The notes under the pieces: generated by a model | What the model was told of the DNA's origin: nothing | What the model saw: only the letters and a program-made list of their open reading frames with translations | Database searches by the model: none | Position numbers and translations under genes: made by a program | In this document: positions 1-64,000 of the stretch, one piece after another | Numbering within the stretch: position 1 is the first letter of the stretch | How the letters are laid out: every line of letters starts with the position of its first letter | NCBI GenBank assembly: GCA_008632985.1 | Contig: QPGO01000019.1 | Location: 372,001 to 436,000, forward strand | Source: Psammoneis japonica | Lineage: Eukaryota | Direction: 5' to 3' | Length of the DNA: 64,000 nucleotides

Positions 1-1
1 A

Positions 2-2605
2 AAAAGAGAGCCACTGGACTACGTGGTTTTTGTAGATGATGATCAATACTGGATGCCGCACTTCGTCTCGTCTCTTGTTGGCAAACACAAACCCAAAGGA
101 ATGACAACCTGGTACGGGAAGAAATTTGAATTTCGGGACAATAACGGTCTTGCTGACTACTGGAAGTCAGCCATTACTTGGACCGACATTTTGAAGTCGG
201 ACAAGCCGTCAGTGTCAACGTTTACGTACGGTGGACCAGGAGGATCAATTATTGATGGTAATTTGTGGCTTCTGGACAACCAGTTACTACGTCTCAAGAC
301 GGATCTTTCGATGTTTCACAAGTACGATGACATCTGGGTATCGTACATTATGGATGGCCTTTTAGGATGGGAAGTTCGGCGCCTCTTGACTCCAGTGTGC
401 GTCGATATTGCTAACGTTCACACAAGCTTTTATGCTAAAAATGTTCTCATGCTCGTGGAAGAAAAGCCGCTCGCACGTCTCATGGAAATCAATGCACAAC
501 TGCGGAATGAGATTAAGGCCGTGGCCACATGGGAGTCGGCCAAGATCGACAAGAAGCACATGTTTCAGGTGATGCAACTGCGCTTTGCCTGGGATGTAAC
601 ATACGATCCCAAGGTACCCTCCCCCAGAAGAGGTAAAATGCAAGAGAAAGCATTGGATCGATTGTGTATCAGCAGCAATGACACCGATATTAAGTCACAC
701 CCGCTGTATGCCAAGGCTGAGTTTCTCGCGAAAGCTCAACCCATGAATGAGGAAATTCGGCACCAGTATCGCAACGTTCTACTCTTTCTGCAGCAACAAA
801 ATCTGACTCGAATCATTGTCTACGGCCTGCGTGTCTCCGACTTGACGCATCAATGGATTCACTTTGGTTGGTTCCGATCTTGGCTAGACATCATACTCCA
901 ATCAAACGAAGAAATGCAGCTGGAACTATGCTGGATTGACAAGAATGAGCTCGAGTCGGTTCCGCAAGACGCTTGGGAACATGCCCTAGTCATGTCATCG
1001 TATGGGACTGGTATTTATGGGTTTGATGACATTGAGCCCTTGTTTGTAAACTCGTCCATTTATATTTTGCACGTGCACGATGCGGGGGATCGAAAGGATC
1101 TTTCCTCTATTAAGAATGCCTTTCACTGGTATCGATACGAATACACCAACAGTTTCAAAGAGAAGTACAATGATGGGCTGTTTCTCGAGTGGGCGACAGA
1201 CCTCAATCCATTCGAAATTGAGCACAACCGACCAACAGCAGATAACTTGACTTTTGCTGACAAGAACAAGGGAATTGTCCTAGTTGGTACGATTTGGTAT
1301 CGAAACAAGGCGGAATGGGAGCACATTACACACATTGCGAGTAGCCACTCACTTGTCTTTCACCAATATGGCCGAGTCTCGACTGACATTGACGACATGG
1401 AGGGACCATCCTTTGTTCGTCACTCGGGTTATCTTGGCCATAAGGCGCAATACGAGACGATGCGCGACGCCTACTTGACACCTGCAATTCAAGGAGACGG
1501 ACATTTAGTTCGTGGATATGTACCCTGTCGTATTTTCAAAACTGTTTCTGCCGGCAATCTGGGTGTTTCCAACAACAGGGCGGTCGGCGATCTCTTTCCT
1601 CCGGAATCCATTGTCGTGAGGCACGGGACTTCTCGTGATGATTTGAACTTACTCATTGCAAACGCAATCGAGGCGCTCAAAAACAGTTCGCAGCTGGTTG
1701 CCAGAATCAACGCTGCAATGACCTATGTTCAGCAGGAGCACACCTATCTTGCTCGTTTCAACAGTTTTGCAAATTTCGTCAAAAGCACCCAACGAGAAAG
1801 AGAGGCGGAATGTCACGACACCTTGGATGACATTGCCATGGTAGACTTGGAAACCGGCACTCCTCGATGCATGAGGTACGAAGATAATCACTATCATATC
1901 ATCATGGCATTGTTGGGAGGAGTTCCTATGAAATTTGACAACATGACTGCGATTCCACCCCTGCAGCGCGGCATGCTGCGGCTGCTGGGCCCGGTTGTCA
2001 AGTGCATTCCGACCAAAACAACAACATGGCGGCCTGCCAGCATGATGGACATTTCTTCTGAATCAAAACCGCGCATTTTTGAAAAGCTATCCAATGTTAG
2101 CGCTGCGTGCTCAGCATGTTCCAGGCATCGGCGTCCCACCACCAAAGCGTGTTTGCACATCGCCAGGGCGAGGGATCGACGGCTTCTTGACTGCAATCTG
2201 GAAGAGTTGTGTGACACATTGCTGATTGAGGATGGTATGGATTTTTGCACGCTTTGGAACACGTATTTGGCTTATGACACCATCGTCTCGATTCACGGTT
2301 ATCAATTGACCTTGGCCGTCCTGTCTAAGCCTAGCCATTTAGTTGAGGCAGCATGGCCGGGATATCGACCTGAGTTTTATGAAGAATTGTCTGGTCTACT
2401 GGATGTGGATTATTCCTTTACGTTTGTGCACTCGCCAGAGGGAAAATTTAATGAACGAAACAAAAGCAGTGAGAGTTGCTTCCACGATGTCAAGTGTCGA
2501 AGAAAGGAACGTGCGAAAGACGCATACTGCGACACGCAAGATTCCAAAGCTGCGATGAAAAACATGGTGCGCCAGAACATGTCGCTTGCGAAAGCAGTTC
2601 AGTAA
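2..2605 (+). CDS. Multi-domain glycosyltransferase-like protein, 5'-truncated by the window edge (GT-A/GT2-like + Glyco_trans_1_2/CgeB-like + GT61-like regions)
   Basis: Frame is open from position 2 (KREPLDYVVFVDDDQY). DDD and DDIWVS motifs are GT-A-like; GYVPCRIFK...EHTYLARF is CgeB/Glyco_trans_1_2-like; C-terminal IVSIHGYQLT is GT61-like. Normal Tyr and TpA content. Confidence 0.75.
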   Translation, partial: KREPLDYVVFVDDDQYWMPHFVSSLVGKHKPKGMTTWYGKKFEFRDNNGLADYWKSAITWTDILKSDKPSVSTFTYGGPGGSIIDGNLWLLDNQLLRLKTDLSMFHKYDDIWVSYIMDGLLGWEVRRLLTPVCVDIANVHTSFYAKNVLMLVEEKPLARLMEINAQLRNEIKAVATWESAKIDKKHMFQVMQLRFAWDVTYDPKVPSPRRGKMQEKALDRLCISSNDTDIKSHPLYAKAEFLAKAQPMNEEIRHQYRNVLLFLQQQNLTRIIVYGLRVSDLTHQWIHFGWFRSWLDIILQSNEEMQLELCWIDKNELESVPQDAWEHALVMSSYGTGIYGFDDIEPLFVNSSIYILHVHDAGDRKDLSSIKNAFHWYRYEYTNSFKEKYNDGLFLEWATDLNPFEIEHNRPTADNLTFADKNKGIVLVGTIWYRNKAEWEHITHIASSHSLVFHQYGRVSTDIDDMEGPSFVRHSGYLGHKAQYETMRDAYLTPAIQGDGHLVRGYVPCRIFKTVSAGNLGVSNNRAVGDLFPPESIVVRHGTSRDDLNLLIANAIEALKNSSQLVARINAAMTYVQQEHTYLARFNSFANFVKSTQREREAECHDTLDDIAMVDLETGTPRCMRYEDNHYHIIMALLGGVPMKFDNMTAIPPLQRGMLRLLGPVVKCIPTKTTTWRPASMMDISSESKPRIFEKLSNVSAACSACSRHRRPTTKACLHIARARDRRLLDCNLEELCDTLLIEDGMDFCTLWNTYLAYDTIVSIHGYQLTLAVLSKPSHLVEAAWPGYRPEFYEELSGLLDVDYSFTFVHSPEGKFNERNKSSESCFHDVKCRRKERAKDAYCDTQDSKAAMKNMVRQNMSLAKAVQ

Positions 2606-2739
2606 TTTCTTTCCTTGCAGAGAAGACTACAAAAGTAAAATGCCGAATCATCTGTAAATGTGCTTCATCAACGTGTGTCCGTTGCCAGAGAAAAATCTCC
2701 TGCCTGATGCACCATAGAATGAATTAAGGTGGTGCTGTA

Positions 2740-5395
2740 CGGGTGCAAACATCGGCCATAAATTTTCGACCGTAGAACTTTGTTTATTTCCTCTACACAA
2801 AATTGCCAAGGTCACTTGGACAATTCACATGACATCCTCTACACAAAATTGCCAAGGTCACTTGGACAATTCACATGATAAAGAGTTCAGACTGCTTCTT
2901 GTCTAGACTCCCCATGACTTTTTTGCTGTGGAGAGTTGAGAGTTGCAGCATTTGTCATTGTGGGAAAGTGAAGTGAGGCACTTTTCAGGCATGCTTGCCA
3001 CATCATCTGCTGCATCACTTTGGCCCAAGAAGTGGTTGTGTGAGTTCTGATGTGCCACCCTGCCTGCCATCCTGGTGGCACTGAGCCAACTTGACACAAC
3101 CCCAGCTTGAGGCTTCTAAGTGGCACCTGCTGTGGTCCCCTGCCAGACCTTGACATTGTTGGCTGCTGCAAATGTCTCAGTCAGAACAGGGTTGGTGCCA
3201 ATGGTGCTGAGGTGATGTTCCTGTGCAGTCATTTCATTGAAGCCTTTGGAGCAGTTTTCCAAGCAAAAACCCATCAATGGAGTTGCTTCATGGCTGGATG
3301 TCATGCATGGTGCAAACCAGTGGAATTTTTGTCTCCCTGTGCTGAGCCAAAAGGTGGACTTGACTGGCTTGGGCCAGTCTTTTTCAATGACAGTTGGCAG
3401 TCTGCCATTCTGAGGTGCTCGAGGCCTCTTGCTGCATTGAAGGTGATGCCCACAGGCCACAATGCATGGGAAATGTCATTGCAGTCATGTGCCGTGTGCG
3501 TGCCACACACTTGAGATTCATCTCTCTTGCAGGGGTGCAGTGCACAGTGCATGGCCCACAGACTCATCTGCAGATTGGCGCCATTCTTGTCCTCAGCAGC
3601 TGTGTGCCACATCACCTTGCATGAAGTGCAAACCTTGTGGTCATTCAGATGCTGCAGCTTGTTCTTGACTGAGTTGATTCTCTGCTCATCTGCTGGTGTT
3701 TTTGATGCAACATTGGCAAACCTGGGCAATGGCAGGGAGACAACAGCATGTGCAGCTGCAACAGCCACCACCCTCCATGGCATTTGGCTGTTGTTGCACA
3801 GCAGTGTTGAAGAACACCCATCAATGCAAAATTGCAATGTGGACAAAAGTTGAGTGGCCAGCACAGTGGTTGTGTCAATTGCTGTTTCTGTTTTCTGTTG
3901 TCGCGCATGTGCTGCTCTTGCACTTTGATCAATGTGCAAATGATCAAACCACATGGCTGGTTTCAATGCTGCAAGAATTTGCAACCACAATGAGTGCCAA
4001 CTTCATGCATCAAATTGGTGCCATTGCTGTGCAGCAACTGCATGGCAGAATGACAAACTGTGGGCCAACACTCTCACCCAGCAATTTTTGAAAACAATTG
4101 CTCATGCCGTTGCCCTCACTCTGTGATGACTTTTAATTTTGGAGGGAAGTGGTGTCCCAAGTTCAACCATGTTGCTCTGTGTCCATGATGAGTGCTCAAA
4201 AGTGTGCCAGAACAGTGGGCGCTGTTGTTGTCAAGCACCAAACTTGAACAGGTTCTGAGAGTCTTCTGCTTCTCAAATTTGGGCAACTCATGCACCTGAA
4301 AATGCATTCTCTCATCAACTCTGACTTGATGGAACGTGCGACATTGTCAAAAGTCATTGGCATTTGTGCTGGCATTTGGGTTGGCCACACGCAGAGCAAC
4401 AGCTTTGACAAAGTTGGCAAAATGTCCTGCATCCATGCACAACAGAGAGCAAACCAGAAAGAATTGTTGTGATGTTCATGTTGGGCATGTCTCAATGAGT
4501 GAGCTGCTGGTGACAACAAGTGCCATGAGCTTCTCATCATCACACAATTCTAAAAAGTGTGCCAAAATGATGTCAGTTCCACCACTGCAAATTCTTTGTC
4601 CTGCATGATGTGCTCCTTCTGCATCTTGGTGTCTCATGTCCCTCCCACCACCCCACCACTTGGCAAAGTGGCCACTGGTGCCAAGGATTTTTTGTGGCAA
4701 GTCTGTCACAAAAAGCAGAAGCTCCTGCACAAACCTGTGTGAATGCCTGCAGCAATGAGTGGTGCAAACACCAAAATTGGGCTTCTGATTGCACTCAAAA
4801 TTGTCAAAGCACCAGCGACTTTGCCAGATTTCAGCACACTTTTGTGGGGAGCTGTGTGCATCTGTGTTCAAAGTGGACAAAAGAACAAATTCTCTTGGTG
4901 GTTCAGGCAGCCCAACAGAGAGGACTCCAGCCAGCTGCTCAAGTGTGGGTGTGTCCAAAAAATGAAGATGCTGTTGCAACCATTGCCAAGTGATTTTTGG
5001 TGGCATTTTGGGGCTCTGTGTGTGATGCGTTTGTGTGGAAATTGTGCAAATGCAGGTGCTGCAGTGCAGATGACAAGCATGGCAAAGAGATGAGCTAAAT
5101 GCATTCAAGACAAGGGCCAAAGACCAGCAAATGGAGAGCCCAAAAAGAAGAAAAAGGAGACCAGGAGACAACAAGTGGCAATTGAGGACAGAGAAAAGAG
5201 AAACATTTTGAGTTGGTGCAATGTTTTTAAAGAAGAAAGGTGTGTGAAGGAGGAAGGAATGCATGAATCAAATGCAAGCAAATGAACAAACAAACAAATC
5301 AGCTCCACACATCCACAACATTGACAGCATCAATCAATCTGATCATTTTGTAAAAATTTGAACTCTGCATGTTTGTCAAGAGCTGTTTGCACCTG
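2740..5395 (-). mobile_element. Heavily degraded repeat or element with a decayed minus-strand ORF; family unknown
   Basis: Nearly devoid of both TpA and CpG. Broken minus-strand ORFs at 3301-3990 and 4476-5264. Possible 12-bp terminal inverted repeat cgggtgcaaaca (2740) / tgtttgcacctg (5384-5395); this is weak. Confidence 0.35.
2789..2878. repeat. Tandem duplication, 46-bp unit x2
   Basis: tcctctacacaaaattgccaaggtcacttggacaattcacatga occurs at 2789 and 2835. Confidence 0.9.
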
Positions 5396-5779
5396 TCTTT
5401 GCATGGCTGATCATTGCCGCCAAAAAACACCTGATCTTCAAGCAAATTGGGTGTTTGTCAGTGGCTTGCCTTCTAAAGTGCTGGCTCTCCAAAGCAGAAG
5501 GGCCGCGGCAGTTCAGTGTTGCATGATGTGAGCACACTTTCCAAGCAAACTTGCAAGCATGCATTCTGCACAAAAATCCTTGCAGCAGAAGACCCTGTGT
5601 GCCCTCTGCCCTGCACATGCTCCCACTGTGTGCTCAACATGCCTTGGACACAACCTTTTTGTTTGGGGGTGGCAATGACCAAGAGGGACCCAAAGCTTGT
5701 TTTGTGACATTCTTGCCAGGCCAAAGCCCTCCTTGTCATTTGCTGTCTCCACTGCAGCTGTTCTTGGCCATTTTTGCCT

Positions 5780-6160
5780 CATCTCATCTGACAGTGGTTG
5801 TGCCAAACTTGGAGTGCAACTGCAAGAACAAACACCATGACTGCACTGAACAAGGCAATCTGAGCCAATTGCTGACAGCACTGCGTTGGCACCACATTTG
5901 CCAAGTTGTCAAGATGATTGCAATCACAATTCAAACAACCTTGTGCTTCCAGTTGCTTCAAGAAAAGCATCAAAGGTTTGCCAGAGTTTGCTCCTCAATG
6001 TGCTCCTGCAAGACTTTGGGGTCTCTCACCTGACTGTGGTTGCATTGAATTTGAGGCACAGCTGCAACAAACACCATTGCTGCACCCAACAAGGCAATCT
6101 GAGCCAGTCAATGACAGCACTGCATCAACATCACATTTGTCATGTCGTCAAGATGATTTG
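5780..6160 (-). pseudogene. Two degenerate tandem copies of the 3' end of the adjacent SLC35B transporter gene
   Basis: 6001-6160 aligns to 6283-6455 and shares caaacaccattgctgcacccaacaaggcaatc exactly. 5780-5925 is a more diverged copy. Many differences are CG->TG/CA and TA->TG/CA. Confidence 0.8.
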
Positions 6161-6282
6161 AAAATGCAGCTGGCCCCTCTCTCAAGCGACAAAAAAGAAG
6201 GAATCAGCGTCACCACAAAGACATTCTGTAAAGGGGGGCGTGGAATTAGAATGCACAAACATGCCTGAGCAACCTGTTTAGT

Positions 6283-7662
6283 TTATTCCTGCAAGACTTC
6301 AGGGTCTCTCGCCAGGCTGTAGTTGCGTCGAATCTGGAACGCAACCGTAGCAAACACCATTGCTGCACCCAACAAGGCAATCAGGGGCAATCCATGTCCA
6401 AAGACAATCGATGACAGCACCGTTGCCATCATTTGCCGAGTCGTCATTATGACTGTAAAGACTACTGGTCCATACTCTCGAATCACATAAAAGACACAGA
6501 GTTGACCGACGCAAGAGGCAAACGCAGCTTTTGAAAGGTACTTGAGTGCAACATGATTTTCCTTAAGAAAGTCAAAGACCACACCAATCTCGCCGGATGC
6601 AACGAGACTAATGCTTGTAAAGGAAATGGCAAAAAGGTTGACTGCCATCATCATTTGGAATGGGTCAACATTGCGTCGCCCATACGTATTGTATATTTTC
6701 CTTTGCCACTGACTGGTGAATGCATCACAAAAGAGAAAACCCAATATAAGTAGGTATCCAAGGAGTGAGCTACCACCCATATCGTTGAGAGCTTGAAAGC
6801 GACTTGCAGCTGAAAAGATAATTACGCCAATGGTAATCACGACGGCTTCCATGTATTCTCCCCACGAATATCTGGTGCCATTCAGAAGCTTTCCCACAAT
6901 CATTACCGATACAACCTTCAATGACTTGGAAACCATCATGACGGGAAATGAAATCAACCGGAGCGATGAGTACTGAAAAAGGCTGCTGAGAGTATTGCTA
7001 CAAGCACAGGGACTGAAGGCCCGAAGCGGAGACTTTTGGAAACTTCCCGAGAATCCGCGTTGATAAAAGACAACAAAAGAGCTCACAAGTACCGCAGCCA
7101 ATCGATTGGTCCATACGCAAAAGGCGGCAGAGGGAAATCGACCGTTCGGAACGCGATCCGTGGGTTTGAAATCCGTCGTCATGATGAGCTCTTTTTGGTA
7201 TCCCCATATCAAGTAAGACACCTGTAGGGTAGCAATGGACAATACAAGAGTAATTGCGCTCTTGACAAATGCACTGCTATGATCCCCACAGAGCAAAATG
7301 CTTAATCTTTCAACCAAGTCTTGTTCTTCGCTGCTTTCGGTCAATCTGTTACTCGTGCTCATATTATTTTCCTCCGCATCCTCAGCATTGACTGAGACTT
7401 CCGGCAGAAACCATTGTACAACTCTGTTTAGTAAACCCAGAAAATTTTGGTTAGTTCCAGCTCCGTACTCTTCTTCATCAACATGTAATGGCTCCAACAC
7501 TCGGATTGTCGCCAGCTCCTCTGGGTCCAGGGTTTCGCTGTTTGACCCTGACGGTGATGAGCCATCAGCTACTATTTCGTCGTTTGTGGGAAGAAGAGCT
7601 TCTGCCAATGTACTAAAAGTGTAAACAAAGGGATGGGAAATGCGTTGTAATGTGTCAGACAT
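6283..7662 (-). CDS. UAA-family nucleotide-sugar/PAPS transporter (SLC35B2/PAPST1-like)
   Basis: 459-aa multi-TM ORF with family motifs FQYSSLRLISFPVMMVSKSLKVVSVMIVGK, DAFTSQWQ and GQLCVFYVIREYGPVVFTVIMTTRQ. Confidence 0.9.
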   Translation of the reverse strand: MSDTLQRISHPFVYTFSTLAEALLPTNDEIVADGSSPSGSNSETLDPEELATIRVLEPLHVDEEEYGAGTNQNFLGLLNRVVQWFLPEVSVNAEDAEENNMSTSNRLTESSEEQDLVERLSILLCGDHSSAFVKSAITLVLSIATLQVSYLIWGYQKELIMTTDFKPTDRVPNGRFPSAAFCVWTNRLAAVLVSSFVVFYQRGFSGSFQKSPLRAFSPCACSNTLSSLFQYSSLRLISFPVMMVSKSLKVVSVMIVGKLLNGTRYSWGEYMEAVVITIGVIIFSAASRFQALNDMGGSSLLGYLLILGFLFCDAFTSQWQRKIYNTYGRRNVDPFQMMMAVNLFAISFTSISLVASGEIGVVFDFLKENHVALKYLSKAAFASCVGQLCVFYVIREYGPVVFTVIMTTRQMMATVLSSIVFGHGLPLIALLGAAMVFATVAFQIRRNYSLARDPEVLQE

Positions 7663-10600
7663 GTGGTTTCACACGAAAATCACACGGCGTTGGCTTCCGT
7701 TTGCACAAGCAACCGCAGCGCGATAGTTTCTCAGAATAGCAGACGTCGCGCAGGCACTCTTGAGCTCCATTTTCTTCATTCGAATTCAATGCAGACATCA
7801 TGGTGGATTGTGCTTTCCACTGTAAAGTAAAGCAGGAACGTCTCAATCAGTGGCTCTGACAGACAACAAAGCGGCGGATAAAGATAGATGGTGCGCAGAG
7901 GGATAAGCTGCTGGAAAAAAACGATTGTGCTGCTGCGGCACAACTTGATGACAAGGCGACCCGGCGCCATGTGGTCCTGTGCATTGGGGGCACAGACAGA
8001 CGCCACCCGCAGCAGCACATGCATGCATGCATTGCACTGCCACAGATGCCCAACACCAAAATCACAGTCTCGATGTGAAAAGCCTTCAATGACACCAATG
8101 TTGTCTGACTTCATTTCAAAAACATTCGCTTGTCCACTCGTGTTGGTAAATTTCAAGATTCTCTCGCTCTCGCTCGATTGCTCAAGAACAACAACCAAAA
8201 GCACAAAAACCCAAAACACCGGTCGAGTCAGGTCCCACGGTCGGACACACCCAGCATGAGGAATCACAGACAAGCCGGCCAGGCAGATGATGATGTCAAT
8301 GTTGCAGCATGATGATGCTCAGGGCAACAAGCAGGCGTGACAAAATCACATCATTGAAAGTTGAAAGTTGTGAGCGAGTTGACGATGGTGGCGGCGGGAA
8401 GAAGCGAGGTGTCTCGCAGTCACGGATGAGGACGATGTCTCCACGGAGTGTCTCCCAGTCTCACCCCTGTCCCTGCTTTTTGAGTGCTTCTCAAGTGTTG
8501 CAAGACTTAAAAACAAGATCCAATGGCAGATGTGTGGCTCAAGCACAGCTGGCAAACGTCGAGCTTGTGAGCACAAACGCAGAAAACTGCCACATGGTGT
8601 CGCTCCGTGCATTGAAAAACATGCATTGAGCTCCGTTTTCCACCTCAGATGTCAACTCATGCCAACTTGTTAATGACCACAGAGGACAAAATTTCCCCAA
8701 CCTGCCAAAATTGGGACAAACATCGAACGATGGTGTCGGGTGCTGTCAGCACGCTTTGAAAGATTTGCCATCAAGCACAAACTCTTTGCTGCCCTTGCAA
8801 TGGGTTGCGAGCATGCAAGGTGAGAGTTCATCTCTTTTGCCATGCATGTCTCTGCTGAAATTACAGTTGTCAATCTAGAGCCACCTGGGAGAGAATCCAA
8901 CTCCACCTTGGCAAAGGACCTGCTGTGTGGATCGGTTTCAAGAACCCCACAACAACTCCCACACGATTTTCATCACAAAAAGGGAGACAGAGTGGACAAT
9001 CTGCCAAACTGCCGTGATTCAAACTGTCGCTCAGCCGGCAGCTGCTTGCAAAGGTGGAAACTGTCATGTGACAATTGCTTTGCCACAACACACCCAGAGT
9101 GGGTCATTTGAAACTTGAAGACGAGGAGCCCCACAAACTCTTTCGATTGACCAACGACTCCATTGTCATTTTGCAGACTGGTGTTGAAGGGACAAGAACT
9201 TGAATCCCCACCTGCACACTGGAATCTGTTCAATTCCCCATGTTTGTTTCTTTGTGCATGCAACAAGGCTGCCACTGCAGGACTCATGGTGACTTCATGT
9301 GACACCACACAGATGAATCCAATTCTGTCAGTTCATCAGCAACTCTTTGTCATGTCCTTTCTCAACCTCACTTGCCACTGGAAGTCACACTTCCTCCCTC
9401 CATTGCTCCTGTGAGAACCACATCCTCCATCTTTTTTACCTTCCCAATGGCTTCCTCTTGTTTGGAACTTCCGTCCTTTCCTGTCGCTTTGTGAAAGGCA
9501 AGTTGCAAAATGAATGCACTTTGCATGTGATTTTCTTGGTTTTGTCATTGCTTGCGTGTCCTCTCTTGATTCAAACAGGTCTTTGTGTCATTTTTGAGTG
9601 CTCATTCCCAACCCCATGTTTGAATTTCTGTCAACGTTCCACTGTTTTGAATTTTGTGCCTTTGTCAGCCAATCCAACACACCAGTGAAGATTGCAATGT
9701 CATTCAAATCAATGTCAAACAACATGTTGCATCTCCTTGTGTCAGTGCATGCATTGTGCCTGCTTCCTGATGCAACATCTGTTTCACTCGGTTTGCCAAG
9801 TCGTGTCAAACCTCCTGTTTGTTTGCACAAATCCATGTCGCTCATTGTCTCATGTCAATTCATCCCTGTCTTAACAGGTCATTCTCTCTGCTTCCCCGAC
9901 ACCACATCTCTCCAATTGCTCTCTCTGTTGCCCAAATTGTCCAACCCACTTTCAATGGCTGCCAAAGGGTGTCATTGTCACTGAGATGTGGTTGCTGTGA
10001 GTCGCTCCCATTGTGGGAACGCGCGTTCCCTCTGCTGCAATCACATGCCGCCAATTGATGATCAAATTGGTCATTTTGCTGGTGGTGGTGTGGAATCACA
10101 TGGTGGTGCGGCAAGCTTTGCCTTCTTTGCCGAGGTTGTTTGCACAACCCCACTCTCCTTGCGGCCCAAATTCGAAGCCCTTTTAATTTCCTCGACGTTG
10201 GTGGTGGTGTTGGCGGTTTTGCGATTGCCTGTCATTTGCTTGTTCCTGCCTGCAATGCCTGCAGCATCAAGTTCCACCACCCCCGTCATGACTTGGGCTC
10301 TCAGTGGTGCAATGCCATCTGGCACAACCATGCCAGTTGCTGTCCCACCCTGATCAATCAGGGCTTCCTCTCTGAAGATGATGCTGTGCGTTGGTTGCGC
10401 CATCTGAACAACTTAAAGATTTTCTTCAATGACTGCAATGGGCGAATGCTTTTTGACAACAATGCAACACAGAACCAACTCGAGGAGATGCTGTCCAACG
10501 AGTGTCCTGAAGTCACTGTCATCATTTCGTTGGGCGTGATGTTTTGTGTGTGTGCCCACAAATGGAGGCATGGAGCATTCTTTGTTCCTGCCTGTCCAGA

Positions 10601-10847
10601 CAATCTATCGTGGGGAGGTGGTGTCGACAGGCACCTGCTTCACAAGTGCACCAAGAAAAGAGATGATGCCGTGGAGCCAAGGCATTCCACTGGGAACGAC
10701 CTGGGGTCTGACATCAAATGAAAATTCAAGCCTGCCAAAAGTGGGTGACTTTGCAGTTCCCCTTTGTTCACAATGCAACTTTCTTCCATGCAAGCAATGC
10801 ATTGTCAATTGGCCCTTTACACAAACCTGCTTTTTGCCTCTGCCAAC

Positions 10848-11657
10848 TCACTGCTTCACTGGTTTTGCATTCCAACAACCACTTGTTTGCATGCTTGCCA
10901 TGTCGAAATTGTGGACCAGACATGCCATGTTCTTTCGATCTGAATTCGTTTTGTTGGGCAAAGCTCGGTGCAACATTCTTGCATCAAAAACAAATGCAGT
11001 GCCTGCTTCTCCAACCAGCAACTGTTTTTCCAAACCCAACCTGACCAAGTGTCTTTCACGTTCCTTCTCATTCAATGTCACCTCACAACCATCCAGCCAC
11101 ATCTCAACTGCACCATTGTGCTCCGATGTGTCATCGAGGAACAGAAACATGGTGAAAATTTTGATGCCAGGTGACAATTTTGTTTCCACGCAATCACGAT
11201 GAATTTCCCCCTTTGACCAGAAGTTTGATCTTGAACTTGAAGCAGGAGCATTTGCCACTGTGTGCCGGGACATCTTTCTGCACAAATCACCTGCCAGGGG
11301 AAAGCCAGGAATTAACTCCAACATTTTTTCTGCCAACTCAATGCCTTCTGCCTTGTCCTTTTTGTTGATGGTGAACTCACTGACAAAACGGTGTCCTTCC
11401 TTCTCTCGCTTGCTGCTTGGTGCCTTGTTTGCCAGTGTTGTCATCTGGTTGAGCAGGGGTTGTGGTGTTTTGAATTTTTGCAAGCAGCCTTTTTTTCCTT
11501 CCTGGTGCACTCTTTCTTTGGACCCAGCTGTCTTGCTCTTGACGACATGAGATTTCATTTTGCCCGGTTGTGTTGGCAACTTGCCATGTTTCTGACACAA
11601 CGTTGTTGGCCAACGGGCAAATTTCTGGCATCCGTTGACAGAACACTTCCACGCCAT
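10848..11657 (-). pseudogene. 2OG-Fe(II) dioxygenase (PhyH/phytanoyl-CoA dioxygenase-like) with N-terminal CxxxGC..C..HG zinc finger; TpA-mutated
   Basis: MAWKCSVNGCQKFARWPTTLCQKHG zinc finger. IHRD (HxD), FLFLDDTSEHNGA and GEAGTAFVFDARMLHRALPNKTNSDR (distal His and Arg) match the PhyH-type pattern. No Tyr in the ORF. Confidence 0.75.
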
Positions 11658-11763
11658 TCTCTGAAAATGCCTGTTCCACCAAATCAAATGGCACCCAGTC
11701 TTTTTTTTTTTAAGTGAAACAGACCCAATTAAGTGAAAGTCCGCATCCATTGCTGTGCAACGA

Positions 11764-11998
11764 AAACGGCTTTCTTGCCAAATGTGTGTTGCCAATGGCA
11801 GTCCATCTGTCGGGTGCACCACAGACGTTTTTTTCGTGAACAGTCCCGCGTGATGTGATCTTTGTCGATCCTGTTCACTGCAACATAAACGGCTTTCTTG
11901 CCAAATGTGTGTTGCCAACGGCAGTCCATCTGTCGGGTGCACCACAGACGTTTTTTTCGTGAACAGTCCCACGTGATGTGATCTTCGTCGATCCTGTT
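11764..11998. repeat. Tandem duplication, ~123-bp unit x2
   Basis: aaacggctttcttgccaaatgtgtgttgccaa...gtcgatcctgtt occurs at ~11764 and ~11887. Confidence 0.9.
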
Positions 11999-12199
11999 TG
12001 CTGCATGATCTCATCAAATGGGTCATCCCAGCTATCTCAAAAGCGCAGAAAACAATTTTGTTGCACACTGCATTGTTTGTGTTGTTGTGAGACATTTTCA
12101 CATCGCCGCCGCGGCAGACACAAAGGAACAGCCACCATCCACCGTTCATTCCGCACCACAAACAAGCTCTTTTGGAAGAATGCACACAATGAACAATTG

Positions 12200-12430
12200 C
12201 AAATGACAGGCATCACTTTTTTGTTAATGCACCTGTCTGTCAACAGAGCAATTTGGTGTCACTTTTTTGTTGTTGCAACTGTGTGTCAACAAAGCAATTT
12301 GGTGTCACTTTTCTGTTGTTGCACATGTTTGTCAACAGAAGAATTTGGCATCAGTTTTTTGTCAACACACACATCTGTCAACAGATGCCTTTGGCATCAC
12401 TTTTTTATTTGTGCACTCAACACTGGCCTG
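12200..12430. repeat. Degenerate ~45-bp tandem repeats
   Basis: Recurring (tt)tggYRtcacttttt...gtcaaca motif, about five copies. Confidence 0.65.
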
Positions 12431-13193
12431 CACATTGTCATGACATGAAGCACATCTCCCGCAGCAAACCACATTCTCCCGAATCTTGTCCAAGTCGCTG
12501 ATCAACTCATGTTGAGCAGCGAACAGATGATGTTTGGGCAACTCTGTCTCTTGTCCTCTGCAGCCTTGTCACTCCCTTTGCAAAACAACAACCTCAAAAT
12601 GATCCCACCCCAAAGAATGCTGCCCAGTCCCTTGCCTGTTGCGCCACGTTGCCGAAATGGAACCGACGAATCTCTTTTTCGTCCGATGCATTGCACTTCT
12701 TTCCCATGACATTCCACCCGACTCAACCTGACATTGCTTTGCTGCTGCCATGTCCCAAAACAGCATTGACCAACAATCCATCTGGCTGTTGTCCCCCGCC
12801 GGTGCATCTGGCCCCGTTTGGCACAGAAAACAGCCTTGACACCAAATTGAGGCTGTGTCATTCTCCCACACGTTGGGCAAATGAATGCAGTCATGTTCAT
12901 TTGTCACTCAAAAAAGGGGTTTGACAGATCACTTGATCTGCGGCATTGTGCTGATGATGTTTGATGCAAAAATCTTTGCGTTCGAGAGCAGTGGGAAGAG
13001 CAATGTGTGCAACCCAAACCACCTCGGTGAATTTGCAAAATGGCTGGTGCACCCAAGCCACATTAGATTGGCTTTGAAGGAGGCAGCCCTCCCAGAGCTG
13101 GCTCAACAAAAGAAAAAAAAGGCACGCAGAAAAATCATCAATGCGCACTGCTTCCAAACCAAAAAATGCAAAAGATCCATGGCGGCACAGGCA

Positions 13194-13630
13194 AGGGATT
13201 GCATCTTGTGCACTGCCTCCAATTCCCATCTGTTTCTTGCCTGACAAAATTGTTGTTGATGTTTCCTAGAATGAAAGCCATGCTAAAAGTCCAACGATTG
13301 CAACTGGTGTCAATTCTGGTGTGGAGGTTGCCAATGACAACAACAATGACACAACATGGGCGGAGACGGATGTCATGGATGACGAACATCAAATTTTGAC
13401 TGTTGCAGACAGTGAAGAAGTTTTGCCAGTGAGGGATTTCATCTGTCGTGCCACTTCCATTTCCCATCTGTTCCCTGCCTGACAAAATGCATGTTGATGT
13501 CTCCTGGAATGAAAGCAAAGCTCAAAGTCAAACGATTGCCACCGGCATCGACTCCATTCAGGAGGCCACCCATGACAACGACAATGACTCTACATGGGCG
13601 GAGACGGATGACATGGCTGACGAACATCCA
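13194..13630. repeat. Diverged tandem duplication, ~239-bp unit x2
   Basis: ttcccatctgtt..tgcctgacaaaat...acatgggcggagacggatg..catgg..gacgaacatc occurs twice. Confidence 0.85.
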
Positions 13631-14388
13631 ATTGATGCCAGCAGATTGTTGGCAATTGGCGTGGAAGTTGGTGGTGATTTAAATGGAAGTGACAAAGATG
13701 CACGCAACAGCATTCGAACTCAACGCCTGCAGGATCTTGGATGTGACATTTGCACAATTGACAAGAGGATGCGCTGTGCTTCCTCACCAAAGCACACAGA
13801 GTGCGATGTTCTAAGTTTGCACAGATCAGCAGAGTGGAAGAGATTGTCCAAAGAGACAGAGTTCGACCACATTTGCTTTGACTGCATGTGTTCAAACCCG
13901 GTGCATCTCTCGGCTTCAGTTCCAAAGGGACCTTTTTTCCAAGATGCACTCAGGGAGCTTTGCGGTCGCTGACGGATGATGGGATGTTCTTCTTGCCTGC
14001 GCACAATCTTGCGTTTTCCGAGTTTTGGATTGAATGGAAGAAACAACGTGTGTCGGAAGAGCACCCAATTCGCTTCTTGCATGAAGAGCAAGCACACGAC
14101 GAGGTCCCCATCCTTCGAGACGAGGCACAAGTGGACATCTCTGCCTGCAGAAAGTTTTGCACAAGGGAAGAATACATTGAGGATTGTGAGTTAAAACACA
14201 AAGAAGTGAAACGGCTCACACAAACAGGTGAAGCTGCATTGGCACATTTTCCAGATTTCGGGGGTCCAGTCAAATGCATTGGATTAACTGGAAGAAGAAA
14301 GGACCCTTGCTGTGCACCAGTTTTCACCGGTGACAACTGTGTGCATTGTCCAACATGCAGTCTCAAGAGACATGAGCGTTTTCTGTGA
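13448..14388 (+). pseudogene. Frameshifted cargo-like ORF, possibly a SAM-dependent methyltransferase fold
   Basis: EFDHICFDC (FDxIxFDY if TpA is restored) followed across a frameshift by LTDDGMFFLP resembles class I methyltransferase strand-4/5 motifs. Speculative. Confidence 0.3.
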
Positions 14389-14424
14389 TGCCCACATTGC
14401 AGGCCAGCTCCCATCCGGAATGCT

Positions 14425-16897
14425 GTGCAGTTTGATCTTGACTGCAAAGACGTGCCTGACTCAGCATGTGGAACAAACAACAGCAAGAAAACCAAGGAAG
14501 AATCTCTCCTCCAGCAAATCAAACAGTGCAACACCAATCTTGTCAGCTGTTGGAGGCAGAAGGACCAACCACATGGGGTGGGTGGCAAGAACTGGGGTTT
14601 GTTGTTAATGCGCCCCAAAAGCATCAGCAAAAATTTGAACAACAAAAGAGAACTCAAGCGAAAATTCTGCCTGAAACAACCTCACCGGAAGTCCAACAAG
14701 CTGTCTGATGCGTTCGACAACAACATTCCATTCATTGAAAAACCAGGCAGGGAGGGAACAAGGTGTTCCCTCGTCATCCACTTCAAGCCACATGTTGTGG
14801 CACATGGCGCGATGGGTCCGAATGCTTCAAAGCAAGTGTGTCGGCACCTTCAAAGCAAGGCAGAGATTCTACGTTCGGATGCCAACCACCCACACAGGGC
14901 AAGTGATCCAACTCATCCACTCGTTTTGAACCCAGATGCAATGGAGGGAATTGCCGATGATGCCGTCTTCAGGCAGCGCAAGTTTGACAAAAGAATTCTT
15001 GGATCAGGCTTGTCAACACAGCTCAGAACCATTGTTGAACAGGGGCTGAGCAGTGGGTCAGCAAGAGAGTTTTTACTTGCTGCAAAGTTTGACCATTCAT
15101 TTTGAGGGACTGTTGCCAAAGATTTTGGCATGAATGGAGTGCTTGCTCAAGGTTGGAGCTGCCATGGTGGATCAGGTGTTGCAAGGCCTGGAACGACAGA
15201 AAAGGAAAAAGACCTCTCTCCAAGATGATGCAGACAGTGGATTTTGCAACTGACCGTGATTTTGGTTCATGTTGTGTGCCAAAAAGCTTTGCAGGGAACA
15301 CCAAGGTCTTCCCAAGGGGAAATGTCGGAGGAAAGACGAAGGTTGTCTGAGAAACACCAAGTCTGGTTGGGTTGCCCAGAACGATTGCAAGGTGTGTTAA
15401 AGCTTGATGAGGCAGGATCTCACATCACCGGTTTTGCTTTCACACACTTCGATGGGGAAAATGAGTGGGAATTCCTCTTGGATGACATTGGCAACTGTGT
15501 TGTCTTCATTGATGATTGGCGGGATTACAACATTGGTGAAGATTTGGTGGACAAGCTGAAAAGGCATTCGGTCCCCATCACCAACACCACGTTTGACCAT
15601 CTGTCGTGCAACAGAGAGATTGTCAGAATTCAGCTACGAAAGCCACTGTTCAAGACGGATTGTGAACATGCAAATGCCCTGTTCGAACAACTGGAATCCC
15701 CGACAGACAGCTTCAACCTTTCCACTGTGGAGAACAAAGATGACGTTCAGTGCGCTGCCCAGTGTGTTGGGGATCACCTGCAGCGATTTGACAGTGGCGA
15801 CCACAAAGGCATGTTGGGATTGCTTGTTGATGAAGGCAAAGACAGAGACCTTCTCCTGGGATCAATCGCCCACAGCTGGTTCAATTTCACATTTCACTGT
15901 GAGGGGCACGTTGCTTTTCACCATGGAGACGAATTCGCGGCATTTGTGGGCATGGAATTCAAAGGGTTTTCCTCTTGATGCTCTTGTTGCATTGAGAGAA
16001 TCTGTGAAACCCGAAAACCAAGAATCTGTGAAGACTTTGTTGCAGAAAAATGAGATGGGATTGTTGCATCACCGATTGGTGTCGATGATGAAGCAACTGA
16101 AGAACAACGGTGACATGAACGGAACAACGTGTTTGACGTTACAGAGATTTCAACACATGGATCCTTCGTTGACCAACATTGAGGAGATGCGAATCTACTG
16201 TGCTTTCATTTCCAGTCAATTTGATGTTCTGCGGGCAAAGGACACCAATGGAAGTCACAAATCTGCCAGGGAACTTTTGTTTTGTCGCGAAGCCAGGAAG
16301 AACGAACTGCCAAAGCAGTGGCTGCCAAGCACAAGGTTGGGCGATGTGTGCGTGGCTTTGACGATCCAATCGGCTTCCGTCATGGGACAAATCCCCCCTC
16401 AAAATGCAGCAGTGGCACACATGTCCAAGGGTGATTCTGGATTTCATCCATTTGTTAACATGTGTGTTGTTGGGAAAGAAGCACACGCGAGAGGCGAACG
16501 GATCTCCTCGTTGAAGGCAAGGGAGGTTGTTCAAAATGCAGTTGAAGTTGCAAGAAAAAATGGCAGAAGACCAACTTGGGCCAAATGTGACCAACTGGGC
16601 TGCAGGAAATGTCGATCGATGAACAACAAGTTGCGCAAGGATCCATGCCACCTCGTGTCGAGCGAGCGGGGTGTGTCACCCGTTCGCTCTCTGGAACATT
16701 CGAACAAGTCGACAAGCGGTTTGTGGCCTGACAAATTGGAACACAGGATTGAATGTTTCATTTGTGATCAATGGTGTGATTTGTCAACTCATGCCAATGT
16801 TTGCTCTCATGTCAAGTCAAAGCATGACTTGACAAAGCAGAAGGGTTTGCTCCAATTCCGAGAATCGAAACTGAGCGGGACTGACCAGCACTTTTAG
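14425..16897 (+). pseudogene. Degraded long ORF(s) of unknown function with a C-terminal C2H2-like finger
   Basis: Overlapping ORFs 14425-15105, 15244-15978 and 15593-16897. Ends with CFICDQWCDLSTHANVCSHVKSKH. Confidence 0.4.
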
Positions 16898-17175
16898 ATG
16901 TGTCAGCATGCCATTGCTCTTCAATGCACTCACTGATGGAAGGAGCAACATTGCTCTTCAACGTGCTTGCTGACAGAAGGAGCAACAATGAGTGGTGCCA
17001 ACAGATGCTGTTGGACAGGTTGACACACCTTTTACAGCAAACTCATTGGAACAAAGACAGAAGGCTTAAAAAACATTTAAGAACATTTCCTTTTTCCCAA
17101 GGCACGTTGTCGTTTCTCTTTGTCTCGCTTCCTGCATTTGTCTGGGTGAAGCTGGATCACTTTGTTGGACAGGAA

Positions 17176-20100
17176 TTAATTCGGCCAGTCATTGTGTCTG
17201 TCTGCAACAAACAACAATGAGTTCGAGCATCCCAACACTTCAATGTTGTCTTCATTGCAGTTGTCAGGAACAAGGACAGAGAAACCACCCATTGCTGTTG
17301 TGTCTCTGCTGGCATGCCGAAATTTTGGGATCATCTGAGAATCTCTGCCATGACCAACAGTTGTTGTTTCAAGTTCCCAGTGCTCGACCACACCGTTGGA
17401 AGACTTGTCACGTGGCGTCTTTGTCTGTTCCTTGCATGACTGTCCTGCGGCAAGCGGCGTTGTTCCGTCGTCAGCTGACACAAAACCAGGGAGCACAAAC
17501 GGGCACCTTTTTTTCTGACCAGTTCCCTCTTCGTGCAAGACCCTGGGTGTGTTGCACCACAACCCATTGTTGTTGTAATTGGGGTGTGCACGCATTAAAA
17601 TCCCTTTCTCTGGCATGGCAAACTCCGAGCAAACAACTGCTTCATTGTGCTTGGCGGAAAGTTCCTCCGTTGGCAACAACAAAAACTCAAGCAGGGTGGA
17701 GTCCAATTCTGCAGTTTCCAGGATGACACGGATCTTGTTGCTGCCTGAACACTGACAGCAAGTTTGGGCAGTTCTGTTCACATCAAACAAGGGGTGCATC
17801 AATTTTTCTTCAGAGGAATTTACGCTCGCCTGTCCAACCGTGGAAGGGATGAGAAGGCTGTGTGCCTTCTCAAGAACTGCCATGTCATGCAAATGAACAA
17901 CAAGTTGGTCCAAGAAATTGTCTGCACCCAATGCAACCTGGCAAGTTTTTGCCGGAAGCTCAGCCCAGAACTTCAGGTGACTCTCTCCAATCATGGCAGA
18001 GAAATTCGTAATCTGGCCACAAAGGAAAGAGTCGATGATGAGATGCAGCATAGAATGGAACTTGGCAGTCCGGAACAAATGAGTGTTCCTTGCACGACAA
18101 AGGCATGCTTTTATCTTGAACATGAGCAGGGCGACTCGGCACTTGAAATCCACCTTTCCTGTTTTTCCATGGAGACCCTTTCTGTAGAGACAAAACAAAT
18201 GGAAAAGCAGCATGTGATGCAACAAGTCCAACAATTCATCAACTCCACAATCGATGGATTTTTTGGCTGTCGTTTCGTCATCTGCTGTCTTCATAAAAGT
18301 TTGAGGAAGTTTGTTTTCCATTTCTGCACAGATGACAGTGCTTGGCAATTTTGACTTGGTGAGAAGAAAGTGCCGTCTGTCTGCACACCTTGCAAAGTTG
18401 TCCCGATCATCTGCCGAATCAACGACAAGACCATGTGGTCCGGGTGTCGACAATTGTTCAGGTGAAGTCTCAACAGCCCGTTGTTTCCGTCTCAACGATT
18501 TTGTTTCATCCCATGCAATCTTCTGGCACAACAAAAAGCGATCGTTGTCTAGTTGCTTGGAAAATGGTTTCCCAAAATTCAGAAAGGCAGTGACGATGCA
18601 TCTGTTGCATCACACAGTTTCGGTGATGGAGATCAGATGGGTCGCAGGCGACATCAGACCATGTCTCTTTAGGAAGTGCAACCGGCACATTCTCATCAAC
18701 CGGGCTTGTGTTTGTTTTGCCGGTTTGTTCATTGGATGGTTCAACAGGATCAGTGTCCTCATCGTCGGGTCCACTTTCTGACGATTTGGTCAATTGTTCA
18801 TCTTGTTGCTTCTTTCCTTTAAAGCCATCAGCCGTCTTTTTCTTTTTGCTGTCAAAGGTTGGATCGCACCTTTTTTCCAGCAGTTTTCTGCCAGTGTGTG
18901 TGTGACCAATGATTGCAAGTGCAAGAAGCATTCCCATCTTCTCATCACACACAAGTTGACTGAGTGTGGAAAGTCCCCAGTTAACTTGAATTCGCAGGCA
19001 GTCACGTCTCTGACCTGGACGACAATGGGATGTGCAGAAATGCTCAGCTGCAATCCGGTTGCACTCCTCTTTCTGTTTGGCAGACATCTCTCCTGTGATC
19101 ACCTCCATCATTTGAGGGACAATGCCCACCTCCAACACATGCATCATGTCAGCAACAGTCATGCCAAATGCACCACGTGGGTTGTCGCCCATGTCAAGTG
19201 GAAAGCAAGCATTGTCCACCGCGTGCTGTCCAAACACTTTTCTCAAAATTTTGGAGCATGCAGTCATTCGGCAAATGAGGAAGGAAGCCAGCTCAGTCTC
19301 AGCCTTTTTTTTGATGTCATTGTGCGATGCTTCCGGGAAACGCTTTTAACATGCTGGTGCCAATGGCTGTTGTCATCCTCTGGATCTGGGCCCAATGCAG
19401 CTGCAGTGAGCAACTCCATGAAAGCTTGGTCAAAGAATTGGCAGACATGGAGGGGATCATCAGAACGGTGGGAGGGCACATGGCAGTTGTGAGACAACCT
19501 CTTGGTCTTGCTTCAGCCCATGACTCTTCCACAAATGCATTCTTGATTGAGGATGTCCCCCAACAGGGAGTTGCAATGTGTTGCAGCTCTGACACAGCGG
19601 CATTGAGTGCCCATCATTGCACGAACAATGGGTGGATTTGCCTGGCAATGAAGCAGACCACGGAGAACCTCCTTGAGAATGCGGTGACAGTTGGCAACAA
19701 CAAGGCACCCAAGCTTGTCTTTCTTGTCTTTCCTGTCCAAATTGGGCATGAATCCAAGTGGATGCCAACAACGGCAGTCACAGCATGCATCCTCTCGAAT
19801 CATGGCAAGTGAGTGCATTGCAGGCTCCATCCCATGAGGATTGACCACATTGGCTCCGGTCTTGTCCAAGCAATTGACAAGGTGAGCGTGAAAATCAGAG
19901 GCCATTTCCTTGGCATTGGAGCAACGTTGTTGCCACTCGCCATCACCCATGTCTTGACTTTGAGTGGACAATCACCAGTCACCAGGACAATCCGGGAATG
20001 ACATCTCAAAACCGTCAGCCTGGCTGGTGCTGGGATCAAAATTGCCGTCAGTGGGGGGTGGCGCATGAGGTGACCAGACATCATTTGGATTGACCTGCAA

Positions 20101-21398
20101 CTTGGAAAGATCATGGAACACTGGCTCGGTGAAGACATCCTGCAAGGTCTCGGTGAAACTGCAAACTGGGAAAGGTGGGGAGCGACGATGTTTGGGTCCA
20201 CTCTTCTGTTGCTGTGTTGGATTGTTGCATTCTAGCATCACAGCAGCAGTGCGGGGGAGAGGAACATTGGGAAACAGACCTGGGAGTTGCTTCATTGCCA
20301 CGGCGGCAGTGATGGGTGGCTTTGACAAATCCAGTCTTTTTTCTGCATGCTCTTCATGCAAAATTCTCATTGCTTTGTCAACAAAGTCAATTGCAACACC
20401 TGACCGACAACACAAATGCAGCAAACGTGCCATGGGTGCAATGCTGGGTGAGCAGACTGGAGAGGTGCATCAAAATCCTCATCGGGTGCGACATCACGCA
20501 GCGGGCCAAGAGGGTTGTGTTGATCGAGGGAGGAAACAGGCTCTTCCATCGGATGGGAAATTGAGGTGGGCCCACAACTGCCATCGCGATGGTCGGCTCC
20601 AATGAACTCAGGAACATCCACAGGACTGTCCTCTCCAAGGGCGGACACACCATCATCTGCAAACAAAACAAATCGGCAGGCGTTTTGGGAGGCTGCACTG
20701 GCGGCAGCAACGTTGGCGGCTGAACGCAATCGACCAGAGCATCTGACGGAGGGTGGGCACAGTCCATTTCCGGCAGAGGGAGGACAAGCTGGAGAAGAAT
20801 TGTCCGTTGGTGTGGGAGGAGATGGAGCTGGATTCCAAAGGACTTCGGGGAGGGGAGGAGGGGGTTCGTCATCAGAGAAACCAAACCCAGCAGGATCATC
20901 GTGGTCATCCAGTGATTCATTGTCTGGAGGGGGAAGTGCATTGGCGGCAGCAGAAGATGCGGCATGCAGGCAAAGGGACATTTCCTCCTTTTCATGGCAG
21001 GGCAAGTGCTTCTGTAGATGAAGGGCGATGTTGGAAAAGAGGACACGGCAATGGGGGCATTTGGGTTTGTTGGTGTTAGATCCAAGGGAGCCAACGGAGG
21101 CGGAATCCAGAGGATGAGAGGAAAGAGATGTTCCGCCGGATGAAGAAGACAACTGGGTTGCACGGCGCAACTGTGTCAATGGGGGATGGAGACCAGATGC
21201 TGCAGTGCAGTGCCAAGACAGGTGATGCTGCACATTGTTTTTGGAGTCAAATCCACGTTGTCCGCAATGAGGACAACTGAAAGACTTGGTGGAAATGGCG
21301 GAACGGAGGCAGTTAGTTGCAATGTGCCTGCTGAGACCACATTCGGAAAAGAAACCAGTTCGTTTGCACCATGGACAAACAAGACCATCAGACAACAT
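17176..21398 (-). pseudogene. Plavaka-like (CMC/EnSpm-related) transposase with N-terminal C2H2 zinc fingers; multiple frameshifts
   Basis: Motifs in order: LDKTG, HGMEP, PLGFMPNL, GDILNQECICG, ADMMHVLEVGI, KFHSMLH and GESHLKFWA..PAKT. N-terminal CPWC, CPHC and CPHC fingers. Confidence 0.75.
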
Positions 21399-22591
21399 GG
21401 CCGATGTACAGAGATGAAGGAGTTGAGAAAAGAATCGAAAGGAAACAGCGTGTGCAGCAACAATCACTTGGGGATGCAGTGAGGGCAGAAACACAGAGAA
21501 ACAACGTGCGATCGACATGGAAGGTGTCATGGATGGACGGGAAGGAAGGATGGAATGGGCAGGGAGAGAAAATTGAGAAGACAATTAGAATCTACATTGA
21601 CAGATGTGGGCGGCAATTTTGATCCAGAAAGTTGATTAACACACAATCCAGAAATTAAAATGGAGCTGAACACACACATGAGGCTCTTGTCGGATGGGGG
21701 GGCAAATGGCCAAATTGAGGAAAACAGATGTTTGTTGTTGAATGTTTCAGAAATGCTGACTTGACAAATCAGCACGATCTTGGATTAAAGGGAGAGAATG
21801 TCGGGTTTCATTTCAAGAAATCTTGATGGTCAGTGCAGCACCTGGATTGTTGGTGTCCCAGATGACTGGTGAGCTGCACAGCGGGGATCTTGCATCAGAG
21901 TCTGGGTGGCCACAACACCGTGAAGATCAAAGTCTGGAAAACAAAAGTCATGAAAGTTGGTGGCGGTCCTGCTGTTGGATTTATGACAAGCATTGAGGGC
22001 TCCAAAGCTGAGCATTCTGATGTGCCACCTTGTTGTCTCACCTTGGCTTGGGCTCTCCATGGAGAGGCAGACAACTCAGTCCACAGTGCACCAACAGAAA
22101 GCCTTTTCAATGCTCCAACTTTTGTCTGCTGGTGCTTGTCAATGCAAGTGATTTCATCCATTTCCCATGCTGCAACAAGAATCAATGGTGGGGAAGGACT
22201 CTGCAAATGAAGCAACAAACATTGCGCAGCAGCAATGGATCACAATTGACTGGACCATGAATGTCCTTGGTTGTGCCAGGGATTGTTTGATCCAAGGTTT
22301 GTGAGACCAATGCACTCACACATGTGTGCGCTGTTGACCCTTCCAATGATCCTCTGATGCTGGATTTCAAAAGCCAGTTGGTTGGAAAGTCCATGAGATC
22401 TGTTGAAAGCCAATGTGGGTGGTGAGAAAGGAAATGTCTTCCAGGAGTCCCGGTTGAATGCTTTTCGCAAACCTCCATCTGGACGTCCTCCTCGGTCGTG
22501 AATGTCAAGTGTCAATGCCCCAATGCTTGCGCTCACTTTTCATTCTCAAGCAATCAAGACAAAACCTCAAGCAATGCAAAACCCTGTCACC

Positions 22592-23800
22592 ATGACAAAC
22601 AATGACACCAGTGTCCCATCGTGCTCAAGTGATTGCACCATCAAGGCATCCAATGTGAGTGCCAAGGCAAAGAAGATGGTGAGTTCATTTTTTGTGTCGC
22701 AATCTCTCTTGACTGGCACAAGACAATCTGATGCGTGTTGCGGTGCAATGCATGGATTCGTGGTGGGACATGTGGCTTGTGAAGGCATGGGTTCTGCGCG
22801 AGCCTTGGCTGTGGGAAACCTGCTGTTTCAGCAATCTGGTTGTGTCTCTTTCTGGAGCCGTTGGCTTGAGAGGTGACTGTTGTTGTTTTGCTTGAGTGAT
22901 TGAGATGAGCACTGATTTTCTCTCCTCTGCCGTTGCCCCCAGGCTTCGGCACAAATTCTGCGGGACAGCCATTTCAACTGATGACAATGCAAAGCAGACC
23001 TGCATTCATTTCTTGTCATTTGCTGACCACGTTGTCAATTGTCTACATTGTGTGTTCAATCCATTAGAAAGAGAAGGCCAAGGCTCGAAGAAAGACCATC
23101 ATGTCATCAGAGCACGATGAATCTGGTGTTGCTGGAATGGGCAAGCATGGTTCTTCCATTGTTGTTCCTCGCATGAGATCACCTCACACCTTGCTCATGT
23201 TTTGATTTCTCTTTGTGGTTGGTGTTTAACTCACAACAGATTTGATCAAGACCAATGAGTCAATGTCAAAAACCTTTGTCAAGCTTCAGAAAGTCCATCT
23301 GCATGACAACAAGAAATGCGCATGCCACGTCAAACGTTGCCATGAACTCATCGCACATCTTCCACCAGAGTTGCAGGCTTCATTTGGAGAGCAACTCTCC
23401 ACTCATCAAAATTGTTGCCTTTGGTTGATGGATGTTGACCAACCAAGGGAGGAACCTTGCAACAATGAAGAACCCATCACGAAACTTCTTTTGAAGAGCG
23501 CAGCAAGGAACTTGAAGAGCGCAACAAGGAACTTGAAGTGCGCTGCAAAGAGCTTCACAGGCAGGTTGCTCCTCTTAAAGATGCCTTCACTGCACAAGTT
23601 GAATGTCTCAGCAGCATTCAAGATCATGCCAATGAGAAGCTTCAAGCAAGTCGAAAGCAGTGCGACACATTTCAGGCAGAGGCTCACTGTGGATCAATTG
23701 GCAAGGAGGATCATGAACTTGCTGTCGCTCCCAACAACATGCAGCATGGCAGCCCTGACAACAGGAACCACCATTCTTCTTCTGGAAGCAAGAGCTCATT
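22592..23800 (+). pseudogene. Hypermutated paralog of the spliced coiled-coil gene at 25388-26601
   Basis: Exon 1 MTNNDTSVPSCSSDCTIKASNVSAKAKKM|gtgagt. Exon 2 (23068-23140) is 73 nt, the same length as in the paralog. Exon 3 VKLQ...LPPELQASFGEQLS. The upstream region is also homologous. Confidence 0.75.
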
Positions 23801-25387
23801 GAGCTCTTCAGCCTCAGCGTGCATCAAAGCTGGCGGCAGACTTCTGAATGTGGAGGTCATTGTCAACACAGACGGAAGTGGCGCTGCGACTCTCTTTGCT
23901 GAAGACAGAGAAGTGCTTGAAGAGCAAATCCATGACCTTTGCATTGTCTCCAAGAAGGAAGTCGCACCCCTCTTGAAAATTGTTGTGGATCTAGACCACC
24001 TTCTGACCAAGGCTTGCGCGAAACTGCTGGCAAGTCACAAGTGGCCTCGTGAATGAAAGATGGATGTGGAGACTTCCACCCCTCCCTGCGACAGACTCCA
24101 CCTCACCTGCAGTGCTGCATTGCCTGGGGCATGGACTTCTAATGGAAACAGCTTGAAAAGTGGAGGAACTTTGGATGAGAGGGGTCGAAGACCTCCAATG
24201 ATGAGGAAAACTGTGAGTCATCTTCAAGTGGTTCATTGGCCAGTGAGTCAGAGGCAGGGCTCTCTGAACGGTGGGCCATGAATCCAAGCATGGACAAACC
24301 AAATCATTGGAGTGACGTGAGAGACCCATGGACTTGGGGACTGATGATGTCACTTTGCAATTTAAACACTGACTGCAGGAGGACACTGATGAGTTGAGCA
24401 GAGAACCACTTGCACGATGCATTTTGCCTTCATTTGGTTTGCGCCTGCACGGACTGCTTGGCACCAGACTTAGATCCTGCAGCAGAACTTTGAACTCTCT
24501 GCTTCAACTCCTCTCACCCAGTCTTCAAATCTCTCTTCCTCTCCTGCTCCACAGCTTTCCTCGCTCGTTCTTTCTCTCGTTCCATCGTCTGTGCATGCAT
24601 GCTTCACCGCTGAAGCGAAGGACTGAAGGACAGACCCGACTCATCAAAATAATAGAGAATCGCAATCTTGATTCCAGATTCTTGATCAATCATCTCCGTC
24701 ATCAGTCTTCATGTCGGATGACGTTGTGTTTGTGTCGATCTGAAATGAATTGATGTACTATAATGTGTCGATGCTTCGTGCTTCGAGAAAGTAAACGGTT
24801 TTGTTGGTAGATTGAGAACGTGCATTATAGAATAGCTTGCCTGTTGCGGCCGACACGGTGGTGTAGGTGGTGTGGGTTGTGGATTTGCCGAGAAGGCACT
24901 CGTCTCCGGCGTGCTTCATGATGCGTGCACCAGCGCAAGGGAATAATGGGTTGTGGTTTAGCACTCTGGAGCTCAGCTACGTAAGGTTCTTACGCGATAC
25001 CACATCCTCGAGAGGCATTCAAATTATGCCGCAGACATGTCATGTTGGGTGTGGCATGAGCTATGAGCAAGGCATCGAGAGATTTCGTATTTGATCAGGT
25101 GAGCGGAGGCACTTCGTATCTGCTCTAATTGAGGCATGTTGTTAGGAGGAGACGAAAAGCCTGTCTTTCTTAAACGCATGACGTCTTATTGGTGAGAGAA
25201 TCGTGAATGGGTTTTGCCTTTGGAGGAAGGAAAAGTCCGCCTTGAATCCCACTTGAAAACTTTTCGCAAACTTCTTTCGCGCCATCGGTCGTGGCAAGCT
25301 TGGACGGGCGCCAATGCTTTCTCTCACTTTCATTCTTGAGCAATCAAAACAAAACCTCAAGCTTTCTCTGATACATCACCGTTTACC

Positions 25388-26601
25388 ATGGCAAACGACG
25401 ACATCAGTGTCGCGTCCTATTCAAGCGCTCGCACCGTCAAGACATCTAACGTGAGCGCCGCGACCAAGAAGAAAAAGGTGAGTTCGACTTGTTGTAGTAA
25501 TTGTGGAGGCTCTTTCGGAAGTGTCGTGGTCTCTTTGTATAGAACTATCCCTTGTACGTGACGCAATGTATGGATCCGTCGACTTGCTGTGAAGATGCGG
25601 TTGTCTGCCAACGTCTCGGCAATTTCTTTCTTGAATCGCTAGATTGAAAGCGCCTCGTCATACCCCGAGAAAGAGCCGTTATCGAGATGAGCTCCATTTT
25701 CCCTGTGCTGATTGCCGTTACTTTGGGTCGTACGTGGGCTTGGGTACAAATTCTACGCGGCAGCCGTTTCACCGAAGACCGCGAAAAGCAGAGACGCCTC
25801 AGATTTCGTGTCATTTTCCTGACCACGTTGTTGTTTGCGTCTCCCTTGTGCCTTCAATTCGTTAGAAAGAGAAGGCTATATCTCCAAGAAAGGCCATCAT
25901 GGCATCAGAAAGTGATGAATCTTCTGTTCCTGGAATGGGTAAGTTTCTAGACTCCTTTCAACTCTTCCGTGGCCTTCATGTGATTGATTGCTCACCCCTT
26001 GCCCTTGTTCATGATGTCGTTTTCTTTCACCAAAGGTGCGACACTGACTATGGTTGGTGTCGCGGAGATCATTGTGAAGTTGCAGAATACTGGTTTGGAT
26101 GATTACGAACAGTGGAATGAGCATTTTCTTCGATTCAGGCACTTTGTCGGCCTTCTCCCCCCTGATTTGAAAGAGCCATTTCTTCAGCAGCTTTCCAATC
26201 TTATTGATCATCGTGATCGCTTGATCTCTTTGGAGCATCAAACTGCCGAGAAAGAAGAACAGATCAATCGGCTGAAAGATCGAAACGGATGGCTGAAAGG
26301 TCAAAACGGACGGCTTCAAGAGCGCGTGGAAGATTTGAATACAAGGCTTTCCGAGGCAGAAAAGAAGGGCGACCGTGACCAAGCTGAGATGCTCGAGAAG
26401 CTCCGTGAGGTTAACGTACGGGTCAACAGGTCTAGCAAGCGGGCTTTGGAATCGATGAAGCGCGATAATCAAATCATTCCTTCTGCTAACAAAAAGGCCC
26501 GTACTGCCTCTTCACCCGACACCGTTTCACGTAACGGCTCGTCTTCGTCCAGCAGCGACTCGAATAGGACTGCAGTGTCCCCACTACGAGAAGCGTGTTA
26601 A
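25388..26601 (+). CDS. Three-exon coiled-coil protein of unknown function (exons 25388-25477, 25866-25938, 26036-26601)
   Basis: GTGAGT and GTAAGT donors with AG acceptors join in frame: MANDDISVASYSS...KKKK|KEKAISPRK...PGMG|ATLTMVGVAEIIVKLQ. The exon structure is conserved in the neighbouring paralog. Confidence 0.65.
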
Positions 26602-28895
26602 GATAGCGACAACCCCGGTGCATGGGCTGTAGGTGGAGGAAAACAGCTTCCCGTAGACTTGGTTTTGGCAATTGGAAACGATTCAGGCGATCAAGTTTCT
26701 AGTCTTGGAGAATCGCCGCCCTTAGGAAGCCGCGCAGCTGGCCAGGAGGGAAATAGCTGTGGGGTGTCTTCGACTGTTGAGGAATACAGTTCCAGTGACA
26801 ACGACGGCAATCTTGATGCTTGATTGAAATGGTAACAAGAAGCGGCGACGGCGGGGAACGATTCCACATGAAGGTGCCAACGGAATGACATGTAATACGG
26901 TATACCTAAAGTAATGAGTAGTAGTTGCGTCTCAGTGAAAAACGTTCAACTTAATGACTCTCTAGAAGATTCTCGTTCTTTTGTTGTTTAGGGTAGGAGA
27001 AAAATTCAAGGGCAAACGGAGCAATCCTTGCTTTTGCAATATAGGCTGTTATTTCTTGGCGATGGCAAGAGAGTTGTGGCGTGCAGCAGCCTCCGACACG
27101 AGTGGAAAGACTTAACTAGCTCGGTATGAAACTCTGTGATACTATCCTTTAGTGCCCTCCTACTAGAGTGCATCTAAACAACCACACCACAGAATAGACA
27201 CAACCGGTGATGCTCGCTCACACCTTCTTGCGTACTAAGATATCATGCCGAGAAGATAAAAAGCTACTGTACTCGTATCAAAATTTGCATGTTTTTACAA
27301 CAACATCAGACCTCCACGATTTAATCCGAGATCCAAGATTCGGAATTTGCGGTGCCGCGATGCTCAGTCTCGAATCCCGCGTGAACCGAGTCACGAATGC
27401 GATGTTCATCCCCCCTCGAGCTCAAACACAGCTTCGAGCTTTTCTTTAGATGGCGGCAGCTGCATCTGCTCATTAAAAAAAAACTGCTCATAATCTTTCT
27501 AACGCACTGATTGTCACCTCTCAACTTTTGGCACAACAAAGTCACTGATTTTACAGCTTTTAAGGTGGGCCGTCGGCTTGTTTTTTTCGCACGTCTTTTC
27601 CGGGTTTTTGCGCGTTTTTGACGGGGCGCGACAGAAAATGACACGACAAAAGCACGAGCGACAATGATGATGTTCACAACGAGCGGTGAGTTGCAAAGCA
27701 TCACCTCACGAGGGACACTCATTGGTTTTATTGTCATCGTGTGGTGCAGATTGATTTGTGTGCTTTCGTCCCTCGTGCCACTGGGCCAATTTTGAGAGAT
27801 GGCGTAATTGCCATCATCGTCGTGCTTTGATCACGGTGCCTGATGTTCTCGTTTTCGTGGGCGATCGAACAATTCTTGCATTTAAAACCAACAATTGTGA
27901 ATGAACAAATTCAAACACATTGCCAACTCCAGGGCAAACGCGGAAAAAACAGGTCGGCGGTCCCCCTCAATCACCTGAAGGAAGTGCAGACGAATCCCAG
28001 AACTCAGGCTGCTTTCCCACAGGTTCGGGTGTGGCCATTGTGGAAAGTGGAAATGTCTCATCATCACAACAATCAAATTGTGCATCATGCTGACAAGGAA
28101 AAACTGACAACGACACATTTTTTATCCACGATTGGAGGTGACGCACACAAAGTTTGGGTTCTGTTGCAAAATGACTGCTCCGATTGTCGCCCTTTTACTT
28201 TGATGCCTCTGTGCTTCCACCACGCAAACCTCATCAAACGGCAATGAAAAAAAGCCCCCTGTGGCACCACCATTCTATCTCCACAACTGCGCACATGTGG
28301 CTCCACCAATCATTCAGGAGCGCCAACCACGTGTGGATTGATTGCACCCCAGCAGCAGAGCTGTTGTTCGAGCTTCTGAGTCTCCACCAAATTGGCAAAG
28401 AAATGTTGCCAGCATGACCAGATGCACAAGCAAGGCAGTTTTGGACAATGTCACAGAGAAACAGCAGGGGCAGGATCATGCCTGGGCTCAATGCACTTGT
28501 GCAGAGCTGCTCACGGTGTGCAAAGTCCTCCTGCTGAGTTCTTCGGCCACACGCCACAAAACGCGCCCCCCGAAGAACCCCAAGTGATGAGCACCAACTT
28601 GAGCCCACATTTTTCATGTGGTGAGCTTGCTTTTGTCAGCATTTCAGAGATCAGACCAAGGAGATGTTGACACATCATCTTGCCAATCATGAAGGTCCAA
28701 AGTCACCACGCTTTAGAAAGCAGAGGCTGGCCTCACTTTTTTGGCTTGTTGCTTTGGCTTGTCACTCCTGTCTGCACAAAACTCAGACTTGATCATCTTG
28801 GTTGTTCTCTTTGAACACACTGCTTCTGTCCCACCAGCAGGGTGAGCTGTGTTGTCACTGCAAGCACCAACAAGGAGAGAGAAGTGCAAAGCACC

Positions 28896-29289
28896 AATGT
28901 GCTCCAGCTCCAGGTGGGACCTTGCACTGCTGAGCTGTGTGACATCGACAGTTTTTTGGATTGTGCCGCATGTTGCACAAGTGGAAAGGTGTGCAACTTT
29001 TATGACAACATGTGTCATTTTGTGGTGCACTTGTTGAGTGATCCATCCAACAACTTCTGACATTTTTTGTTGCAGTGCAACATTCTGCAATGTCTCAAGA
29101 GTTGTGCAGGGCAGGTGCATTTGCAAAAATGTCGAGTGGCAAGAGGCACAATTGTGCCACAAACTTGGCCACTCATTTGATGTTAAAGACAATTGCATCC
29201 ATTGATGAAATTCTTGCACTGTGGAGCTTGCGCGCAGAATTCTGTGGGCCCAATGTCACACGGACTCCCACCCAGGACTGGAGCCCGTC
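28896..29289 (-). mobile_element. ~395-bp MITE, copy A (TSD cacc/cgcc)
   Basis: Termini aatgtgctccagctccaggtgggac ... ctcccacccaggactggagcccgtc. Reverse-orientation homolog of copies at 53299, 54173 and 59105. Confidence 0.8.
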
Positions 29290-29469
29290 CGCCGCCTCTT
29301 CCTCTGTGCAAGATCATTGACAAGGCCCAGGGCTTGACAGCTGTTGCTGCTGTCAAGGCCTTTCTTCATGACTTTGATCCCAGGGCAAAGCCACTGCATG
29401 CTGCAAGCAGCAGCATGCCTGGCTCCGGCATTTCTGCCAAGCCCTCATGAGTGTGCAGAGGAGCTGTTT

Positions 29470-29915
29470 GCAACACACAGCTGCTGACAAGAGTCAATGC
29501 ATCACGGCGACGTGTTGCAGCCTTTAAATGTCACAAAGGGCATGACAAAAATGATGTTTTGTCTGCACGCATGCTGCGCCATGAATTCACAGCGGAGTGG
29601 TTCATCGCAACCATTGGGCAGGAGGCCAGGGGTTCGAAACCCTGAGCGGGAGTTGTCTGCAGCAACGTTGATCACTGTCGAACGCGCAAAACTCTGTGCA
29701 GTTCTGCACGTTCCTTCGTGCGCACCCACACTGTTCCGCCAAAACCGTGCAGTGTCAGCACACGTTAGTAAAGAGCCGCATGGACGCATGACACATGGGG
29801 AGGAGTGCAACACACAGCTGCCAATGAGAGTCAATGCATCACAGCAACGTGTTGCAGCCTTTAAATGTCACAAAGAGCGTGACAAAAATGGCCTTTTGTC
29901 TGCGTGCATGCTGCA
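29470..29915. repeat. Dispersed direct repeat, ~110 bp x2
   Basis: caacacacagctg...gagtcaatgcatcac...gtgttgcagcctttaaatgtcacaaag occurs at ~29471 and ~29808. Confidence 0.85.
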
Positions 29916-30055
29916 TGTTGCCACCTTCAAAACTTCCTCACCACCTCTTGGCATCTTTCCCAATTCTCTTGCTCTTGTCAACCATGTGTTCAACCGCTGC
30001 TGCACCTCACCTGTTCTGTGACCAAACCACCTCTCTGTTCTTTTTAAAAGGCTGG

Positions 30056-31343
30056 CCCTTCAACCACCAGGGGAGCAAATCTCCGCGGGTGGAGATTTGC
30101 TCTGCTTGCAAATTTGTGACGTGTCATGCACTTTTACAATGTTGCAATGAAGACAGCACAAAAATGTCATTCCACGTGCAATCTGCACAAAGTGTGCCAA
30201 GCGCACTTGCTCATTGGGAGCAAATCTCCGCCGGCAGAGATTTGCTCTGAGGGTGTGGCATTGTTGCTCCATTTGTGACAGCAATTCATGATGACCTCCA
30301 TTGTCAAAGGTTGAGATTTGGTTCCTCTCTGCTCATGGACGAAGCTTGCAAAAAACCCAGCATCAAGGATGGATCCACGTGCTGCGGTCTGTTTTTTGGG
30401 AGCATGCAATTTTTACAAAAATGACCCGGATGCATTGCATCAAATGTGGGCGCATTCGCAAAACAATTTTCAGCGATGGGTCAAACTTTGTCCATTTGCC
30501 AGACACCCTCTAGAGTGCTTGAATGACAGGTGTGGCCATGTGCGACTTTTACCTTGTCGACTGCAGACATGTCTGCAGCCAGTCAAATGCCACTTGTCAG
30601 CATGTTTCCCGGAAAGTCGCCGCCAATCTCCCACAAGAAGCCCGGTTTTAGCAAAAATTGGCGGTTTTTTTGACCTGACAACAGGGCACAGGCCGACAAG
30701 TGGCATTTGAAGCACCAAATGTGCAGCTCTTAAAGCCATCTGACAGCCCCTGTGAGGGTTTGATGAGTGCACAAGTGTTCGGGGGGGGGGGGGGGGGGGG
30801 CATTCCAGCTCCAGGTGATCCGCTTTTCATCACGCGAGAGGCCGATTTTCTGCGCAGTTTGGCACAATTGACTCCTTCAACTTTGATCGTTTCGAAAATC
30901 GAAAGGTGGGTGAGTGCACACCCGAAAACACATGCAAAGTGCACACTTGCCCTTCGATTTGGCAAAAAACAGATTTGGAAAAAGTCAATTGTGCCAAATG
31001 CACAAATTGCCAAATGATGGAAATCGAACCCGCTCGGAGCACCTGGAGCTGGAACAGGCCGGGGGGGTGTTCCGAGGCAGGTCAAAACAACACGATGAAG
31101 TGCGGGAAATGCAAGCCATTTTAAATTAGACCACAGCACGCAGATCCATTTAAAAGTCGACATTGAACTTTCTCAATTGCAAAAAGGGTTCCCCCAGATT
31201 TTCGGCAAGTGCGCGTTTCAAAACAAAATCGCGAATGAAACATGTGCACATTGTCTGAAATTGCTCAATTTACTGCATTTGTGACGCAAGCGAGCAAATC
31301 TCCACCCGTGGAGATTTGCTCAAGCCCCCCGGTGGTTGAAGGG
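30056..31343. mobile_element. Non-autonomous TIR element with piggyBac-like CCCTT termini
   Basis: TIR cccttcaaccacc (30056) / ggtggttgaaggg (ending 31343). Subterminal 30-bp palindromes gagcaaatctcc-N6-ggagatttgctc at 30073, 30218 (imperfect) and 31292. Flanks ctgg/ttag are not a canonical TTAA. Confidence 0.75.
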
Positions 31344-31616
31344 TTAGCTGCTCTGTCTATGGTGCAGCAGAGAGCACGAGCCTCATGCACATGTTGTGCA
31401 CGCGCCCTTTCTACACCTTACCGTCTGTCCCTCCCACCGTCCAACTCATGCGTTGCGTTGCGTTGCGTTGCGCCCGCGCGCTTCGGTTGTCGTCAGTCGT
31501 CGTCTGTCGTCATTTCGTCATGCTCGAAACATGAAAAAATGAACACGGCGTTACCGACCGATATGCTACGACGACGGAACGCACAATAGTAAGCGATTGC
31601 TTTCTCTCGAGTCCGT

Positions 31617-33059
31617 TTGCATATTCTTGTTGGCATGCCGAAAGAGAACTCCAAGAGTCAGTTCCATTTGTGGAAGTCATCAGCATGTCCAACCAGTGCA
31701 AAAGCGATGCTGAAGATATTTGGGGTCCTCGCTTTTCTATCGCTTTTCGCTGTCTCTGTGTTGCACGGGATGCTCGAATCGAGAAACATGGGAAGCCCAA
31801 ATGCAGATTTCCTCGAGGAGGTTTCTCAAGACCCCCCGACAATCCCATTCTACGTTTACCCACCAGAGCAATTTCCCTCGTTTTGGGGTCCAAACAGCAC
31901 TTGTGACTACTCAGTGCTTCGTACCTCAAAGCTCGACGCATACATTCACGCGATTCAAGCCATGAAACGGCATCCCTGGAGGACAATGAACCCTGAGGAA
32001 GCATTTATTGCGTTCATACCAATATCGATTGACCCTTGGAAACGTGGTCAATGCCCAGGAGTGACGGAAAAGGACATCTTGGAAGAATTGCAAAAAGTCA
32101 TGAAAGAAAGTCCCATCTTTCCAAGCAAGCGGCACCTCTTTATTGCTCATGATTTTAGAAGTTTTTCGCTGGCCGAGAAGATTACTTATTCCTTGTTCTC
32201 GCCAACAAGTCTAATCTGGGGTGGAAGGGAAGAAGGTATCGGTGACTGCAAGATTTTGATTCCTCACACATCCAACTACGCATCCCTCATGTCGCTGCGT
32301 AGCCCAAATGAATGGAGAACTCCCGGATATGCTGCTACGACACCACGTCCTTACTCGGTCCACATGGTGGGGCAAGTGGACAGCAGAAAAGCGTATCGGG
32401 ATCGTAAGGCTCTCTTCTTGTCAAACCGGACAACCAGTGTCCCCCATTCAATTATTACAACAACCTATGTTCCGGAGGCCCATGATCGATTTATAGAGAC
32501 GAATCGGCTTCGATTTTGCTCTTCTTCAAACGACACCGACAGATGTCTGAGGAAGGAAAACATCGATCGCTTTGAAAGTCAGCAAACACAAGAAATGTCT
32601 AATTTTACCCTTGCTCTAAGAGGCGATAATTTGAGCTCTGACAGATGGATCAATGGCATGTCAGCTGGGACGGCAATGATCCAAGTTATCAAGGATGACG
32701 CAGGATGGGAATGGTTTCCATATCCTTGCGCCATTCCATGGGAAGATTTTGTGCTTACCATCAATCAGACAGAATTTCGTTCCGATCCGGTCGGTTGCAT
32801 CAATCGATTGATCTCGCCAAAAAATCTTCCCGAACAAGAGCTGCTGAAGCTGCAGAGGCAAAGTCTGCATTACGTGTCGGACATTGACTGGACCAGTCAT
32901 TCCTCACGAGCATTGGAGAATCTCCTGAGAGAAGCCTTCTTCATACCTTGTAGCTCATACGATCCCTTGCCCCCTTTGCGAGAACAAGCTTGGTGTAACG
33001 AAAGTCGCCGACAAGCACGTCAAAGGGCTAAAGATCAATTGCCACTTGTCACTCCATAA
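31617..33059 (+). CDS. Exostosin-family glycosyltransferase (GT47), type II membrane protein; likely start ATG at 31707
   Basis: Signal anchor MLKIFGVLAFLSLFAVSVL; motifs IPFYVYP, HPWRTMNPEEA, SNFTLALRGDNLSSDRW and FPYPCAIPWEDF. Confidence 0.85.
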   Translation: MHILVGMPKENSKSQFHLWKSSACPTSAKAMLKIFGVLAFLSLFAVSVLHGMLESRNMGSPNADFLEEVSQDPPTIPFYVYPPEQFPSFWGPNSTCDYSVLRTSKLDAYIHAIQAMKRHPWRTMNPEEAFIAFIPISIDPWKRGQCPGVTEKDILEELQKVMKESPIFPSKRHLFIAHDFRSFSLAEKITYSLFSPTSLIWGGREEGIGDCKILIPHTSNYASLMSLRSPNEWRTPGYAATTPRPYSVHMVGQVDSRKAYRDRKALFLSNRTTSVPHSIITTTYVPEAHDRFIETNRLRFCSSSNDTDRCLRKENIDRFESQQTQEMSNFTLALRGDNLSSDRWINGMSAGTAMIQVIKDDAGWEWFPYPCAIPWEDFVLTINQTEFRSDPVGCINRLISPKNLPEQELLKLQRQSLHYVSDIDWTSHSSRALENLLREAFFIPCSSYDPLPPLREQAWCNESRRQARQRAKDQLPLVTP

Positions 33060-33677
33060 CCAGAATAAGAGGATCTGATACCCATGCTGAGTGTCGACAC
33101 GTAATTTTTAAAAAAAAAATTTGAAAGTTTCTTGAGCTGTAGAAGAAGCTATCTGAGCTGCACCATTTGCGAGCATTCAGGATAAGCAAACCTATACGCC
33201 ATTGCACACGTTGGAATCAAATCCTGTTTTGGACTAGCTTGAAGCTACGTGGCTTGCACAGCTACTCACACGCGGCAAGGATTATGTCGTTGCTAGTATC
33301 AAACAGAAATTCCCTATCAAAGTCACTCTGTCAACACGAAGAGATCACTCACACTTGCCGTCCCTTTATTGCTAGAAGTAGTACGTTGTTTTACAATACA
33401 CAAGATATTGTGCATGTGTGAAGGCTTTCTTTGTTTATCTACTCTGCACGTAAGCATCCTCCCGCTCTGGGAAGAGTAATAGGGTACCACCCAGTCACAC
33501 ATCAAGTCTTCTCTGCATGCATTCTCCCGATTGCAGCTCCCATTCGTACTTGACATAACAGCACGAACCGCAATTGCTGTATATTACAAGCTCTACACTA
33601 TCCCTCACGGCAAGAGCTGTCACAGCGCTCTTTGTAACCAACAGCCTCAGACCGCGCCACAAGAAGTTGGCACCAGC

Positions 33678-34200
33678 TTACATTCGTTTTGGGCGGCGTT
33701 TCGCTTTTAAATGAGAGGTTCCGTAGAAGGCGTGACATCTGTCAAGGTTCCAGGGCTGTGGCAATCGTACAATCTGAGGAGGATCGCGTTTCATTTGAAG
33801 CAAGGCCCAGTACACCCCCTGGTCGCCATGAGGGGATTGCAAGATGCCATCTCCTGGATGTCCCCATGGTGAACGAGCGTGTCCTTTATTTGCCTCTTGT
33901 TGAGTTGCAAGCGCCGTCATGAACTGGGCTGGGTAAGGGTCGTTCTTTTGCAGTTCAGCCAAGTTTAATACTACAATGCAACTGCACATATTCCCAGATG
34001 CATTTAGCTCCTGTCCTTCATTATGAAGAGGCATTCGATAGAGCCATTTATCTTGCTTTGAGGGCAGCTGAGGGATTAAGCCCGCCGGATCCGTCATGAA
34101 GATCATGTCAGTGTCAACGACCACCACCGGTTCGTCTCTCCCAGAAAACAAAGGCAATCGGTGAACGAAAAGCTAACGGATATGATGCCACATGCACCAC
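33678..34200 (-). pseudogene. GT8-family glycosyltransferase fragment (disrupted, or an exon of a spliced gene)
   Basis: VVVDTDMIF (DxD), CSCIVVLNL, HGDQGVY and LPQPWN. An in-frame TAG lies just upstream (R*LFVHRLPLF). Confidence 0.55.
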
Positions 34201-34666
34201 CAAAGACACAGAGAACCCCATCAAATGGTTATCATAACAAGCCACAGCCCTCTTCAACCTCTGACAAGACAACGACCTGCAAAAGTTTTTACTCATCTTT
34301 CACTTAGAAAGTACCAGCAATGGAATGCCACTCATCCACTCGATTGAACGAACACTCGACACAGACTGACACAACCTCTCCCGACCACATTGATTACAGT
34401 GAGCTGCCTACCCTCACCAATGTGAGCTACCACCAACAGGTCGACCCGAAACTAAACTTCCTCCTGAACGCGGTACACAGAGACCACCTAGAACCCCATC
34501 ACTCCGAAAGTGACACCAGGCTCTCGTGCTACAACTCCAGCAATTCTTCGCCCTAAAGTTCTGCCTTATAGATGCCTCTGTTTTACAATCCTTTCCGGTT
34601 CAGGGATTCCAACCCTCAAGCCCTTCGACGTTGTTTCGATTTGGATGTCTCTTCCTCATTGTCCTT

Positions 34667-36868
34667 CTAGTCCTCGTTCTCGCGCAGCGGATTCCATCCC
34701 TCAAGCCTTTCGACTTTCATAAAACGAGTGTCCGCGTCAAACTGCCAACCAACATGCTTCCCACTATATTGTGCCCAAATATCATCTTCCCCTTCATCAT
34801 CGGCTCCTCTAAATCCAAAACGATTTTTATGTTTGAGCGGTGCGTGATCGTCGTACATGTCAAACTCGTCATCATAGGAACCATATATGTCGCTATATCC
34901 GCCCCCAAAGCGGTCCCAATCGTCGGCATCCATATCGTCATCACCCCAGCCGTACTCATCGTCTTCATCGAACTCAACACTGGAATCTTCAACAACTTTG
35001 GCATCCGAGCCTTTGCTTCTGCTTTCGCCGGCGTCCTTGCCAGCCGGTGAAGCTTCAATGTACTTGCCCCATTCCATGGGGAGAGCCAAGGTAGGATGAT
35101 GGGAAACACGAACTCCGGAGTTGGGTGCATATGCCCTTATCAAGGTGGTGCGAGGCACAAGCAGTCCCAGCCAACCGAAATTGGCAATGGCAAGATCCAT
35201 TCCAACATTTCTTTCAAAAACGACCTCATGAACAGGTGTCAATTTAGCCAAAATACGGAGACGTTTTTGGTTTTCTGCTTCCCTCTTCCTTTTCTTTTCT
35301 TGTCGACGCCATTCGTCATGACCTAGTTCTTTCTTTCCTCTGGCGACTTTTTCTTCATATTCTCGCTTTCTTTCTTCCCTGGTCAAGTGTGCTCGCTCTT
35401 GCACGCGTTTGCTATCTTCTTCTTTTCGTTTATTGTCCTCTTGTTCCTGCTTTTCCCAGCGCTTTTGTTCGTCCTCATGGGCCACAGGAATATCAATAAT
35501 TTTCGTTTCCAGATTCAGCGTAGAGTTCCAAACCAAACGCACCGGACCCAAGCCCTTGGTATCCTTCTTTAAGCGCACTTCAATGCGTATCAAGGGCAAA
35601 TCGTCTCCTTTTTCACAAATCACGAGGCAAAAGCCCTTTTTGTCCGTCTCATGAATCTGGGGTTCAATCTGAGAGGGTCGTTGGACCCGAATGGCTCTGA
35701 GATTTCGAATCGGAAAGTGTGCCGTACTCTCGTCCAACAAGAGTCCTGGAGTGTCCCACAAGGCTTGATTGTGATCTTCAAAGCAAGGTACTCGTACATT
35801 TTGCAAGGTAGTACCCGGTAAACTTGATTTGGTAATGCGTGATTCGCGAATCTTTTCTAAACGTCTCTTGCCCATGCGGTCGCCGAAATGTCCAGCCTTC
35901 ATGCCCCGCGAGGCAAGTTTGGTAATCAAAATATCGGTCAGAGTGCTCTTGCCAATATTGGCCGCTCCAATAATGTAGGGATCTCGTCCCTTCAAGTGTT
36001 GCCACAAATCATCGGTCAATTCGTTCAAACCGCCCGTCTTGTCGCGGTAGTCCGCTTCTTCGGAACACAAGTACACTTCGGCTGGAATGATATCCGACGC
36101 CAATCGCCGAAAGGTGGTTTTGAGTGTATCCATCTCGGCATGTCGTTCCCACACGTAGGGAGGCAGCAAGTCACATCGTGTCACGGCCAAGAGAATGGGA
36201 TTGCCTCCCACATAGTTGCGAATGGTTTTGATGAGACTGCCACTGATATTGACGGCATCGACACACAAGACCACCACGGCTTTTTCCTTGGTACGAATTT
36301 TGGACACTTCTTCCCGAAAGACTTGGGTCATTTTGGAATCCGGAGCCAACCCTTCGAGGGCTTGCAAGTCGATTTTGCCCTTTTTGGCTTGTTTTTGCAA
36401 CGTTTTGCAGCGTGGACAAAGGGCCCAATTTTTGATTTTGGCCTTGTGCAATTCTTGATTCTTGGTCGCCCAAAAACCCTTGCGTTTTTCGACGGTTTGC
36501 ATTTGTCCCCGTTGTTTACCGGTGACCAAGTCGGCGCCACAGCCGTAGCAATAGCCTGTACCGGAGCCTCGTTTGCCCACCACGGCAATGCCACTGCCTC
36601 GTTCTTTCGTTCGTTCTCGTGGGTGGGCAGCGAAACATCGGGTCAACGAGTGGTGGATGGATATGGGTGTCATGTGTCTTTGCTGTTGTGGGAAAGAACC
36701 GCTCTTCACACCAAAACCCATGCTACACGTTGATAAGGGCTGGCATGATGATGGATGGAGGGTTTGTGATGGGGGGCGTCGGACAAAGTTTTGGTAATTC
36801 CGGACACTGCTTCGCGTCGAACAGTGGCGCGAGACGAGACAAGGAAAAGACTTATGTATGTGAAACAT
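34667..36868 (-). CDS. NOA1: NOA1/YqeH-family circularly permuted GTPase with a probable organellar transit peptide
   Basis: CxxC...CxxC zinc motif (CYGCG, CPRC), then G4-like TRCD, G1 GAANIGKST, G2 PGTT and G3 DTPG in permuted order. R/S-rich N-terminus. Confidence 0.88.
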   Translation of the reverse strand: MFHIHKSFPCLVSRHCSTRSSVRNYQNFVRRPPSQTLHPSSCQPLSTCSMGFGVKSGSFPQQQRHMTPISIHHSLTRCFAAHPRERTKERGSGIAVVGKRGSGTGYCYGCGADLVTGKQRGQMQTVEKRKGFWATKNQELHKAKIKNWALCPRCKTLQKQAKKGKIDLQALEGLAPDSKMTQVFREEVSKIRTKEKAVVVLCVDAVNISGSLIKTIRNYVGGNPILLAVTRCDLLPPYVWERHAEMDTLKTTFRRLASDIIPAEVYLCSEEADYRDKTGGLNELTDDLWQHLKGRDPYIIGAANIGKSTLTDILITKLASRGMKAGHFGDRMGKRRLEKIRESRITKSSLPGTTLQNVRVPCFEDHNQALWDTPGLLLDESTAHFPIRNLRAIRVQRPSQIEPQIHETDKKGFCLVICEKGDDLPLIRIEVRLKKDTKGLGPVRLVWNSTLNLETKIIDIPVAHEDEQKRWEKQEQEDNKRKEEDSKRVQERAHLTREERKREYEEKVARGKKELGHDEWRRQEKKRKREAENQKRLRILAKLTPVHEVVFERNVGMDLAIANFGWLGLLVPRTTLIRAYAPNSGVRVSHHPTLALPMEWGKYIEASPAGKDAGESRSKGSDAKVVEDSSVEFDEDDEYGWGDDDMDADDWDRFGGGYSDIYGSYDDEFDMYDDHAPLKHKNRFGFRGADDEGEDDIWAQYSGKHVGWQFDADTRFMKVERLEGWNPLRENED

Positions 36869-37347
36869 TCCTCATCTGCGTAGCACCAACAGATCAATGT
36901 CCTTCGTAAGCGATAGAGAGAGTCCTTAACAAGGAAGTAAGTTTGCCACGTAAGATCGTCGGATGAAGAAGATCTTGTTGTCAGAGATGGAAATGATGCA
37001 GAGATACACGTGTACCATCAGCGCAACGATTTCAATCGCGGTTGGGTGCGTCTGATGACGAGTATGGCTCCAACTTCCGAACGATTTTGCGGGGGGGGGG
37101 CGCTGTTTTTACTTAAGGCCCCCCCACGAAATTCAACCTCATTTAAGCACCTGTGACATCCCCCCCCCTCATACAAAAAATCCGTAGAAGTGACAGTCGT
37201 CGTCGCGCGCCATCTTTTTGGCCTTTTTCTGGAACGCTTTTCATAACAACGACCCTCATCGTTGTTGCAAGTGCGTGCTTCATACTTCATTGACACCTTT
37301 CCTTTTCAACAAGGGTTTGTCAAGAGCCCCTTTGTGTTCTCATTGCC

Positions 37348-40300
37348 ATGCCCACACTTGAAACAATGGGGCCGAAAAGCCAGTCAAGTCCTTCGCGTCT
37401 GAAGAAGTTGAAGCAAAATGCATCGAGGCCGACGCCCCACCCCTTGAACAAGTGCACGAAAGAGGGTGAAGCGGAGCGACGTAGAAAGCAAAAGGAAATT
37501 GACGAAGCTAACAAATTCAAATGGAGGTGCGATCAGTGCAAGAAAAGCAAGAAGATTCGTGAAAAAGTCACAACTCGGGTTGACTTCGGAACGAAAACGT
37601 GCAAACGGTGTGTCGCAGGGCCGGGTTGCAAGAAGGGTCACGACGACATGTGCCATGAGAATCCAAATGCTTCAAATTACAAGCCACCAGAGAAAATTGT
37701 TGCTCAAGTTCTGAAAGAGGCAGAGCCAGATTTCCTCATGGCACTGCCACAAGATTGCAGAAACAATCTCATCGCGAGGAGCCTTTTGGAAAGATCTTTT
37801 TTCTCTTCGCCGGAGGGAAGTGCAGAAAGTGCACAAGAAGCATTTTTCGATGTGTCTGAGTCCTTGGCAGATTCTAATCCACCCAGTGACAACAACAATT
37901 CAGCTGGGGATGCTCTCAGCAGCGTTGAATCCAAGGATGCATTGAAGCCGTTGCTGTGCAAGAAAATGACTGCGTCGCATCTAAAAAAAGCGACACCCGC
38001 CGTGATGTCGACGTGGAGCACAAGCAAGAAAGAGCAACTCGCTCAAGACAACATAAAAGTGCCGCTTCCAATTTTGGCATTGCTGGAATTCATTCACATG
38101 CAATGCCCAAGAGTTTGCACCGACTCCAATGGCGCCAAGAAGCTTGGTGGAGGTGAACAACGCATTTCTTGGTGCCGCGACCACTTTCCGCGTGGAAATG
38201 TTGCGTTCACGGCACCGTTGGCGGGTAGGAAAGAAAATGAAGTTCCCGACCCAACGCATGAGTCCATTCAAGGCTCAACAACATGTTTGACTCGGTGGGA
38301 ACTGAACATGCCAGACTTGCCATTGAAGTGTTTTTCATGCAGCGACGGATTTCTGGAGCACACGAGGGTGGAGTGCGGCGGCACCAGGTTTGCAAGCAGC
38401 GCGACGCCCGTTTTCAGAACAAAAGGTCACATGGGTTGGGAGCACGGCATCACATGCAAGTGCTCCAATTGTGGAGAGCTTGTCAAGTCGTGTGATGGTA
38501 GACTGCTGCGTTGTTCTCTACAAGACTGCGCACGTCGAAGCTTCCCAGTAGATCCCTTGTGTTGCTCGAAGCCATCCTTCTTCTTGCTTCACGAAGAGGT
38601 GTCCTTTCTGCTGGAGGAGGCTGCTCTAACAGAATCAAGTGCACAGTGGGTGTCACGAACGCTCTTCCGAAGTCAAAACCATCGGCACGAAGAACTGGAA
38701 CTGTCACATTGCAGCTCTGACAAGAGTTGCGAGGACAAACCTTTTCCAGACTTTCCATCAATTGAAGAGTGGCGAGGACAGTGTCCGCCATCAAGTGCTC
38801 AGTTGCCAGATCTTTGCAAAGCAGCCAACTCCTCCGATCTCACCGCGTGTGGCGTGAGCGACGACGACCGTCACAAGAGAGAAATGCAGTCATGCGGCTG
38901 CGAAACTTCTACAGCCTTCGATCATACCCACGCAATGTTGAGCAACTACCCATCATCACTGGGCGCTCAAGCTTGTGCCACTCAGTCAACTGATGCGGGA
39001 TTCATTGCCTGGCTTGGACTTGTCGACTCTACCGCAATGTCAGACAGTGCCCACCACATCGAGCAAACTGCAAGACGGCCAAACTTTAACCCGAAGCATG
39101 TGCACACGGATGCATGGCCCAATCTTGATCCATTCTTCAAGATGACACACGGATTTGCAACAATCGGTCGACTTGGCTCATTCCATGCAATTCAGCGCGT
39201 CACCAAGTTCATGCGGAAAGATCACAAGGATTTCAACAAAGCTCTCTGCTCTTTCTTGAGCTGCCTGCACAGTCTGAACCAAGAGGATGAAGCAACCGTA
39301 GTGGCAACACTGCGAGACGGGACAATGAATGGCCGCATCCACCAGCCTGATGAGATCTCGGATTTGCAGCACAGCAAGAAGTGGATGGACCGCTGTGGGC
39401 AGTGCATCCGAAAGATTCCTGTTCCAGGAGAGCTCGCGAGGATTAAGTTGAGGGACTGGTGGTGCCCACACAAAGTGAGCAACAGTGATGGTGAGCCAGC
39501 AGGACAAGGAGAGCTGGACAATGGAAAAACCCTGTTCATGGAAGGAGCGAGACAAGCAGTGAGAGCGTTGACGGAAAAAGCTCAGCATCTGCCAGAGATT
39601 GTTGGCGACTGCCACAAGAAACTCACCGCATTTGCCCGATCGAAACACAAACTACCGCGACACATTTCTGAAAAGGGTGAGTCTTCATTGGAGAAGTTTC
39701 ACCATCTGCTAGCTCATTTTGGAAACATGGGCATGCGGCGAACGCTCGCCGACAGTTTGAACCTCCGCGGCACGTGTCGATGCAATCTCAAGCTGTGGCA
39801 CAAACTGTTCGGAAGAAATGCACCCGAGATCCCAAGCCATTTTCAAACTGAACCCATTCATCACAACCATCTCAAGTTGCTAGAGATCAACCGGAGGTCC
39901 GCCAAGCATGGATCCAAAGCACCGCGGCATGAGAATCTACGAGATTGCCCGGAGTGCAGGGGCGAAGAGTTTTTGTCCGAGCACCTTTTGTCGCAAAGAA
40001 AGAGACGAGCACAACATCCACCCCATCCAACCAACAGTCGCTGCCAATGCCCCAAATGTGCTGCAAATCCGATGCCTCTTCCTCACATCCAACGAGCCAT
40101 TTCACGTGAGCAGTCGGCGGCATCTGCAGTGGCGCCAAATGAAACGGCACCTGTGAACAATGACACTGGTGACTTTGACGCTGCTGAGTTTGGTGTCGAC
40201 TTTGATGAGCAAGAGTGTCATTCTGTGTTTGAAGACACTCCTCCTCAAGAGCAACTTCCCCAAGAAACACGAATGATCCGCGACTTCGCCGTGCAGGACG

Positions 40301-40668
40301 CCTTCCAAAGGCATCAAGAATTGAATTCCGCACCGCCTGCCCCAATCCTCCCCATGCCGGCACCAGCTCTGCCATTGCTGCCTCTGCTGCCTGTTCCTGT
40401 AACAAATTTGCCAATGTCATTGCAGCAACCTTTGGGCCCACCCACTGTTGCGTCGTCGATGCCACATTCAACCTGCTGCCAACCCGTTTCTCTTGGGACA
40501 GCGAGTTTTGCAGCATCTGCTCCTGTGCTGCCATCCGCTGTCACTCCAGCTACAAAGAGACGAAAGGTCAAAGAAGAAGAACACTGCTGTGAGGGAAGAA
40601 AAAATCATGTCGAAAATGGTCGTCGGGGGCGGGTCGCTCATGCCTTGTGGTGCAACCGAGGAAAGTAA
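37348..40668 (+). pseudogene. Putative DDE transposase (unit 1); frame open but Tyr codons almost all mutated
   Basis: Motifs FDHTH, HTDAWP, RLGSFHAIQR and KGESSLEKFH suggest D-D-(xxH)-E order (Dada/MULE-like, tentative). I find only two Tyr in 1106 aa. Confidence 0.6.
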
Positions 40669-40939
40669 GGCGTTCTTGGTGTCTTTTTGTTTTGTTCTTT
40701 TTTCCATTTGTGTTGGTGCACATCACATTGCCACTTCCCAGCATAGATGCATTAATTCAGGATTGGGATCCAACACAGTGGCAACAAACATTTTACACTT
40801 GTACAATTACACCGGTCCACCACACCAACCATCACCGCGCCGCACCGACCAACACCAACGGCACGGACAGCACGGACACCAAGGTCCCATAAAGCCGGTA
40901 GCCTGTCGCAGCCCCACAGCAGAAACAAAGGAACAGAAA

Positions 40940-41400
40940 CAACAAAATTGAGAACACGACAACAAAGAAACAGACCCATGACACTCGACACATTTCTGTT
41001 GCCTCACATCAATGCTTTTGGAGTGCCCTCGTGGTGCTTGTGGTTGATTGCACTAAGCAACACTGTCGGCCGAAAACAAAACAAAACACTGTCCAATTAA
41101 AAGGAACAGAAACAACAGAAATGTAGAAGGTGCCATCAAAGAAACAACCCCATCATGCTCGACACATTCATGTCACCTTGTCTTAATGATTTCGGTGCAT
41201 CCTCACAGTCCTTGTGGTTCATTGTCAGCAGCAATCTTGTCGGCGGCAGAAAACAAAACTCAAAACACACGCTCCATTTAAACACAATGGAAACAAAAGA
41301 AATTTAGGAGACACCAACAAAAAAATACAACCATCACACTCAACACAGTCTTTGCACCTTACATCAATGCTGTTGACCCTCGCATCGTCACAGTGATGGT
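40940..41400. repeat. Diverged ~180-bp subterminal repeats (about 2.5 copies, present in each array unit)
   Basis: Recurring ccatca..ctcRacaca...Yaatg...ttgtggtt.attg...tgtcggc..aaaacaaaac blocks. Confidence 0.6.
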
Positions 41401-41939
41401 CGATTCATGAACGGAGCCAGTCGCCATTGTGCTGCGAAGGTTCGAGGGTGGTGCGGTAAGTGCGCGTGAGGATTTTTCCTGCTGCATGCAGTGTCTTTTC
41501 TGTCTGTCCGTTAGCGAGTGGTCTTAAACGTTGCTGAGTCATAAATGGCTTGAAGACAAAATTGTTCTTAAATGTTGCATCGTCACAATTGGGGATTGCT
41601 GAGTCATAATTCACTGAAGGCATGATGTGATTGGCTGAAAATACAGCGCACAAGAATGGGACAACGGAAAGAGATTTTGCGGGGGGGGGGCGCTGTTTTT
41701 ACTTAAGGCCCCCCCCACGAAATTCAACCTCATTTGAGCACCTGTGACATCCCCCCCCCCTCATGCAAAAAATCCGTAGAAGTGACAGTCGTCATCGCGC
41801 GCCATCTTTTTGGCCTTTTTCTGGAACGCTTTTCATGACAACGACCCTCATCGTTGTTGCAAGTGCGCACTTCATGCTTCATTGACACCTTTCCTTTTCA
41901 ACAAGGGTTTGTCAAGAGCCCCTTTGTGTTCTCATTGCC

Positions 41940-44900
41940 ATGCCCACACTTGAAACAATGGGGCCGAAAAGCCAGTCAAGTCCTTCGCGTCTGAAGAAGT
42001 TGAAGCAAAATGCATCGAGGCCGACGCCCCACCCCTTGAACAAGTGCACGAAAGAGGGTGAAGCGGAGCGACGTAGAAAGCAAAAGGAAATTGACGAAGC
42101 TAACAAATCCAAATGGAGGTGCGATCAGTGCAAGAAAAGCAAGAAGATTCGTGAAAAAGTCACAACTCGGGTTGACTTCGGAACGAAAACGTGCAAACGG
42201 TGTGTCACAGGGCCGGGTTGCAAGAAGGGTCACGACGACACGTGCCATGAGAATCCAAATGCTTCAAATTACAAGCCACCAGAGAAAATTGTTGCTCAAG
42301 TTCTGAAAGAGGCAGAGCCAGATTTCCTCATGGCACTGCCACAAGATTGCAGAAACAATCTCATCGCGAGGAGCCTTTTGGAAAGATCTTTTTTCTCTTC
42401 GCCGGAAGGAAGTGCAGAAAGTGCACAAGAAGCATTTTTCGATGTGTCTGAGTCCTTGGCAGATTCTAATCCACCCAGTGACAACAACAATTCAGTTGGG
42501 GATGCTCTCAGCAGCGTTGAATCCAAGGATGCATTGAAGCCGTTGCTGTGCAAGAAAATGACTGCGTCGCATCTAAAAAAAGCGACACCCGCCGTGATGT
42601 CGACGTGGAGCACAAGCAAGAAAGAGCAACTCGCTCAAGACAACATAAAAGTGCCGCTTCCAATTTTGGCATTGCTGGAATTCATTCACATGCAATGCCC
42701 AAGAGTTTGCACCGACTCCAATGGCGCCAAGAAGCTTGGTGGAGGTGAACAACGCATTTCTTGGTGCCGCGACCACTTTCCGCGTGGAAATGTTGCGTTC
42801 ACGGCACCGTTGGCGGGTGGGAAAGAAAATGAAGTTCCCGACCCAACGCATGAGTCCATTCAAGGCTCAACAACATGTTTGACTCGGTGGGAACTGAACA
42901 TGCCAGACTTGCCATTGAAGTGTTTTTCATGCAGCGACGGATTTCTGGAGCACACGAGGGTAGAGTGCGGCGGCACCAGGTTTGCAAGCAGTGCGACGCC
43001 CGTTTTCAGAACAAAAGGTCACACGGGTTGGGAGCACGGCATCACATGCAAGTGCTCTAATTGTGGAGAGCTTGTCAAGTCGTGTGATGGTAGACTGCTG
43101 CGTTGTTCTCCACAAGACTGCGCACGTCGAAGCTTCCCAGCAGATCCCTTGTGTTGCTCGAAGCCATCCTTCTTCTTGCTTCACGAAGAGGTGTCCTTTC
43201 TGCTGGAGGAGGCTGCTCTAACAGAATCAAGTGCACAGTGGGTGTCACGAATGCTCTTCTGAAGTCAAAACCATCGGCACGAAGAACTGGAACTGTCACA
43301 TTGCAGCTCTGACAAGAGTTGCGAGGACAAACCTTTTCCAGACTTTCCATCAATTGAAGAGTGGCGAGGACAGTGTCCGCCATCAAGTGCTCAGTTGCTG
43401 GATCTTTCGATCTCACTGCGTGTGGCGTGAGCGACGACGACCGTCACAAGAGAGAAATGCAGTCATGCGGCTGCGAAACTTCTGCAGCCTTCGATCACAC
43501 CCACGCAATGTTGAGCAACTACCCATCATCACTGGGCGCTCAAGCTTGTGCCACTCAGTCAACTGATGCGGGACTCATTGCCTGGCTTGGACTTGTCGAC
43601 TCTACCGCAATGTCAGACAGTGCCCACGGCATCGAGCAAACTGCAAGACGGCCAAACTTTAACCCGAAGCATGTGCACACGGATGCATGGCCCAATCTTG
43701 ATCCATTCTTCAAGATGACACACGGATTTGCAACAATCGGTCGACTTGGCTCATTCCATGCAATTCAGCGCATCACCAAGTTCATGCAGAAAGATCACAA
43801 GGATTTCAACAAAGCTCTCCGCTCTTTCTTGAGCTGCCTGTGCAGTCTGAACCAAGAGGATGAAGCAGCCGTAGTGGCAACACTGCGAGACGGGACAATG
43901 AATGGCCGCATCCACCAGCCTGATGAGATCTCGGATTTGCAGCACAGCAAGAAGTGGATGGACCGCTGTGGGCAGTGCATCCGAAAGATTCCTGTTCCAG
44001 GAGAGCTTGCGAGGATTAAGTTGAGGGACTGGTGGTGCCCACACAAAGTGAGCAACAGTGATGGTGAGCCAGCAGGACAAGGAGAGCTGGACAATGGAAA
44101 AACCCTGTTCATGGAAGGAGCGAGACAAGCAGTGAGAGCGTTGACAGAAAAAGCTCAGCATCTGCCAGAGGTTGTTGGCGACTGCTGCAAGAAACTCACC
44201 GCATCTGCCCGATCGAAACACAAACTACCACGACACATTTCTGAAAAGGGCGAGTCTTCATTGGAGAAGTTTCACCATCTGCTGGCTCATTTTGGAAACA
44301 TGGGCATGTGGCGAACGCTCGCCGACAGTTTGAACCTCCGCGGCACGTGTCGATGCAATCTCAAGCTGTGGCACAAACCATTCGGAAGAAATGCACCCGA
44401 GATCCCAAGCCATTTTCAAACTGAACCCATTCATTACAACCATCTCAAGTTGCTAGAGATCAACCGGAGGTCCGCCAAGCATGGATCCAAAGCACCGCGG
44501 CATGAGAATCTACGAGATTGCCTGGAGTGCAGGGGCGAAGAGTTTTTGTCCGAGCACCTTTTGTCGCAAAGAAAGAGACGAGCACAACATCCACCCCATC
44601 CAACCAACAGTCGCTGCCAATGCCCCAAATGTGCTGCAAATCCGATGCCTCTTCCTCACATCCAACGAGCCATTTCACGTGAGCAGTCGGCGGCATCTGC
44701 AGTGGCGCCAAATGAAACGGCACCTGTGAACAATGACACTGGTGACTTTGACGCTGCTGAGTTTGGTGTCGACTTTGATGAGCAAGAGTGTCATTCTGTG
44801 TTTGAAGACACTCCTCCTCAAGAGCAACTTCCCCAAGAAACACGAATGATCCGTGACTTCGCCGCACAGGACGCCTTCCAAAGGCACCAAGAATTGAACT

Positions 44901-45241
44901 CCGTGCCGCCTGCCCCAATCCTCCCCATGCCGGCACCAGCTCTGCCATTGCTGCCTCTGCTGCCTGTTCCTGCAACAAATTTGCCAATGTCATTGCAGCA
45001 ACCTTTGGGCCCACCCACTGTTGCGTCATCGATGCCATGTTCAACCTGCTGCCAACCCGTTTCTCTTGGGACAGCGAGTTTTGCAGCATCTGCTCCTGTG
45101 CTGCCATCCGCTGTCACTCCAGCTACAAAGAGACGAAAGGTCAAAGAAGAAGAACACTGCTGTGAGGGAAGAAAAAATCATGTCGAAAATGGTCGTCGGG
45201 GGCGGGTCGCTCATGCCTTGTGGTGCAACCGAGGAAAGTAA
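41940..45241 (+). pseudogene. Putative transposase (unit 2), disrupted
   Basis: CGA->TGA at 43260-43262 and a 19-bp deletion near 43407 relative to unit 1. Confidence 0.7.
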
Positions 45242-46510
45242 GGCGTTCTTGGCATCTTTTTGTTTTGTTCTTTTTTCCATTTGTGTTGGTGCACATCACA
45301 TTGCCACTTCCCAGCGCAGATGCATTAATTCAGGATTAGGATCCAACACAGTGGCAACAAACATTTTACACTTGTGCAATTACACCGGTCCACCACACCA
45401 ACCATTGCCGCACCGTACCGACCAACATTAACGGCACGGACAGCACGGACACCGAGGTCCCATAAAGCCGGCAGCCTGTCGCAGCCCCACAGCAGAAACA
45501 AAGGAACAGAAACAACAAAATTGAGAACACGACAACAAAGAAACAGACCCATGACACTCGACACATTTCTGTCACCTTATGTCAATGCTTTTGGAGTGCC
45601 CTCGTGGTGCTTGTGGTTGATTGCATTTAAGCAACACTGTCGGCCGAAAACAAAACAAAACACTGTCCAATTAAAAGGAATGGAAACAACAGAAATGTAG
45701 AAGGTGCCATCAAAGAAACAACCCCATCATACTCGACATATTCATATTACCTTGTCTTAATGATTTCGGTGCGTCCTCACAGTCCTTGTGGTTCATTGTT
45801 AGCAGCAATCTTGTCGGCGGCAGAAAACAAAACTCAAAACACACGCTCCATTTAAACACAATGGAAACAAAAGAAATTTAGGAGACACCAACAAAAAATA
45901 CAACCATCATACTCAACACAGTCTTTATACCTTATGTCAATGCTGTTAACCCTCGTATCGTCACAGTGATGGTCGATTCATGAACGGAGCTAGTCGCCAT
46001 TGTGCTGCGACGGTTCGAGGGTGGTACGGTAAGTGCGCGTGAGGATTTTTCCTACTGCATGCAGTGTCTTTTCTGTCTGTCCGTTAGCGAGTGGTCTTAA
46101 ACGTTGCTGAGTCATAAATGGCTTGAAGACAAAATTATTCTTAAATGTTGCATCGTCATAATTGGGGATTGCTGAGTCATAATTCACTGAAGGCATGATG
46201 TGATTGGCTGAAAATACAGCGTACAAGAATGGGACAACGGAAAGAGATTTTGCGGGGGGGGGGCGCTGTTTTTACTTAAGGCCCCCCCACGAAATTCAAC
46301 CTCATTTAAGCACCTGTGACATCCCCCCCCCTCACACAAAAAATCCGTAGAAGTGACAGTCGTCGTCGCGCGCCATCTTTTTGGCCTTTTTCTGGAACGC
46401 TTTTCATGACAACGACCCTCATCGTTGTTGCAAGTGCGTGCTTCATACTTCATTGACACCTTTCCTTTTCAACAAGGGTTTGTCAAGAGCCCCTTTGTGC
46501 TCTCATTGCC

Positions 46511-49500
46511 ACGCCCACACTTGAAACAATGGGGCCGAAAAGCCAGTCAAGTCCTTCGCGTCTGAAGAAGTTGAAGCAAAATGCATCGAGGCCGACGCCC
46601 CACCCCTTGAACAAGTGCACGAAAGAGGGTGAAGCGGAGCGACGTAGAAAGCAAAAGGAAATTGACGAAGCTAACAAATTCAAATGGAGGTGCGATCAGT
46701 GCAAGAAAAGCAAGAAGATTCGTGAAAAAGTCACAACTCGGGTTGACTTCGGAACGAAAACATGCAAACGGTGTGTCACAGGGCCGGGTTGCAAGAAGGG
46801 TCACGACGACACGTGCCATGAGAATCCAAATGCTTCAAATTACAAGCCACCAGAGAAAATTGTTGCTCAAGTTCTGAAAGAGGCAGAGCCAGATTTCCTC
46901 ATGGCACTGCCACAAGATTGCACAAACAATCTCATCGCGAGGAGCCTTTTGGAAAGATCTTTTTTCTCTTCGCCGGAGGGAAGTGCAGAAAGTGCACAAG
47001 AAGCATTTTTCGATGTGTCTGAGTCCTTGGCAGATTCCAATCCACCCAGTGACAACAACAATTCAGCTGGGGATGCTCTCAGCAGCGTTGAATCCAAGGA
47101 TGCATTGAAGCCGTTGCTGTGCAAGAAAATGACTGCGTCGCATCTAAAAAAAGCGACACCCGCCGTGATGTCGACGTGGAGCACAAGCAAGAAAGAGCAA
47201 CTCGCTCAAGACAACATAAAAGTGCCGCCTCCAATTTTGGCATTGCAGGAATTCATTCACATGCAATGCCCAAGAGTTTGCACCGACTCCAATGGCGCCA
47301 AGAAGCTTGGTGGAGGTGAACAACGCATTTCTTGGTGCCGCGACCACTTTCCGTGTGGAAATGTTGCGTTCACGGCACCGTTGGCGGGTGGGAAAGAAAA
47401 TGAAGTTCCCGACCCAACGCATGAGTCCATTCAAGGCTCAACAACATGTTTGACTCGGTGGGAACTGAACATGCCAGACTTGCCATTGAAGTGTTTTTCA
47501 TGCAGCGACGGATTTCTGGAGCACACGAGGGTAGAGTGCGGCGGCACCAGGTTTGCAAGCAGCGCGATGCCCGTTTTCAGAACAAAAGGTCACATGGGTT
47601 GGGAGCACGGCATCACATGCAAGTGCTCCAATTGTGGAGAGCTTGTCAAGTCGTGTGATGGTGGACTGCTGCGTTGTTCTCTACAAGACTGCACACGTCG
47701 AAGCTTCCCAGTAGATCCCTTGTGTTGCTCGAAGCCATCCTTCTTCTTGCTTCACGAAGAGGTGTCCTTTCTGCTGGAGGAGGCTGCTCTGACAGAATCA
47801 AGTGCACAGTGGGTGTCACGAACGCTCTTCTGAAGTCAAAACCATTGGCACGAAGAACTGGAACTGTCACATTGCAGCTCTGACAAGAGTTGCGAGGACA
47901 AACCTTTTCCAGACTTTCCATCAATTGAAGAGTGGCGAGGACAGTGTCTGCCATCAAGTGCTCAGTTGCCAGATCTTTGCAAAGCAGCCAACTCCTCCGA
48001 TCTCACCGCGTGTGGCGTGAGCGACGACGACCGTCACAAGAGAGAAATGCAGTCATGCGGCTGCGAAACTTCTACAGCCTTCGATCATGCCCATGCAATG
48101 TTGAGCAACTACCCATCATCACTGGGCGCTCAAGCTTGTGCCACTCAGTCAACTGATGCGGGATTCATTGCCTGGCTTGGACTTGTCGACTCTGCCGCAA
48201 TGTCAGACAGTGCCCACCACATCGAGCAAACTGCAAGACGGCCAAACTTTAACCCGAAGCATGTGCACACGGATGCATGGCCCAATCTTGATCCATTCTT
48301 CAAGATGACACACGGATTTGCAACAATCGGTCGACTTGGCTCATTCCATGCAATTCAGCACGTCACCAAGTTCATGCGGAAAGATCACAAGGATTTCAAC
48401 AAAGCTCTCTGCTCTTTCTTGAGCTGCCTGTACAGTCTGAACCAAGAGGATGAAGCAGCCGCAGTGGCAACACTGCGAGACGGGACAATGAATGGCCGCA
48501 TCCACCAGCCTGATGAGATCTCGGATTTGCAGCACAGCAAGAAGTGGATGGACCGCTGTGGGCAGTGCATCCGAAAGATTCCTGTTCCAGGAGAGCTCGC
48601 GAGGATTAAGTTGAGGGACTGGTGGTGCCCACACAAAGTGAGCAACAGTGATGGTGAGCCAGCAGGACAAGGAGAGCTGGACAATGGAAAAACCCTGTTC
48701 ATGGAAGGAGCGAGACAAGCAGTGAGAGCATTGACGGAAAAAGCTCAGCATCTGCCAGAGATTGTTGGCGACTGCTGCAAGAAACTCACCGCATCTGCCC
48801 GATCGAAACACAAACTACCGCGACACATTTCTGAAAAGGGCGAGTCTTCATTGGAGAAGTTTCACCATCTGCTGGCTCATTTTGGAAACATGGGCATGTG
48901 GCGAACGCTCGCCGACAGTTTGAACCTCCGCGGCACGTCTCGATGCAATCTCAAGCTGTGGCACAAACCATTCGGAAGAAATGCACCCGAGATCCCAAGC
49001 CATTTTCAAACTGAACCCATTCATTGCAACCATCTCAAGTTGCTAGAGATCAACCGGAGGTCCGCCAAGCATGGATCCAAAGCACCGCGGCATGAGAATC
49101 TACGAGATTGCCCGGAGTGCAGGGGCGAAGAGTTTTTGTCCGAGCACCTTTTGTCGCAAAGAAAGAGATGAGCACAACATCCACCCCATCCAACCAACAG
49201 TCGCTGCCAATGCCCCAAATGTGCTGCAAATCCGATGCCTCTTCCTCACATCCAACGAGCCATTTCACGTGAGCAGTCGGCGGCATCTGCAGTGGCGCCA
49301 AATGAAACGGCACCTGTGAACAATGACCTGGTGACTTTGACGCTGCTGAGTTTGGTGTTGACTTTGATGAGCAAGAGTGTCATTCTGTGTTTGAAGACAC
49401 TCCTCCTCAAGAGCAACTTCCCCAAGAAACACGAATGATCCGCGACTTCGCCACACAGGACGCCTTCCAAAGGCACCAAGAATTGAATTCCGTGCCGCCT

Positions 49501-49830
49501 GCCCCAATCCTCCCCATGCCGGCACCAGCTCTGCCATTGCTGCCTCTGCTGCCTGTTCCTGCAACAAATTTGCCAATGTCATTGCAGCAACCTTTGGGCC
49601 CACCCACTGTTGCGTCGTCGATGCCATGTTCAACCTGCTGCCAACCCGTTTCTCTTGGGACAGCGAGTTTTGCAGCATCTGCTCCTGTGCTGCCATCCGC
49701 TGTCACTCCAGCTACAAAGAGACGAAAGGTCAAAGAAGAAGAACACTGCTGTGAGGGAAGAAAAAATCATGTCGAAAATGGTCGTCGGGGGCGGGTCACT
49801 CATGCCTTGTGGTGCAACCGAGGAAAGCAA
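46511..49830 (+). pseudogene. Putative transposase (unit 3), disrupted
   Basis: TGA at 47831 (shared with unit 2), TGA at 49169, a 1-bp deletion near 49327, and terminal TAA->CAA at 49828. Confidence 0.7.
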
Positions 49831-50898
49831 GGCGTTCTTGGCATCTTTTTGTTTTGTTCTTTTTTCCATTTGTGTTGGTGCACATCACATTGCCACTTCC
49901 CAGCGTGGATGCATTAATTCAGGATTAGGATCCAACACAGTGGCAACAAACATTTTACACTTGTACAATTACACCGGTCCACCACACCAACCATTGCCGC
50001 ACCGCACCGACCAACATTGACGGCACGGACAGCACGGACACCGAGGTCCCATAAAGCCGGCAGCCTGTCGCAGCCCTGCAGCAGAAACAAAGGAACAGAA
50101 ACAACAAAATTGAGAACACGACAACAAAGAAACAGACCCATGACACTCGACACATTTCTGTTGCCTTACATCAATGCTTTTGGAGTGCCCTCGTGGTGCT
50201 TGTGGTTGATTGCATTGAGCAACACTGTCGGCCGAAAACAAAACAAAACACTGTCCAATTAAAAGGAATGGAAACAACAGAAATGTAGAAGGTGCCATCA
50301 AAGAAACAACCCCATCATACTCGACACATTCATATTACCTTGTCTTAATGATTTCGGTGCGTCCTCACAGTCCTTATGGTTCATTGTTAGCAGCAATCTT
50401 GTCGGCGGCAGAAAACAAAACTCAAAACACACGCTCCATTTAAACACAATGGAAACAAAAGAAATTTAGGAGACACCAACAAAAAAATACAACCATCATA
50501 CTCAACACAGTCTTTATACCTTATATCAATGCTGTCAACCCTCGTATCGTCACAGTGATGGTCGATTCATGAACGGAGCTAGTCGCCATTGTGCTGCGAC
50601 GGTTCGAGGGTGGTACGGTAAGTGCGCGTGAGGATTTTTCCTACTGCATGCAGTGTCTTTTCTGTCTGTCCGTTAGCGAGTGGTCTTAAACGTTGCTGAG
50701 TCATAAATGGCTTGAAGACAAAATTATTCTTAAATGTTGCATCGTCATAATTGGGGATTGCTGAGTCATAATTCACTGAAGGCATGATGTGATTGGCTGA
50801 AAATACAGCGTACAAGAATGGGACAACGGAAAGACCTCAAACATAAAGTTTATTAAAGACTAAATAACATATAAATTTGGGTGTTCGCAAAGATTTGA

Positions 50899-52110
50899 CT
50901 AGTTGGACTGCTCAGTTTTTGGTTGTCTCGGCGAAACATCGTTCCGCTGCGACCTGCTCAACAACGACGTCTCAGTAGCTCGACAAATCATCAAAAACGA
51001 ATCAAGCACACTAAGACGCGTCAAATGGTGGTAATTTGTTGAGCCACTGAACCGAATTGACGAAGAAATGACGATTTGCAGTGACGCCTTCATGTCTTCG
51101 TCGACACGACAAATGATGATGCCATGCACGATCGATGGAAGGCAGATGGAACATTGGCTCCGACATGTTCAACTTCACGGTTGACTTGATGACTCTCTAT
51201 CATCATGCAAGGTGGGAACTTTTTGCAGTGCGATGTCTCAAAACATGAACTTTGCTGCGTGCCCTCACTCAATTTGTGCACGTTGAGTGAAGAGCAAATT
51301 GACATTTGGGCCAATGGCATGGCCCCCATTGACAAGGTTCTCCTGAACGTGCCACCAAGAAGTGCACCTCTTCCGGGGCAGCTGAAGCAGGTGGCAATGA
51401 GGAGTGAGAAATGAAGTTTTTGCTGGTTTTGCTGGTTGCGACTGCAGTGAGTTTTGTCTGTGGAATGTTGGCATTGTTTGCATTGCTGCAGTTTGGTTTG
51501 TCTGGTTAAAGAACCATCTGAGGGTGGGCAAACAAACAGAGTTCATGGTTGCATCTTGCTTGATGCAGTGCTGTAAGGTTCCAAATGACATTGGAAGCAT
51601 CAGAGCAAACTGCATCATCAAAAGCAAAGTCATGGGCCGCTCGTCACTTGGTGCAGTCGTAGTTCGAGAATGCTGTTCACCACCACATGCCACACTCGGT
51701 TTGTCACAAGCAATTCATGCTGGATGGATTTGATCTGTGCCACATGCTCAATGACAAGACTAGCTGCTCAAGCTTGATGAGAAGAAGCATTTCAAGTTCA
51801 GAGTTGATCTTGAGCTCCATGCCCAAGGGCTCCAACCAGGAGATTTGCTGCTGTGTTAAAAACCATTCTCCTGAAACAATGCGAGGAATTAAAAGGAACG
51901 AGTGTCAGCAGCAGGATTGGCATCAATGCAAAAAGTTCTTTGAAAAAATTTCATCCTCTGTGTCCACTGACATTCAATGTGCAGTGCTGAACAATGCACA
52001 ATCCTCTTCTGCCTGCACTTGCCTTGTTGCTGCCGTGTTGTCGATGGTGGCGATTTAGTCTCTTGGTGATTGTGCCCGTTGCTCATCATCTTCTCCTCAT
52101 GTCGTTGCAT
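50899..52110 (-). pseudogene. Degraded host-type gene, possibly SGNH/PC-esterase-like
   Basis: Frame fragments NSSHCFRRMVFNTAANLLVG, DASNVIWN..LHQ and terminal NYHHLTRLSVLDSFLMIC. Frameshifted, and TpA-depleted except at its 3' end. Confidence 0.3.
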
Positions 52111-52441
52111 TGAGCATTGTTGGGTTGATTGATGAGTGATGACAGCACGAGAGTGAAGCCGACATTTTAGTTGGCAGAAAATTTACATTGAACATTCATT
52201 TTGAATGCACTCTCATGATGGGGTCTTTCAGCACAAAGTTGGAGCCAAGGGATTGTACACTAAAGTCTGGGAGCACAGCAAACGGAAGACAAACAGAACG
52301 CCAGTGCATTTTCTGTGCACTGTGACTTCCGGGTTCTTGCCGACTGTCGTGTGGAGTGCAAGTCACGATTGGTGAGTCGTGGGCAAAAATGTCTGAAATC
52401 TGTCCTTTTGAGAACGAAACAACACGGTGAAGCACGGGGCA

Positions 52442-52604
52442 CCATGGCACTCTTTGGATGCCATCATCTCAAAATCTAATGGGGCACACGACTGTGTCTT
52501 GAGCGCAACTCAGCTTTGTAGATAAAATTGTGCCCATGTGGCCATGCGACGCTTTCACGCACCCCATTAGATTTTGAGATCATGGCGTCCAAAGAGCGCC
52601 ATGG
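52442..52604. repeat. 43-bp inverted repeat with 77-bp spacer
   Basis: ccatggcactctttggatgccatcatctcaaaatctaatgggg / ccccattagattttgagatcatggcgtccaaagagcgccatgg; 3 mismatches. Confidence 0.88.
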
Positions 52605-53298
52605 CGTGAAGTGATTTTGATGTTTTCTGGCTCAGCAGAGATTTCCTTGTAGAAATCCAGTGCAATCACACGCAGAAATTCAAAAATCTCTCGGGTGCAC
52701 ATCACAAACTGTTGCTTTTCAACAACATTGCTGTTCATCAACGTTTGGGGTGTTGAATGATGGGAGATGGGAGCGAAAGGTCCAGTGCTCATGGATGACA
52801 CTTCCTCAAGTGGACAAATGAAAAGCTGTTGGTTTGAACGTCCTTTACATGCGATTGTCATTTTTTACAACATTGTCAAGACTGTTCTTTCTCTGAATGT
52901 CACAGCAGCAAGCACACCAACACATGTGCACACACTTGGAGACAAATGGGATGCTTCACCCCCACTCAGCCAAGTTGAGCTTGGAAGCTCCCTTTTTGTT
53001 GCCAGACATGAACCTTCTTCTTCAACAACCTTGCTTGCATGCTGTCGAACTGCAATGTGCAGCACCCACTGGTTCAGTGTCATCATCATCGATGCATCGC
53101 GACCCCTTGCACAAAACACATCTTGCAATGACAAGGTGGACGCGCTGCGCCCGCGTTGTCAGGAGCAAGTGCTGCTCCGATTGACGCATCATTTGCTCAT
53201 TTCAACCACAGTGAAGTTCAACATTCTTGAGCACTTCTAAACAAACTTGACGGATTGCCATCCACGAGTCGAATGGGTTGAGCAACACTGGCACGAAC

Positions 53299-53694
53299 GA
53301 CGCGTTCCAGACGCAGGTGGGAATCCGTGTGACATTGGGCCCGCAGACTTCTACGTGTGAGTTCCGCAGTAAAATCATGCGGTGATTAAAGTGTCAATGA
53401 TCGCCAACAGAAAATGAGGCAATTTTGCGAACGCACAAACTCGCCCATGATTGAAGCACATCATTTTTTACTTGGCCAGTTGCACTCTTCAGACATTGAA
53501 GAATGCAACTGGCACATTGTTGTTTCTATAAATTTGTCACATAAAACGTCTGGGGCTTCGCAAAACAGCGAGTCTGGACAATTTTTTTTAAATGTCACAC
53601 GTAGAAATCTACATGCGAAACATGCGACGGATGACAAAAATCATTTGTGTCACACGTCAGTGCTGCAAGCTCCCACCCAGGGCTGGAATGCGTC
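53299..53694 (+). mobile_element. ~395-bp MITE, copy B (TSD gaac), nested in the MULE-like element
   Basis: gaac|gacgcgttccagacgcaggtggga ... tcccacccagggctggaatgcgtc|gaac. Confidence 0.85.
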
Positions 53695-54172
53695 GAACGA
53701 ACAAATGTCCAAGACTCATTTGTCCAGCACCATGCTTCGTGGTGTGTCTGTTGCCTTGACCTTCAAACAACCTCTGCCGCATGGAGGACAGCTGAGGATC
53801 ACGGGCGGTGATCTTGCACAGTGCGTTGCTTGTACAAACTTGTCAATGGCACATTCCTTTCCTCCGGCATGCATCAAAAGAAAGACTGATCCAGCTTCCA
53901 ACACCGTCCGTGATGCCAGAAGTGACGTGTGATTTTGAATCGCACAATGGCCACAGCAGCAGAGCAACAACAACGACACGAGCAACAACGGTGCAGACAC
54001 CACACCGGCTTTGTGTCAGTGTGTGTGAAGCTTCACAAGAGTTTTGCGTGTGTGGTGACCACGCAAGATGATGCGAACACAGAATTCCACACGACGATTG
54101 GCGGTCTGTCCAACTGTGCATTGCTCCCAGACTTTAGTGTGCAATCCCTTGTTGGAGCCACAGAGTGCTGCA

Positions 54173-54563
54173 GACGGGCTCCAGTCCCAGGTGGGACTTT
54201 TTGTGACATTTGGCCCGTAGAATTCTACGTGCGAGGTCCGCATTACAAGAATTTAATCAATGGATGTTCATGTCTTCAACATCAAACAAACGACCAAGTT
54301 TGTGGTGCAATTGCGACCATTGCCGCTTGACGTTTTCGGCAATCTGCCTGCCCTGCGCTTATTCTTGGGACATTTGCAAATGGCATAGAAGAAAAAAATG
54401 TCAAAAGTTGTTGGACGGATCGCTCAACAAGTGCACCACAAAATGACACAAAATTTCAGAAAAGTCACGTACCTTTCTACGTGCGCGACACACGGTGCGA
54501 TCCAAAAAACTGTCGACATCACAATTCAGCAGTGCGAGGTCCCACCCAGAGCTGGAACGTGTC
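54173..54563 (+). mobile_element. ~395-bp MITE, copy C (TSD tgca)
   Basis: tgca|gacgggctccagtcccaggtgggac ... gtcccacccagagctggaacgtgtc|tgca. Confidence 0.85.
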
Positions 54564-55168
54564 TGCACTGGAAGTTGCCGCAAACACGGGGAAAGTGTGT
54601 CAGATGTTGCCTGGCATGCCATCACGCGTCTCATGTGACATGGATCAAACAACATGCGCAGGACATTTAAATCGCAGAATCTTTCCGTTGAGAAAAGTCA
54701 AATTTCCTTTTCCAGCTGCATGCGCGCATGTTCACATGAACAATTCTTCAATGCCAATCGCACTCAAATCTTCAAATTTAGAGATGATTGATGAGTGGAC
54801 CCCGCAGTCGAATTCTCCATGCCCGAAAACATGGGAACCGACACTTCATCTGCTGAAAAAGTCCCGCTGGTTGTTCTGGTGGCATCTAAAATGTGCTTGC
54901 ATTTTCGCGCAATTTTTCACCGATTTCTCCCTCCACCATGGCGGACCCTGTGGCTGCCCCCACCGGGGAAGGACATTCACTCCAGCAACCTTGGACGCCT
55001 GACAACATTGTCAGGGAAATGCCAGATGTGTCAGAATTGCTTGGAGCGGGAACAGACATGTGTTTTGCCTGTTGAAGACATGCCGCGAAACCCGGCACCA
55101 CAGTCTGCTCCCGAAGCACCCTCTGTTCCAGTGCTTCCCCCTTCCCAAGTCTTCCTGAGCAGCCACCA

Positions 55169-55354
55169 GTGGCCAGAGAGCTTGAATGTGACTCAGCTTG
55201 TCCTGCAAGGCATCACAACAAAGACAAGCCTGAAAAATTCCGAGCGGACTTTGTCGTGATGGCGGATGCCCTTCAGCATTTTGTGCTCCATCTTGATGCA
55301 TGCCAAGGGAAGAACCAAAACAACAGCTGCATCAATGAGAGGAACAACCATTAG
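55169..55354 (+). pseudogene. piggyBac (DDE_Tnp_1_7-like) transposase remnant
   Basis: CPARHHNKDKPEKFRADF...FVLHLDACQGKN matches the PxRxYxxxKPxK...xYxGK segment with Y->H/C changes. Confidence 0.65.
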
Positions 55355-55432
55355 AAAGAAATTTCTGCAGCAATCTTGCATCTGTTTCATTGGACAGCAA
55401 AATAAAAACCATTGGAACAGTTGAGGAACGAC

Positions 55433-55797
55433 AAAAAAAAAGTCAAACGTTCTCGGCGACATTGTCCCACATGTTGTCACTGTGCAAAAAGCTGACAGAG
55501 ACTGCTTTCAAATCTTTCATGTGTTCCACCTTGTTTTGTTCAATGCACGATAGAATGCCATTTTCGTTTTGCAACGTGACATGCAATTGAGCAACGAAGT
55601 TGCCAAAACTGACATTGTAAAAAAAAGTCAAACGTTCTCAGCGACATTGTCCTGCATGTTGTTGCTGTGTAAAAAGCTGATAGACTGCTTTCAAATGTTT
55701 CACATGTTCCACCTTGTTTTGTTCAAAGTGTGACAGAGTGCCGTTTTTGTTTCGCGACATGACATGCAATTGAGCAACGAAGTCACCAAAACTGACA
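55433..55797. repeat. Tandem duplication, ~186-bp unit x2
   Basis: aaaaaaaagtcaaacgttctc...gcaattgagcaacgaagt..ccaaaactgaca occurs twice. Confidence 0.9.
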
Positions 55798-56429
55798 CAT
55801 TGTTTGGCATGCATCGTCACAGTCTAATCCATGCTTTCCATTCAGAAGGAGCCCAATGGATTTGCTTTCCAGCATCTTTGTCACTGTCCACAACTGCGGT
55901 GACACCGTTGTCGGTGGGGATGAACGACACAGTCGGAATGGCCGCTTCCAACTTCAGAACCGCTGTCAAATGCAGCCCAGAATGATGCCATAAAATGGCA
56001 GCTTCAGAAAACAAAAGATGAAAAAGCAGTCTGCAGTTGGCGCAACGACAACAGAGACAATGGCAGAACAACATTCAGCGCCAACAAAAGGACACTCACA
56101 CACATCATCACGTGTGTTCTGCTCACTTTCGCTGTCCATGTCAACAGTGAAAAAATCATGCAAATCACGAGCCATTCGGCCGAATTTGAGCTAAAAAAAG
56201 CAGCAACCAACCACTCTCAAGCAAAACGCACAACGATTTTGGCGCGCAACTGCGGGGTCTTTTGGACACGTCGTTGACGATTCCAATCTGCCAGAGGTGT
56301 CGAAACAAAAATGTGCCTTTGGAAAGCTCTAACTCTCCAGACAATCAACATAAACTGTAAAATGTGTGTGTGTTGTTTGCTGCAGGCACTCTTTGACCGT
56401 TGGTGGCGAAAGGCCGAAGGCACAAATGC

Positions 56430-57800
56430 CACCAATTTGGTTGTGATTGAAACAAGTGCAGCAACTGGCCAGCAAAAATGAAACCCTCAATTGCTCACAT
56501 GCGTGTGGATGCTCGCAACACAGCTTCCAATCACTGAATGCACGACACACCCTGAACAGATTTGCCACCATGCCACAACTCCACTCAACTGCAACGCAAA
56601 CACATTTCATTCGAAAATTCTGTAGAATTTGGATTGGTGCAAGTGGGGCACCTTGAGCAGGTCGACATGCCTGTCTGACACATTGCATGGCCATGAACCC
56701 TTTTTCAGTGTATGCTGCATGGACCTTCCCATTTGGAAACCGGCCTTGTTGGAGCTGCAACAAGCAGTTGTCAATGCCGCTGAGTTCTTGAAGCCTTGCA
56801 TCGGCTCTGAGCAGTCAAAAGGGAAAGCAACATTTAGTTTGGGTGTTTTCATGTGACTCATTGGTGCACACAAGGTCGCTGCTTGCCTTCCAGCTGACAC
56901 TGGGCCCCACACAATTGAGACTCCATTTGGCAAGGAGATGTTGAGGACCTTTGTGCCATCCAATTTTTTGTGCTGCATGTGCGCTGACCGCTGCACGTCG
57001 CAGGCGTTTGGCTTTCTAGGTGCATGGACCCAATCTCCAATGGGACCTGTTCCTGGGGTCTCCATCTCAAAGATGGAGCTGTCCATGAATCCAAGCATGT
57101 TGAGCACACCATTCGCAAACCTGCAAACCCAGCACCAAACGCTGCACTTGATTCAATGGACATGTCCAATGTGAAGGTGCAGCTAATTTTCGTTCAATTG
57201 CAGCCGCAAATCGTGGAAAGTCATCCACCCATCGCTCAAGACTGTTTCTGTCCAAGAGGTGCCCAAACCGGTGCTCAGTGTGCCGAAGGAACCAAGGGCA
57301 TCCATGCAACCACCACCTGGCGTTGCCACCAAAGAAACCTTCACACAATCTGACGTTGTCGAGTCCAGTCGCAATCTTTGTCAAAGAAAACAAAAAGAGC
57401 TCTTCACCTCCAAACACATGCATTTCATTGCCGGCTGCTGGAACTCTTGTGGCTTGTGGCAGACCAAAAAGTGCACACAGGCGGTGCACCTGCTCACGGT
57501 CAAACCGTGTGCAAATCCTGAGCCACACATTGGAGCAGTTGTCAATTGGCCTGTGTCTAACTCACTCAAAGCTTGGATCCATTTCAAGCTCTTCTTGGAA
57601 TGGAATGTCAGCAAGGGCTGCATCTTGCCTCACCCAATGATCTGCGAGACGACAACCTGCAACCAAAGCTGTCAACGAGCAAGCCGCACCAAAATTGAAG
57701 GGTTGTTCATCATCCAATTCTTCTCCCAAATCCAAATCTGCAAGGTCATGCTCATGATTGATCAGAAGAAGAAAAATGGCAAGAAATGCCGTCCAATGAA
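56430..57800 (-). pseudogene. PIF/Harbinger (DDE_Tnp_4/HARBI1-like) transposase, frameshifted
   Basis: TRFDREQVHRL, EELFLFSL, GFMDSS...PGTGP and QRSAH..HKKLDGTKV..LPNGVSIVWGPVSA. Confidence 0.75.
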
Positions 57801-58144
57801 TGACTCCTTTCAAGGACATGGACCAAAGCAAATGGCAAGCACGCAACAAAGATTGACCGCCGGCGGGAAGCGCATGATTTCTGCACTGGTGAGAAGTGCA
57901 CCTCGTTGCAGCACGGTGGCGATGTCCATTGTGGCGGTGAGGAGCCCTTGGCATTTCCACTGCAGTTGTTTTGTTCTTTCTCCATTTTTTGTACATGCTG
58001 GTTTTGCAAACGGGAAGCCGCTTTGAACAACCCACACGACATGGTCGCTGCTCTTGTCGCACGACTTCGGAGCTTGCGGCTTCACTTGAAGAGATGATTT
58101 TCTCAAATGGCAGAAAATTTCAACACATTTGCACATGCAGACAG

Positions 58145-58280
58145 ACTTTCCCCTGTTTCCAGGGAAAAGTTTTCACTTTCCCCATTTTCACTTTCCCCGT
58201 TTTTACTTTTCCCGGATTTCTTGGGAAAGTTTGAACTTTTCCCATTTTTGCTTTCCCCGTTTTTTGCTTTCCCCTTTTTT
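58145..58280. repeat. Short degenerate tandem repeat (tttt..ctttcccc)
   Basis: About seven ctttYccc units; probably subterminal to the Harbinger element. Confidence 0.7.
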
Positions 58281-59104
58281 GCACAACGTTGTAGAAATCT
58301 TTTTTGTTGCGACCATTTGTGTTGAGGCTGGACAGATGTTTGGTGCCATTTTTTTAAATGGCTCGTGATTTTTGAATTTCCCCGCACTTCGCCCATGTTA
58401 TTTTGCGAAGCCTCTGAGCACCCCCAAACACATGTGAGAGTGTCCAGGCCCCATCAGGGCTGTCGGACCTTTGTGTGAACTGCACATGTTGACCTTCAAA
58501 CGCCAATTGTCATGCTTGCCTTGGTTGTCACATGCGACAAACCGCCACTTTCCACCAAAATTGGACTGTTGCGGTAGACAAGCCACAACTTTCCAGGAAA
58601 TGCCACAATTGGCGTTTGACTGGCTGTTGGCATGTCTGCAGTTGTCAAGCTACACATCGCGCATGGTCGCAACCGTCACATGTGCATTCTATGTTGTCCT
58701 GCAAAGAGACAAAGTTCGACCTGTCGCTGATTTTTTTTTGGCGAACGCGCGCATCATTGGTGTTACAAATCCGGGTTGTTTTAAACATTTACGAGCTCTA
58801 AATGAAATCGACCACTGAACAACAATCCATCCTTAAAACTGAAACCGTCATTGTAAAAAACATTGTTTTTATTGCGGCAAATCGTTTTTATAAGAACAAA
58901 ACCATTTTTGTCACTTCAACAGTCCCCGCTCGCTCGCATCCACTGTCACCCAGTTTCTCTCTCTCCCCTCTCTTCAACGCTTGTTGTCTGACCATTCTTT
59001 TGTCATCCAGCTGGCTTGTCATTTCAAGAATGATTTGTTTGCTGGCTCTAGAGCACTCTGCAACATGCAGCCCTGCACAAGCGGGGCTCTCACATTTCTC
59101 AGCT

Positions 59105-59500
59105 GACGGGTTCCAGTCCCAGGTGGGACTTTTTGTGACATTGGGCCCGCAGAATTCTACGTGCGAGCTCTGCAGTAAAATTGTCAAGCAATGCACACAT
59201 GAATGATCGCCAACAGAAAAAGAGGCAATTTTGCGAACGTGTCTTCTCCTCCACACTTGAAGCACATTCTTTGCAGCATGCCCGGGTGTGTTCTTTAGTC
59301 ATTAAAGAACACACCCAGTGCATTTTTATTGACGTGGGTGCAGACAACAGAAAGCCTTTGGCTTCGCAAAACAGGCAGTGTGGAACAATTTTTTACAACA
59401 GAGCACGTAGAAATGTGCGTGCAAAACATGCGACGGATGACAAAAAATAATTGTGTCACAGTTCAGCAGTGCGAGGTCCCACCTAGAGCTGGAACACGTC
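59105..59500 (+). mobile_element. ~395-bp MITE, copy D (TSD agct)
   Basis: agct|gacgggttccagtcccaggtgggac ... gtcccacctagagctggaacacgtc|agct. Confidence 0.88.
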
Positions 59501-59511
59501 AGCTCCCCACC

Positions 59512-60520
59512 ATGTCGACAGCTTCTTCTCCTGTCGATTTGTGCTCCTCACCCAAGAATGGTGACGACGGAGCCAACAACAATGTGCCATTGCGCTCTGC
59601 ACTAAAAGCAAAAGCAACGCCTCCGAGCTTCTCTGCTCCAAAGGAGAGGCTGCTCCACTCGTCATCTGAGTCTGACAACGATGAGCTGTTTCGTTCATCT
59701 GGATTGAACGTTGCTCGTCCTGGTGCTTCCGAAAAAGTCAAGAAGGAATCTGCCAGGAAGAAGTGCAATGAAAACTGGATGGAGAAGTGCAACCAAGCAT
59801 GGGATCTGATGGAAACTTCAATGCTTGCGTTGCTTTGCCCGACCAATCCTGTTCATGGCTGGACACTGCAACAGCAGGAGGGAGTCGATGAATGCGATGA
59901 GCATGTGTGCCAAGGCCACTCCCCCGACAATTGGGAAAAGCATTTTGGCACCAGCCATGCCTTGACAAGTGATGGGATTCAACTTGTCTGCCCATCATTG
60001 CTGCCTTCACAGACGCCAAGCGTGACAGTGCCAAGCGTGATGACAAGACGAGGAAGAAACAACATGGTCACTCCAGCGTCGGTGGCATCCACGCGGCTTC
60101 TGCAGTTGCTTGCCCTCCCACCAAGCGCGGCAAAAGCAACAAGTGTAGATTCTCTTTTGCAGCCAATGGGCTTCCATTGAGTTCTGAGTTTCAATGCAAA
60201 ACCTGACTCAATCAGGCATTGTGCCATTCATTCATTGAGTTTGCCAATTGCAAGTTGGAGCATGGAGCATCAGCAAAGAACAGGGGCCACTTTATGGCAG
60301 GCAAGGCGTGGTTGAAAGCTTGCAAGGAAATTCGTCGGGTGAGTGTCCACTGCTTGCATCTCATTGCAGTGTTTTCCAATCTTGTGCTCATGCTGATTTT
60401 GGTCTGCTGTTTTCCACAAGAGCGCAAACCATGTTGATTCAGCGGAAAGTGCCTCTCATCCATCTTGAGTTGGTCCTGAAATGATGGAGCATTTGGCTGT
60501 TTACTTTGGCACAGGTGGCT
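59512..60520 (+). pseudogene. Degraded ORF with helicase-associated (HA)-like repeats
   Basis: KCNENWMEKCNQ...GWTLQQQ and FIEFANCKLEHG...AWLK resemble HA repeats once C is read as Y. Confidence 0.35.
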
Positions 60521-61700
60521 TCCATGAACATGTCTTGCAAATGCAGGCATTGTGCCGGTGGCTTCCCCATGCCATGCTTGACAGCCGGTGCCGCATCTCT
60601 GGCACTTTGCCATTGAAGTTAACTCGAGAACCATCACAGCTGTGCGAGCAACATCATCACACCATTTTGCCAAGCCATTGCAGTGAGATGACATTCCCAC
60701 TCAACATTTTATGAGAAGCTTGCCATTTGCAGTTTAGCATTCCGCAGCTACAATGTTGTGGTCTCCTGCCGTCGCTCCACTGCTGAAGAATTCTTTACAT
60801 GAAATGCTCGAGTGCACTCCATGCATGCTCCAGTGGCTCTAGCCAGCTGCTCTCTAGCAGCAGCTGCCTCTCCACTGGAGTGGCTGCTGCTGGAGCAGAG
60901 AGTGGAGCAGCTGGAGCTTGCTGGCAGCTAAGCTGGTGGCCCCATCTCACAAAGTGCGAGTGCCAAAATCCCATCAGGCAACATGAAAGACTCGTGGCTC
61001 ATGATGGCAACCGTGGCTGAGTTGTTTGTTGTGGTTTCTCCCAAGGGAATGGATGAAGGCCAGGCGTCGCATTAAAAACGAGATTTTTTTTAATGATGGT
61101 TTCAATTTTAACATTGATGGTCGCAATGAAAAGATTTCTACAAAATTGTGTTTTCTACTTTCCCCGTTTTCAGGGGCATGCGTTGAATCATGACCTTGTC
61201 ATTTGGCGCCCATCATGTCAGACGCTTGACGTGCAATTTTGCGGCCCGCATGTGGGCCGCAAAATTCTCATCGCAAATTTTTGCGACCCACATGTGGGCC
61301 ACAAATTTGCCATGCTTCTTAAAACAAAGCTTGTCTTGTTGCTGTTTTTGCGTGGGAAAAAATCAATGTTGTGACAGCAGTGTGGCATCCTGTCATTTGC
61401 TTCACCGTGGTGAAAACCGCAAGCCACAAGCATGCGACGGAAGTGTGCCGGCTCCGTGCTCTCATTGGTGCCATGCTCGCCATGCATTGTGTGGTCAGCA
61501 TCAGATGACAGCATGGAGGCGGAACGCTGCATTTTTGAGAAATGTCGACGATTGCATCATCGTCGTGCTTCGATCGCGGTGCGCGGTGCCGATGTGGGAA
61601 TGTGGACAATTTTTGTGTTCAAAAACAAACACTGACAAATGGCCTTGTTCAAATCGCGTGGCAATTCCAGGACAAATGAGGGGGTGACCCTCTTAAGCAG

Positions 61701-62520
61701 GCGTTGCTTTAGAAGTGATTAGAGTTGTGGGACAATCAATGGCAGTGACATCATCTGCAGAACAAGAGCTTTCTAAAGCTGGTTTTATCATTTCCATGGT
61801 CAGATCCGAATTGGCGCCGAGACATCCAGACGACCCCGCAGCAGCGCCAAAATCGTGGCACGTTTTGCTCAAGCAGGCGTTGCTTTAGAAGCAATTGGAG
61901 TTGTGGGACAATCAATGGCAGTGACATCATCTACAGAGCAAGAGCTTTCCAATGGTGTCTTTGTCATTTCTGTGCCCCTGTCAGATCCGAATCAGCATCG
62001 AGACATCAAGACGACCCCGCAGCTGCGTGCCAAAATCCTGGGGCACGTTTTGCTTAAATGGGCGTTGCTTTAGAAGTGCTCAGAATTGTGGGACAGTCAA
62101 TGGCAGCAAGACACCTGCAGAACAACAGCTTTCCAATGGTGTCTTTTTTATTTCCATGCCCCCAGCAGATCCGAATCAGCATTCATGCATCCAAACGACC
62201 CCGCAGCTGCGCGCCAAATTCCTGTTGCATTTTGCTCAAATGGGCGTTGCTTTAGAAGTGCCCAGAATTGTGGGACAATCAATGGCAACAATTTTGTCTA
62301 CAGAACAAGTGCTTTTCAATGGTGTTGCTTTTGTTTTCATGCCTCAAGCACAACCGAATCAGCGTTCACACATCCAAACGACCCCGCAGTTGCATGCAAA
62401 ATTCCTGGCGTGTTTTCATGAACCAGGCGTTGCTCCAGAAGCACCAACAGCTTTGCAACAATCAATGGCGATGCTTTCACTGCATCTACAGAACGAATGC
62501 TTTCCAATGGTGTCATTTTG
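61701..62520. repeat. ~182-bp tandem repeat, about 4.5 copies
   Basis: Units begin gcgttgctYYagaag at 61701, 61877, 62062, 62244 and 62427. Confidence 0.9.
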
Positions 62521-62619
62521 TTTTCACACCTGATGTACATCCGATCTTGTGGCTTCCTGCAGGTCGAATGCCAAAGTCAGATGAGCCATTGAAAACACGC
62601 TGTTTGACCCAAATGTGAA

Positions 62620-63840
62620 CTTGCTAAACAGCAATTAGATCCAAGCCAACAATGGGAAGAAACCAATCATTTGGAACTTCATTTTGTGGATGGTTTGGTG
62701 GTGGCATTGGATTTGGCAGGCTTTTTGCCCAAAGAAGAAAAAACTTCCTCAAACACGCTCGTCCTCTTTTCTGCTTTTTTCCACATTGCTCTTGAGCATG
62801 CACAGCTCCCGCAACGTTTCCACATCCAGCTTGCACTTCTTGGATGCTTGCAGCTCAGGGGAGCCGAAGGCCACTCCACTTGATAGATTTGAAAACAAGG
62901 ACTCAGCCCCTTTCTGGGCGTCCTCCAAATTCTTCACAAAATCCCTTGACCGACAGTCTCGCTTGCTGATCCATCCAGGTGCCCAACAGCTGCAACTGTG
63001 GTCAGCTCAACGTCACAGCTGCAGGCTGAGTGCTTGCCTCCATTGAAAGGAGCTGGAGGTGTGAGACCAAGCTCCAACTCACACCTCTCGTTTGTTGTTT
63101 TTCTCATCTTGCTGCTGCTTTGTTGCGCTCCTCTTGAGTCTCATCTTTCTTTGCTGCCTGTGCCGAAAGCCATGCTGCATGGAGAGTCTTTGCCAGAACC
63201 TCACATCCCGTTGCGTCCTTGTCAGCTCCTTTCCCCGCCTTTGCATCATGCTTCTTGGCCAAAACACAAATTCTGCGGATGTTTGCTTGGCGAAAATTGC
63301 GAATTTTGCTTTCTGCCTGCTCTGGGGCACTGCAGCCTCTGGCTGGTCCATCAACAGGATCATGGAACAAGCCAAAAACCTCCTGCCATCTTCGATCACT
63401 CTCACCATCTGGCATTGGCAAGTGGGCATTTCGCGTGCTGATCAGCGTCAAAAGATCCCAACACAGCTCTTGGCTGACCTCTTTTGTCAGGTTTGGCAGG
63501 CGCCTCTTTCCAGCCATTGCCCCTCAATGTCAGCCTCCTTTGGGATGTTTGGAACCTCCAACAAAGGTTCTCTGTCAGCCATGTTGTTGCATGCAGAGGG
63601 CTTCACCCCAACAAGTGTCACCTCCCCATCAACACAACCCTCCTCTCCAGCGGCATGCCCAGTTGGTGGAGAGTTTTCATCTCCAACACCAAGTTCATCT
63701 GGGTGCATTAGAGCATCAAGAGCACTGGCGAAGCCACAGGTTGTTTTTTTCTCTGCCATGGTGCTGGTGTCACCGCATCTCATGGCCCGTCGACATCTTT
63801 TTTCTTTTTTGGAGCTGAGGGTTCTCGAACAATTCATGTG
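62620..63840 (-). pseudogene. Degraded ORF, possibly a Harbinger-associated Myb/SANT-like accessory protein
   Basis: SDRRWQEVFGLFHDPVDG followed by a charged helical region; same strand as the Harbinger transposase. Tentative. Confidence 0.3.
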
Positions 63841-64000
63841 AGCATCTTACGAGAGGATTGCGCAGGAGATGTGCCACCGATGTTCCGAGAGAAAATGACT
63901 TCAAGTGCTGAAAATCGGCTCACAAGTCATGTGATCGGCAAAATGACGCGACTTCGTTGGACTTCGCACGGCTTCGCGAGGCTGCCCGCCAGCTCATTGA

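Follow-up and report, generated by a model that had tools for sequence, protein, structure and literature searches.

The 64-kb window analyzed here, the whole stretch of Psammoneis japonica DNA under study (contig QPGO01000019.1), raises the question of what has removed the dinucleotide TA from most of its length. The observed-to-expected ratio of TpA is at most 0.25 in 46 of its 64 1-kb windows and lies between 0.00 and 0.15 in all 1-kb windows of 3001-6000 and 8001-24000; the gene blocks that flank and separate the depleted blocks stand at 0.41-0.54 on the same scale (Table 1). Only 82 TAs are left in 19,902 bp of depleted DNA (3000-6200 and 8000-24700), against 465 in the four blocks, together 13,083 bp, that served as the normal baseline; an alternative, non-coding normal baseline comprises 4,565 bp with 188 TAs. 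A word census limited the depletion to words containing TA or CG, with the rest at 0.85-1.07 and words containing CA or TG raised. Our analyses confirmed that in most of the intergenic DNA here nearly all TA steps have turned into TG or CA by targeted mutation. Judging by metagenome loci of at least 3 kb around relatives of the transporter gene (n = 26), where none of 178 1-kb windows combined TpA below 0.2 with TG/CA above 1.4, such TpA loss is not the usual state of comparable DNA. Both repeated and unique sequence are affected: within the main depleted block, the summed depth is 1,050-4,360 in the repeats and 62-91 in the single-copy parts, and the part of the first block that was measured (5000-6097) is single-copy. 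This first block is matched by a 3,249-nt contig at a depth of 66, with 0 differences.

Table 1. Coordinates and properties of the features of the window.
Feature	Position	Strand	Properties
Strongly depleted block	2890-6230		TpA obs/exp 0.02-0.05, CpG ~0.1, TG/CA 1.9-2.1
PAPS-transporter-like gene, spared island	6250-7950 (ORF 6283-7662)	-	TpA ~0.5, CpG 0.6-0.9
Main depleted block	7950-24750		8984-22263 high-copy repeats; 22264-24750 single-copy
PhyH-like open frame inside repeat	10851-12212	-	PF05721, E 3e-4, below cut-off
Decayed duplicate of the 5' part of the neighbour gene (25100-26100)	22300-23300	+	70-76% identity
Spared block	24800-27600		Intact paralogue of the decayed duplicate and other gene-like sequence
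Strongly depleted block	27800-31000		Same signature; outside the range of the earlier note (2887-24750)
Spared block, two genes	31300-37000		GT47-like ORF 31617-33059 (+); GTPase 34667-36868 (-)
Three tandem copies of a 4.59-kb unit	37083-50834	+	97.5% alike
Copy-specific local burst, copy-1 spacer	41080-41580		16/28 TA sites converted
Moderately depleted DNA	51000-64000		TpA 0.04-0.22, CpG 0.4-0.9

The genes of the window have long, mostly uninterrupted frames, and their best protein matches are 50-61% identical. The transporter-like ORF matches the UAA family (E 2.5e-33), and its best named relatives are from diatoms (45-52% identity). The edges of the depleted domains are sharp at about 100 bp, and a 1,635-nt contig from run X2 spans 6273-7907, within about 50 bp of the edges of the spared island. 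Depletion halts abruptly at the ends of apparently expressed genes; its targets in the window include a high-copy repeat, a transposase-like gene and a duplicate of a host gene. The frame at 10851-12212 resembles PhyH clusters at a score of 0.88, a lead only, and is probably a decayed gene weakly like PhyH-type 2OG-Fe(II) dioxygenases; a TET/JBP assignment was rejected on these matches. None of the 131 frames of the window matched a viral or a deaminase family.

The domains of TpA loss are shared with decay of CG to TG or CA of the methylation-driven type, which is a companion process and not the finding itself. CpG words are lowered almost independently of context (CGA/TCG 0.43, ACG/CGT 0.44, CCG/CGG 0.53 and CGC/GCG 0.53), and at position 8000 TpA falls and CpG does not. 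CpG decay thus often accompanies TpA loss, but is a separate process with different edges and timing.

The context of the surviving TAs points to the target. The earlier note had observed that they are mainly YTAR, and we found this for 50 of the 82, whereas Y_R flanks occur at 1138 of 4764 Y-R steps (23.9%; binomial p 1e-12); the sites that it quoted are in place with the flanks as given (TCTAGA at 2902 and TAs at 3117, 4134, 4551, 8876, 13267 and 13284). Relative to the normal blocks, the retained density per kb is 0.94 for TTAA, 0.25 for CTAA/TTAG, 0.19 for CTAG, 0.11 for GTAA/TTAC, 0.08 for CTAC/GTAG, 0.06 for both ATAA/TTAT and ATAG/CTAT, 0.016 for GTAC, 0.011 for ATAC/GTAT and 0 for ATAT. 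The RTAY classes therefore stand at 0-1.6% of normal, with about 99% of RTAY sites lost, and equal depletion across the NTAN contexts, which would have contradicted the earlier note, was rejected (LR 149, p 4e-32). The idea that YTAR is spared as a class needs correction, since CTAG and CTAA/TTAG have lost about 75-88% of their sites and the sparing is hence uneven. TTAA bears it out best, although its retention of 0.94-0.98 drops to 0.59 on the non-coding baseline, which otherwise alters the order little; because the main fit takes its expected TAs from gene DNA, it makes TAA seem more nearly immune than it is.

That fit, a good one, used a two-strand model in which the base following the target A sets the rate, and gave rates of 2.42 for T, 1.96 for C, 0.98 for G and 0.06 for A (residual deviance 6.1, 6 df), and the rank order of the neighbours is identical in the moderately depleted blocks. 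With a rate of about 1.0, TAG is an intermediate target rather than a non-target. The 3' preference is graded, T >= C > G >> A, without a clean division between pyrimidines and purines. A G at +2 brings no advantage (TACG 2.12, compared with 2.76 for TACC and 2.50 for TACT). An A at +2 gives extra protection among the survivors (p 3e-8 and 8e-14), an effect that is absent in a direct test (p 0.47) and uneven in the products.

A mutational change of TA to TG or CA, on the strand that reads TAY, is supported by the product counts, the tandem copies, the decayed duplicate and the conserved tyrosines. Sites of the ATAA type have become ACAA, not ATGA, and the gain of TG is +0.12 to +0.23 before C or T, compared with +0.02 to +0.09 before A, or before G in three of four flanks (+0.16 for T_G); these counts identify the struck strand as the one reading TAY. 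Opposite the TAs of the intact copy at 25100-26100, the decayed duplicate carries TG seven times, CA seven times and TA once, and opposite its CGs it carries TG 15 times, CA nine times and CG six times. In the ORF of the tandem unit, tyrosine makes up 0.2% of residues, compared with 1.0-5.5% in 150 relatives; 11 of 15 conserved-tyrosine columns now hold His (8) or Cys (3), and the residue persists in all 14 columns with a conserved Cys and in 10 of the 12 with a conserved His. Excess changes at A fall at TpA, that is, with T immediately 5' of the changed base. Changes occur on both strands, intermixed and without strand-coordinated runs: strand choice alternates as often as chance predicts or more often (16 runs against 13.3 expected, 9 against 8.8 and 15 against 11.5), RTGY and RCAY show no heterogeneity per kb (p 0.14), and the tandem-unit ORF holds 74 RTGY and 72 RCAY.

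The tandem copies, each with a transposase-like ORF (37294-40665 and 1,124 aa in copy 1) and a roughly 1-kb, still TA-rich spacer, show the process under way. The unit is moderately depleted, and from the alignment depletion appears to have gone on after the copies arose. Among the three copies, 47 of 80 TA sites, 37 of 231 CG sites and 19 of 3,921 other columns are variable, which places TA at about 83 times and CG at about 20 times the background per base pair, a relative figure and not a rate per generation. At the TA sites of the copy-1 burst, two are converted in copy 2 and two in copy 3 (late versus early part of copy 1, TA changes, p 0.0003), and CpG changes in the same spacer number 1, 0 and 0 of 19 in copies 1, 2 and 3. 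The process is thus episodic and uneven among copies. By site class, the burst converted 7 of 9 RTAY sites, 6 of 14 with one TAY, 3 of 11 YTAR and 0 of 6 TTAA; by 3' base, it struck 11 of 32 before a pyrimidine, 2 of 8 before G and 3 of 28 before A (pyrimidine versus A, p 0.037). Context-dependent rates from copy alignments, a check proposed in the earlier note, were recovered in the burst, but across the whole unit the 3' bases differ little (A 0.074, C 0.183, G 0.139 and T 0.162), and sites with TAY on one strand only show 17 events there and 11 on the opposite strand (p 0.34); the unit is already largely depleted, and some of these events may be wrongly polarized. Three independent kinds of evidence, survivors, products and the polarized burst, support the target proposed in the earlier note, 5'-TAY for A>G or equivalently RTA for T>C, provided that it is read as graded, with TAG intermediate.

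The best overall explanation, to which we give not quite even chances, is a mutational process that would act in place on chromosomal DNA with a preference for TAY, through adenine deamination. It would convert the A:T pair of 5'-TA-3' to G:C, yielding TG, or CA if the opposite strand is struck, and, with its rate set by the base that follows the target adenine, its core site is 5'-T-A-Y or 5'-R-T-A. The domains affected would comprise repeats, the transposase-like tandem gene, decayed duplicates and single-copy relics, ending at apparently expressed host genes. Both strands would be struck, interleaved, in local bursts recurring over many cell generations until RTAY is nearly gone, and ordinary decay of CpG to TpG or CpA would often proceed alongside, separately. 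We have little doubt about its first element, targeted TA-specific mutation with a TAY preference. The chemistry is more tentative: the likeliest candidate, though at less than even odds, is enzymatic deamination of adenine to inosine, which would be read as G. Such an enzyme would need access to the adenine of TpA in chromatin that is duplex or opens transiently, and would be guided to its domains by their silent state.

A TadA/ADAT-family enzyme is a plausible candidate, although we consider this particular assignment rather unlikely; we know of no natural adenine deaminase for duplex DNA. For TadA, ADAT2-ADAT3 and the TadA-derived base editors, A>I would yield A>G, and U or T stands 5' of the target A, with C at +1 in tRNA-Arg(ACG). 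However, the natural core of TadA is UACG within YUACGAA, in a loop, and the context here fits UACG in its first three letters only: T serves at +1 at least as well as C, no gain comes from G at +2, and both strands are struck, intermixed. Amphioxus ADAT2, in the available account the only natural ADAT2 with demonstrated DNA editing, acts on single strands and hairpins and favors GAA for adenine as well as TCG, in contrast to the TAY preference here. Given that about 99% of RTAY sites are lost, no hairpin loop or special fold can be a requirement; single strands might still arise if the duplex opened briefly and repeatedly.

The caveat of the earlier note about a thymine-modifying route stands, since A>G at TAY and T>C at RTA are alike in sequence. 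A TET/JBP-type dioxygenase or another enzyme would mark the T of R-T-A in silent chromatin, and the resulting 5hmU, 5fU or derivative would sometimes pair with G or be processed to C. We regard this as rather unlikely, though the likeliest of the alternatives. TET/JBP enzymes work on duplex DNA, which fits the interleaved strands and the near-complete loss of RTAY, and TpA loss occupies domains common to CpG decay. However, 5hmU pairs well with A and is not, to our knowledge, a strong mutagen, the burst resembles direct base conversion, as do those of the Bigelowiella lines discussed below, and no TET/JBP gene was seen in the window, whose sole oxygenase-like frame is the weak, PhyH-like one. 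In dinoflagellates, most 5hmU is located on repeats, where it overlaps 5mC, and it silences transposable elements, with a preference for TA and TC dinucleotides cited from earlier work (PMC11572971); in the available text of that study it is an epigenetic mark, and neither T>C hypermutation nor a 5'-purine rule is reported.

Biased repair would offer a different view, in which a mismatch glycosylase or nuclease resolves T:G or A:C at TA toward G:C, much as very-short-patch (VSP) repair does, so that TA is lost by biased correction and not by base damage. It would act on duplex DNA, on both strands and in a short context, and the scarcity of CTAG in E. coli is attributed to VSP repair; yet CTAG ranks among the better-retained words here, mispairs would have to be supplied steadily and in silent domains only, and about 83 times the background, with more than half of the TAs converted in one 500-bp patch, is hard to obtain from replication errors. 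We consider it improbable. RNA editing followed by reverse transcription, in which ADAR-like edits of double-stranded retroelement transcripts are copied into DNA, is already disfavored and very improbable. ADAR hyper-editing produces strand-coordinated clusters with a 5' U/A and 3' G preference, whereas strand runs here are at chance and the 3' order is T >= C > G >> A, so that editing of the ADAR type was rejected. Divergence, moreover, took place in situ, both in tandemly arrayed copies and in a host-gene duplicate that is single-copy, and the 131 frames yielded neither a reverse transcriptase nor any other retroelement domain. The preference of ADAR for a 5' U, mentioned in the available text of the Bigelowiella preprint (10.64898/2026.01.13.699255), would speak for it. 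Equally remote is a non-mutational origin, whether the low TpA reflects ancestral composition, selection against TA or a sequencing artefact. In its favor, gene DNA makes a less than ideal baseline, and some long-read base callers misread modified bases; nevertheless, comparisons with the paralogue, the tandem copies and protein outgroups all give TA>TG/CA. Contigs assembled from a public run by exact 31-letter words (depth ~65) reproduce the depleted single-copy parts with 0 differences, so accurate reads back the letters, although the run may be the assembly's own data and the check is then not independent.

Among known systems, the repeat-induced point mutation (RIP) of fungi is similar in being a regional, dinucleotide-specific transition hypermutation of repeated, silenced DNA that inactivates transposable-element genes whose frames are still recognizable. 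In the available text, the change made by RIP is C to T; its target is CpA in Neurospora and TpCpG in certain basidiomycetes (PMC3318451). RIP creates TpA, which the process here destroys, with C>T here at CpG only; fungal RIP was therefore rejected. RIP acts on duplicated DNA; here, one of three equal tandem copies took the burst alone. Dinoflagellate 5hmU is likewise similar as a thymine mark on repeats overlapping 5mC, with a TA/TC preference (PMC11572971).

The closest parallel is Bigelowiella natans. In mutation-accumulation lines of this species, integrated viral DNA that is silent undergoes de novo hypermutation of TpA to TpG or CpA (Mettrop et al., bioRxiv 10.64898/2026.01.13.699255); as far as the available text goes, 124 clusters were found genome-wide, the targets are integrated NCLDV and virophage DNA, the larger (NCLDV) one being transcriptionally silent with TpA at 0.45, and an ADAT2-type deaminase was proposed there also. 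Both processes change A:T to G:C nearly exclusively at TpA, regionally and episodically, with long-term loss of TpA and gain of CpA and TpG, and both raise the rate by orders of magnitude in bounded regions (about 83 times here, with edges of about 100 bp). The organism here is a different one, no viral genes occur among the 131 frames of the window, and the depletion is far deeper, 0.00-0.15 compared with 0.45, over 46 of 64 kb. The terms "context", "trinucleotide", "flanking" and "CpG" are absent from the main text of the preprint (10.64898/2026.01.13.699255), so that, relative to the main text, the present work adds both the 3' rule and the connection with CpG decay. TpA-to-TpG/CpA hypermutation is therefore already in print; what is new, judged against that main text, is the 3' context. 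Natural genome editing of such a kind has been described just once before, in a preprint and in another organism.

Two compositional states alternate along the window, which is eukaryotic DNA with a G+C content of ~48%. In the gene blocks the observed/expected ratio of TpA is 0.39-0.70 and that of CpG is near 1, while outside them TpA falls to 0.00-0.25, CpG is lowered to 0.09-0.9 and TG/CA rises to 1.4-2.1. The depleted state occupies 46 of the 64 1-kb windows, includes stretches of up to 1,062 bp devoid of TA, and meets the spared state at edges that are sharp at ~100 bp; two of the blocks with the strongest depletion lie in the range 2887-24750, along with one gene island that was spared. 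Conserved genes coincide with the spared blocks. The best named protein matches of the PAPS-transporter-like gene in the island are from diatoms (45-52% identity), and those of a GTPase gene in another spared block reach 61% identity; protein searches and a cluster look-up gave no named relative that was close. A contig of 1,635 nt from a second public run, X2, placed at 6273-7907, corresponds approximately to the island; within the examined part of the window, the contigs of this run map to 6273-7907, 22538-22572 and 24701-24900. TA depletion of this kind was found in none of 178 1-kb windows from 26 metagenome loci of at least 3 kb around relatives of the transporter gene, and the tRNA and Rfam scans of the whole window returned nothing. 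Long overlapping ORFs on both strands are abundant in the depleted blocks because TAA and TAG are nearly absent there; the whole 64 kb contains 174 frames of at least 110 aa, and nearly all of the 131 frames scanned with Pfam lack a family match.

Features discussed in the text, with positions in the window
Feature	Positions	Strand	Remarks
Gene blocks	1-2880, 6250-7950, 24800-27600, 31300-37000		Normal TpA
PhyH / 2OG-Fe(II) dioxygenase-like frame in the high-copy repeat	10851-12212	-	Pfam E 3e-4, below cut-off; atlas score 0.88
Decayed duplicate of the gene start at 25100-26100	22300-23300		
Tandem-unit frame, 1,124 aa	37294-40665; copies at about 41884 and 46457	+	Large eukaryotic family, proteins of ~1,000 aa
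Tandem-unit spacers, ~1 kb each	40900-41750, 45250-46500, 50250-51000		Internal ~175-bp sub-repeats

The three copies of the 4.59-kb tandem unit (37083-50834) are 97.5% alike, and they vary at 47 of 80 TA sites and 37 of 231 CG sites, versus just 19 of the remaining 3,921 columns. Compared with this background, TA steps changed ~83x and CG steps ~20x as fast per base pair, and 13 TG/CA doublets mark one ancestral step that was hit differently in different copies. Where the intact copy of the duplicated gene start has TA, its decayed duplicate reads TG (7), CA (7) or TA (1), and where it has CG, the duplicate reads TG (15), CA (9) or CG (6). The protein encoded by the tandem unit contains 0.2% tyrosine, against 1.0-5.5% (median 3.6%) among the 150 relatives listed. 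At 15 tyrosine columns conserved in 24 relatives it carries His 8, Cys 3, Phe 2, Glu 1 and Tyr 1, and the replacement of Tyr by His or Cys is exactly the codon change predicted from TAY>CAY and TAY>TGY; none of the 14 conserved Cys columns has changed, and 10 of the 12 conserved His columns are retained. As judged from these alignments, the TA loss is mutational and its direction is TA to TG/CA. A census of di- and trinucleotides confined depletion to words containing TA or CG, with CA/TG words raised and all others at 0.85-1.07. This restriction to TA/CG words rules out biased gene conversion or any other general drive from AT to GC.

The earlier note had described the surviving TAs as mostly YTAR, that is, flanked by a pyrimidine and a purine. 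Every TA site that it quoted was found at its position. Of 82 TAs that survive in the range's two depleted blocks (3000-6200 and 8000-24700), 50 are YTAR, whereas 1138 of 4764 pyrimidine-purine steps (23.9%) in the same blocks have such flanks (p 1e-12). These 82 TAs lie in 19,902 bp, compared with 465 in the 13,083 bp of four normal blocks. Relative to the normal blocks, which are mostly coding sequence where TAA and TAG words are avoided, the TA density per kb was 0.94 for TTAA, 0.25 for CTAA/TTAG, 0.19 for CTAG, 0.11 for GTAA/TTAC, 0.08 for CTAC/GTAG, 0.06 for both ATAA/TTAT and ATAG/CTAT, 0.016 for GTAC, 0.011 for ATAC/GTAT and 0 for ATAT. With a non-coding normal baseline (4.6 kb), retention was 0.59 for TTAA, 0.20 for CTAA/TTAG, 0.12 for CTAG and 0-0.014 for RTAY; the order of the classes is almost the same, and the apparent immunity of TAA is softened. 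We also fitted a model to three strongly depleted blocks, in which the strands are hit independently at a rate set by the 3′ neighbour of the target A, after scaling each class to its count of X-[YR]-Y words, a figure that TA and CG decay leave unchanged. The fitted k values were A 0.06, C 1.96, G 0.98 and T 2.42, with a residual deviance of 6.1 on 6 degrees of freedom, and equal depletion of all NTAN contexts was rejected (LR 149, p 4e-32). The order was unchanged in moderately depleted blocks (A/C/G/T = 0.07, 1.10, 0.31, 1.76). About 99% of the RTAY sites had been reached by the process.

Survivors cannot distinguish a requirement for a 3′ pyrimidine in A>G from one for a purine two bases upstream, but products can. 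The gain of TG was +0.02 to +0.09 before A and, in all but one of the four flanks (T_G, +0.16), before G; before C or T it was +0.12 to +0.23. Sites of the ATAA type became ACAA, not ATGA. When the TA-derived gain of TG was sorted by the two downstream bases, it was +0.09 to +0.13 for all words beginning with C or T (excluding TATA, whose sites were too few); GC gave +0.09, and GA, GG, AA, AC and AT gave almost none. The altered base pair is therefore the middle one of T-A-Y / R-T-A, so that product counts bear out the target proposed from the survivors. The TAY core of that proposal stands, refined by graded rates in which TAG is intermediate.

The cleanest direct test comes from copy 1 of the tandem unit, whose spacer underwent a local burst that the other two copies polarise. 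Hits per strand opportunity were 11/32 with C or T as the 3′ neighbour, 2/8 with G and 3/28 with A (pyrimidine versus A, p 0.037); by class, they fell on 7 of 9 RTAY sites, 6 of 14 sites with one TAY, 3 of 11 YTAR sites and none of 6 TTAA sites. The contrast was weaker when the entire tandem unit, by now largely depleted, was considered (A 0.074, C 0.183, G 0.139, T 0.162), and at asymmetric sites the strand reading TAY took 17 events against 11 for its complement (p 0.34). We read the relative rates as TAT and TAC about equal (1), TAG 0.3-0.7 and TAA 0.03-0.3. An A at +2 appeared protective, significantly so among survivors, not in the direct data and unevenly in the products; this rule is kept tentative because a higher frequency of A/T tracts in ancestral non-coding DNA could create such a signal. 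Four of the 19 background differences among the tandem copies (columns 256, 985, 1920 and 3245) are T>C in N-T-T-C, a number too small to judge. On the opposite strand this change is GA[A>G]N, which we note in view of the GAA preference reported for amphioxus ADAT2 acting on DNA.

Hits occurred on both strands and are interleaved. The runs of strand choice in the three tandem copies numbered 16, 9 and 15, against 13.3, 8.8 and 11.5 expected, and RTGY and RCAY per kb were homogeneous (p 0.14). An asymmetry by the sense strand of the tandem ORF, hinted at by the His and Cys replacements (8 vs 3), was unsupported (RTGY 74, RCAY 72). The strand-coordinated runs expected after a burst in a single cell cycle are thus absent, which points either to many separate hits over time or to changes that became fixed in both strands before the DNA was replicated. 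Activity is local and comes in episodes: between alignment columns 4000 and 4500, 16 of 28 TA sites changed in copy 1 and 2 in each of the other copies, while CpG changes were 1, 0 and 0 of 19 in copies 1, 2 and 3. The near absence of CpG change from this burst indicates that TpA loss and CpG loss are separate, though their domains are often common. At the edges at 2800 and 6200 TpA and CpG shift together, and at 8000 TpA alone falls. CpG decay has almost no dependence on context. Among equally TA-depleted blocks, CpG depletion is uneven (0.09-0.11 in 3000-6200, 0.28-0.70 in 8000-24700), so TA loss is the first of the two to reach saturation, and the slower CpG loss may indicate how long a block has been silent.

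Copy number was taken from public-run contigs matched to 5000-24900. Positions 8984-22263 consist of repeats at roughly 16-65x single-copy depth, and the flanking 5000-8983 and 22264-24900 are at single-copy depth, with contigs that are identical (0 differences). The 40 best-supported differences to other copies of the repeat include 13 CG<->TG/CA, 6 TG<->CA doublet positions and 3 TA<->TG/CA; with only these 3, TA loss is evidently near complete in the other copies too. In the depleted blocks, Pfam scans of 15 and then 131 frames detected no family of transposable elements, retroelements, viruses or deaminases, and gave matches, all weak, to the dioxygenase-like frame only. This frame contains an internal direct repeat (11756-11882 / 11879-12005), and it may have been carried as a passenger by the high-copy repeat and then decayed.

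The tandem gene is probably transposase-like, a likely member of an undescribed transposase family. It has 801 relatives at E <= 0.001 and 182 at <= 1e-30, in a family without a firm Pfam assignment; among 19 relatives scanned, one gave a weak DUF6729 match, and the atlas leads were DUF6729 clusters at 0.96 and, distantly, Mutator-like transposases. A comparison with solved structures yielded no credible relative (best E 0.022). The relative P0202, encoded on an ENA contig and 58% identical over its C-terminal half, has just 1.5% Tyr, with Cys and His raised, and P0346 (1.0% Tyr) and P0340 (1.2% Tyr) are similar; these three might reflect milder TA loss in other genomes. The tandem spacers have normal TpA density next to the depleted ORF, and TA loss has started only in that of copy 1.

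As read from composition and alignments, the window demonstrates a process of A:T>G:C change that is specific to TA steps, has TAY/RTA as its core and is restricted to domains; it acts on both strands and has run to saturation. Enzymatic base conversion at TA steps would account for it. For the chemistry we tentatively rank adenine deamination first, because the copy-1 burst and the bursts in Bigelowiella lines resemble direct conversion and because the T-A-C context also recalls the TadA substrate, though as a candidate it falls somewhat short of an even chance. The fit to TadA/ADAT enzymes is partial. TadA requires UACG in a loop, whereas here T equals C at +1, G at +2 brings no gain, and a need for a loop sits poorly with the proportion of RTAY sites that the process could reach. 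Among natural ADAT2 enzymes, the single one documented to act on DNA is described as preferring GAA in single-stranded or hairpin DNA, unlike the TAY of the window. A thymine-modifying enzyme of the TET/JBP type is a serious rival, though a less probable one; in its favour, such enzymes work on duplex DNA, and dinoflagellates are described as carrying 5hmU on repeats together with 5mC, with a reported preference for TA and TC (PMC11572971). We consider three further readings unlikely. Repair bias would need mispairs to be supplied continually in silent domains only, RNA editing followed by reverse transcription fits poorly with copies that diverged in place, and artefact is countered by the paralogue, tandem-copy and protein comparisons, all of which give TA>TG/CA.

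Hypermutation as genome defence is established for cytosine, as in RIP and AID/APOBEC. For adenine or thymine at TpA, the sole source is a 2026 preprint on one alga, Bigelowiella natans (Mettrop et al., bioRxiv 10.64898/2026.01.13.699255). It reports de novo TpA>TpG/CpA hypermutation measured in a silent integrated NCLDV and also in a virophage region, together with further TpA-poor, CpA- and TpG-rich clusters elsewhere in the genome, and proposes ADAT2; its main text makes no mention of flanking bases or CpG. Our literature search, whose coverage excluded most subscription journals, found no other report of TpA-specific A:T>G:C hypermutation, and none for diatoms. The window carries the same signature on a much larger scale and in a different organism, as judged from long genes that lack interruptions and from protein matches that reach no more than 50-61%. 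It is a further case of a very recently described kind of hypermutation. That a eukaryote other than Bigelowiella performs domain-targeted DNA editing of TAY to TGY, on both strands and near saturation over most of the window's non-genic DNA, is possible but in our view doubtful. New relative to the preprint's main text are the trinucleotide rule, the strand behaviour, the saturation, the edges at gene ends and the independence from CpG decay.

Gene finders would overcall in the depleted blocks, so that annotation would contain spurious ORFs and miscalled genes of decayed transposable elements. Any candidate enzyme must reproduce the graded TAY/RTA core, the use of both strands without runs, the saturation, the sharp edges at gene ends and the independence from CpG decay, and with these measured properties the search for the enzyme becomes a screen that can be put to the test. 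Base-editing work would also benefit from knowing of a natural enzyme that converts A:T to G:C in duplex DNA. If adenine deamination is true, it would represent the first natural adenine deaminase acting on chromatin without a guide-made single strand, and the process would be the mirror image of RIP, widespread among protists.

Follow-up and report, generated by a model that had tools for sequence, protein, structure and literature searches.

Loss of TpA and CpG from shared repeat territory in the diatom Psammoneis japonica suggests two separate mutation processes

Results

Layout of the window and host-gene controls

The window, meaning the whole 64 kb stretch of DNA analysed (positions 372001 to 436000 of contig QPGO01000019.1), belongs to the 91-Mb genome of the diatom Psammoneis japonica, and repeat tracts and host genes alternate along it at equal GC content. 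The features discussed below are listed in coordinates of the window.

2..2605, + strand: live host reading frame of 867 aa, open at its 5' end; serves as unmutated control to the left of the block
2789..2878: exact tandem duplication of 46 nt on the left edge of the block
2887..6270: old single-copy block, read as the end state of both processes
5782..6158, − strand: 3' end of the adjacent transporter gene, present as two decayed copies (~5782–5923 and ~6004–6158)
6283..7668, − strand: live host gene for a UAA/SLC35B2-type nucleotide-sugar transporter; unmutated control
10848–12212: weak 2OG-Fe(II) oxygenase match (PhyH, E 0.0003) within a high-copy repeat
13900..21865, − strand: family B copy (Plavaka-like) in an intermediate state, TA o/e 0.08, CG o/e 0.51
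37083..41672, + strand: array unit 1, family A; 54 TA, 224 CG
37348..40668, + strand: 1106-aa open frame within unit 1, 44–50% identical to five unnamed proteins
41673..46245, + strand: array unit 2, frame broken; 63 TA, 217 CG
46246..50834, + strand: array unit 3, frame broken; 59 TA, 214 CG
46441..64000: stretch matched at 99.1–99.8% identity by a twin on contig C164, either its allele or a recent duplicate; carries the most recent differences

The named homologues of the transporter are diatom proteins (Mayamaea, Skeletonema, Cyclostephanos and Thalassiosira). Host genes are spared (CG o/e 0.96 and TA o/e 0.53–0.54 at 1–2000), and the deficits of TA and CG are confined to repeat or foreign-type DNA, the flagged block itself being single-copy.

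An old block depleted of both dinucleotides

A first-pass annotation had described the block at 2887–6270 as lacking nearly all CpG and TpA, and the counts bear this out: 21 CG (o/e 0.11) and 10 TA (o/e 0.04) are left, with TG/CA at 1.94, and the deficits relative to host-level expectation have Poisson p values of 4e-37 (TA) and 8e-52 (CG). The fitted edges of the TA deficit (2905 and 6225) and of the CG deficit (2775 and 6145) lie ~130 nt apart on one side and ~80 nt on the other. Decoupling of the two processes extends to rate but not to place, the territory being common to both. Eight of the 10 surviving TA sit in YTAR and the other two in RTAR, none being RTAY or YTAY, as against 31 of 249 in YTAR in host genes.

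The decayed transporter pieces allow a direct comparison with the live gene. Over 6004–6113 all five CG and both TA have become TG/CA, while 13 of 60 other positions have changed, a small sample that nevertheless marks the block as old when set against the 0.3–0.4% seen in the array. A DNA search of the genome itself yields only short pieces of 71–87% identity, and contig depth agrees that the block is single-copy, one 3249-nt contig covering 2849–6097 at depth 66 (56–63 for the flanking genes) with one letter differing. These contigs are from one sample, and its sequencing run may be the one from which the assembly was made; as far as the contigs show, the block is no assembly artefact.

The reading of the block as an insertion, implied in the annotation, is no more than a possibility. 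The block contains decayed remnants of the host gene beside it, and the searches revealed no recognisable transposable-element gene: no Pfam family was matched in six frames (stops read as X), and one 505-residue frame had no match among 1.84 billion representative proteins. Part of one block frame has 12 weak matches in the genome itself, at 29–40% identity.

A young tandem array and the direction of change

The array at 37083–50834 consists of three tandem units of ~4.59 kb each that are 97.3–98.0% identical. Because the units differ by only 0.3–0.4% outside YR steps, the array is young, as had been proposed, and the CpG motifs quoted from it were located at 38856, 43429 and 48019, and at 37200 and 46363. 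Over the region 37000–51000 there are 674 CG (o/e 0.78) and 188 TA (o/e 0.21). The earlier description of CpG as largely kept thus stands, and that of TpA as nearly exhausted applies to the coding part (TA o/e 0.08–0.23 in 1-kb windows) but fails at the unit ends (0.25–0.51), unit 1 retaining about one third of its estimated original TA.

The open frame of unit 1 reveals the direction of change. Tyrosine makes up 0.2% of its residues compared with 2.7–3.7% in the five homologues, and at 18 homologue columns that are mostly Tyr, unit 1 carries Cys or His in 14, Phe or Thr in three and Tyr in one. Since TAY to TGY or CAY gives Cys or His at conserved Tyr columns, the change runs from TA to TG/CA, and the live transporter gene compared with its decayed copies is second evidence for this direction. 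The 1106-aa protein may be transposase-like, the lead from DUF6729 being weak (19 against a cut-off of 27 for the profile on protein P0001), and the transposon-family identity of families A and B has atlas values of 0.93–0.94, with low recognition.

Loss of TA and CG in two families of copies

Copies of family A were ordered by background divergence. The TA sites of this series are survivors, so that TA loss is understated in the values below (fraction of TA kept, fraction of CG kept, background divergence).

C164a: 0.89, 0.97, 0.004
Array units 1–3: 0.43–0.52, 0.91–0.96, 0.003–0.004
C34: 0.27, 0.60, 0.017
C23a: 0.11, 0.25, 0.054
C58: 0.03, 0.03, 0.155

Unit 1 and its sister C164a differ at 73 TA, 14 CG and 13 of 2373 other positions. 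The TA differences are strongly one-sided, with 65 sites present in C164a only, 8 in unit 1 only and 46 in both (p 3e-12), whereas the corresponding CG counts are 8, 6 and 219 (p 0.79). The pair also differs by 23 TG/CA swaps. If these are double TA losses, the ancestor would have had 165–177 TA at an o/e of ~0.6, as in host DNA; the estimated fraction of TA kept would then be 0.63–0.67 in C164a and 0.31–0.33 in unit 1, with 0.97 of CG kept in both. Per site, TA loss in the youngest copies is estimated to be 15–34 times faster than CG loss. Erosion of C164a is patchy, its 3' 1.3 kb keeping a TA o/e of 0.69.

The family B series comprises the copy at 13900..21865 and 29 other loci. One sister copy, L078, is TA-rich (TA o/e 0.45; 82 TA and 131 CG) and was used as the reference; on it the Plavaka profile PF18759 scores 23.4 bits, under the cut-off of 26.3. 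Nineteen of the 29 other loci were used, each aligning to at least 30 TA of L078. Leave-one-out TA sites, for which a TA was needed in two other copies, favour resistant sites, so that the rate comes out too low; they were replaced by the L078 reference and by TG/CA-mixed columns. Copies that keep 0.70–0.75 of their CG keep 0.12–0.22 of their TA, and those that keep 0.25–0.42 of CG keep 0.00–0.09 of TA. In the seven youngest copies (CG kept 0.72), 58 of 151 YTAR sites are left compared with 24 of 385 other TA sites.

L078 itself keeps 54 of 86 TA at sites where other copies keep 1–15%, and against five close relatives it is spared in both dinucleotides (63–70 to 1–2 for TA and 32–38 to 11–14 for CG). 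That it is spared in TA as well as CG speaks against full independence of the processes and is consistent with a common targeting mark.

Distinct rules for TA and CG loss

Outcomes were scored at 545 TA and 869 CG sites, pooled over copies that share ancestry and hence not independent events. Of the TA sites, 449 have become TG or CA, 82 are kept and 14 show other outcomes, such that 449 of 463 changes are A:T to G:C transitions at TpA. CG sites have given TG in 121 cases and CA in 118, on both strands, and CG to TG/CA decay rises with age (rho −0.96 with transversions). Fixed TG/CA to TA changes are rare in old copies.

TA loss depends on the base 3' of the hit A, with values in family B of 0.64 for C, 0.49 for T, 0.33 for A and 0.31 for G. 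Family A repeats the order for C and T (C 143/243, T 91/179, A 49/215, G 53/163). When asymmetric sites are each counted once, 29 of 36 TA follow the pyrimidine-3' rule (p 0.0003), as against 28 of 62 CG. A weak excess of A>G at VAY exists besides the TpA changes: outside TA, A>G is about three times more common when a pyrimidine follows (134 of 980 columns vs 66 of 1391).

Locally, the two kinds of loss are independent. CG is lost at about the same frequency beside a kept TA (24/90, 27%), beside a lost TA (141/494, 29%) and with no TA near (72/256, 28%), and TA loss shows no dependence on distance to the nearest CG, leading us to reject a tie between TA loss and nearby CG. Processive action on a single strand was likewise rejected, with same-product neighbours at 44/81, 35/65, 20/45 and 14/25. 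No coupling of TA and CG products on a strand was seen (33/67, 31/66, 12/24 and 37/71). Rate, flank rule and local independence together support a split into two separate processes that share one territory.

The pattern across the genome

A sample of 38 stretches was divided into 1-kb windows, of which 378 were kept (2 of 380, containing N, were dropped). TA o/e is below 0.2 in 152 of these, i.e. ~40% of the sampled kilobases, and the CG o/e of these windows spans 0.02–1.01. The relationship is one-sided: 94 of the 96 windows with CG o/e below 0.5 also have TA o/e below 0.2, and the reverse does not hold. Loss of TA precedes that of CG, and windows that have lost CG alone are almost absent. 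Within the same sample, RTAY falls from 2318 of 7610 TA sites to 13 of 311.

CG retention as a clock, and the failure of the ratio

The first-pass annotation proposed that the TA:CG ratio could give the relative age of an insertion, an idea that takes both rates as constant, and suggested plotting CpG o/e against TpA o/e and divergence for each copy. An Alu clock was reportedly described by Xing et al. in 2004. With transversion distance to L078, a measure that mixes subfamily divergence with age, CG o/e has a rho of −0.90, TA o/e of −0.66 and the CpG/TpA ratio of 0.004 (n=19); with near-duplicates removed (n=17) the values are −0.88, −0.73 and −0.002, respectively. CG tracks divergence, the ratio is unrelated to it, and ratio-as-age is refuted for family B. 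Beyond CG, TA carries no further information (partial r with divergence −0.20, p 0.41, for TA given CG, and −0.82 for CG given TA). A majority-based background (n=30) gave a rho of −0.68 for CG, and family B shows 9–44 CG losses per background difference.

In favour of the ratio, the log-retention ratio declines with the age of the copies in family A (3–19 to 1.0) and in family B (6.8 to 1.8) and separates very young from old copies. The fall, however, reflects TA reaching its floor, and the clock fails because this floor of resistant YTAR sites is reached early, because lineages of equal age differ about threefold in TA loss (65:8 in TA vs 8:6 in CG for C164a and unit 1), because erosion is patchy within C164a, and because TA sites left over from old decay show no more differences than CG between the window and its twin. 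In the twin of 50835–64000 (99%; 13.3 kb of further C164 sequence was covered), 5 of 137 TA, 25 of 493 CG and 3 of 6674 other positions differ. The recent twin stretch as a whole has 36 of 702 CG differing compared with 6 of 8940 other positions. A constant-rate ratio clock is scarcely credible on these data, CG retention alone is a rough clock, and TA is useful for dating only the youngest copies.

Discussion

The combined results are probably best explained by two separate mutation processes acting on the same silenced territory of the diatom genome. The faster one converts TpA to TpG on either strand (read as TG or CA), at single sites and almost only by transition, with a preference for A before C or T (TAC > TAT > TAA, TAG). 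It removes most sensitive TA before 1% background divergence and then stalls on YTAR sites, at a dose that varies between copies and along one copy. The other process converts CpG to TpG/CpA more slowly and steadily. That two processes both end in TG/CA, fast at TpA and slow at CpG, is what the first-pass annotation had put forward, and the idea is upheld by two series of copies, the flank rules, the lack of coupling and the one-sided genome pattern; the joint scaling of CpG and TpA depletion at all ages, which it had named as the contrary outcome, did not occur.

The territory is likely to be CG-methylated heterochromatin and the CG loss deamination of 5mC. The genome has 27 matches to the C5-methylase profile PF00145, and no DNMT5 with an SNF2 domain was found among the three weak loci checked. 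For TA loss, a TadA/ADAT2-type deaminase acting on DNA adenine is a candidate to which we give about equal weight for and against; it is favoured because TadA editors work best at TAY and A>G outside TA is also pyrimidine-biased. An ADAT2-like gene is expected in any eukaryote. In this genome the ADAT2-like gene carries Asn, and a TadA-like gene Asp, at the position cited for DNA activity; both resemble normal housekeeping genes and may do no more than edit tRNA, and no expansion of deaminase genes was seen (9 and 5 genome matches). A more speculative extension is that a host TadA/ADAT2-type enzyme, recruited to CG-methylated repeat chromatin, deaminates TAY adenine as a genome defence that is shared with Rhizaria and possibly old in SAR. 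Just as tentatively, such an enzyme might be regarded as a naturally occurring adenine base editor, one that would remove Tyr codons from newly made transposon copies well before the decay of 5mC has any effect.

Sequence alone cannot separate an A deaminase from a lesion on the opposite T, since a TAY on one strand reads as RTA on its complement and all counts fit equally. A 2OG-Fe enzyme, TET/JBP-like or other, could thus oxidize T in R-T-A, with the resulting hydroxymethyl- or formyl-uracil miscoding as C. Formyl-uracil pairs with G. The weak oxygenase match in the high-copy repeat at 10848–12212 is compatible with this idea; a genome search with Tet_JBP gave no match, but that profile is silent in every control genome too and hence uninformative. 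The flank order matches the one described for TadA-derived editors (PMC10879117), and we consider thymine oxidation unlikely. An enzyme with dual specificity, deaminating A in TA fast and C or 5mC in CG slowly, would account for the shared territory, for L078 being spared in both dinucleotides and for CG loss that is high relative to background in the recent twin stretch, and a preprint on Bigelowiella natans cites ADAT2 enzymes that act on both A and C in DNA. The flank rules of the two losses differ, however, strand or neighbour coupling is lacking, C164a and unit 1 differ 65:8 in TA and 8:6 in CG, and 210 of 211 changes in B. natans are A>G/T>C (bioRxiv 10.64898/2026.01.13.699255), making a single enzyme improbable.

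TA loss could also be a by-product of the repair of deaminated 5mC, through long-patch synthesis by an error-prone, Pol eta-like polymerase. Pol eta acts at WA motifs in antibody genes, and its WA spectrum includes many transversions. Repair of this kind would explain why territory and edges are common to both processes, and it is in line with A>G at AA being slightly above that at CA and GA. Yet TA is lost far more often per site than CG, outcomes other than TG, CA or TA make up only 14 of 545, and AA is not erased (o/e above 1). The local independence of the two losses, with TA loss indifferent to CG distance and CG loss to nearby TA loss, already largely refutes the repair explanation, which is the least probable of these three alternatives. 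Two separate processes, with an adenine deaminase as the candidate agent of TA loss, remain the preferred reading.

The hypermutation of TA in this diatom covers ~40% of the sampled kilobases and is separable from CG decay. The TAY rule provides a concrete substrate for an enzyme hunt, and a natural DNA adenine deaminase, if true, would matter for both genome defence and base editing. Without masking of TA and CG columns, repeats in such genomes look older than they are, and in dating practice CG retention is usable as a rough age while the TA:CG ratio is not. In the literature covered, largely outside subscription journals, TA-directed A-to-G hypermutation is reported from one rhizarian alga only, and no diatom report was found.

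In fungal RIP, CpA is changed to TpA. The present pattern resembles repeat-induced point mutation, as outlined in PMC7296669, in that both are hypermutation by transitions restricted to repeats, have sharp edges and destroy mobile elements; unlike RIP, which is C to T and makes TpA, it removes TpA and gains CpA. The slower process is similar to the CpG decay described for methylated repeats (PMC2695003), where CG to TG/CA changes are limited to repeats and grow with age, and the account of diatom transposable elements in PMC9998398 has them as CG-methylated islands and places DNMT5a in diatoms. Here, in contrast to that decay of methylated repeats, CG loss follows a much faster TA process and is known from sequence alone.

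The closest known system is the TpA hypermutation of integrated viral DNA in the rhizarian alga B. natans (Mettrop et al., bioRxiv 10.64898/2026.01.13.699255, 2026 preprint), for which an ADAT2-type deaminase was proposed as the agent. In both systems the only changes are transitions from TpA to TpG/CpA; they are restricted to foreign or repeated DNA, differ in extent among lineages (65:8 here) and leave islands poor in TA and rich in TG/CA. The preprint describes TA-only hypermutation without CG loss, at a rate measured directly as ~1000-fold per generation in mutation-accumulation lines, and its main text lacks the terms 'CpG', 'diatom', 'trinucleotide' and 'flanking', although flank data may be held in the supplements. 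In P. japonica, a diatom, the process hits DNA-transposon-like repeats as well as dead fragments of genes, decay of CG occurs in that same territory, the TAY preference has been measured, rates are relative ones derived from copies, and 152 of 378 sampled kilobases have a TA o/e below 0.2. The flank preference finds its parallel in the TadA-derived adenine base editors, whose editing is described as best at TAY (PMC10879117) and whose motif is given as TACG/UACG (PMC8052359): both convert A to G, both favour TAY, and the pyrimidine-3' bias extends to other contexts. Those editors are engineered and guide-targeted, whereas the diatom process is natural and its requirement for a 5' T is far stricter.

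Strand and flank patterns of TA and CG loss

The conversion of both dinucleotides into TG/CA is seen within the window in a second pair of decayed and live-like sequences, 22424-23145 and 25223-25943, which are 70-76% identical; most TA and CG of the live-like member read TG/CA in the decayed one. TA loss was strand-skewed in one family A copy, L011/L012 on contig C34 (57 TG to 26 CA, p 0.0009), with the RTAY sites (20:6) forming part of the same skew. This asymmetry, absent from other copies, is possibly linked to transcription or replication. CG loss follows a flank rule of its own, weak but recurring in both families: in A and B alike, CG preceded by A or T was lost more often (0.26-0.29) than CG preceded by C or G (0.17-0.19). 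Within the old single-copy block at 2887-6270, position 3205 is a CpG polymorphism, the assembly carrying T (TG) and a public contig C (CG).

Targets and a spared copy

The following features in and around eroded DNA are considered here:

10848-12212, minus strand: eroded frame with weak matches to a 2OG-Fe(II) oxygenase (PhyH, E 0.0003) and a WRKY19-type zinc finger
L044, L045, L046 and L050 (contigs C297 and C301): C5 DNA methylase matches in TA-erased DNA
L078 (G000:C267:66341-69242): family B copy with an 881-aa open frame
53299-53694 and 59105-59500: 400-nt MITE-like element

The repeat around the frame at 10848-12212 has contigs summing to 25-60x the single-copy depth and adjoins the Plavaka-like element; the frame is possibly transposon cargo. 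The methyltransferase copies are themselves targets of TA erasure, the frames measured among them having a TA observed/expected ratio of 0-0.09 and a CG ratio of 0.62-0.94; their origin is perhaps mobile or viral. L078 (TA ratio 0.45) is mostly untouched by either process, and lies at the border of an eroded tract with host-like DNA adjoining. It is a candidate escapee from silencing.

A near-identical twin and a possible further age series

The right part of the window (46441-64000) has a twin at G000:C164:138666-156200 (loci L010, L091 and L159) that is 99.1-99.8% identical, with two array units versus three in the window. The 8.4 kb of sequence immediately before the twin (L158) has no match in the window. 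The twin may be an allele rearranged at the array or a duplication of recent date. The 400-nt MITE-like element, with at least 20 genome copies at 92-95% identity, would be suitable as a third age series.

Follow-up and report, generated by a model that had tools for sequence, protein, structure and literature searches.

RIP in ascomycetes changes C to T and creates TpA. It rarely acts on coding duplicates in Neurospora crassa (PMC7296669). A process directed at TpA itself is described in the preprint text for the alga Bigelowiella natans, where two viral inserts yielded 231 de novo mutations, of which 230 were A/T>G/C and fell at TpA without exception (Mettrop et al., bioRxiv 10.64898/2026.01.13.699255). 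The DNA that is hit there is integrated NCLDV and virophage DNA, the de novo rate is raised about 1000-fold and varies between lines, and ADAT2 is proposed to be responsible (bioRxiv 10.64898/2026.01.13.699255). ADAT2 of amphioxus is described as editing DNA (PMC10354150), and transposon methylation in the diatom Phaeodactylum tricornutum as DNMT5-dependent (PMC9998398). No report of TpA erasure in a diatom was found in full-text searches, which mostly leave out subscription journals; the supplements of the B. natans preprint may hold tables on context or across species.

Our window, the whole 64,000-nt stretch that was analysed (C16:372001-436000, from contig QPGO01000019.1 of the 91-Mb genome of the diatom Psammoneis japonica), contains a transporter gene with two decayed tandem copies of its 3′ end beside it (Table 1). 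The explanation that we hold likely is that these copies lie in a block, presumably of silent chromatin, where a mutator acts on TpA according to position.

Table 1. Features of the window, with coordinates counted from its first letter
Feature	Coordinates	Strand	Remarks
Putative decayed gag-side relic, Ty1/copia family	2942..4476	-	tblastn and collinear tblastx pieces; identification transitive
TA- and CG-erased block	2905..6228	.	7 TA left, each in a TAA of the + strand; CG o/e 0.1; single-copy at present
Copy A of the gene tail, tandem sister of B	~5770..5930	-	deletion as in B, more decayed; 0/4 aligned TA and 1/9 CG kept
Copy B of the gene tail	5964..6198	-	17-nt deletion, small insertions; 0/10 aligned TA and 1/10 CG kept
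Non-coding spacer	6199..6282	.	84 nt, 3 TA kept; probably 3′ UTR
Duplicated source segment	6250..6494	-	last ~70 codons, stop codon and part of the 3′ flank
SLC35B2/PAPS-transporter-like gene	6283..7662	-	source of copies A and B; intact single frame, 459 aa, UAA family
Dispersed-repeat member	9200..12000	.	test set; 50 genomic matches, 30 copies analysed
Young triplication, 4.59-kb units	37083..50834	+	units 97.5% alike; used as clock

The gene has an open frame that matches the full UAA domain (PF08449, E 2.5e-33), and its homologues are diatom proteins 42-52% identical to it, several of them named PAPS transporter B2. Its TpA o/e is 0.57-0.59. The tail at 6283-6494 has 8 TA in 212 nt, of which four (6463, 6456, 6348 and the one in the stop codon) could change silently. 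All 12 aligned homologues have a tyrosine at the position of Tyr447, and the gene is therefore the ancestral state; the TAC codon of this residue, with its TA at 6320, reads CAC in both copies. The initial annotation had quoted a string from the gene and one from a copy, both present (at 6308-6357 and 6025-6071), and had held that the copies are mutated while the source gene is intact, and that the gene polarises the changes as TA to TG/CA. All of this is borne out by the tyrosine codon and by the TA counts of gene and copies.

The copies were recovered by self-BLAST (6004-6113 against 6287-6396, 80%, E 2e-21; 5782-5919 against 6024-6158, 77%, E 2e-22), and their local alignment scores to the gene are 199.5 for B and 130 for A, whereas the 200 shuffles run for each reached no more than 65.5 and 63.5. 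Since they share the 17-nt deletion and the small insertions, A and B descend from a single first duplicate; since they differ in outcome at 6 of the 9 CG sites that they share, much of the decay postdates the second duplication. Copy B has four clean TA>TG/CA changes (6279, 6284, 6320 and 6348), the other six TA lying in weakly aligned ends or in gaps or reading as transversions, and copy A has two among its four aligned TA, with 6348 left unscored beside an insertion; one clean change is common to both. The CG sites changed at 9 of 10 positions in B and 8 of 9 in A, that is 17 of 19 when pooled, and all 17 went to TG/CA, the pattern of 5mC CpG decay. From 5770 to 6198 there is no TA in 429 nt, where 17.7 would be expected at the rate of the gene (P=2e-8). 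With no more than 4+2 clean TA changes at the locus, the argument has to be carried by controls from further afield, and the locus itself is a small, low-power example of the process.

Two other origins were rejected. Copy B matches the transporter gene at E 3e-24 and the best of nine paralog loci (those compared, from 14 matches) at 0.014; no paralog fits better, so the fragments do come from this gene, as had been supposed. Contigs assembled from the short reads of run X1, which may be the source sample, reproduce 2849-6097, 6070-6380 and 6353-7952 with at most one difference and at single-copy depth, and an assembly artefact was discarded accordingly.

The seven TA of the erased block compare with about 130 expected (TpA o/e 0.04). 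Its edge, at about 6228, falls in non-coding DNA 55 nt past the transporter stop codon, and a TA-keeping island follows (6229-7904). A contig from run X2 (6273-7907) almost matches this island, which is a hint only because X2 is not on record as RNA; with the same proviso, a second X2 contig (34-2645) covers the left-hand gene, and the lack of X2 cover over 2801-6000 is no evidence either way on expression. The left boundary of the block is formed by an open frame of at least 867 aa (2-2605, +) with normal TA and no Pfam match.

The initial annotation spoke of a repeat block. The copies do adjoin repeat-derived DNA; the block, however, appears to be what is left of a decayed Copia element and is single-copy today, and its reading as a present high-copy repeat was rejected on finding only six matches of 47-160 nt elsewhere and single-copy depth. 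The relic matches gag-like frames at three other loci (tblastn E 2e-16 to 6e-12), where the gag-like frame precedes a pol that is 40-66% like RVT_2 (PF07727) Copia proteins. None of 48 Copia pol proteins matched the block directly, so the Copia label is transitive; there is no Pfam match in 2905-6228, and the gag-like frame gained no name from homologue search or Pfam, the Atlas giving unnamed clusters only. Tyrosines of an outside Copia pol protein align 93 times in relics, to Cys in 36 cases, to His in 30 and to Tyr in 2. P0134, one of the 48 outside Copia pol proteins, contains 1.0% Tyr where the others have about 3.8%, and 3.5% Cys where they have about 1.5%; the process may also have been at work in another assembly.

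Gene copies elsewhere in the genome served as controls; they were picked from a BLAST table after their TA ratios were known, and so not blind. A transporter copy on C107 keeps 2 of 42 TA, 38 of the 42 having gone to TG/CA, and 35 of 55 CG. A C1 copy of the transporter paralog on C41 keeps 0 of 36 TA and 1 of 62 CG, with a strand skew of 23 TG to 6 CA (p=0.002). Both are dead and lie inside TA-erased blocks, and together they keep 2/78 TA. The reverse change, TG/CA>TA, occurs at 1/174 and 1/158 sites of these pairs, and AA/TT changed at 5/189 in the C107 pair. The C1 copy (L044, G000:C1:~108200-110100) has tandem repeats of its 3′ end, in the layout of the window's copies.

Two dead DNMT copies in ordinary DNA (19 and 2 stops) keep 53/79 and 19/24 TA, in sum 72/103, and TpA transitions in them run at 0.06-0.08, as in other contexts; the difference from the hit pairs is strong (Fisher test, p=7e-23). 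Other duplicates in ordinary DNA keep 43/49, 57/67, 84/99 and 45/53 TA (about 85%) and are intact, and two segments are partly hit (8/27 and 10/24 kept). Two further pairs agree, namely 25223-25943 against 22424-23145 in the window, TA-normal versus TA-erased (1/10 TA kept), and C107/C223 (0/4); the Fisher test does not include them, as their sources were not established as genes. Dead and duplicated copies in ordinary DNA thus keep TA, so that neither duplication nor lost function suffices for its loss: what decides is position, rather than homology or the loss of selection. It may simply be that the pseudogenes which escaped are transcribed. The suggestion of targeting by location is in this way upheld, and purifying selection, which had been offered as an alternative, fails as the whole explanation, given the 72/103 TA of dead pseudogenes outside the erased blocks. 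The gene enjoys the protection of selection as well, but the asymmetry can be explained without it.

Some further duplicates may be mentioned. A 2.6-kb exostosin-like duplicate (window 31622-34174 and G000:C16:443693-446257, 95%, 40 kb apart) keeps TA in both members. Several DNMT copies (L017-L019, L023, L026, L029 and L030, on C297, C301 and C28) lie in TA-erased DNA and are 32-38% like the intact L013/L014; the genome has 27 DNA_methylase matches, subfamilies pooled. These sequences suggest that DNMT may be amplified or mobile in this genome.

Depletion of synonymous TA in the duplicated part of the gene had been set as a test. The tail keeps 3/16 and the rest of the gene 35/95 (p=0.25), and the tail is too small to settle the matter alone; the nominally lower value may reflect mild leakage of mutation into it. 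Three pooled source genes are not depleted relative to 15 reference frames (OR 0.93, p=0.74).

In 13 arbitrary 10-kb stretches of the genome, 52 of 260 sampling windows have a TA o/e below 0.15, and the distribution is bimodal with sharp edges. CG-poor sampling windows number 36 among these 52, with 10 keeping CG, and 0 among 175 that are TA-normal. As CG-poor DNA appears only where TA is gone and some TA-poor DNA keeps CG, TA loss leads and CG loss trails in the same places. The CG loss looks like a separate, slower process, and by its sequence pattern CG>TG/CA would probably be ordinary 5-methylcytosine decay in the same blocks. The surviving TA differ by context, at 0.35 of normal for TTAA, 0.20 for CTAA/TTAG and 0/1273 for ATAT (226 depleted and 206 normal sampling windows from non-random loci).

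The distribution bears on the view that nothing is targeted, and that a genome-wide bias of TA and CG toward TG/CA erodes all unselected DNA while genes keep TA by selection only. Genes do have a TpA o/e near 0.55, and T at synonymous positions stands at 0.32 before A and 0.60 before C/T, both as such a bias would have it. Yet TA is retained in dead pseudogenes, and also between the genes of gene-rich regions, which largely refutes this view; the bimodality, the sharp edges (one of them in the non-coding DNA past the transporter stop) and the persistence of synonymous TA in genes also count against it, as does the spontaneous spectrum described for P. tricornutum, which is AT-biased with CG the most mutable step (PMC6604790). 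We find it barely credible.

In the young triplication 47 of 80 TA columns vary, all to TG/CA, as do 39 of 234 CG columns and 9 of 755 TT/AA columns, a relative TA excess over TT/AA of about 50-fold. The process is therefore recent and specific to TA, not to WA. These counts are unpolarised, since TA lost in two units at once makes polarisation by majority unreliable. The triplication, whose three units stand in tandem, carries a 1124-aa frame (+) with no Pfam match, and the final complete 500-nt bin of its first unit shows a greater loss of TA than in the other two (12 vs 26 and 26), as a moving front would leave it.

Among the 30 copies of the dispersed repeat, 121 columns mix TG and CA without CG. 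Pairwise concordance between copies is 0.61, against 0.63 expected under independence, and within each copy TG about equals CA, so that both strands are affected. Independent copies with balanced products point to mutation in chromosomal DNA after insertion rather than to an RNA intermediate being edited. In 29 copies the strand hit at one site does not predict the strand hit at its neighbours (r=0.014±0.028 at 2-10 bp and 0.004±0.019 at 11-30 bp), although many small rounds could hide weak strand runs. One copy, L077, keeps 48 of 75 TA, and compared with it the other copies keep 161 of 1812. It sits in a 15-kb TA-rich transposon pile at the end of C267 (G000:C267:~66000-81437; L104, L105 and L077), where nested transposons with near-normal TA and CG include a gypsy-like pol, a copy of the window's 18952-21864 element and a copy of the 9.2-12 kb repeat; these may be young insertions or a refuge spared by position from the mutator. 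A frame of the dispersed repeat (10851-12212, -) has a weak PhyH/2OG-Fe(II) oxygenase match (E 3e-4, just under cut-off).

These data speak to error-prone patch synthesis of the polymerase-eta type, with A>G at WA, after 5mC deamination in methylated DNA. It would explain why CG and TA change in the same blocks, and such a pairing of CG and TA changes is known from somatic hypermutation. Its footprint at WA is missing, as AA/TT barely change in the triplication or in the C107 pair; TA loss runs ahead of CG loss, as the kept fractions of the C107 copy show, and strand runs are absent. We rate it very improbable.

A RIP-like process, triggered by homology and mutating both partners, could leave the same asymmetry if selection purged the chromosomes in which an essential gene was hit. 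The copies did arise by tandem duplication, many of the TA-erased blocks consist of repeats, diatoms are described as carrying RID-related DNMT4 genes (PMC9998398), and mutagenesis in bursts followed by selection would leave no synonymous trace. However, both members of duplicates 80-96% alike retain TA, dead and selection-free ones included; one copy of a high-copy repeat is rich in TA (L077), and the change runs opposite to RIP. Neighbouring sites are also uncoordinated, against the mostly single-stranded clusters described for RIP (PMC7296669), a contrast that many small rounds could blur. We therefore consider such a process quite improbable. The initial annotation had separated the locus from RIP by its spared source gene. 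The separation stands and its ground does not: coding duplicates of N. crassa are rarely RIPed, so the contrast cannot rest on the window locus, and rests instead on the opposite direction, the unhit duplicates and the lack of strand runs.

For position-dependent mutation of TpA, the course of events reads as follows. The 3′ end of the gene was duplicated in tandem, acquired the 17-nt deletion and was duplicated again, an order that the shared deletion bears out; the copies came to lie between the transporter gene and the presumed Copia relic, inside a mutator block. There a local mutator turns TpA into TpG or CpA, with one strand event per site and on both strands, gradually and separately in each copy, as comparison of the copies shows. 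Membership of the block is set by position, and not by a partner or by deadness, as the controls show. We think it quite probable that the block is silent chromatin nucleated by transposons, whose edge would halt at the transcribed gene.

From sequence, A>G is indistinguishable from T>C on the other strand. As a real possibility, advanced tentatively, the chemistry may be deamination or another miscoding lesion of the TpA adenine in double-stranded DNA, as proposed for B. natans. An ADAT2-like gene is present (HAE..PCIMC with a downstream CRNDRFGGCGS exon), and so are a TadA-like gene and two A_deamin loci; ADAT2-like genes are universal, all of these are housekeeping genes, and none of them proves anything. 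Profile searches for Tet_JBP and MT-A70 gave no match in the genome and none in the control genomes either, and are uninformative.

Thymine chemistry with the same positional targeting would be the converse: an oxidised or modified T in TpA might pair with G, or T:G repair of methylated DNA might over-correct TpA to C:G. T:G mismatches are resolved to C:G in bacterial very-short-patch repair. Since TA>CA on one strand reads TA>TG on the other, every count agrees with it just as well, and the restriction of CG-poor sampling windows to places of TA loss ties the process to probably methylated DNA. The repair version requires a source of TA mismatches about 50 times above that of TT/AA, and CG still decays in the same blocks. 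On balance we regard thymine chemistry as unlikely. If adenine is the target after all, diatoms and chlorarachniophytes might share a genome defence: silenced chromatin would recruit a natural enzyme that edits TpA adenine in double-stranded genomic DNA, destroying tyrosine codons and inactivating the contents of the domain. This would be a chromatin-steered 'reverse RIP' and a natural counterpart of engineered adenine base editors; we offer it as speculation and consider it doubtful.

If position-dependent TpA mutation is correct, the range of a TpA-specific mutator, so far seen in two viral inserts of a single rhizarian alga, extends to a diatom, where about a fifth of the sampling windows are affected; foreign origin would then not be the trigger, since host-derived DNA is hit. 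Eukaryotes would then have, next to RIP, a second mutational defence that runs the opposite way and is targeted differently, and it would be present in organisms amenable to knockouts and methylome work. In practical terms, the annotation of repeats, the dating of transposons and the calling of pseudogenes are all distorted in genomes of this kind. The value of the window locus is its sharp erasure edge so close to the stop codon of a working gene.

Among known systems, 5mC CpG decay in diatom transposons (DNMT5; as described in PMC9998398) resembles what we see in that CG>TG/CA is confined to repeat-derived blocks; it covers only the CG half, and methylation here is read from sequence. By its sequence signature the process appears to match the TpA hypermutation reported so far in one unrelated alga, B. 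natans, as far as the text of that preprint goes. Mutation rates were measured there, while ours is a comparison of copies. The host here is a diatom, a stramenopile, and not a rhizarian; erasure is near complete, with a block o/e of 0.04 against 0.45 in their NCLDV region; copies of host transporter genes and transposons are hit, not only foreign DNA, though the preprint itself allows other targets; and CG decays in the same blocks, the term CpG being absent from their main text. In both organisms A:T>G:C changes fall almost only at TpA (here 47/80 TA vs 9/755 TT/AA in the triplication, and 38/42 in the C107 pair), are confined to regions and affect both strands, apart from our one skewed pair, and both have long-term TpA-poor clusters that include transposon domains. 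With RIP (ascomycetes, RID/DNMT4), as the cited texts describe it, the process has in common a hypermutation by transitions at a specific dinucleotide, through which repeats are killed and genes are for the most part spared (PMC7296669, PMC9998398). Unlike RIP, it destroys TpA and almost never creates it, it shows no homology trigger, duplicates in ordinary DNA keeping TA in both partners, dead ones included, and its changes are uncoordinated between neighbours at all distances, where RIP is described as forming single-strand clusters (PMC7296669).

Follow-up and report, generated by a model that had tools for sequence, protein, structure and literature searches.

Organization of the transposon

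The window analyzed here, a 64,000-nucleotide stretch of contig QPGO01000019.1 from Psammoneis japonica, contains part of a Plavaka-type DNA transposon at positions 9196 to 21864. Its limits were set by sharp ends common to the copies, found by blastn of 40 stretches of the genome. The full element is about 14.1 kb long, and its right end corresponds to position 21864. The window copy is truncated on the left at position 9196 and lacks the left terminus together with about 1,433 bp; other copies extend 1,433 bp further left, to the same end point. The termini are CATCTGGGAC and GTCCCAGATG, one at each end, and form inverted repeats of the 5'-CA..TG-3' type. The right terminal inverted repeat, of the CATCTGGGAYRCCAAYRATC family (21845 to 21864, minus strand), had 74 exact matches in the genome, versus none with a reversed control. 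Among 15 copies with both ends, target duplications were of 2 bp in 12 and of 3 bp in 1, and none was found in 2.

From left to right, the window copy begins with the 5' stub of the left-most (fifth) gene of the element (9196 to 9332, minus strand), which is an open reading frame (ORF) in three other copies and whose remainder falls in the segment absent here. Next come a putative DOT1-like class I SAM methyltransferase gene (10062 to 10721, plus strand, start not fixed) and, tail to tail with it, a gene for a zinc-finger PhyH-type 2-oxoglutarate (2OG)-Fe(II) dioxygenase (10887 to 11657, minus strand). Just upstream of the oxygenase start lies a 123-nt direct repeat in two copies (11745 to 11990), followed by a tandem array of about four copies of a 46-nt unit (12209 to 12415) between the oxygenase gene and a divergent, broken accessory gene or genes (12800 to 16897, plus strand, start approximate). 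A Plavaka-like DDE transposase gene with N-terminal C2H2 fingers (17077 to 21398, minus strand) completes the set. The original prediction had placed the transposase and oxygenase ORFs on the minus strand within one mutated block, which the TpA profile confirmed, and had called them neighbors. Both do lie inside one element, but 5.4 kb and a plus-strand gene separate them.

The oxygenase was found at 42 loci in the genome. At 37 of these, an exact inward-facing terminus was present within 25 kb (expected by chance at about 0.01 per side); both termini were found at 18 loci, and the C-terminal part of the transposase lay upstream on the same strand at 13. Co-occurrence between shared termini, on which the proposal of a transposon-borne oxygenase depended, thus holds, and the oxygenase is fixed cargo. 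The window element has decayed; it derives from a cut-and-paste transposon of the Plavaka type (CMCT group) that carries a fixed accessory-gene cassette. A second Plavaka family in the genome has the same layout with an unrelated gene in the oxygenase slot, which gave no match to the oxygenase profile; the oxygenase is therefore dispensable for the Plavaka lineage.

The window copy is hypermutated from TpA to CpA or TpG. The observed/expected TpA ratio was 0.00 to 0.15 per kb between 8 and 24 kb and about 0.5 in the flanking host genes. Since the mutated block (about 8,000 to 24,600) is wider than the element, the block alone does not prove linkage of the genes, which the shared termini provide. 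Every copy examined was mutated at TpA and CpG, one of them (C267) much less than the others. The transposase of the least mutated copy has 82 TpA steps, of which 68 are CpA or TpG in the window.

Assignment of the transposase to Plavaka

The transposase gene starts with an ATG at 21398 and is broken by frameshifts and stops into six pieces, none of which, among those scanned, matched Plavaka in Pfam. A less mutated copy, L164, which shares 90% identity with that of the window, matched PF18759 with an E value of 1.8e-5 and 24.6 bits, the cut-off being 26.3, and its transposase aligned with that of L080, a relative scoring above the cut-off. In this alignment, the motifs DKTG, GD, KFHSMLH and GES make up the D..D..E triad, its E preceded by H(3-4)H. 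Of the C(2)C motif expected downstream of the second D, the window element and L080 alike conserve just the second Cys.

The element resembles the fungal TET-carrying PlavakaB elements (Kojima 2025, PMC12730594). According to the part of that report available to us, the two share CA..TG termini beginning with CATC, target duplications of 2 bp and rarely 3 bp, a DDE transposase with H-x3-H, and a single 2OG oxygenase cargo for which an anti-silencing role was proposed. They differ, within the same part of the report, in that the oxygenase is of the TET/JBP type in PlavakaB and of the PhyH clade in the window. In addition, the termini read CATCT in the window, matching the CATCA..TGATG of PlavakaB at four of five bases, and the window element keeps only the second Cys of C(2)C and carries an extra DOT1-like gene.

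A distinct family of zinc-finger PhyH-type oxygenases

The oxygenase was characterized by Pfam, alignment, structure and profile searches. From its ATG at 11657, it encodes a finger of the form C-x4-C-x10-C-x2-H followed by HRD...H...R, and the finger Cys/His residues and HxD...H...R are all intact in the window copy. The N terminus consists of a 24-residue C3H finger and a basic linker. In Pfam, the window protein matched PhyH (E value of 2.9e-4) and Zf_WRKY19 (E value of 0.004), in agreement with the putative nucleic-acid-binding finger of the original prediction; the protein is basic. The family oxygenase has 256 residues; at codon 257, TGA stands in 13 of the 14 other copies and CGA in one, and the window has CAA, so that the frame runs on to 10848. 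HxD was changed to HxN in 7 of 14 oxygenase copies of the element.

A total of 127 homologues were found at an E value of at most 0.001. The metal-triad residues H, D and H were invariant in all 44 aligned family members, and intact members are therefore very likely active hydroxylases. PhyH was matched by 43 of these 44 members and Tet_JBP (E value of at most 0.01) by none. Because PF12851 (Tet_JBP) matched nothing anywhere in the genome and is thus insensitive here, the verdict that the enzyme is not TET/JBP, which agrees with the original prediction, rests on the positive PhyH assignment. Eight queries representing TET-like or other oxygenases likewise detected no TET/JBP gene within the element, again with low sensitivity. 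A PDB profile search with the family returned PhyH-clade enzymes, and the top ESM Atlas clusters carry the name phytanoyl-CoA dioxygenases. With the PhyH clade (PF05721: PHYH, PHYHD1, EctD, AviO1/EvdO and KanJ), the window oxygenase shares the fold, the HxD...H triad, the distal Arg and the NG and 'D.r..H...pN' motifs. It differs from the clade in being short and basic, in having a zinc finger and its own pre-triad motif (AP..S.RSN.W..G), in residing on a mobile element, and in sharing less than 17% identity with every solved structure recovered by fold searching.

In a quick tree, the family fell on one side of a long branch separating it from 29 host PhyH genes (SH-aLRT of 100), with an oxygenase set picked by similarity to the query, which favors clustering. 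The alternative that it groups with ordinary host enzymes was thus not borne out, and the oxygenase represents a distinct basic zinc-finger PhyH-type family, apart from the 29 host genes. We define here an oxygenase family whose more than 100 members diverge in sequence but keep the active site invariant, and we place it inside transposon ends. Between subfamilies, transversions occurred at 14 of 34 four-fold sites versus 18 of 199 second positions, and in a second comparison at 16 of 31 versus 35 of 190; the oxygenase is under purifying selection between subfamilies. Of 69 long homologues, 36 carried the finger; the median pI was 9.5. In one homologue, a helicase-associated (HA) domain was joined to the oxygenase (E value of 3.6e-13).

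Other searches were negative within their scope. A word-indexed search with the window oxygenase gave 272 candidates, none of which held up, and no longer fused form was found among 6,675 candidates, which is weak evidence. A PDB search with a profile built from the copies only gave no match. Short-pattern scans yielded no confirmed family member among 37 pattern matches in viral contigs or among 3 in prokaryote genomes. Near-identical PhyH hits were also obtained (C368, C156 and C384); the one inspected was an unrelated, unmutated PhyH gene. A literature search, with most subscription journals outside its scope, uncovered no paper dealing with these oxygenases or with the cargo of diatom Plavaka elements.

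Methyltransferase and accessory genes

The methyltransferase adjoining the oxygenase had been overlooked in the original prediction. Its frame was free of majority stops across 15 copies. The best PDB match of its profile was 9ne1, an H3K79 methyltransferase (E value of 6.5e-4), and Pfam DOT1 (PF08123) matched one of nine copies (E value of 0.0099; 15.9 bits versus a cut-off of 23). Against host DOT1-like genes, one of three comparisons gave a match (E value of 8.7e-5), and the other two were no better than shuffles. In addition to the PDB profile match, its likeness to DOT1/DOT1L lies in what we take to be motif I for SAM binding, an acidic residue following strand 2, and the 'FL' and 'F.NN' motifs. 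It is unlike DOT1/DOT1L in falling below the Pfam cut-off and in being a small, stand-alone, transposon-borne domain with a putative activity. These moderate E values point to a DOT1-like methyltransferase.

The middle accessory gene is conserved at the same position in the second Plavaka family (23 to 35% identity). Its N-terminal alpha/beta domain resembles a methyltransferase on visual inspection alone, and a Cys-rich finger is also present. It gave no Pfam match, no homologue among 1,468 candidates, no match to partner genes at the metagenomic loci, and no meaningful fold match with a model of pLDDT 37.6; an ESM Atlas search with its Cys-rich half returned nothing. Identifications by eye as an N6-adenine methyltransferase, SET domain, CW finger or helix-hairpin-helix had no Pfam, homologue or model support. 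The left-most gene has a homologue at the same end of a metagenomic Plavaka locus, L158 (E value of 3e-5).

Relatives on other mobile elements

Oxygenase relatives were also found in metagenomic DNA. In L158, the relative adjoins a Plavaka transposase, and in L146 a MULE element bounded by 33-nt inverted repeats encloses it together with a SET gene and a MULE transposase. No target duplication was seen at the ends of L146, and no right end was found for L158. Both oxygenases have open frames in DNA of normal TpA content (0.62 each). A SET gene also accompanies the relative in L151. Among the five metagenomic groups represented by 5 kb or more, a transposase was proven in two, probable in two and absent from one. 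The probable ones are ORFs of L149 and L160, which match each other (36% identity; E value of 2e-87) and matched neither Pfam nor our own profile when examined as Plavaka. Thirty ORFs neighboring the relatives were scanned, and the sole metabolic match was one tRNA-ligase fragment. The family was thus found on two transposon superfamilies, Plavaka and MULE.

A precedent exists in a red alga. Giant Plavaka elements of Bostrychia moritziana carry the accessory genes PAG1 to PAG3, and PAG3 is a putative 2OG oxygenase with human PHYHD1 (2OPW) as its best HHpred match, as stated in the accessible part of that preprint (bioRxiv 10.1101/2025.02.11.637652). The idea of a PhyH-like Plavaka oxygenase is thus less new than first claimed. 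By the description given there, the two systems have in common a large element, a putative 2OG oxygenase cargo with a DNA-binding-type N-terminal domain, tandem repeats by the oxygenase, a partner gene of the methyltransferase kind, cargo that also occurs on Mutator and other elements, and degenerate copies. On the same description, they differ in the N-terminal domain (ParB in PAG3, a C3H zinc finger here), in the partner (an N6-adenine methylase-SET fusion there, DOT1-like here), in the diatom-like host and in the direct repeats of the window. No ParB domain occurred among the Pfam matches of the 44 family members.

Proposed role of the oxygenase

Because its relatives ride on transposons elsewhere too, the oxygenase probably helps the element to alter its own DNA or chromatin. 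The finger and basic linker would tether the enzyme to DNA, plausibly to the element's own repeats. The tethered enzyme might then hydroxylate a DNA base bearing a methyl group or another modification, our first but tentative choice of substrate, or a residue of a chromatin protein, which we consider unlikely. Together with the DOT1-like methyltransferase, it may keep the element expressed and mobile despite host silencing, as proposed for the fungal TET/JBP cargo; in the P. japonica genome, the host would have prevailed later, leaving the copies mutated. On balance, we lean toward an anti-silencing cargo acting on the DNA or chromatin of the element, with an inferred substrate. The small-molecule enzymes that head its fold and profile matches, the lack of the gene in the second Plavaka family and the mutation of the element despite carrying the oxygenase count against this role. 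A bolder and rather doubtful extension is that the zinc-finger oxygenases could represent, after TET/JBP and AlkB, a third line of enzymes oxidizing DNA bases. Recruited from PhyH-clade ancestors, they would have spread between Plavaka and Mutator elements of diatom-like algae, writing or erasing a base mark on the DNA of these elements to evade silencing or TpA-directed mutation.

The oxygenase could instead be true cargo that acts off chromatin, on RNA (small RNAs or transcripts of the element) or on a protein of host defense. Basic fingers are able to bind either RNA or DNA, and the fold matches include PhyH-like proteins from an RNA-editing complex (8fnc; Z score of 8.1) and from a poxvirus (8ag3; Z score of 8.5). 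However, the enzymes that repeatedly accompany the oxygenase are methyltransferases of the SET and DOT1 types and oxygenases resembling TET, and the one fusion is to an HA domain; we find action off chromatin unlikely.

A small-molecule hydroxylase of metabolism, captured once and since carried either passively or because the host gains from it, would suit the PhyH-clade fold and the Atlas cluster names. The top fold and profile matches were all small-molecule enzymes, namely, the natural-product and amino-acid hydroxylases AviO1, EvdMO1, GriE and KanJ and the proline and ectoine hydroxylases, and AlkB/FTO-type nucleic-acid enzymes ranked lower in the fold search (Z scores of 6.5 to 7.6 versus 9.7 for the top), in which the oxygenase model was weak (pLDDT of 52.8). 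Yet the separation from host PhyH genes, the finger and high pI, the occurrence on two transposon superfamilies and the near absence of metabolic neighbors make a metabolic hydroxylase improbable.

A tie between the oxygenase and the TpA-directed hypermutation, as its cause or as a repairer of an intermediate, would fit the depletion of TpA in all copies examined and the 68 altered TpA steps. It is nevertheless very improbable: TpA is also depleted in elements without an oxygenase gene and beyond the termini, the open-frame homologues of L146 and L158 lie in normal DNA, and in the available part of a study of Bigelowiella, a deaminase was proposed as the cause of such mutation (bioRxiv 10.64898/2026.01.13.699255). 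Chance neighborhood of the two genes in a heap of nested repeats, which their distance, the width of the mutated block and the missing left end might suggest, is refuted by the collinear copies, shared termini and target duplications.

To our knowledge, DNA modification has not been demonstrated for any member of the PhyH clade. Activity on DNA, if it were demonstrated, would reveal an enzyme of a new kind that writes or erases base marks and would open a way to study counter-defense by diatom transposons; if the substrate were a small molecule, the oxygenase would simply be another cargo gene. Transposon-borne epigenetic enzymes have been described as TET/JBP in fungi and proposed as PAG2 and PAG3 in red algae, where, in the portion of the record available, the PhyH-like kind rested on one weak HHpred match. 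The open-frame genes of L146 and L158, in unmutated DNA, are suited to direct assay.

Linkage of the oxygenase and transposase genes

The oxygenase is a fixed cargo of a Plavaka element. Querying the 91-Mb genome, in which the window is C16:372001-436000 (C numbers are P. japonica contigs), with the oxygenase gave 68 matches, which merged by position into 42 loci. An exact, inward-facing terminus of the element was found within 25 kb at 37 of the 42 loci (chance, about 0.01 per side), 1 of them being scored via the terminus of a neighboring copy; 18 of the 42 had both termini by the same definition, and at 13 of the 42 the C-terminal part of the transposase lay upstream on the same strand. Among the five loci without a terminus, one lay at the start of its contig, with a link to the middle gene, two adjoined the methyltransferase gene, one was a 35%-identical homologue in a separate TpA-poor, oxygenase-rich region, and one was a weak, partial match.

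According to blastn of the window against 40 stretches of the genome, the copies were collinear with a sharp right end at 21864. The break at 9196 was found in the window copy alone; since other copies extended about 1,433 bp further to a shared left end, the complete element measures about 14.1 kb. It starts with CATCTGGGAC at both termini, and the 20-nt terminus pattern had 74 exact matches in the genome, the reversed control having 0. Fifteen copies had both ends read: 12 showed a 2-bp target duplication, 1 a 3-bp duplication, and 2 none. The 2-bp duplications read CA, AA, TG, AG, and TT.

These common termini, the collinear copies, and the loci near a terminus place both genes in one element, as originally predicted. 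The transposase (21398 to 17077, in six pieces) and the oxygenase (starting at 11657) are both on the minus strand; they are not direct neighbors, with 5.4 kb and a broken plus-strand gene lying between them. Many copies are internal-deletion derivatives that retain the oxygenase, which need not mean selection because this gene sits near the element end. At C24:216054-236200 (L051 to L053), two copies were fused in inverted orientation, the junction being at their broken transposases. Short repeats of about 390 to 440 bp (window 28903-29290, 29469-29915, and 30365-30785), also inserted within several element copies, are probably small nonautonomous elements.

Transposase and DOT1-like partner

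No match to Pfam Plavaka was obtained from the window transposase pieces scanned. The least mutated copy (C267, L164), 90% identical, had a match with an E value of 1.8e-5, 1.7 bits below the cut-off. The D, D, H-x3-H, and E motifs aligned with those of relatives above this cut-off, and a single Cys of the C(2)C motif was retained. PlavakaB is described as having CATCA..TGATG termini and 2- to 3-bp duplications (Kojima 2025, PMC12730594). The element fits Plavaka, CMCT group. A second Plavaka family (L071 to L077; C39, C34, C262, and C176), 30 to 45% identical, has its transposase and middle gene laid out in the same way, but its oxygenase slot is filled by a different gene, an unrelated 321-aa ORF (L072:9038-10000, minus strand) with no Pfam assignment.

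The frame at 10062-10721 on the plus strand, overlooked in the original prediction, is a putative DOT1-like methyltransferase partner of the oxygenase, judging from its sequence. It had no majority stop across 15 copies and contained a GxGxG-type SAM motif. Pfam DOT1 was matched in 1 of 9 copies (125 residues, E 0.0099). A profile including divergent relatives had the H3K79 methyltransferase 9ne1 as its best PDB match (E 6.5e-4) and, among three host DOT1-like genes, detected one that scored above 300 shuffles. A further methyltransferase family, 38% identical, occupied about 30 loci; the one examined (L176, C18:704000-713500) adjoins a Helitron gene and a TET-like ORF. Several tests of the middle gene gave no assignment.

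The oxygenase family

The oxygenase has a C-x4-C-x10-C-x2-H finger followed by a terminal PhyH-like domain (Pfam E 2.9e-4; Zf_WRKY19, E 0.004). The family length is 256 aa, codon 257 being a stop in 13 of 14 other copies. The finger and HRD...H...R were intact in the window copy, and HxN replaced HxD in 7 of 14 copies. A profile built from 9 sequences and searched against 1.84 billion proteins found 127 at E <= 0.001 and 60 at <= 1e-10. We aligned 41 of the homologues found with 3 genome copies: the metal triad H, D, H was invariant in all 44, with a family motif, AP..S.RSN.W..G, ahead of it. Pfam PhyH was matched by 43/44 and Tet_JBP by 0/44. The active site is thus PhyH-type, not TET/JBP, in agreement with the original prediction. 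Seventy-five rows picked by similarity went into a quick tree: 29 host PhyH genes, 4 genome copies, and 42 homologues, each at least 200 aa long and drawn from the top 58. The family formed one side of a long branch in this tree, apart from the host genes (SH-aLRT 100).

Transversions between oxygenase subfamilies were concentrated at four-fold sites (14/34 and 16/31) relative to second positions (18/199 and 35/190), which indicates past purifying selection. The finger pattern was present in 36 of 69 long homologues (median pI, 9.5), and one homologue was fused to an HA domain. The region C275:27000-54500 (L086, L142, and L143), long and TpA poor, holds a 35%-identical homologue and two further HxD-type oxygenase-like ORFs; no transposase was recognized there.

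Relatives on metagenomic DNA

A metagenome scan gave 24 pattern matches at 19 loci, in about 11 groups (blastn on 13 of the 19), 5 of which had at least 5 kb of DNA. On L146, 33-nt inverted repeats enclose the oxygenase, a SET gene (E 1.8e-6), and a MULE transposase (E 6.4e-13); the match of a second contig to L146 starts at its 33-nt repeat. L158 carries the oxygenase along with a Plavaka-like transposase in an open frame (E 8e-27 against the second Plavaka family of the genome; PF18759, E 0.0019) and a gene homologous to the left gene of the element (E 3e-5); it starts with CATCAG, with subterminal repeats. On L151 (3.6 kb), the oxygenase is accompanied by a SET gene (E 1.9e-5) and by another oxygenase, which weakly resembles Naegleria TET (E 0.26). 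The oxygenase recurs in two superfamilies of transposons, with genes resembling lysine methyltransferases as its neighbors. L149 and L160 probably encode EnSpm/Plavaka-type transposases, assigned by motif alone, and by eye have additional oxygenase-like genes. No transposase was seen on L150, where long direct repeats (735-1796 and 8744-9538, 92 to 94% identical) flank genes upstream of the oxygenase. No oxygenase relatives were confirmed in viral and prokaryotic collections scanned with short patterns.

Bostrychia Plavaka elements are described as carrying PAG2, a methylase-SET gene, and PAG3, a ParB-like domain with a putative 2OG oxygenase whose best match is 2OPW (E 0.016) (bioRxiv 10.1101/2025.02.11.637652). 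Because 2OPW is human PHYHD1, there is already a precedent for PhyH-like oxygenases on Plavaka. The likeness between PAG3 and the oxygenase here is one of description; PAG3 has a ParB-like domain, whereas the oxygenase here has a zinc finger. What is new relative to Bostrychia is a diatom-like host group, an oxygenase built with a zinc finger, a partner gene of DOT1-like type, and a family that is now defined and includes open-frame members. Our literature search found no paper on this oxygenase family. The host was taken to be diatom-like on the strength of a fucoxanthin-chlorophyll-protein-like ORF, seen by eye in one stretch of its genome.

Possible function of the oxygenase

We lean slightly toward a role in which the finger would tether the oxygenase to DNA, where it would hydroxylate a DNA base or a chromatin protein in favor of the element. 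An RNA or a defense protein as the target is rather unlikely. The best matches of the structure model (pLDDT 52.8) and of the profile (AviO1, E 1.3e-7) were PhyH-clade small-molecule dioxygenases; that the oxygenase is a small-molecule passenger nevertheless seems improbable. A link to the TpA mutation described below is very doubtful, since elements without the oxygenase were mutated likewise, and a chance association with the transposase is hardly conceivable.

TpA loss and decay

Nearly all TpA was lost from window positions of about 8,000 to 24,600 (observed/expected, 0.00 to 0.15 per kb), and CpG was reduced by about half. Two processes have converged, as is shown by columns that contain both CA and TG: the change of TpA to CpA/TpG and the decay of CpG. 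In the transposase region, 68 of 82 TpA steps of the C267 copy were CA or TG in the window; as the C267 copy is less mutated, this settles the direction of change. That copy (C267:66341-77000; L164 and L066) escaped most hypermutation (TpA, about 0.5) and is of use as the natural copy with the least change. It is interrupted by a deletion and by an insertion resembling an LTR retrotransposon. TpA loss with CpA/TpG gain extends past the element's ends and into most other repeats of the window. A similar mutation process has been described in Bigelowiella (bioRxiv 10.64898/2026.01.13.699255). Metagenomic L149, L157, and L162, from other organisms, were also TpA depleted (0.17 to 0.24), so the process is not limited to the P. 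japonica genome.

Window 37294-49171 contains three TpA-depleted units in tandem, at intervals of about 4.57 kb; all three have a long ORF of up to 1,124 aa on the plus strand, with no convincing Pfam match. A duplication spaced by about 2.8 kb (22424-23145 and 25223-25943), TpA depleted in one copy and not in the other, is a naturally occurring pair on which the mutation process could be studied.

Follow-up and report, generated by a model that had tools for sequence, protein, structure and literature searches.

In the window (the whole 64,000-nt stretch of Psammoneis japonica DNA that was analysed), a tandem array at positions 37083-50834 carries the marks of a process that turns TpA into TpG or CpA. 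The direction of this change, its restriction to TpA, its strand symmetry, the boundaries of the affected compartments and its flank preference are all established here. The explanation that we consider probable is a non-genic, CpG-depleted, largely repeat- or transposon-derived chromatin compartment in which two context-specific transition processes operate at the DNA level, one being CpG decay and the other an A:T->G:C change confined to TpA. The first would be the ordinary decay by which CpG becomes TpG/CpA; the second would act at TpA only, TpG on one strand being CpA on the other, so that both together would push every pyrimidine-purine (YpR) step to TG/CA. Where it hits coding sequence, the TpA process would convert Tyr into His or Cys and erase TAA and TAG stops; proteins would therefore be wrecked by missense, while long frames would stay open.

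Differences among the tandem units

The array consists of three units of ~4.58 kb each (Table 1), with pairwise identities of 97.8-98.3% and a copy number, estimated from contig depth, of ~4-5; it sits inside a TA-depleted, CpG-depleted, non-genic compartment. Substitutions separate the units at 137 columns, 132 of them showing transitions and 5 transversions; of the 132 transitions, 118 lie in YpR steps and just 14 elsewhere, the share of YpR among invariant positions being 47% (Fisher p 4e-24). YpR states identical in all three copies are CA at 431 sites, TG at 343, CG at 195 and TA at 33. There are 47 variable sites containing TA, including eight at which the copies read TA, TG and CA, and no CG/TG/CA triple was found among the three units. 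Sites of this sort had been singled out in the initial annotation, and all of its examples are present as cited: TA/TG/CA at 37172/41764/46335, CAC/TGC/TAC at codon 641, CAC/TAC/TGC at codon 839 (39862/44435/49025), and a stop that is TAA at 40666 and 45239 but CAA at 49828, in unit 3, whose start codon reads ACG.

TA is the least stable dinucleotide in the array. A single copy deviates at 30 of 63 majority-TA sites and at 31 of 226 majority-CG sites, and the corresponding fractions for the remaining dinucleotides are 0.012-0.084; among A:T pairs the change is restricted to TpA, the others being spared. The second process, ordinary decay of CpG to TpG/CpA, had been overlooked as a component of the signature. 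Of the 118 YpR transition columns, 37 are due to it: 30 sites have lost CG in one copy and kept it in two, while seven show the opposite, and CG is the family-polarised ancestral state at codons 480, 617, 623, 797 and 868.

The process is strand-symmetric, as had been proposed, with TG and CA products numbering 32 each over the three units; runs tests across these units gave no significant strand runs, and no strand-coordinated runs such as those of fungal repeat-induced point mutation (RIP) were found. The process prefers T-A-pyrimidine and affects every NTAN except TTAA, which is spared. One may consider whether such changes were made in RNA, by an ADAR- or ADAT-like enzyme that prefers a 5' U and edits A to I in double-stranded transcripts, and then carried into the genome by reverse transcription and reintegration. 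The 5' T preference does fit RNA-editing deaminases in general (see also bioRxiv 10.64898/2026.01.13.699255), but the 3' neighbour preferred here is a pyrimidine and not the ADAR-type G, and the TG and CA products are interleaved as well as strand-symmetric. Furthermore, the tandem units diverged in place, including in their non-coding 3' kilobase, as did compartments devoid of ORFs, and a reverse transcriptase domain is absent from the 95 ORFs scanned. We regard an RNA route as very unlikely.

Direction of change

The intact frame of unit 1 is indeed Tyr-poor and Cys/His-rich, as noted earlier, with 2 Tyr in 1106 residues (0.18%), 4.6% Cys and 4.7% His. Its family counts 802 relatives, in which D525, D588, E778 and E782 are invariant (alignment of 50 sequences), and its predicted product appears to be transposase-like, a DDE transposase (Mutator-like, KDZ or DUF6729) being a candidate. 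Pfam yielded no match to the ORF, a PDB search yielded none either, and inverted terminal repeats were sought at the element and not found. DUF6729 and CxC5 appear in the relatives as sub-threshold matches only (DUF6729 in 4 of 49), and there is an Atlas lead to DUF6729/Mutator clusters (score 0.91). A word-based homology search was blinded here by the TpA process.

The family can be used to polarise the changes. Of its 18 Tyr-consensus columns, the ORF fills eight with His, five with Cys, two with Phe, one with Tyr and two with other residues, while all 14 Cys-consensus columns are retained. Similarly, 24 Tyr of the closest relative (P0122) align with ten His, six Cys, four Phe, one Tyr and three other residues. 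The median Tyr content of relatives is 3.59% (n=150), and none of the 150 lies below 1%. Among codons that vary between units, TA is the ancestral state at 385, 391, 401, 527, 562, 641 and 756, and no family-polarised codon has TA as the derived state. Codon 641 was originally TAC because nearly all relatives have Tyr there (Table 1), and for the same reason the CA/TG difference at codon 756 is a double departure from TA and not from CG. Codon 618 shows the opposite polarity: unit 2 has ATC, encoding the Ile of 76 of 96 relatives, and units 1 and 3 have GTC, which by family majority would be a CpA->CpG change.

A four-state likelihood model, which presupposes a star tree and one rate shared by all sites, gave lnL -1833.1 with TA loss at 0.246, TA gain at 0.001 and CpG loss at 0.026; TG/CA->TA is hence not the dominant direction. 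Models without TA loss reached lnL -1995.8 and -2014.6. By these model estimates the per-site rate at TpA is ~10 times that of CpG decay and ~100 times that of other substitutions. The process is distinct from 5-methylcytosine deamination, as had been argued; deamination yields the same TG/CA products and acts here too, at the CG-type sites, but TpA is beyond its reach and it runs, per site, at ~1/10 of the TpA rate. CpG also serves as an internal control, its derived state being found in one versus two copies in the ratio 30:7. Read as ancestral, TA gives 30:9, which fits the control (p 0.78); read as derived, it gives 9:30, which contradicts it (p 4e-7).

If TA were instead derived, the mutator at work would be a RIP-like one that changes C to T (CpA->TpA), together with CpG decay, and TG and CA would be ancestral. 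Diatoms do possess relatives of fungal RID, the DNMT4 enzymes (PMC9998398), and in the 3' kilobase many TA shared by units 2 and 3 are gone from unit 1, which has CA or TG, a pattern that in three copies alone could stem from one event on a shared branch. Nevertheless, the codons that are now His or Cys are conserved Tyr in the family, this model is poorer by 163-181 log units, the singleton:doubleton ratio contradicts it, and the eight TA/TG/CA triples stand against zero CG/TG/CA. The dinucleotide indices point the same way (TpA/ApT 0.24, (CpA+TpG)/(ApC+GpT) 1.54, composite RIP index -1.29, GC unchanged at 0.50), and relatives elsewhere are richer in TA, not poorer: over 80 related metagenome loci, TA observed/expected never falls below 0.30 and its median is 0.58, compared with 0.21 in the array. 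A RIP-like reading is thus refuted for this array, and we give it practically no credence. There is a likeness to fungal RIP in that context-specific transitions accumulate in repeated or selfish DNA, ruin genes, and leave regions that dinucleotide indices reveal. However, RIP turns CpA into TpA, lowers GC and creates stops, whereas the process seen here eliminates both TpA and stops and leaves GC as it was; the distinction from RIP that the initial annotation drew is upheld, with the direction reversed. Taken together, the Tyr columns of the outgroup, the polarised codons, the likelihood and the CpG control bear out the TA ancestor that it assumed, and the change runs from TA to TG/CA.

Extent in the window and support from reads

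TA depletion extends well beyond the array. Observed/expected TA is below 0.2 in 83 of 128 bins of 500 bp, where CpG is low too, and at least 0.35 in 28; the profile is bimodal with sharp borders. TA and CG ratios are correlated over the 128 bins (Spearman 0.72), CpG in TA-depleted bins being 0.04-0.8, and the surplus of TG+CA corresponds to the shortfall of TA+CG. Affected blocks adjoin spared genes, an indication of local targeting. Other repeats in the window have the same YpR transition pattern. Repetition may be what is targeted, as the initial annotation had it, but so may chromatin state or foreignness: the array is both repeated and affected, and most non-genic DNA, including stretches that are single-copy within the window, is depleted equally strongly. 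By its best named protein hits, the DNA would come from a diatom or from an organism closely related to diatoms. No recognisable domains were found in TA-depleted DNA outside the array (95 ORFs scanned).

Table 1. Coordinates of the array, its reading frame and the compartments in the window; ratios are observed/expected
Feature	Position	Strand	Description
Most extreme compartment	3001..6000		TA 0.00-0.10, CG 0.04-0.19, TG/CA 1.85-2.22; complex, not microsatellite
TA-depleted compartment, 16.5 kb	8001..24500		TA 0.00-0.17, CG 0.24-0.82
TA-depleted compartment	27501..31000		TA 0.03-0.15
Gene-like compartment beside array	31501..36900		TA 0.26-0.77, CG ~1; single-copy by contig depth
GTPase-domain ORF	34667-36868	-	Within gene-like compartment 31501..36900
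Tandem unit 1	37083..41674	+	4592 nt; sole intact ORF copy of the three
1106-aa ORF	37348-40668	+	Unit 1; large transposase-like family without Pfam model
Codon 641	39268..39270 / 43841 / 48431	+	CAC unit 1, TGC unit 2, TAC unit 3; Tyr in 90/96 relatives
Codon 756	39613..39615	+	CAC unit 1, TGC units 2 and 3; Tyr in 91/93 relatives
Tandem unit 2	41675..46245	+	4571 nt; ORF broken by 19-nt deletion and CGA->TGA at codon 441
Tandem unit 3	46246..50834	+	4589 nt; ORF broken by 1-nt deletion and CGA->TGA at codons 441 and 887
TA-depleted compartment downstream of array	51001..64000		TA mostly 0.00-0.32; 183-nt tandem repeats, same YpR transition pattern

Could such a landscape arise with no mutation bias, if TpA were selected against or removed by biased gene conversion? 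A mild TpA deficit is general in eukaryotes, and gene-like stretches here have ratios of ~0.5. Yet family-conserved Tyr has been lost from the protein, the action is equal in non-coding DNA, and a depletion to 0.04 would presumably demand selection at each single site; GC-biased conversion, moreover, would counter the concurrent CG->TG/CA change and would lack specificity for TpA. This explanation is hardly tenable.

An artefact must also be considered, in which a modified heterochromatin base is miscalled, as in long-read basecalling, and true TA and CG are written randomly in each copy as TG or CA. Miscalls on two strands would produce the TA/TG/CA scatter among otherwise identical copies, and would strike both palindromic steps, CG and TA. 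Short-read-type contigs from one public sample cover the stretch, and the k-mer contigs of this run agree with array and flank, 156 of 219 at an identity of at least 99%, with 74% of sampled 31-mers contained in them, though this agreement is no independent confirmation because the sample may be the assembly's own source. Their depth is ~55x for single-copy DNA and ~250-300x for the array, a 2968-nt contig spanning the flank differs by one base, and the additional variants are again YpR transitions. Also against miscalling, TA loss scales with apparent age (0.21 in the array, 0.04-0.09 in older compartments), and TTAA escapes it. An artefact is therefore highly improbable.

Chemistry and related systems

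We infer that the TpA process is enzymatic, most simply a deamination of adenine to hypoxanthine such as has been proposed in Bigelowiella natans, and its purpose may be defence, with silenced or foreign DNA as the target. The same outcome could arise through other chemistry: the T of TpA might be enzymatically modified (e.g. oxidised to 5-hydroxymethyl- or 5-formyl-uracil) and mispair with G, mismatch repair might be biased, or a T:G-mismatch glycosylase of the methylated compartment might remove T in the wrong context, fixing T->C. Sequence does not distinguish A->G from T->C at a palindromic step such as TpA, and the fact that TA loss tracks CpG loss provides a link to the methylated compartment, where T:G repair would be busiest. 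In E. coli, very-short-patch repair depletes CTAG, via CTAG->CCAG/CTGG. Human TDG excises T opposite damaged adenine and fixes A:T->G:C (PMC4041421), and these T:G repair systems resemble the present case in that repair of 5-methylcytosine damage fixes T->C in a set context and depletes a TA-containing word. Their contexts, however, are CTAG or, for TDG, TpG/CpA->CpG (PMC4041421), a change that is rare here (rate 0.003 versus 0.246 for TA loss), whereas every NTAN but TTAA is affected, at a far higher rate. One would also not expect repair bias on replication errors alone to reach ten times CpG decay. We consider such chemistry unlikely, and adenine deamination remains the simpler proposal.

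The statement in the initial annotation that no system of this kind had been described is outdated by a 2026 preprint (Mettrop et al., bioRxiv 10.64898/2026.01.13.699255), according to which NCLDV and virophage DNA integrated in B. natans is hypermutated at TpA only, by A->G/T->C changes; in mutation-accumulation lines, two viral inserts gathered 231 mutations, of which 230 were A->G or T->C, every one at TpA. As described there, the two cases share transitions only at TpA, giving TpG or CpA by strand, local targeting with adjacent genes spared, and lasting TpA-poor, CpA+TpG-rich clusters, which in B. natans are enriched in transposon or viral domains and unannotated ORFs; neither the preprint nor the window points to an enzyme. 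They differ in lineage (rhizarian there, stramenopile here), in evidence (a measured de novo rate there, comparative here), in depth (TA observed/expected 0.45 in the NCLDV region, 0.04-0.2 over the 83 bins here) and in target (a single-copy viral insert there, a tandem transposase-like array and much non-genic DNA here). CpG depletion accompanies TpA loss here, a further difference from the B. natans account, and no flank rule such as that of favoured TAY and spared TTAA was noticed in the preprint's main text. The array is thus a stronger case of the kind just described, and not categorically new.

If the TpA process is what we suppose, TpA-directed hypermutation, known so far from this one preprint, would exist in a second major eukaryotic lineage, which would point to a widespread defence or silencing mutator and not to the oddity of one alga. 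We put forward tentatively, as quite possible but short of probable, that diatoms and the chlorarachniophyte Bigelowiella share the same TpA-directed A->G editing of DNA, an ancient SAR-wide defence alongside cytosine methylation that would run at ~10 times the rate of CpG decay and drive all silenced DNA to TG/CA only, by an enzyme that reads T-A-pyrimidine and cannot act on TTAA. It would then be a genome-defence mutator as general in eukaryotes as RIP, with opposite polarity, and many ORFs of algal genomes that are orphan, Tyr-poor and Cys/His-rich would find their explanation in it. As the footprint here is far deeper than in B. natans, a search for the enzyme and its sequence rule has many targets at this locus.

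Silenced elements may be predicted to lose TA-rich signals, among them TATA boxes, poly(A) signals and TA target sites. There is also a consequence for annotation: since TAA and TAG stops and Tyr codons are erased, long, homologue-poor, Cys/His-rich frames would arise on both strands, and gene finders will call such manufactured frames orphan genes. The compartment at 8001..24500, where no ORF has a Pfam domain above threshold, contains numerous overlapping long ORFs on both strands.

TpA loss in the tandem array

The three head-to-tail units of the array (97.8, 98.0 and 98.3% identical in pairwise comparisons) each contain a 3.3-kb reading frame, which is intact in unit 1 only (hereafter the ORF); it is disrupted by a 19-nt deletion in unit 2 and by a 1-nt deletion in unit 3, and both units also show CGA->TGA changes. 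Aligning the three units gave 137 substitution columns, comprising 132 transitions and 5 transversions, and 118 of the 132 transitions lie in pyrimidine-purine (YpR) steps, as opposed to 47% of the invariant positions (Fisher p 4e-24). The copy-specific TA, TG and CA examples listed in the initial annotation were all found where it had placed them, and the loss of TpA from these repeats is confirmed as an observation.

When YpR sites were scored as four states (CG, TG, CA, TA) across the three units, the invariant sites consisted of 431 CA, 343 TG, 195 CG and 33 TA. Variable sites with TA numbered 47: TA was present in two units with TG (16 sites) or CA (14) in the third, in one unit with TG (4) or CA (5) in the other two, or alongside both TG and CA (8). 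CG was involved in 37 variable sites, being present in two units in 30 of them and in one unit in seven, and CA/TG double differences were observed at 13 sites, while no YpR site combined CG with both TG and CA, or CG with TA. Grouped by majority dinucleotide, one copy deviated in 30/63 cases for TA and 31/226 for CG, the remaining fourteen dinucleotides ranging from 0.012 to 0.084. The products of TA loss were exactly balanced, with 32 TG and 32 CA interleaved, and no strand-coordinated runs of TA events were found in the array, in support of the strand-symmetric change originally suggested. TA loss is uneven among adjacent copies, the 3' end of unit 1 lacking many TA that are retained in units 2 and 3, and a short TA-rich island lies immediately 3' of the last unit.

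One may also consider that such variants are basecalling artefacts. Among the sequencing runs listed, this stretch occurs in three runs of a single public sample and in no RNA run; the best of the three (X1) includes 74% of the sampled 31-mers, whereas X3 gave no contigs over the stretch. In the k-mer contigs of X1, the single-copy flank is represented by one contig of 2968 nt that differs from the window by 1 base, and the array is covered by 219 contigs, 156 of them at at least 99% identity. This read-level support argues against an artefact, although the sample may itself be the source of the assembly and hence not independent. Further variants in these contigs are again YpR transitions. 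Contig depth is about 245-300 in the array versus ~55 in the flank, which implies 4-5 copies or alleles; a 928-nt multi-copy contig was rejected as a haplotype, since it mixes states of different units.

Features of the window
Feature	Position	Remarks
TA-depleted compartment	3001-6000	obs/exp: TA 0.00-0.10, CG 0.04-0.19, TG/CA ~2
UAA-family transporter	6286-7662	gene-like stretch
TA-depleted compartment	8001-24500	TA obs/exp 0.00-0.17
Open frame, 454 aa	10851-12212 (-)	in TA-depleted DNA
GTPase-domain ORF	34667-36868 (-)	gene-like stretch
Array	37083-50834	three head-to-tail units, 4592 / 4571 / 4589 nt
ORF of unit 1	37348-40668 (+)	1106 aa, transposase-like
TA-rich island	50835-50880	
First 183-nt tandem repeat array	55434-55797	86% matches
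Second 183-nt tandem repeat array	61700-62408	81% matches

Polarity of the change

The direction of these exchanges was examined with CpG decay, whose direction is known, as an internal control. In this control, 30 sites carry the derived state in a single copy and seven carry it in two. If TA is taken as ancestral, the TA sites split 30:9, like the control (p 0.78), whereas if TA is taken as derived they split 9:30 (p 4e-7 versus the control). We also fitted a four-state chain (CG, TG, CA, TA) by likelihood, assuming a star tree and equal site rates and leaving the root frequencies free; the full model (lnL -1833.1) gave 0.246 for TA->TG/CA, 0.001 for the reverse, 0.026 for CG loss and 0.003 for CG gain. 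Under this star-tree model, forbidding TA loss worsened the likelihood by 163-181 log units, and forbidding TA gain carried no cost.

An outgroup is provided by the protein family of the ORF, in which full HMMER identified 802 relatives (182 with E<=1e-30). A word-index protein search with the ORF gave no matches, which must be a failure of sensitivity because full HMMER then recovered these relatives; probably the Tyr->His/Cys changes and the related missense load destroyed the five-residue words that the ORF and its relatives had in common. Members are ~1000 aa long, and D525, D588, E778 and E782 are invariant across 50 sequences. The Atlas lead for the ORF was DUF6729 together with Mutator-like clusters (score 0.91), and DUF6729 gave sub-threshold matches in 4 of 49 relatives. 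Pfam had no match for the ORF and none above threshold for those 49 relatives, a PDB profile search with the ORF returned nothing at E up to 1, and a search for terminal inverted repeats found none. "Transposase-like" is a reasonable label, without assignment to a named superfamily.

Tyr accounts for only two of the 1106 residues of the ORF (0.18%), compared with a median of 3.59% among the 150 relatives listed, none of which falls below 1%, and the deficit is made up by Cys (4.6 vs 2.6% in relatives) and His (4.7 vs 3.4%), in line with the earlier description of a Cys/His-rich frame with about two Tyr. Aligning the ORF with 100 relatives gave 18 columns with a Tyr consensus (Tyr in at least half of at least 30 sequences), at which the ORF has His in 8, Cys in 5, Phe in 2, and Glu, Leu and Tyr in one each; all 14 Cys-consensus columns are retained. 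Similarly, the 24 aligned Tyr of the closest relative, P0122 (46% identity across 793 aligned residues), correspond in the ORF to 10 His, 6 Cys, 4 Phe, 1 Tyr and 3 other residues.

Codons that differ among the units can likewise be polarised by the family residue, and TA is then ancestral at codons 385, 391, 401, 527 and 562. Codon 641, which encodes Tyr in 90/96 relatives, is TAC in unit 3, CAC in unit 1 and TGC in unit 2. Tyr also predominates at codon 756 (91/93 relatives), which reads CAC in unit 1 and TGC in both other units, and this CA/TG double difference therefore derives from TA. CG is ancestral at codons 480, 617, 623, 797 and 868. The sole opposite case is codon 618, with ATC in unit 2 (family Ile) and GTC in units 1 and 3, and a single off-context change occurs at codon 57 (TTC->TCC). 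Finally, TA obs/exp in 80 metagenome loci of relatives has a median of 0.58 and a minimum of 0.30, versus 0.21 in the array. Two of these loci, L067 and L059 (TA obs/exp 0.30 and 0.39, TG/CA 1.5-1.6), may point to a milder form of this process in organisms other than P. japonica.

Since the CpG control, the likelihoods, the family Tyr columns and polarised codons, and the composition of relatives agree, a change from ancestral TA to TG/CA, as first proposed, is well supported. The same evidence rejects a RIP-like origin of TA. The RIP indices of the array also run counter to RIP (TpA/ApT 0.24, composite RIP index -1.29, at a GC content of 0.50 that equals that of the flanks), and the distinction from fungal RIP drawn in the initial annotation stands.

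A TA-depleted compartment and its sequence context

The signature belongs to a compartment rather than to the three array units alone. Among 128 bins of 500 bp in the window, TA obs/exp is below 0.2 in 83 and at least 0.35 in 28, with sharp borders, including those near 3.0, 6.0, 8.0, 24.5, 27.5 and 31.0 kb. Gene-like stretches have TA obs/exp of ~0.4-0.8 and CG of ~1; among the best 120 matches of the UAA-family transporter, those that are named are all from diatoms, with identity up to ~50%, which points to a source among the diatoms or their near relatives that lacks closely related sequenced neighbours. The excess of TG+CA equals the deficit of TA+CG, and TA and CG obs/exp correlate across bins (Spearman 0.72). 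The first depleted compartment is nearly devoid of CG and TA, so that almost every YpR step is TG or CA, apparently the end state of both the TA and the CpG processes. Microsatellites were rejected as the source of the TG/CA excess, the depleted DNA being complex sequence. The YpR exchanges recur in other, older repeat pairs of the window, with 73 CA/TG double differences and TA as the least conserved state. Copies of the 183-nt repeat differ chiefly by YpR transitions; the first array has 21 transitions, 20 of them in YpR, and 2 transversions.

With events oriented on the changed A, a 3' pyrimidine was favoured (33 TAY and 21 TAR, versus 39 and 65 unchanged orientations; p 0.007). In 66 depleted 500-bp bins outside 37001-51000, only 174 TA remain across 33 kb, 48 of them as TTAA, whose obs/exp of 0.32 matches the value for gene-like DNA (0.35); the same bins lack ATAT altogether and retain hardly any ATAC, GTAT or GTAC. 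The TA that persist are thus strongly dependent on context. This suggests a mutator that would favour T-A-pyrimidine and to which TTAA would be refractory.

The window contains 122 ORFs of at least 120 aa, and Pfam found no domain above threshold in 95 ORFs of the depleted, non-array DNA. Numerous long stop-to-stop ORFs, without Pfam domains above threshold, overlap on both strands in 8001-24500 and 51001-64000. Their abundance is explained by the process, which eliminates TAA/TAG and creates stops almost only via CGA->TGA; annotation will probably mistake these expected by-products of the loss for orphan genes. The 454-aa open frame, with sub-threshold matches to PhyH (E 3e-4) and 2OG-FeII_Oxy_3 (E 6e-3), may be a degraded 2OG-Fe(II) oxygenase gene.

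Relation to known systems

Our literature searches found no report of such a TpA-loss signature in diatoms. Passages of PMC9998398 describe diatom DNMT4 enzymes as related to fungal RID and of unknown function; nothing in our data points to a cytosine-based process for TA loss. Aberrant repair of the TDG type, as outlined in part of PMC4041421, fixes A:T->G:C in a TpG/CpA->CpG context, a change that is rare in the array (CG gain 0.003).

The initial annotation knew of no described system of this kind, but one is described in a 2026 preprint on Bigelowiella natans (bioRxiv 10.64898/2026.01.13.699255), cited here for its abstract, Results and Discussion. In mutation-accumulation lines of that organism, 230 of 231 mutations in integrated NCLDV and virophage regions were A->G or T->C changes, every one of them in a TpA step, with a mutation rate in the inserts ~1000x the genomic rate; transposon and viral domains were enriched in TpA-poor, CpA+TpG-rich clusters, and an ADAT2-like deaminase was proposed as the agent. 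This kind of hypermutation has thus already been described once, going by those sections, and P. japonica is a further, newly found case. In P. japonica, TA loss in the observed direction and its strand symmetry are supported, and the process may be targeted to repeats, may act by deaminase chemistry and may serve in defence. Compared with those sections of the preprint, the P. japonica window shares the features that define the process, although it comes from another supergroup lineage; its footprint is much deeper, and the coupling to CpG loss and the flank rule are additional.
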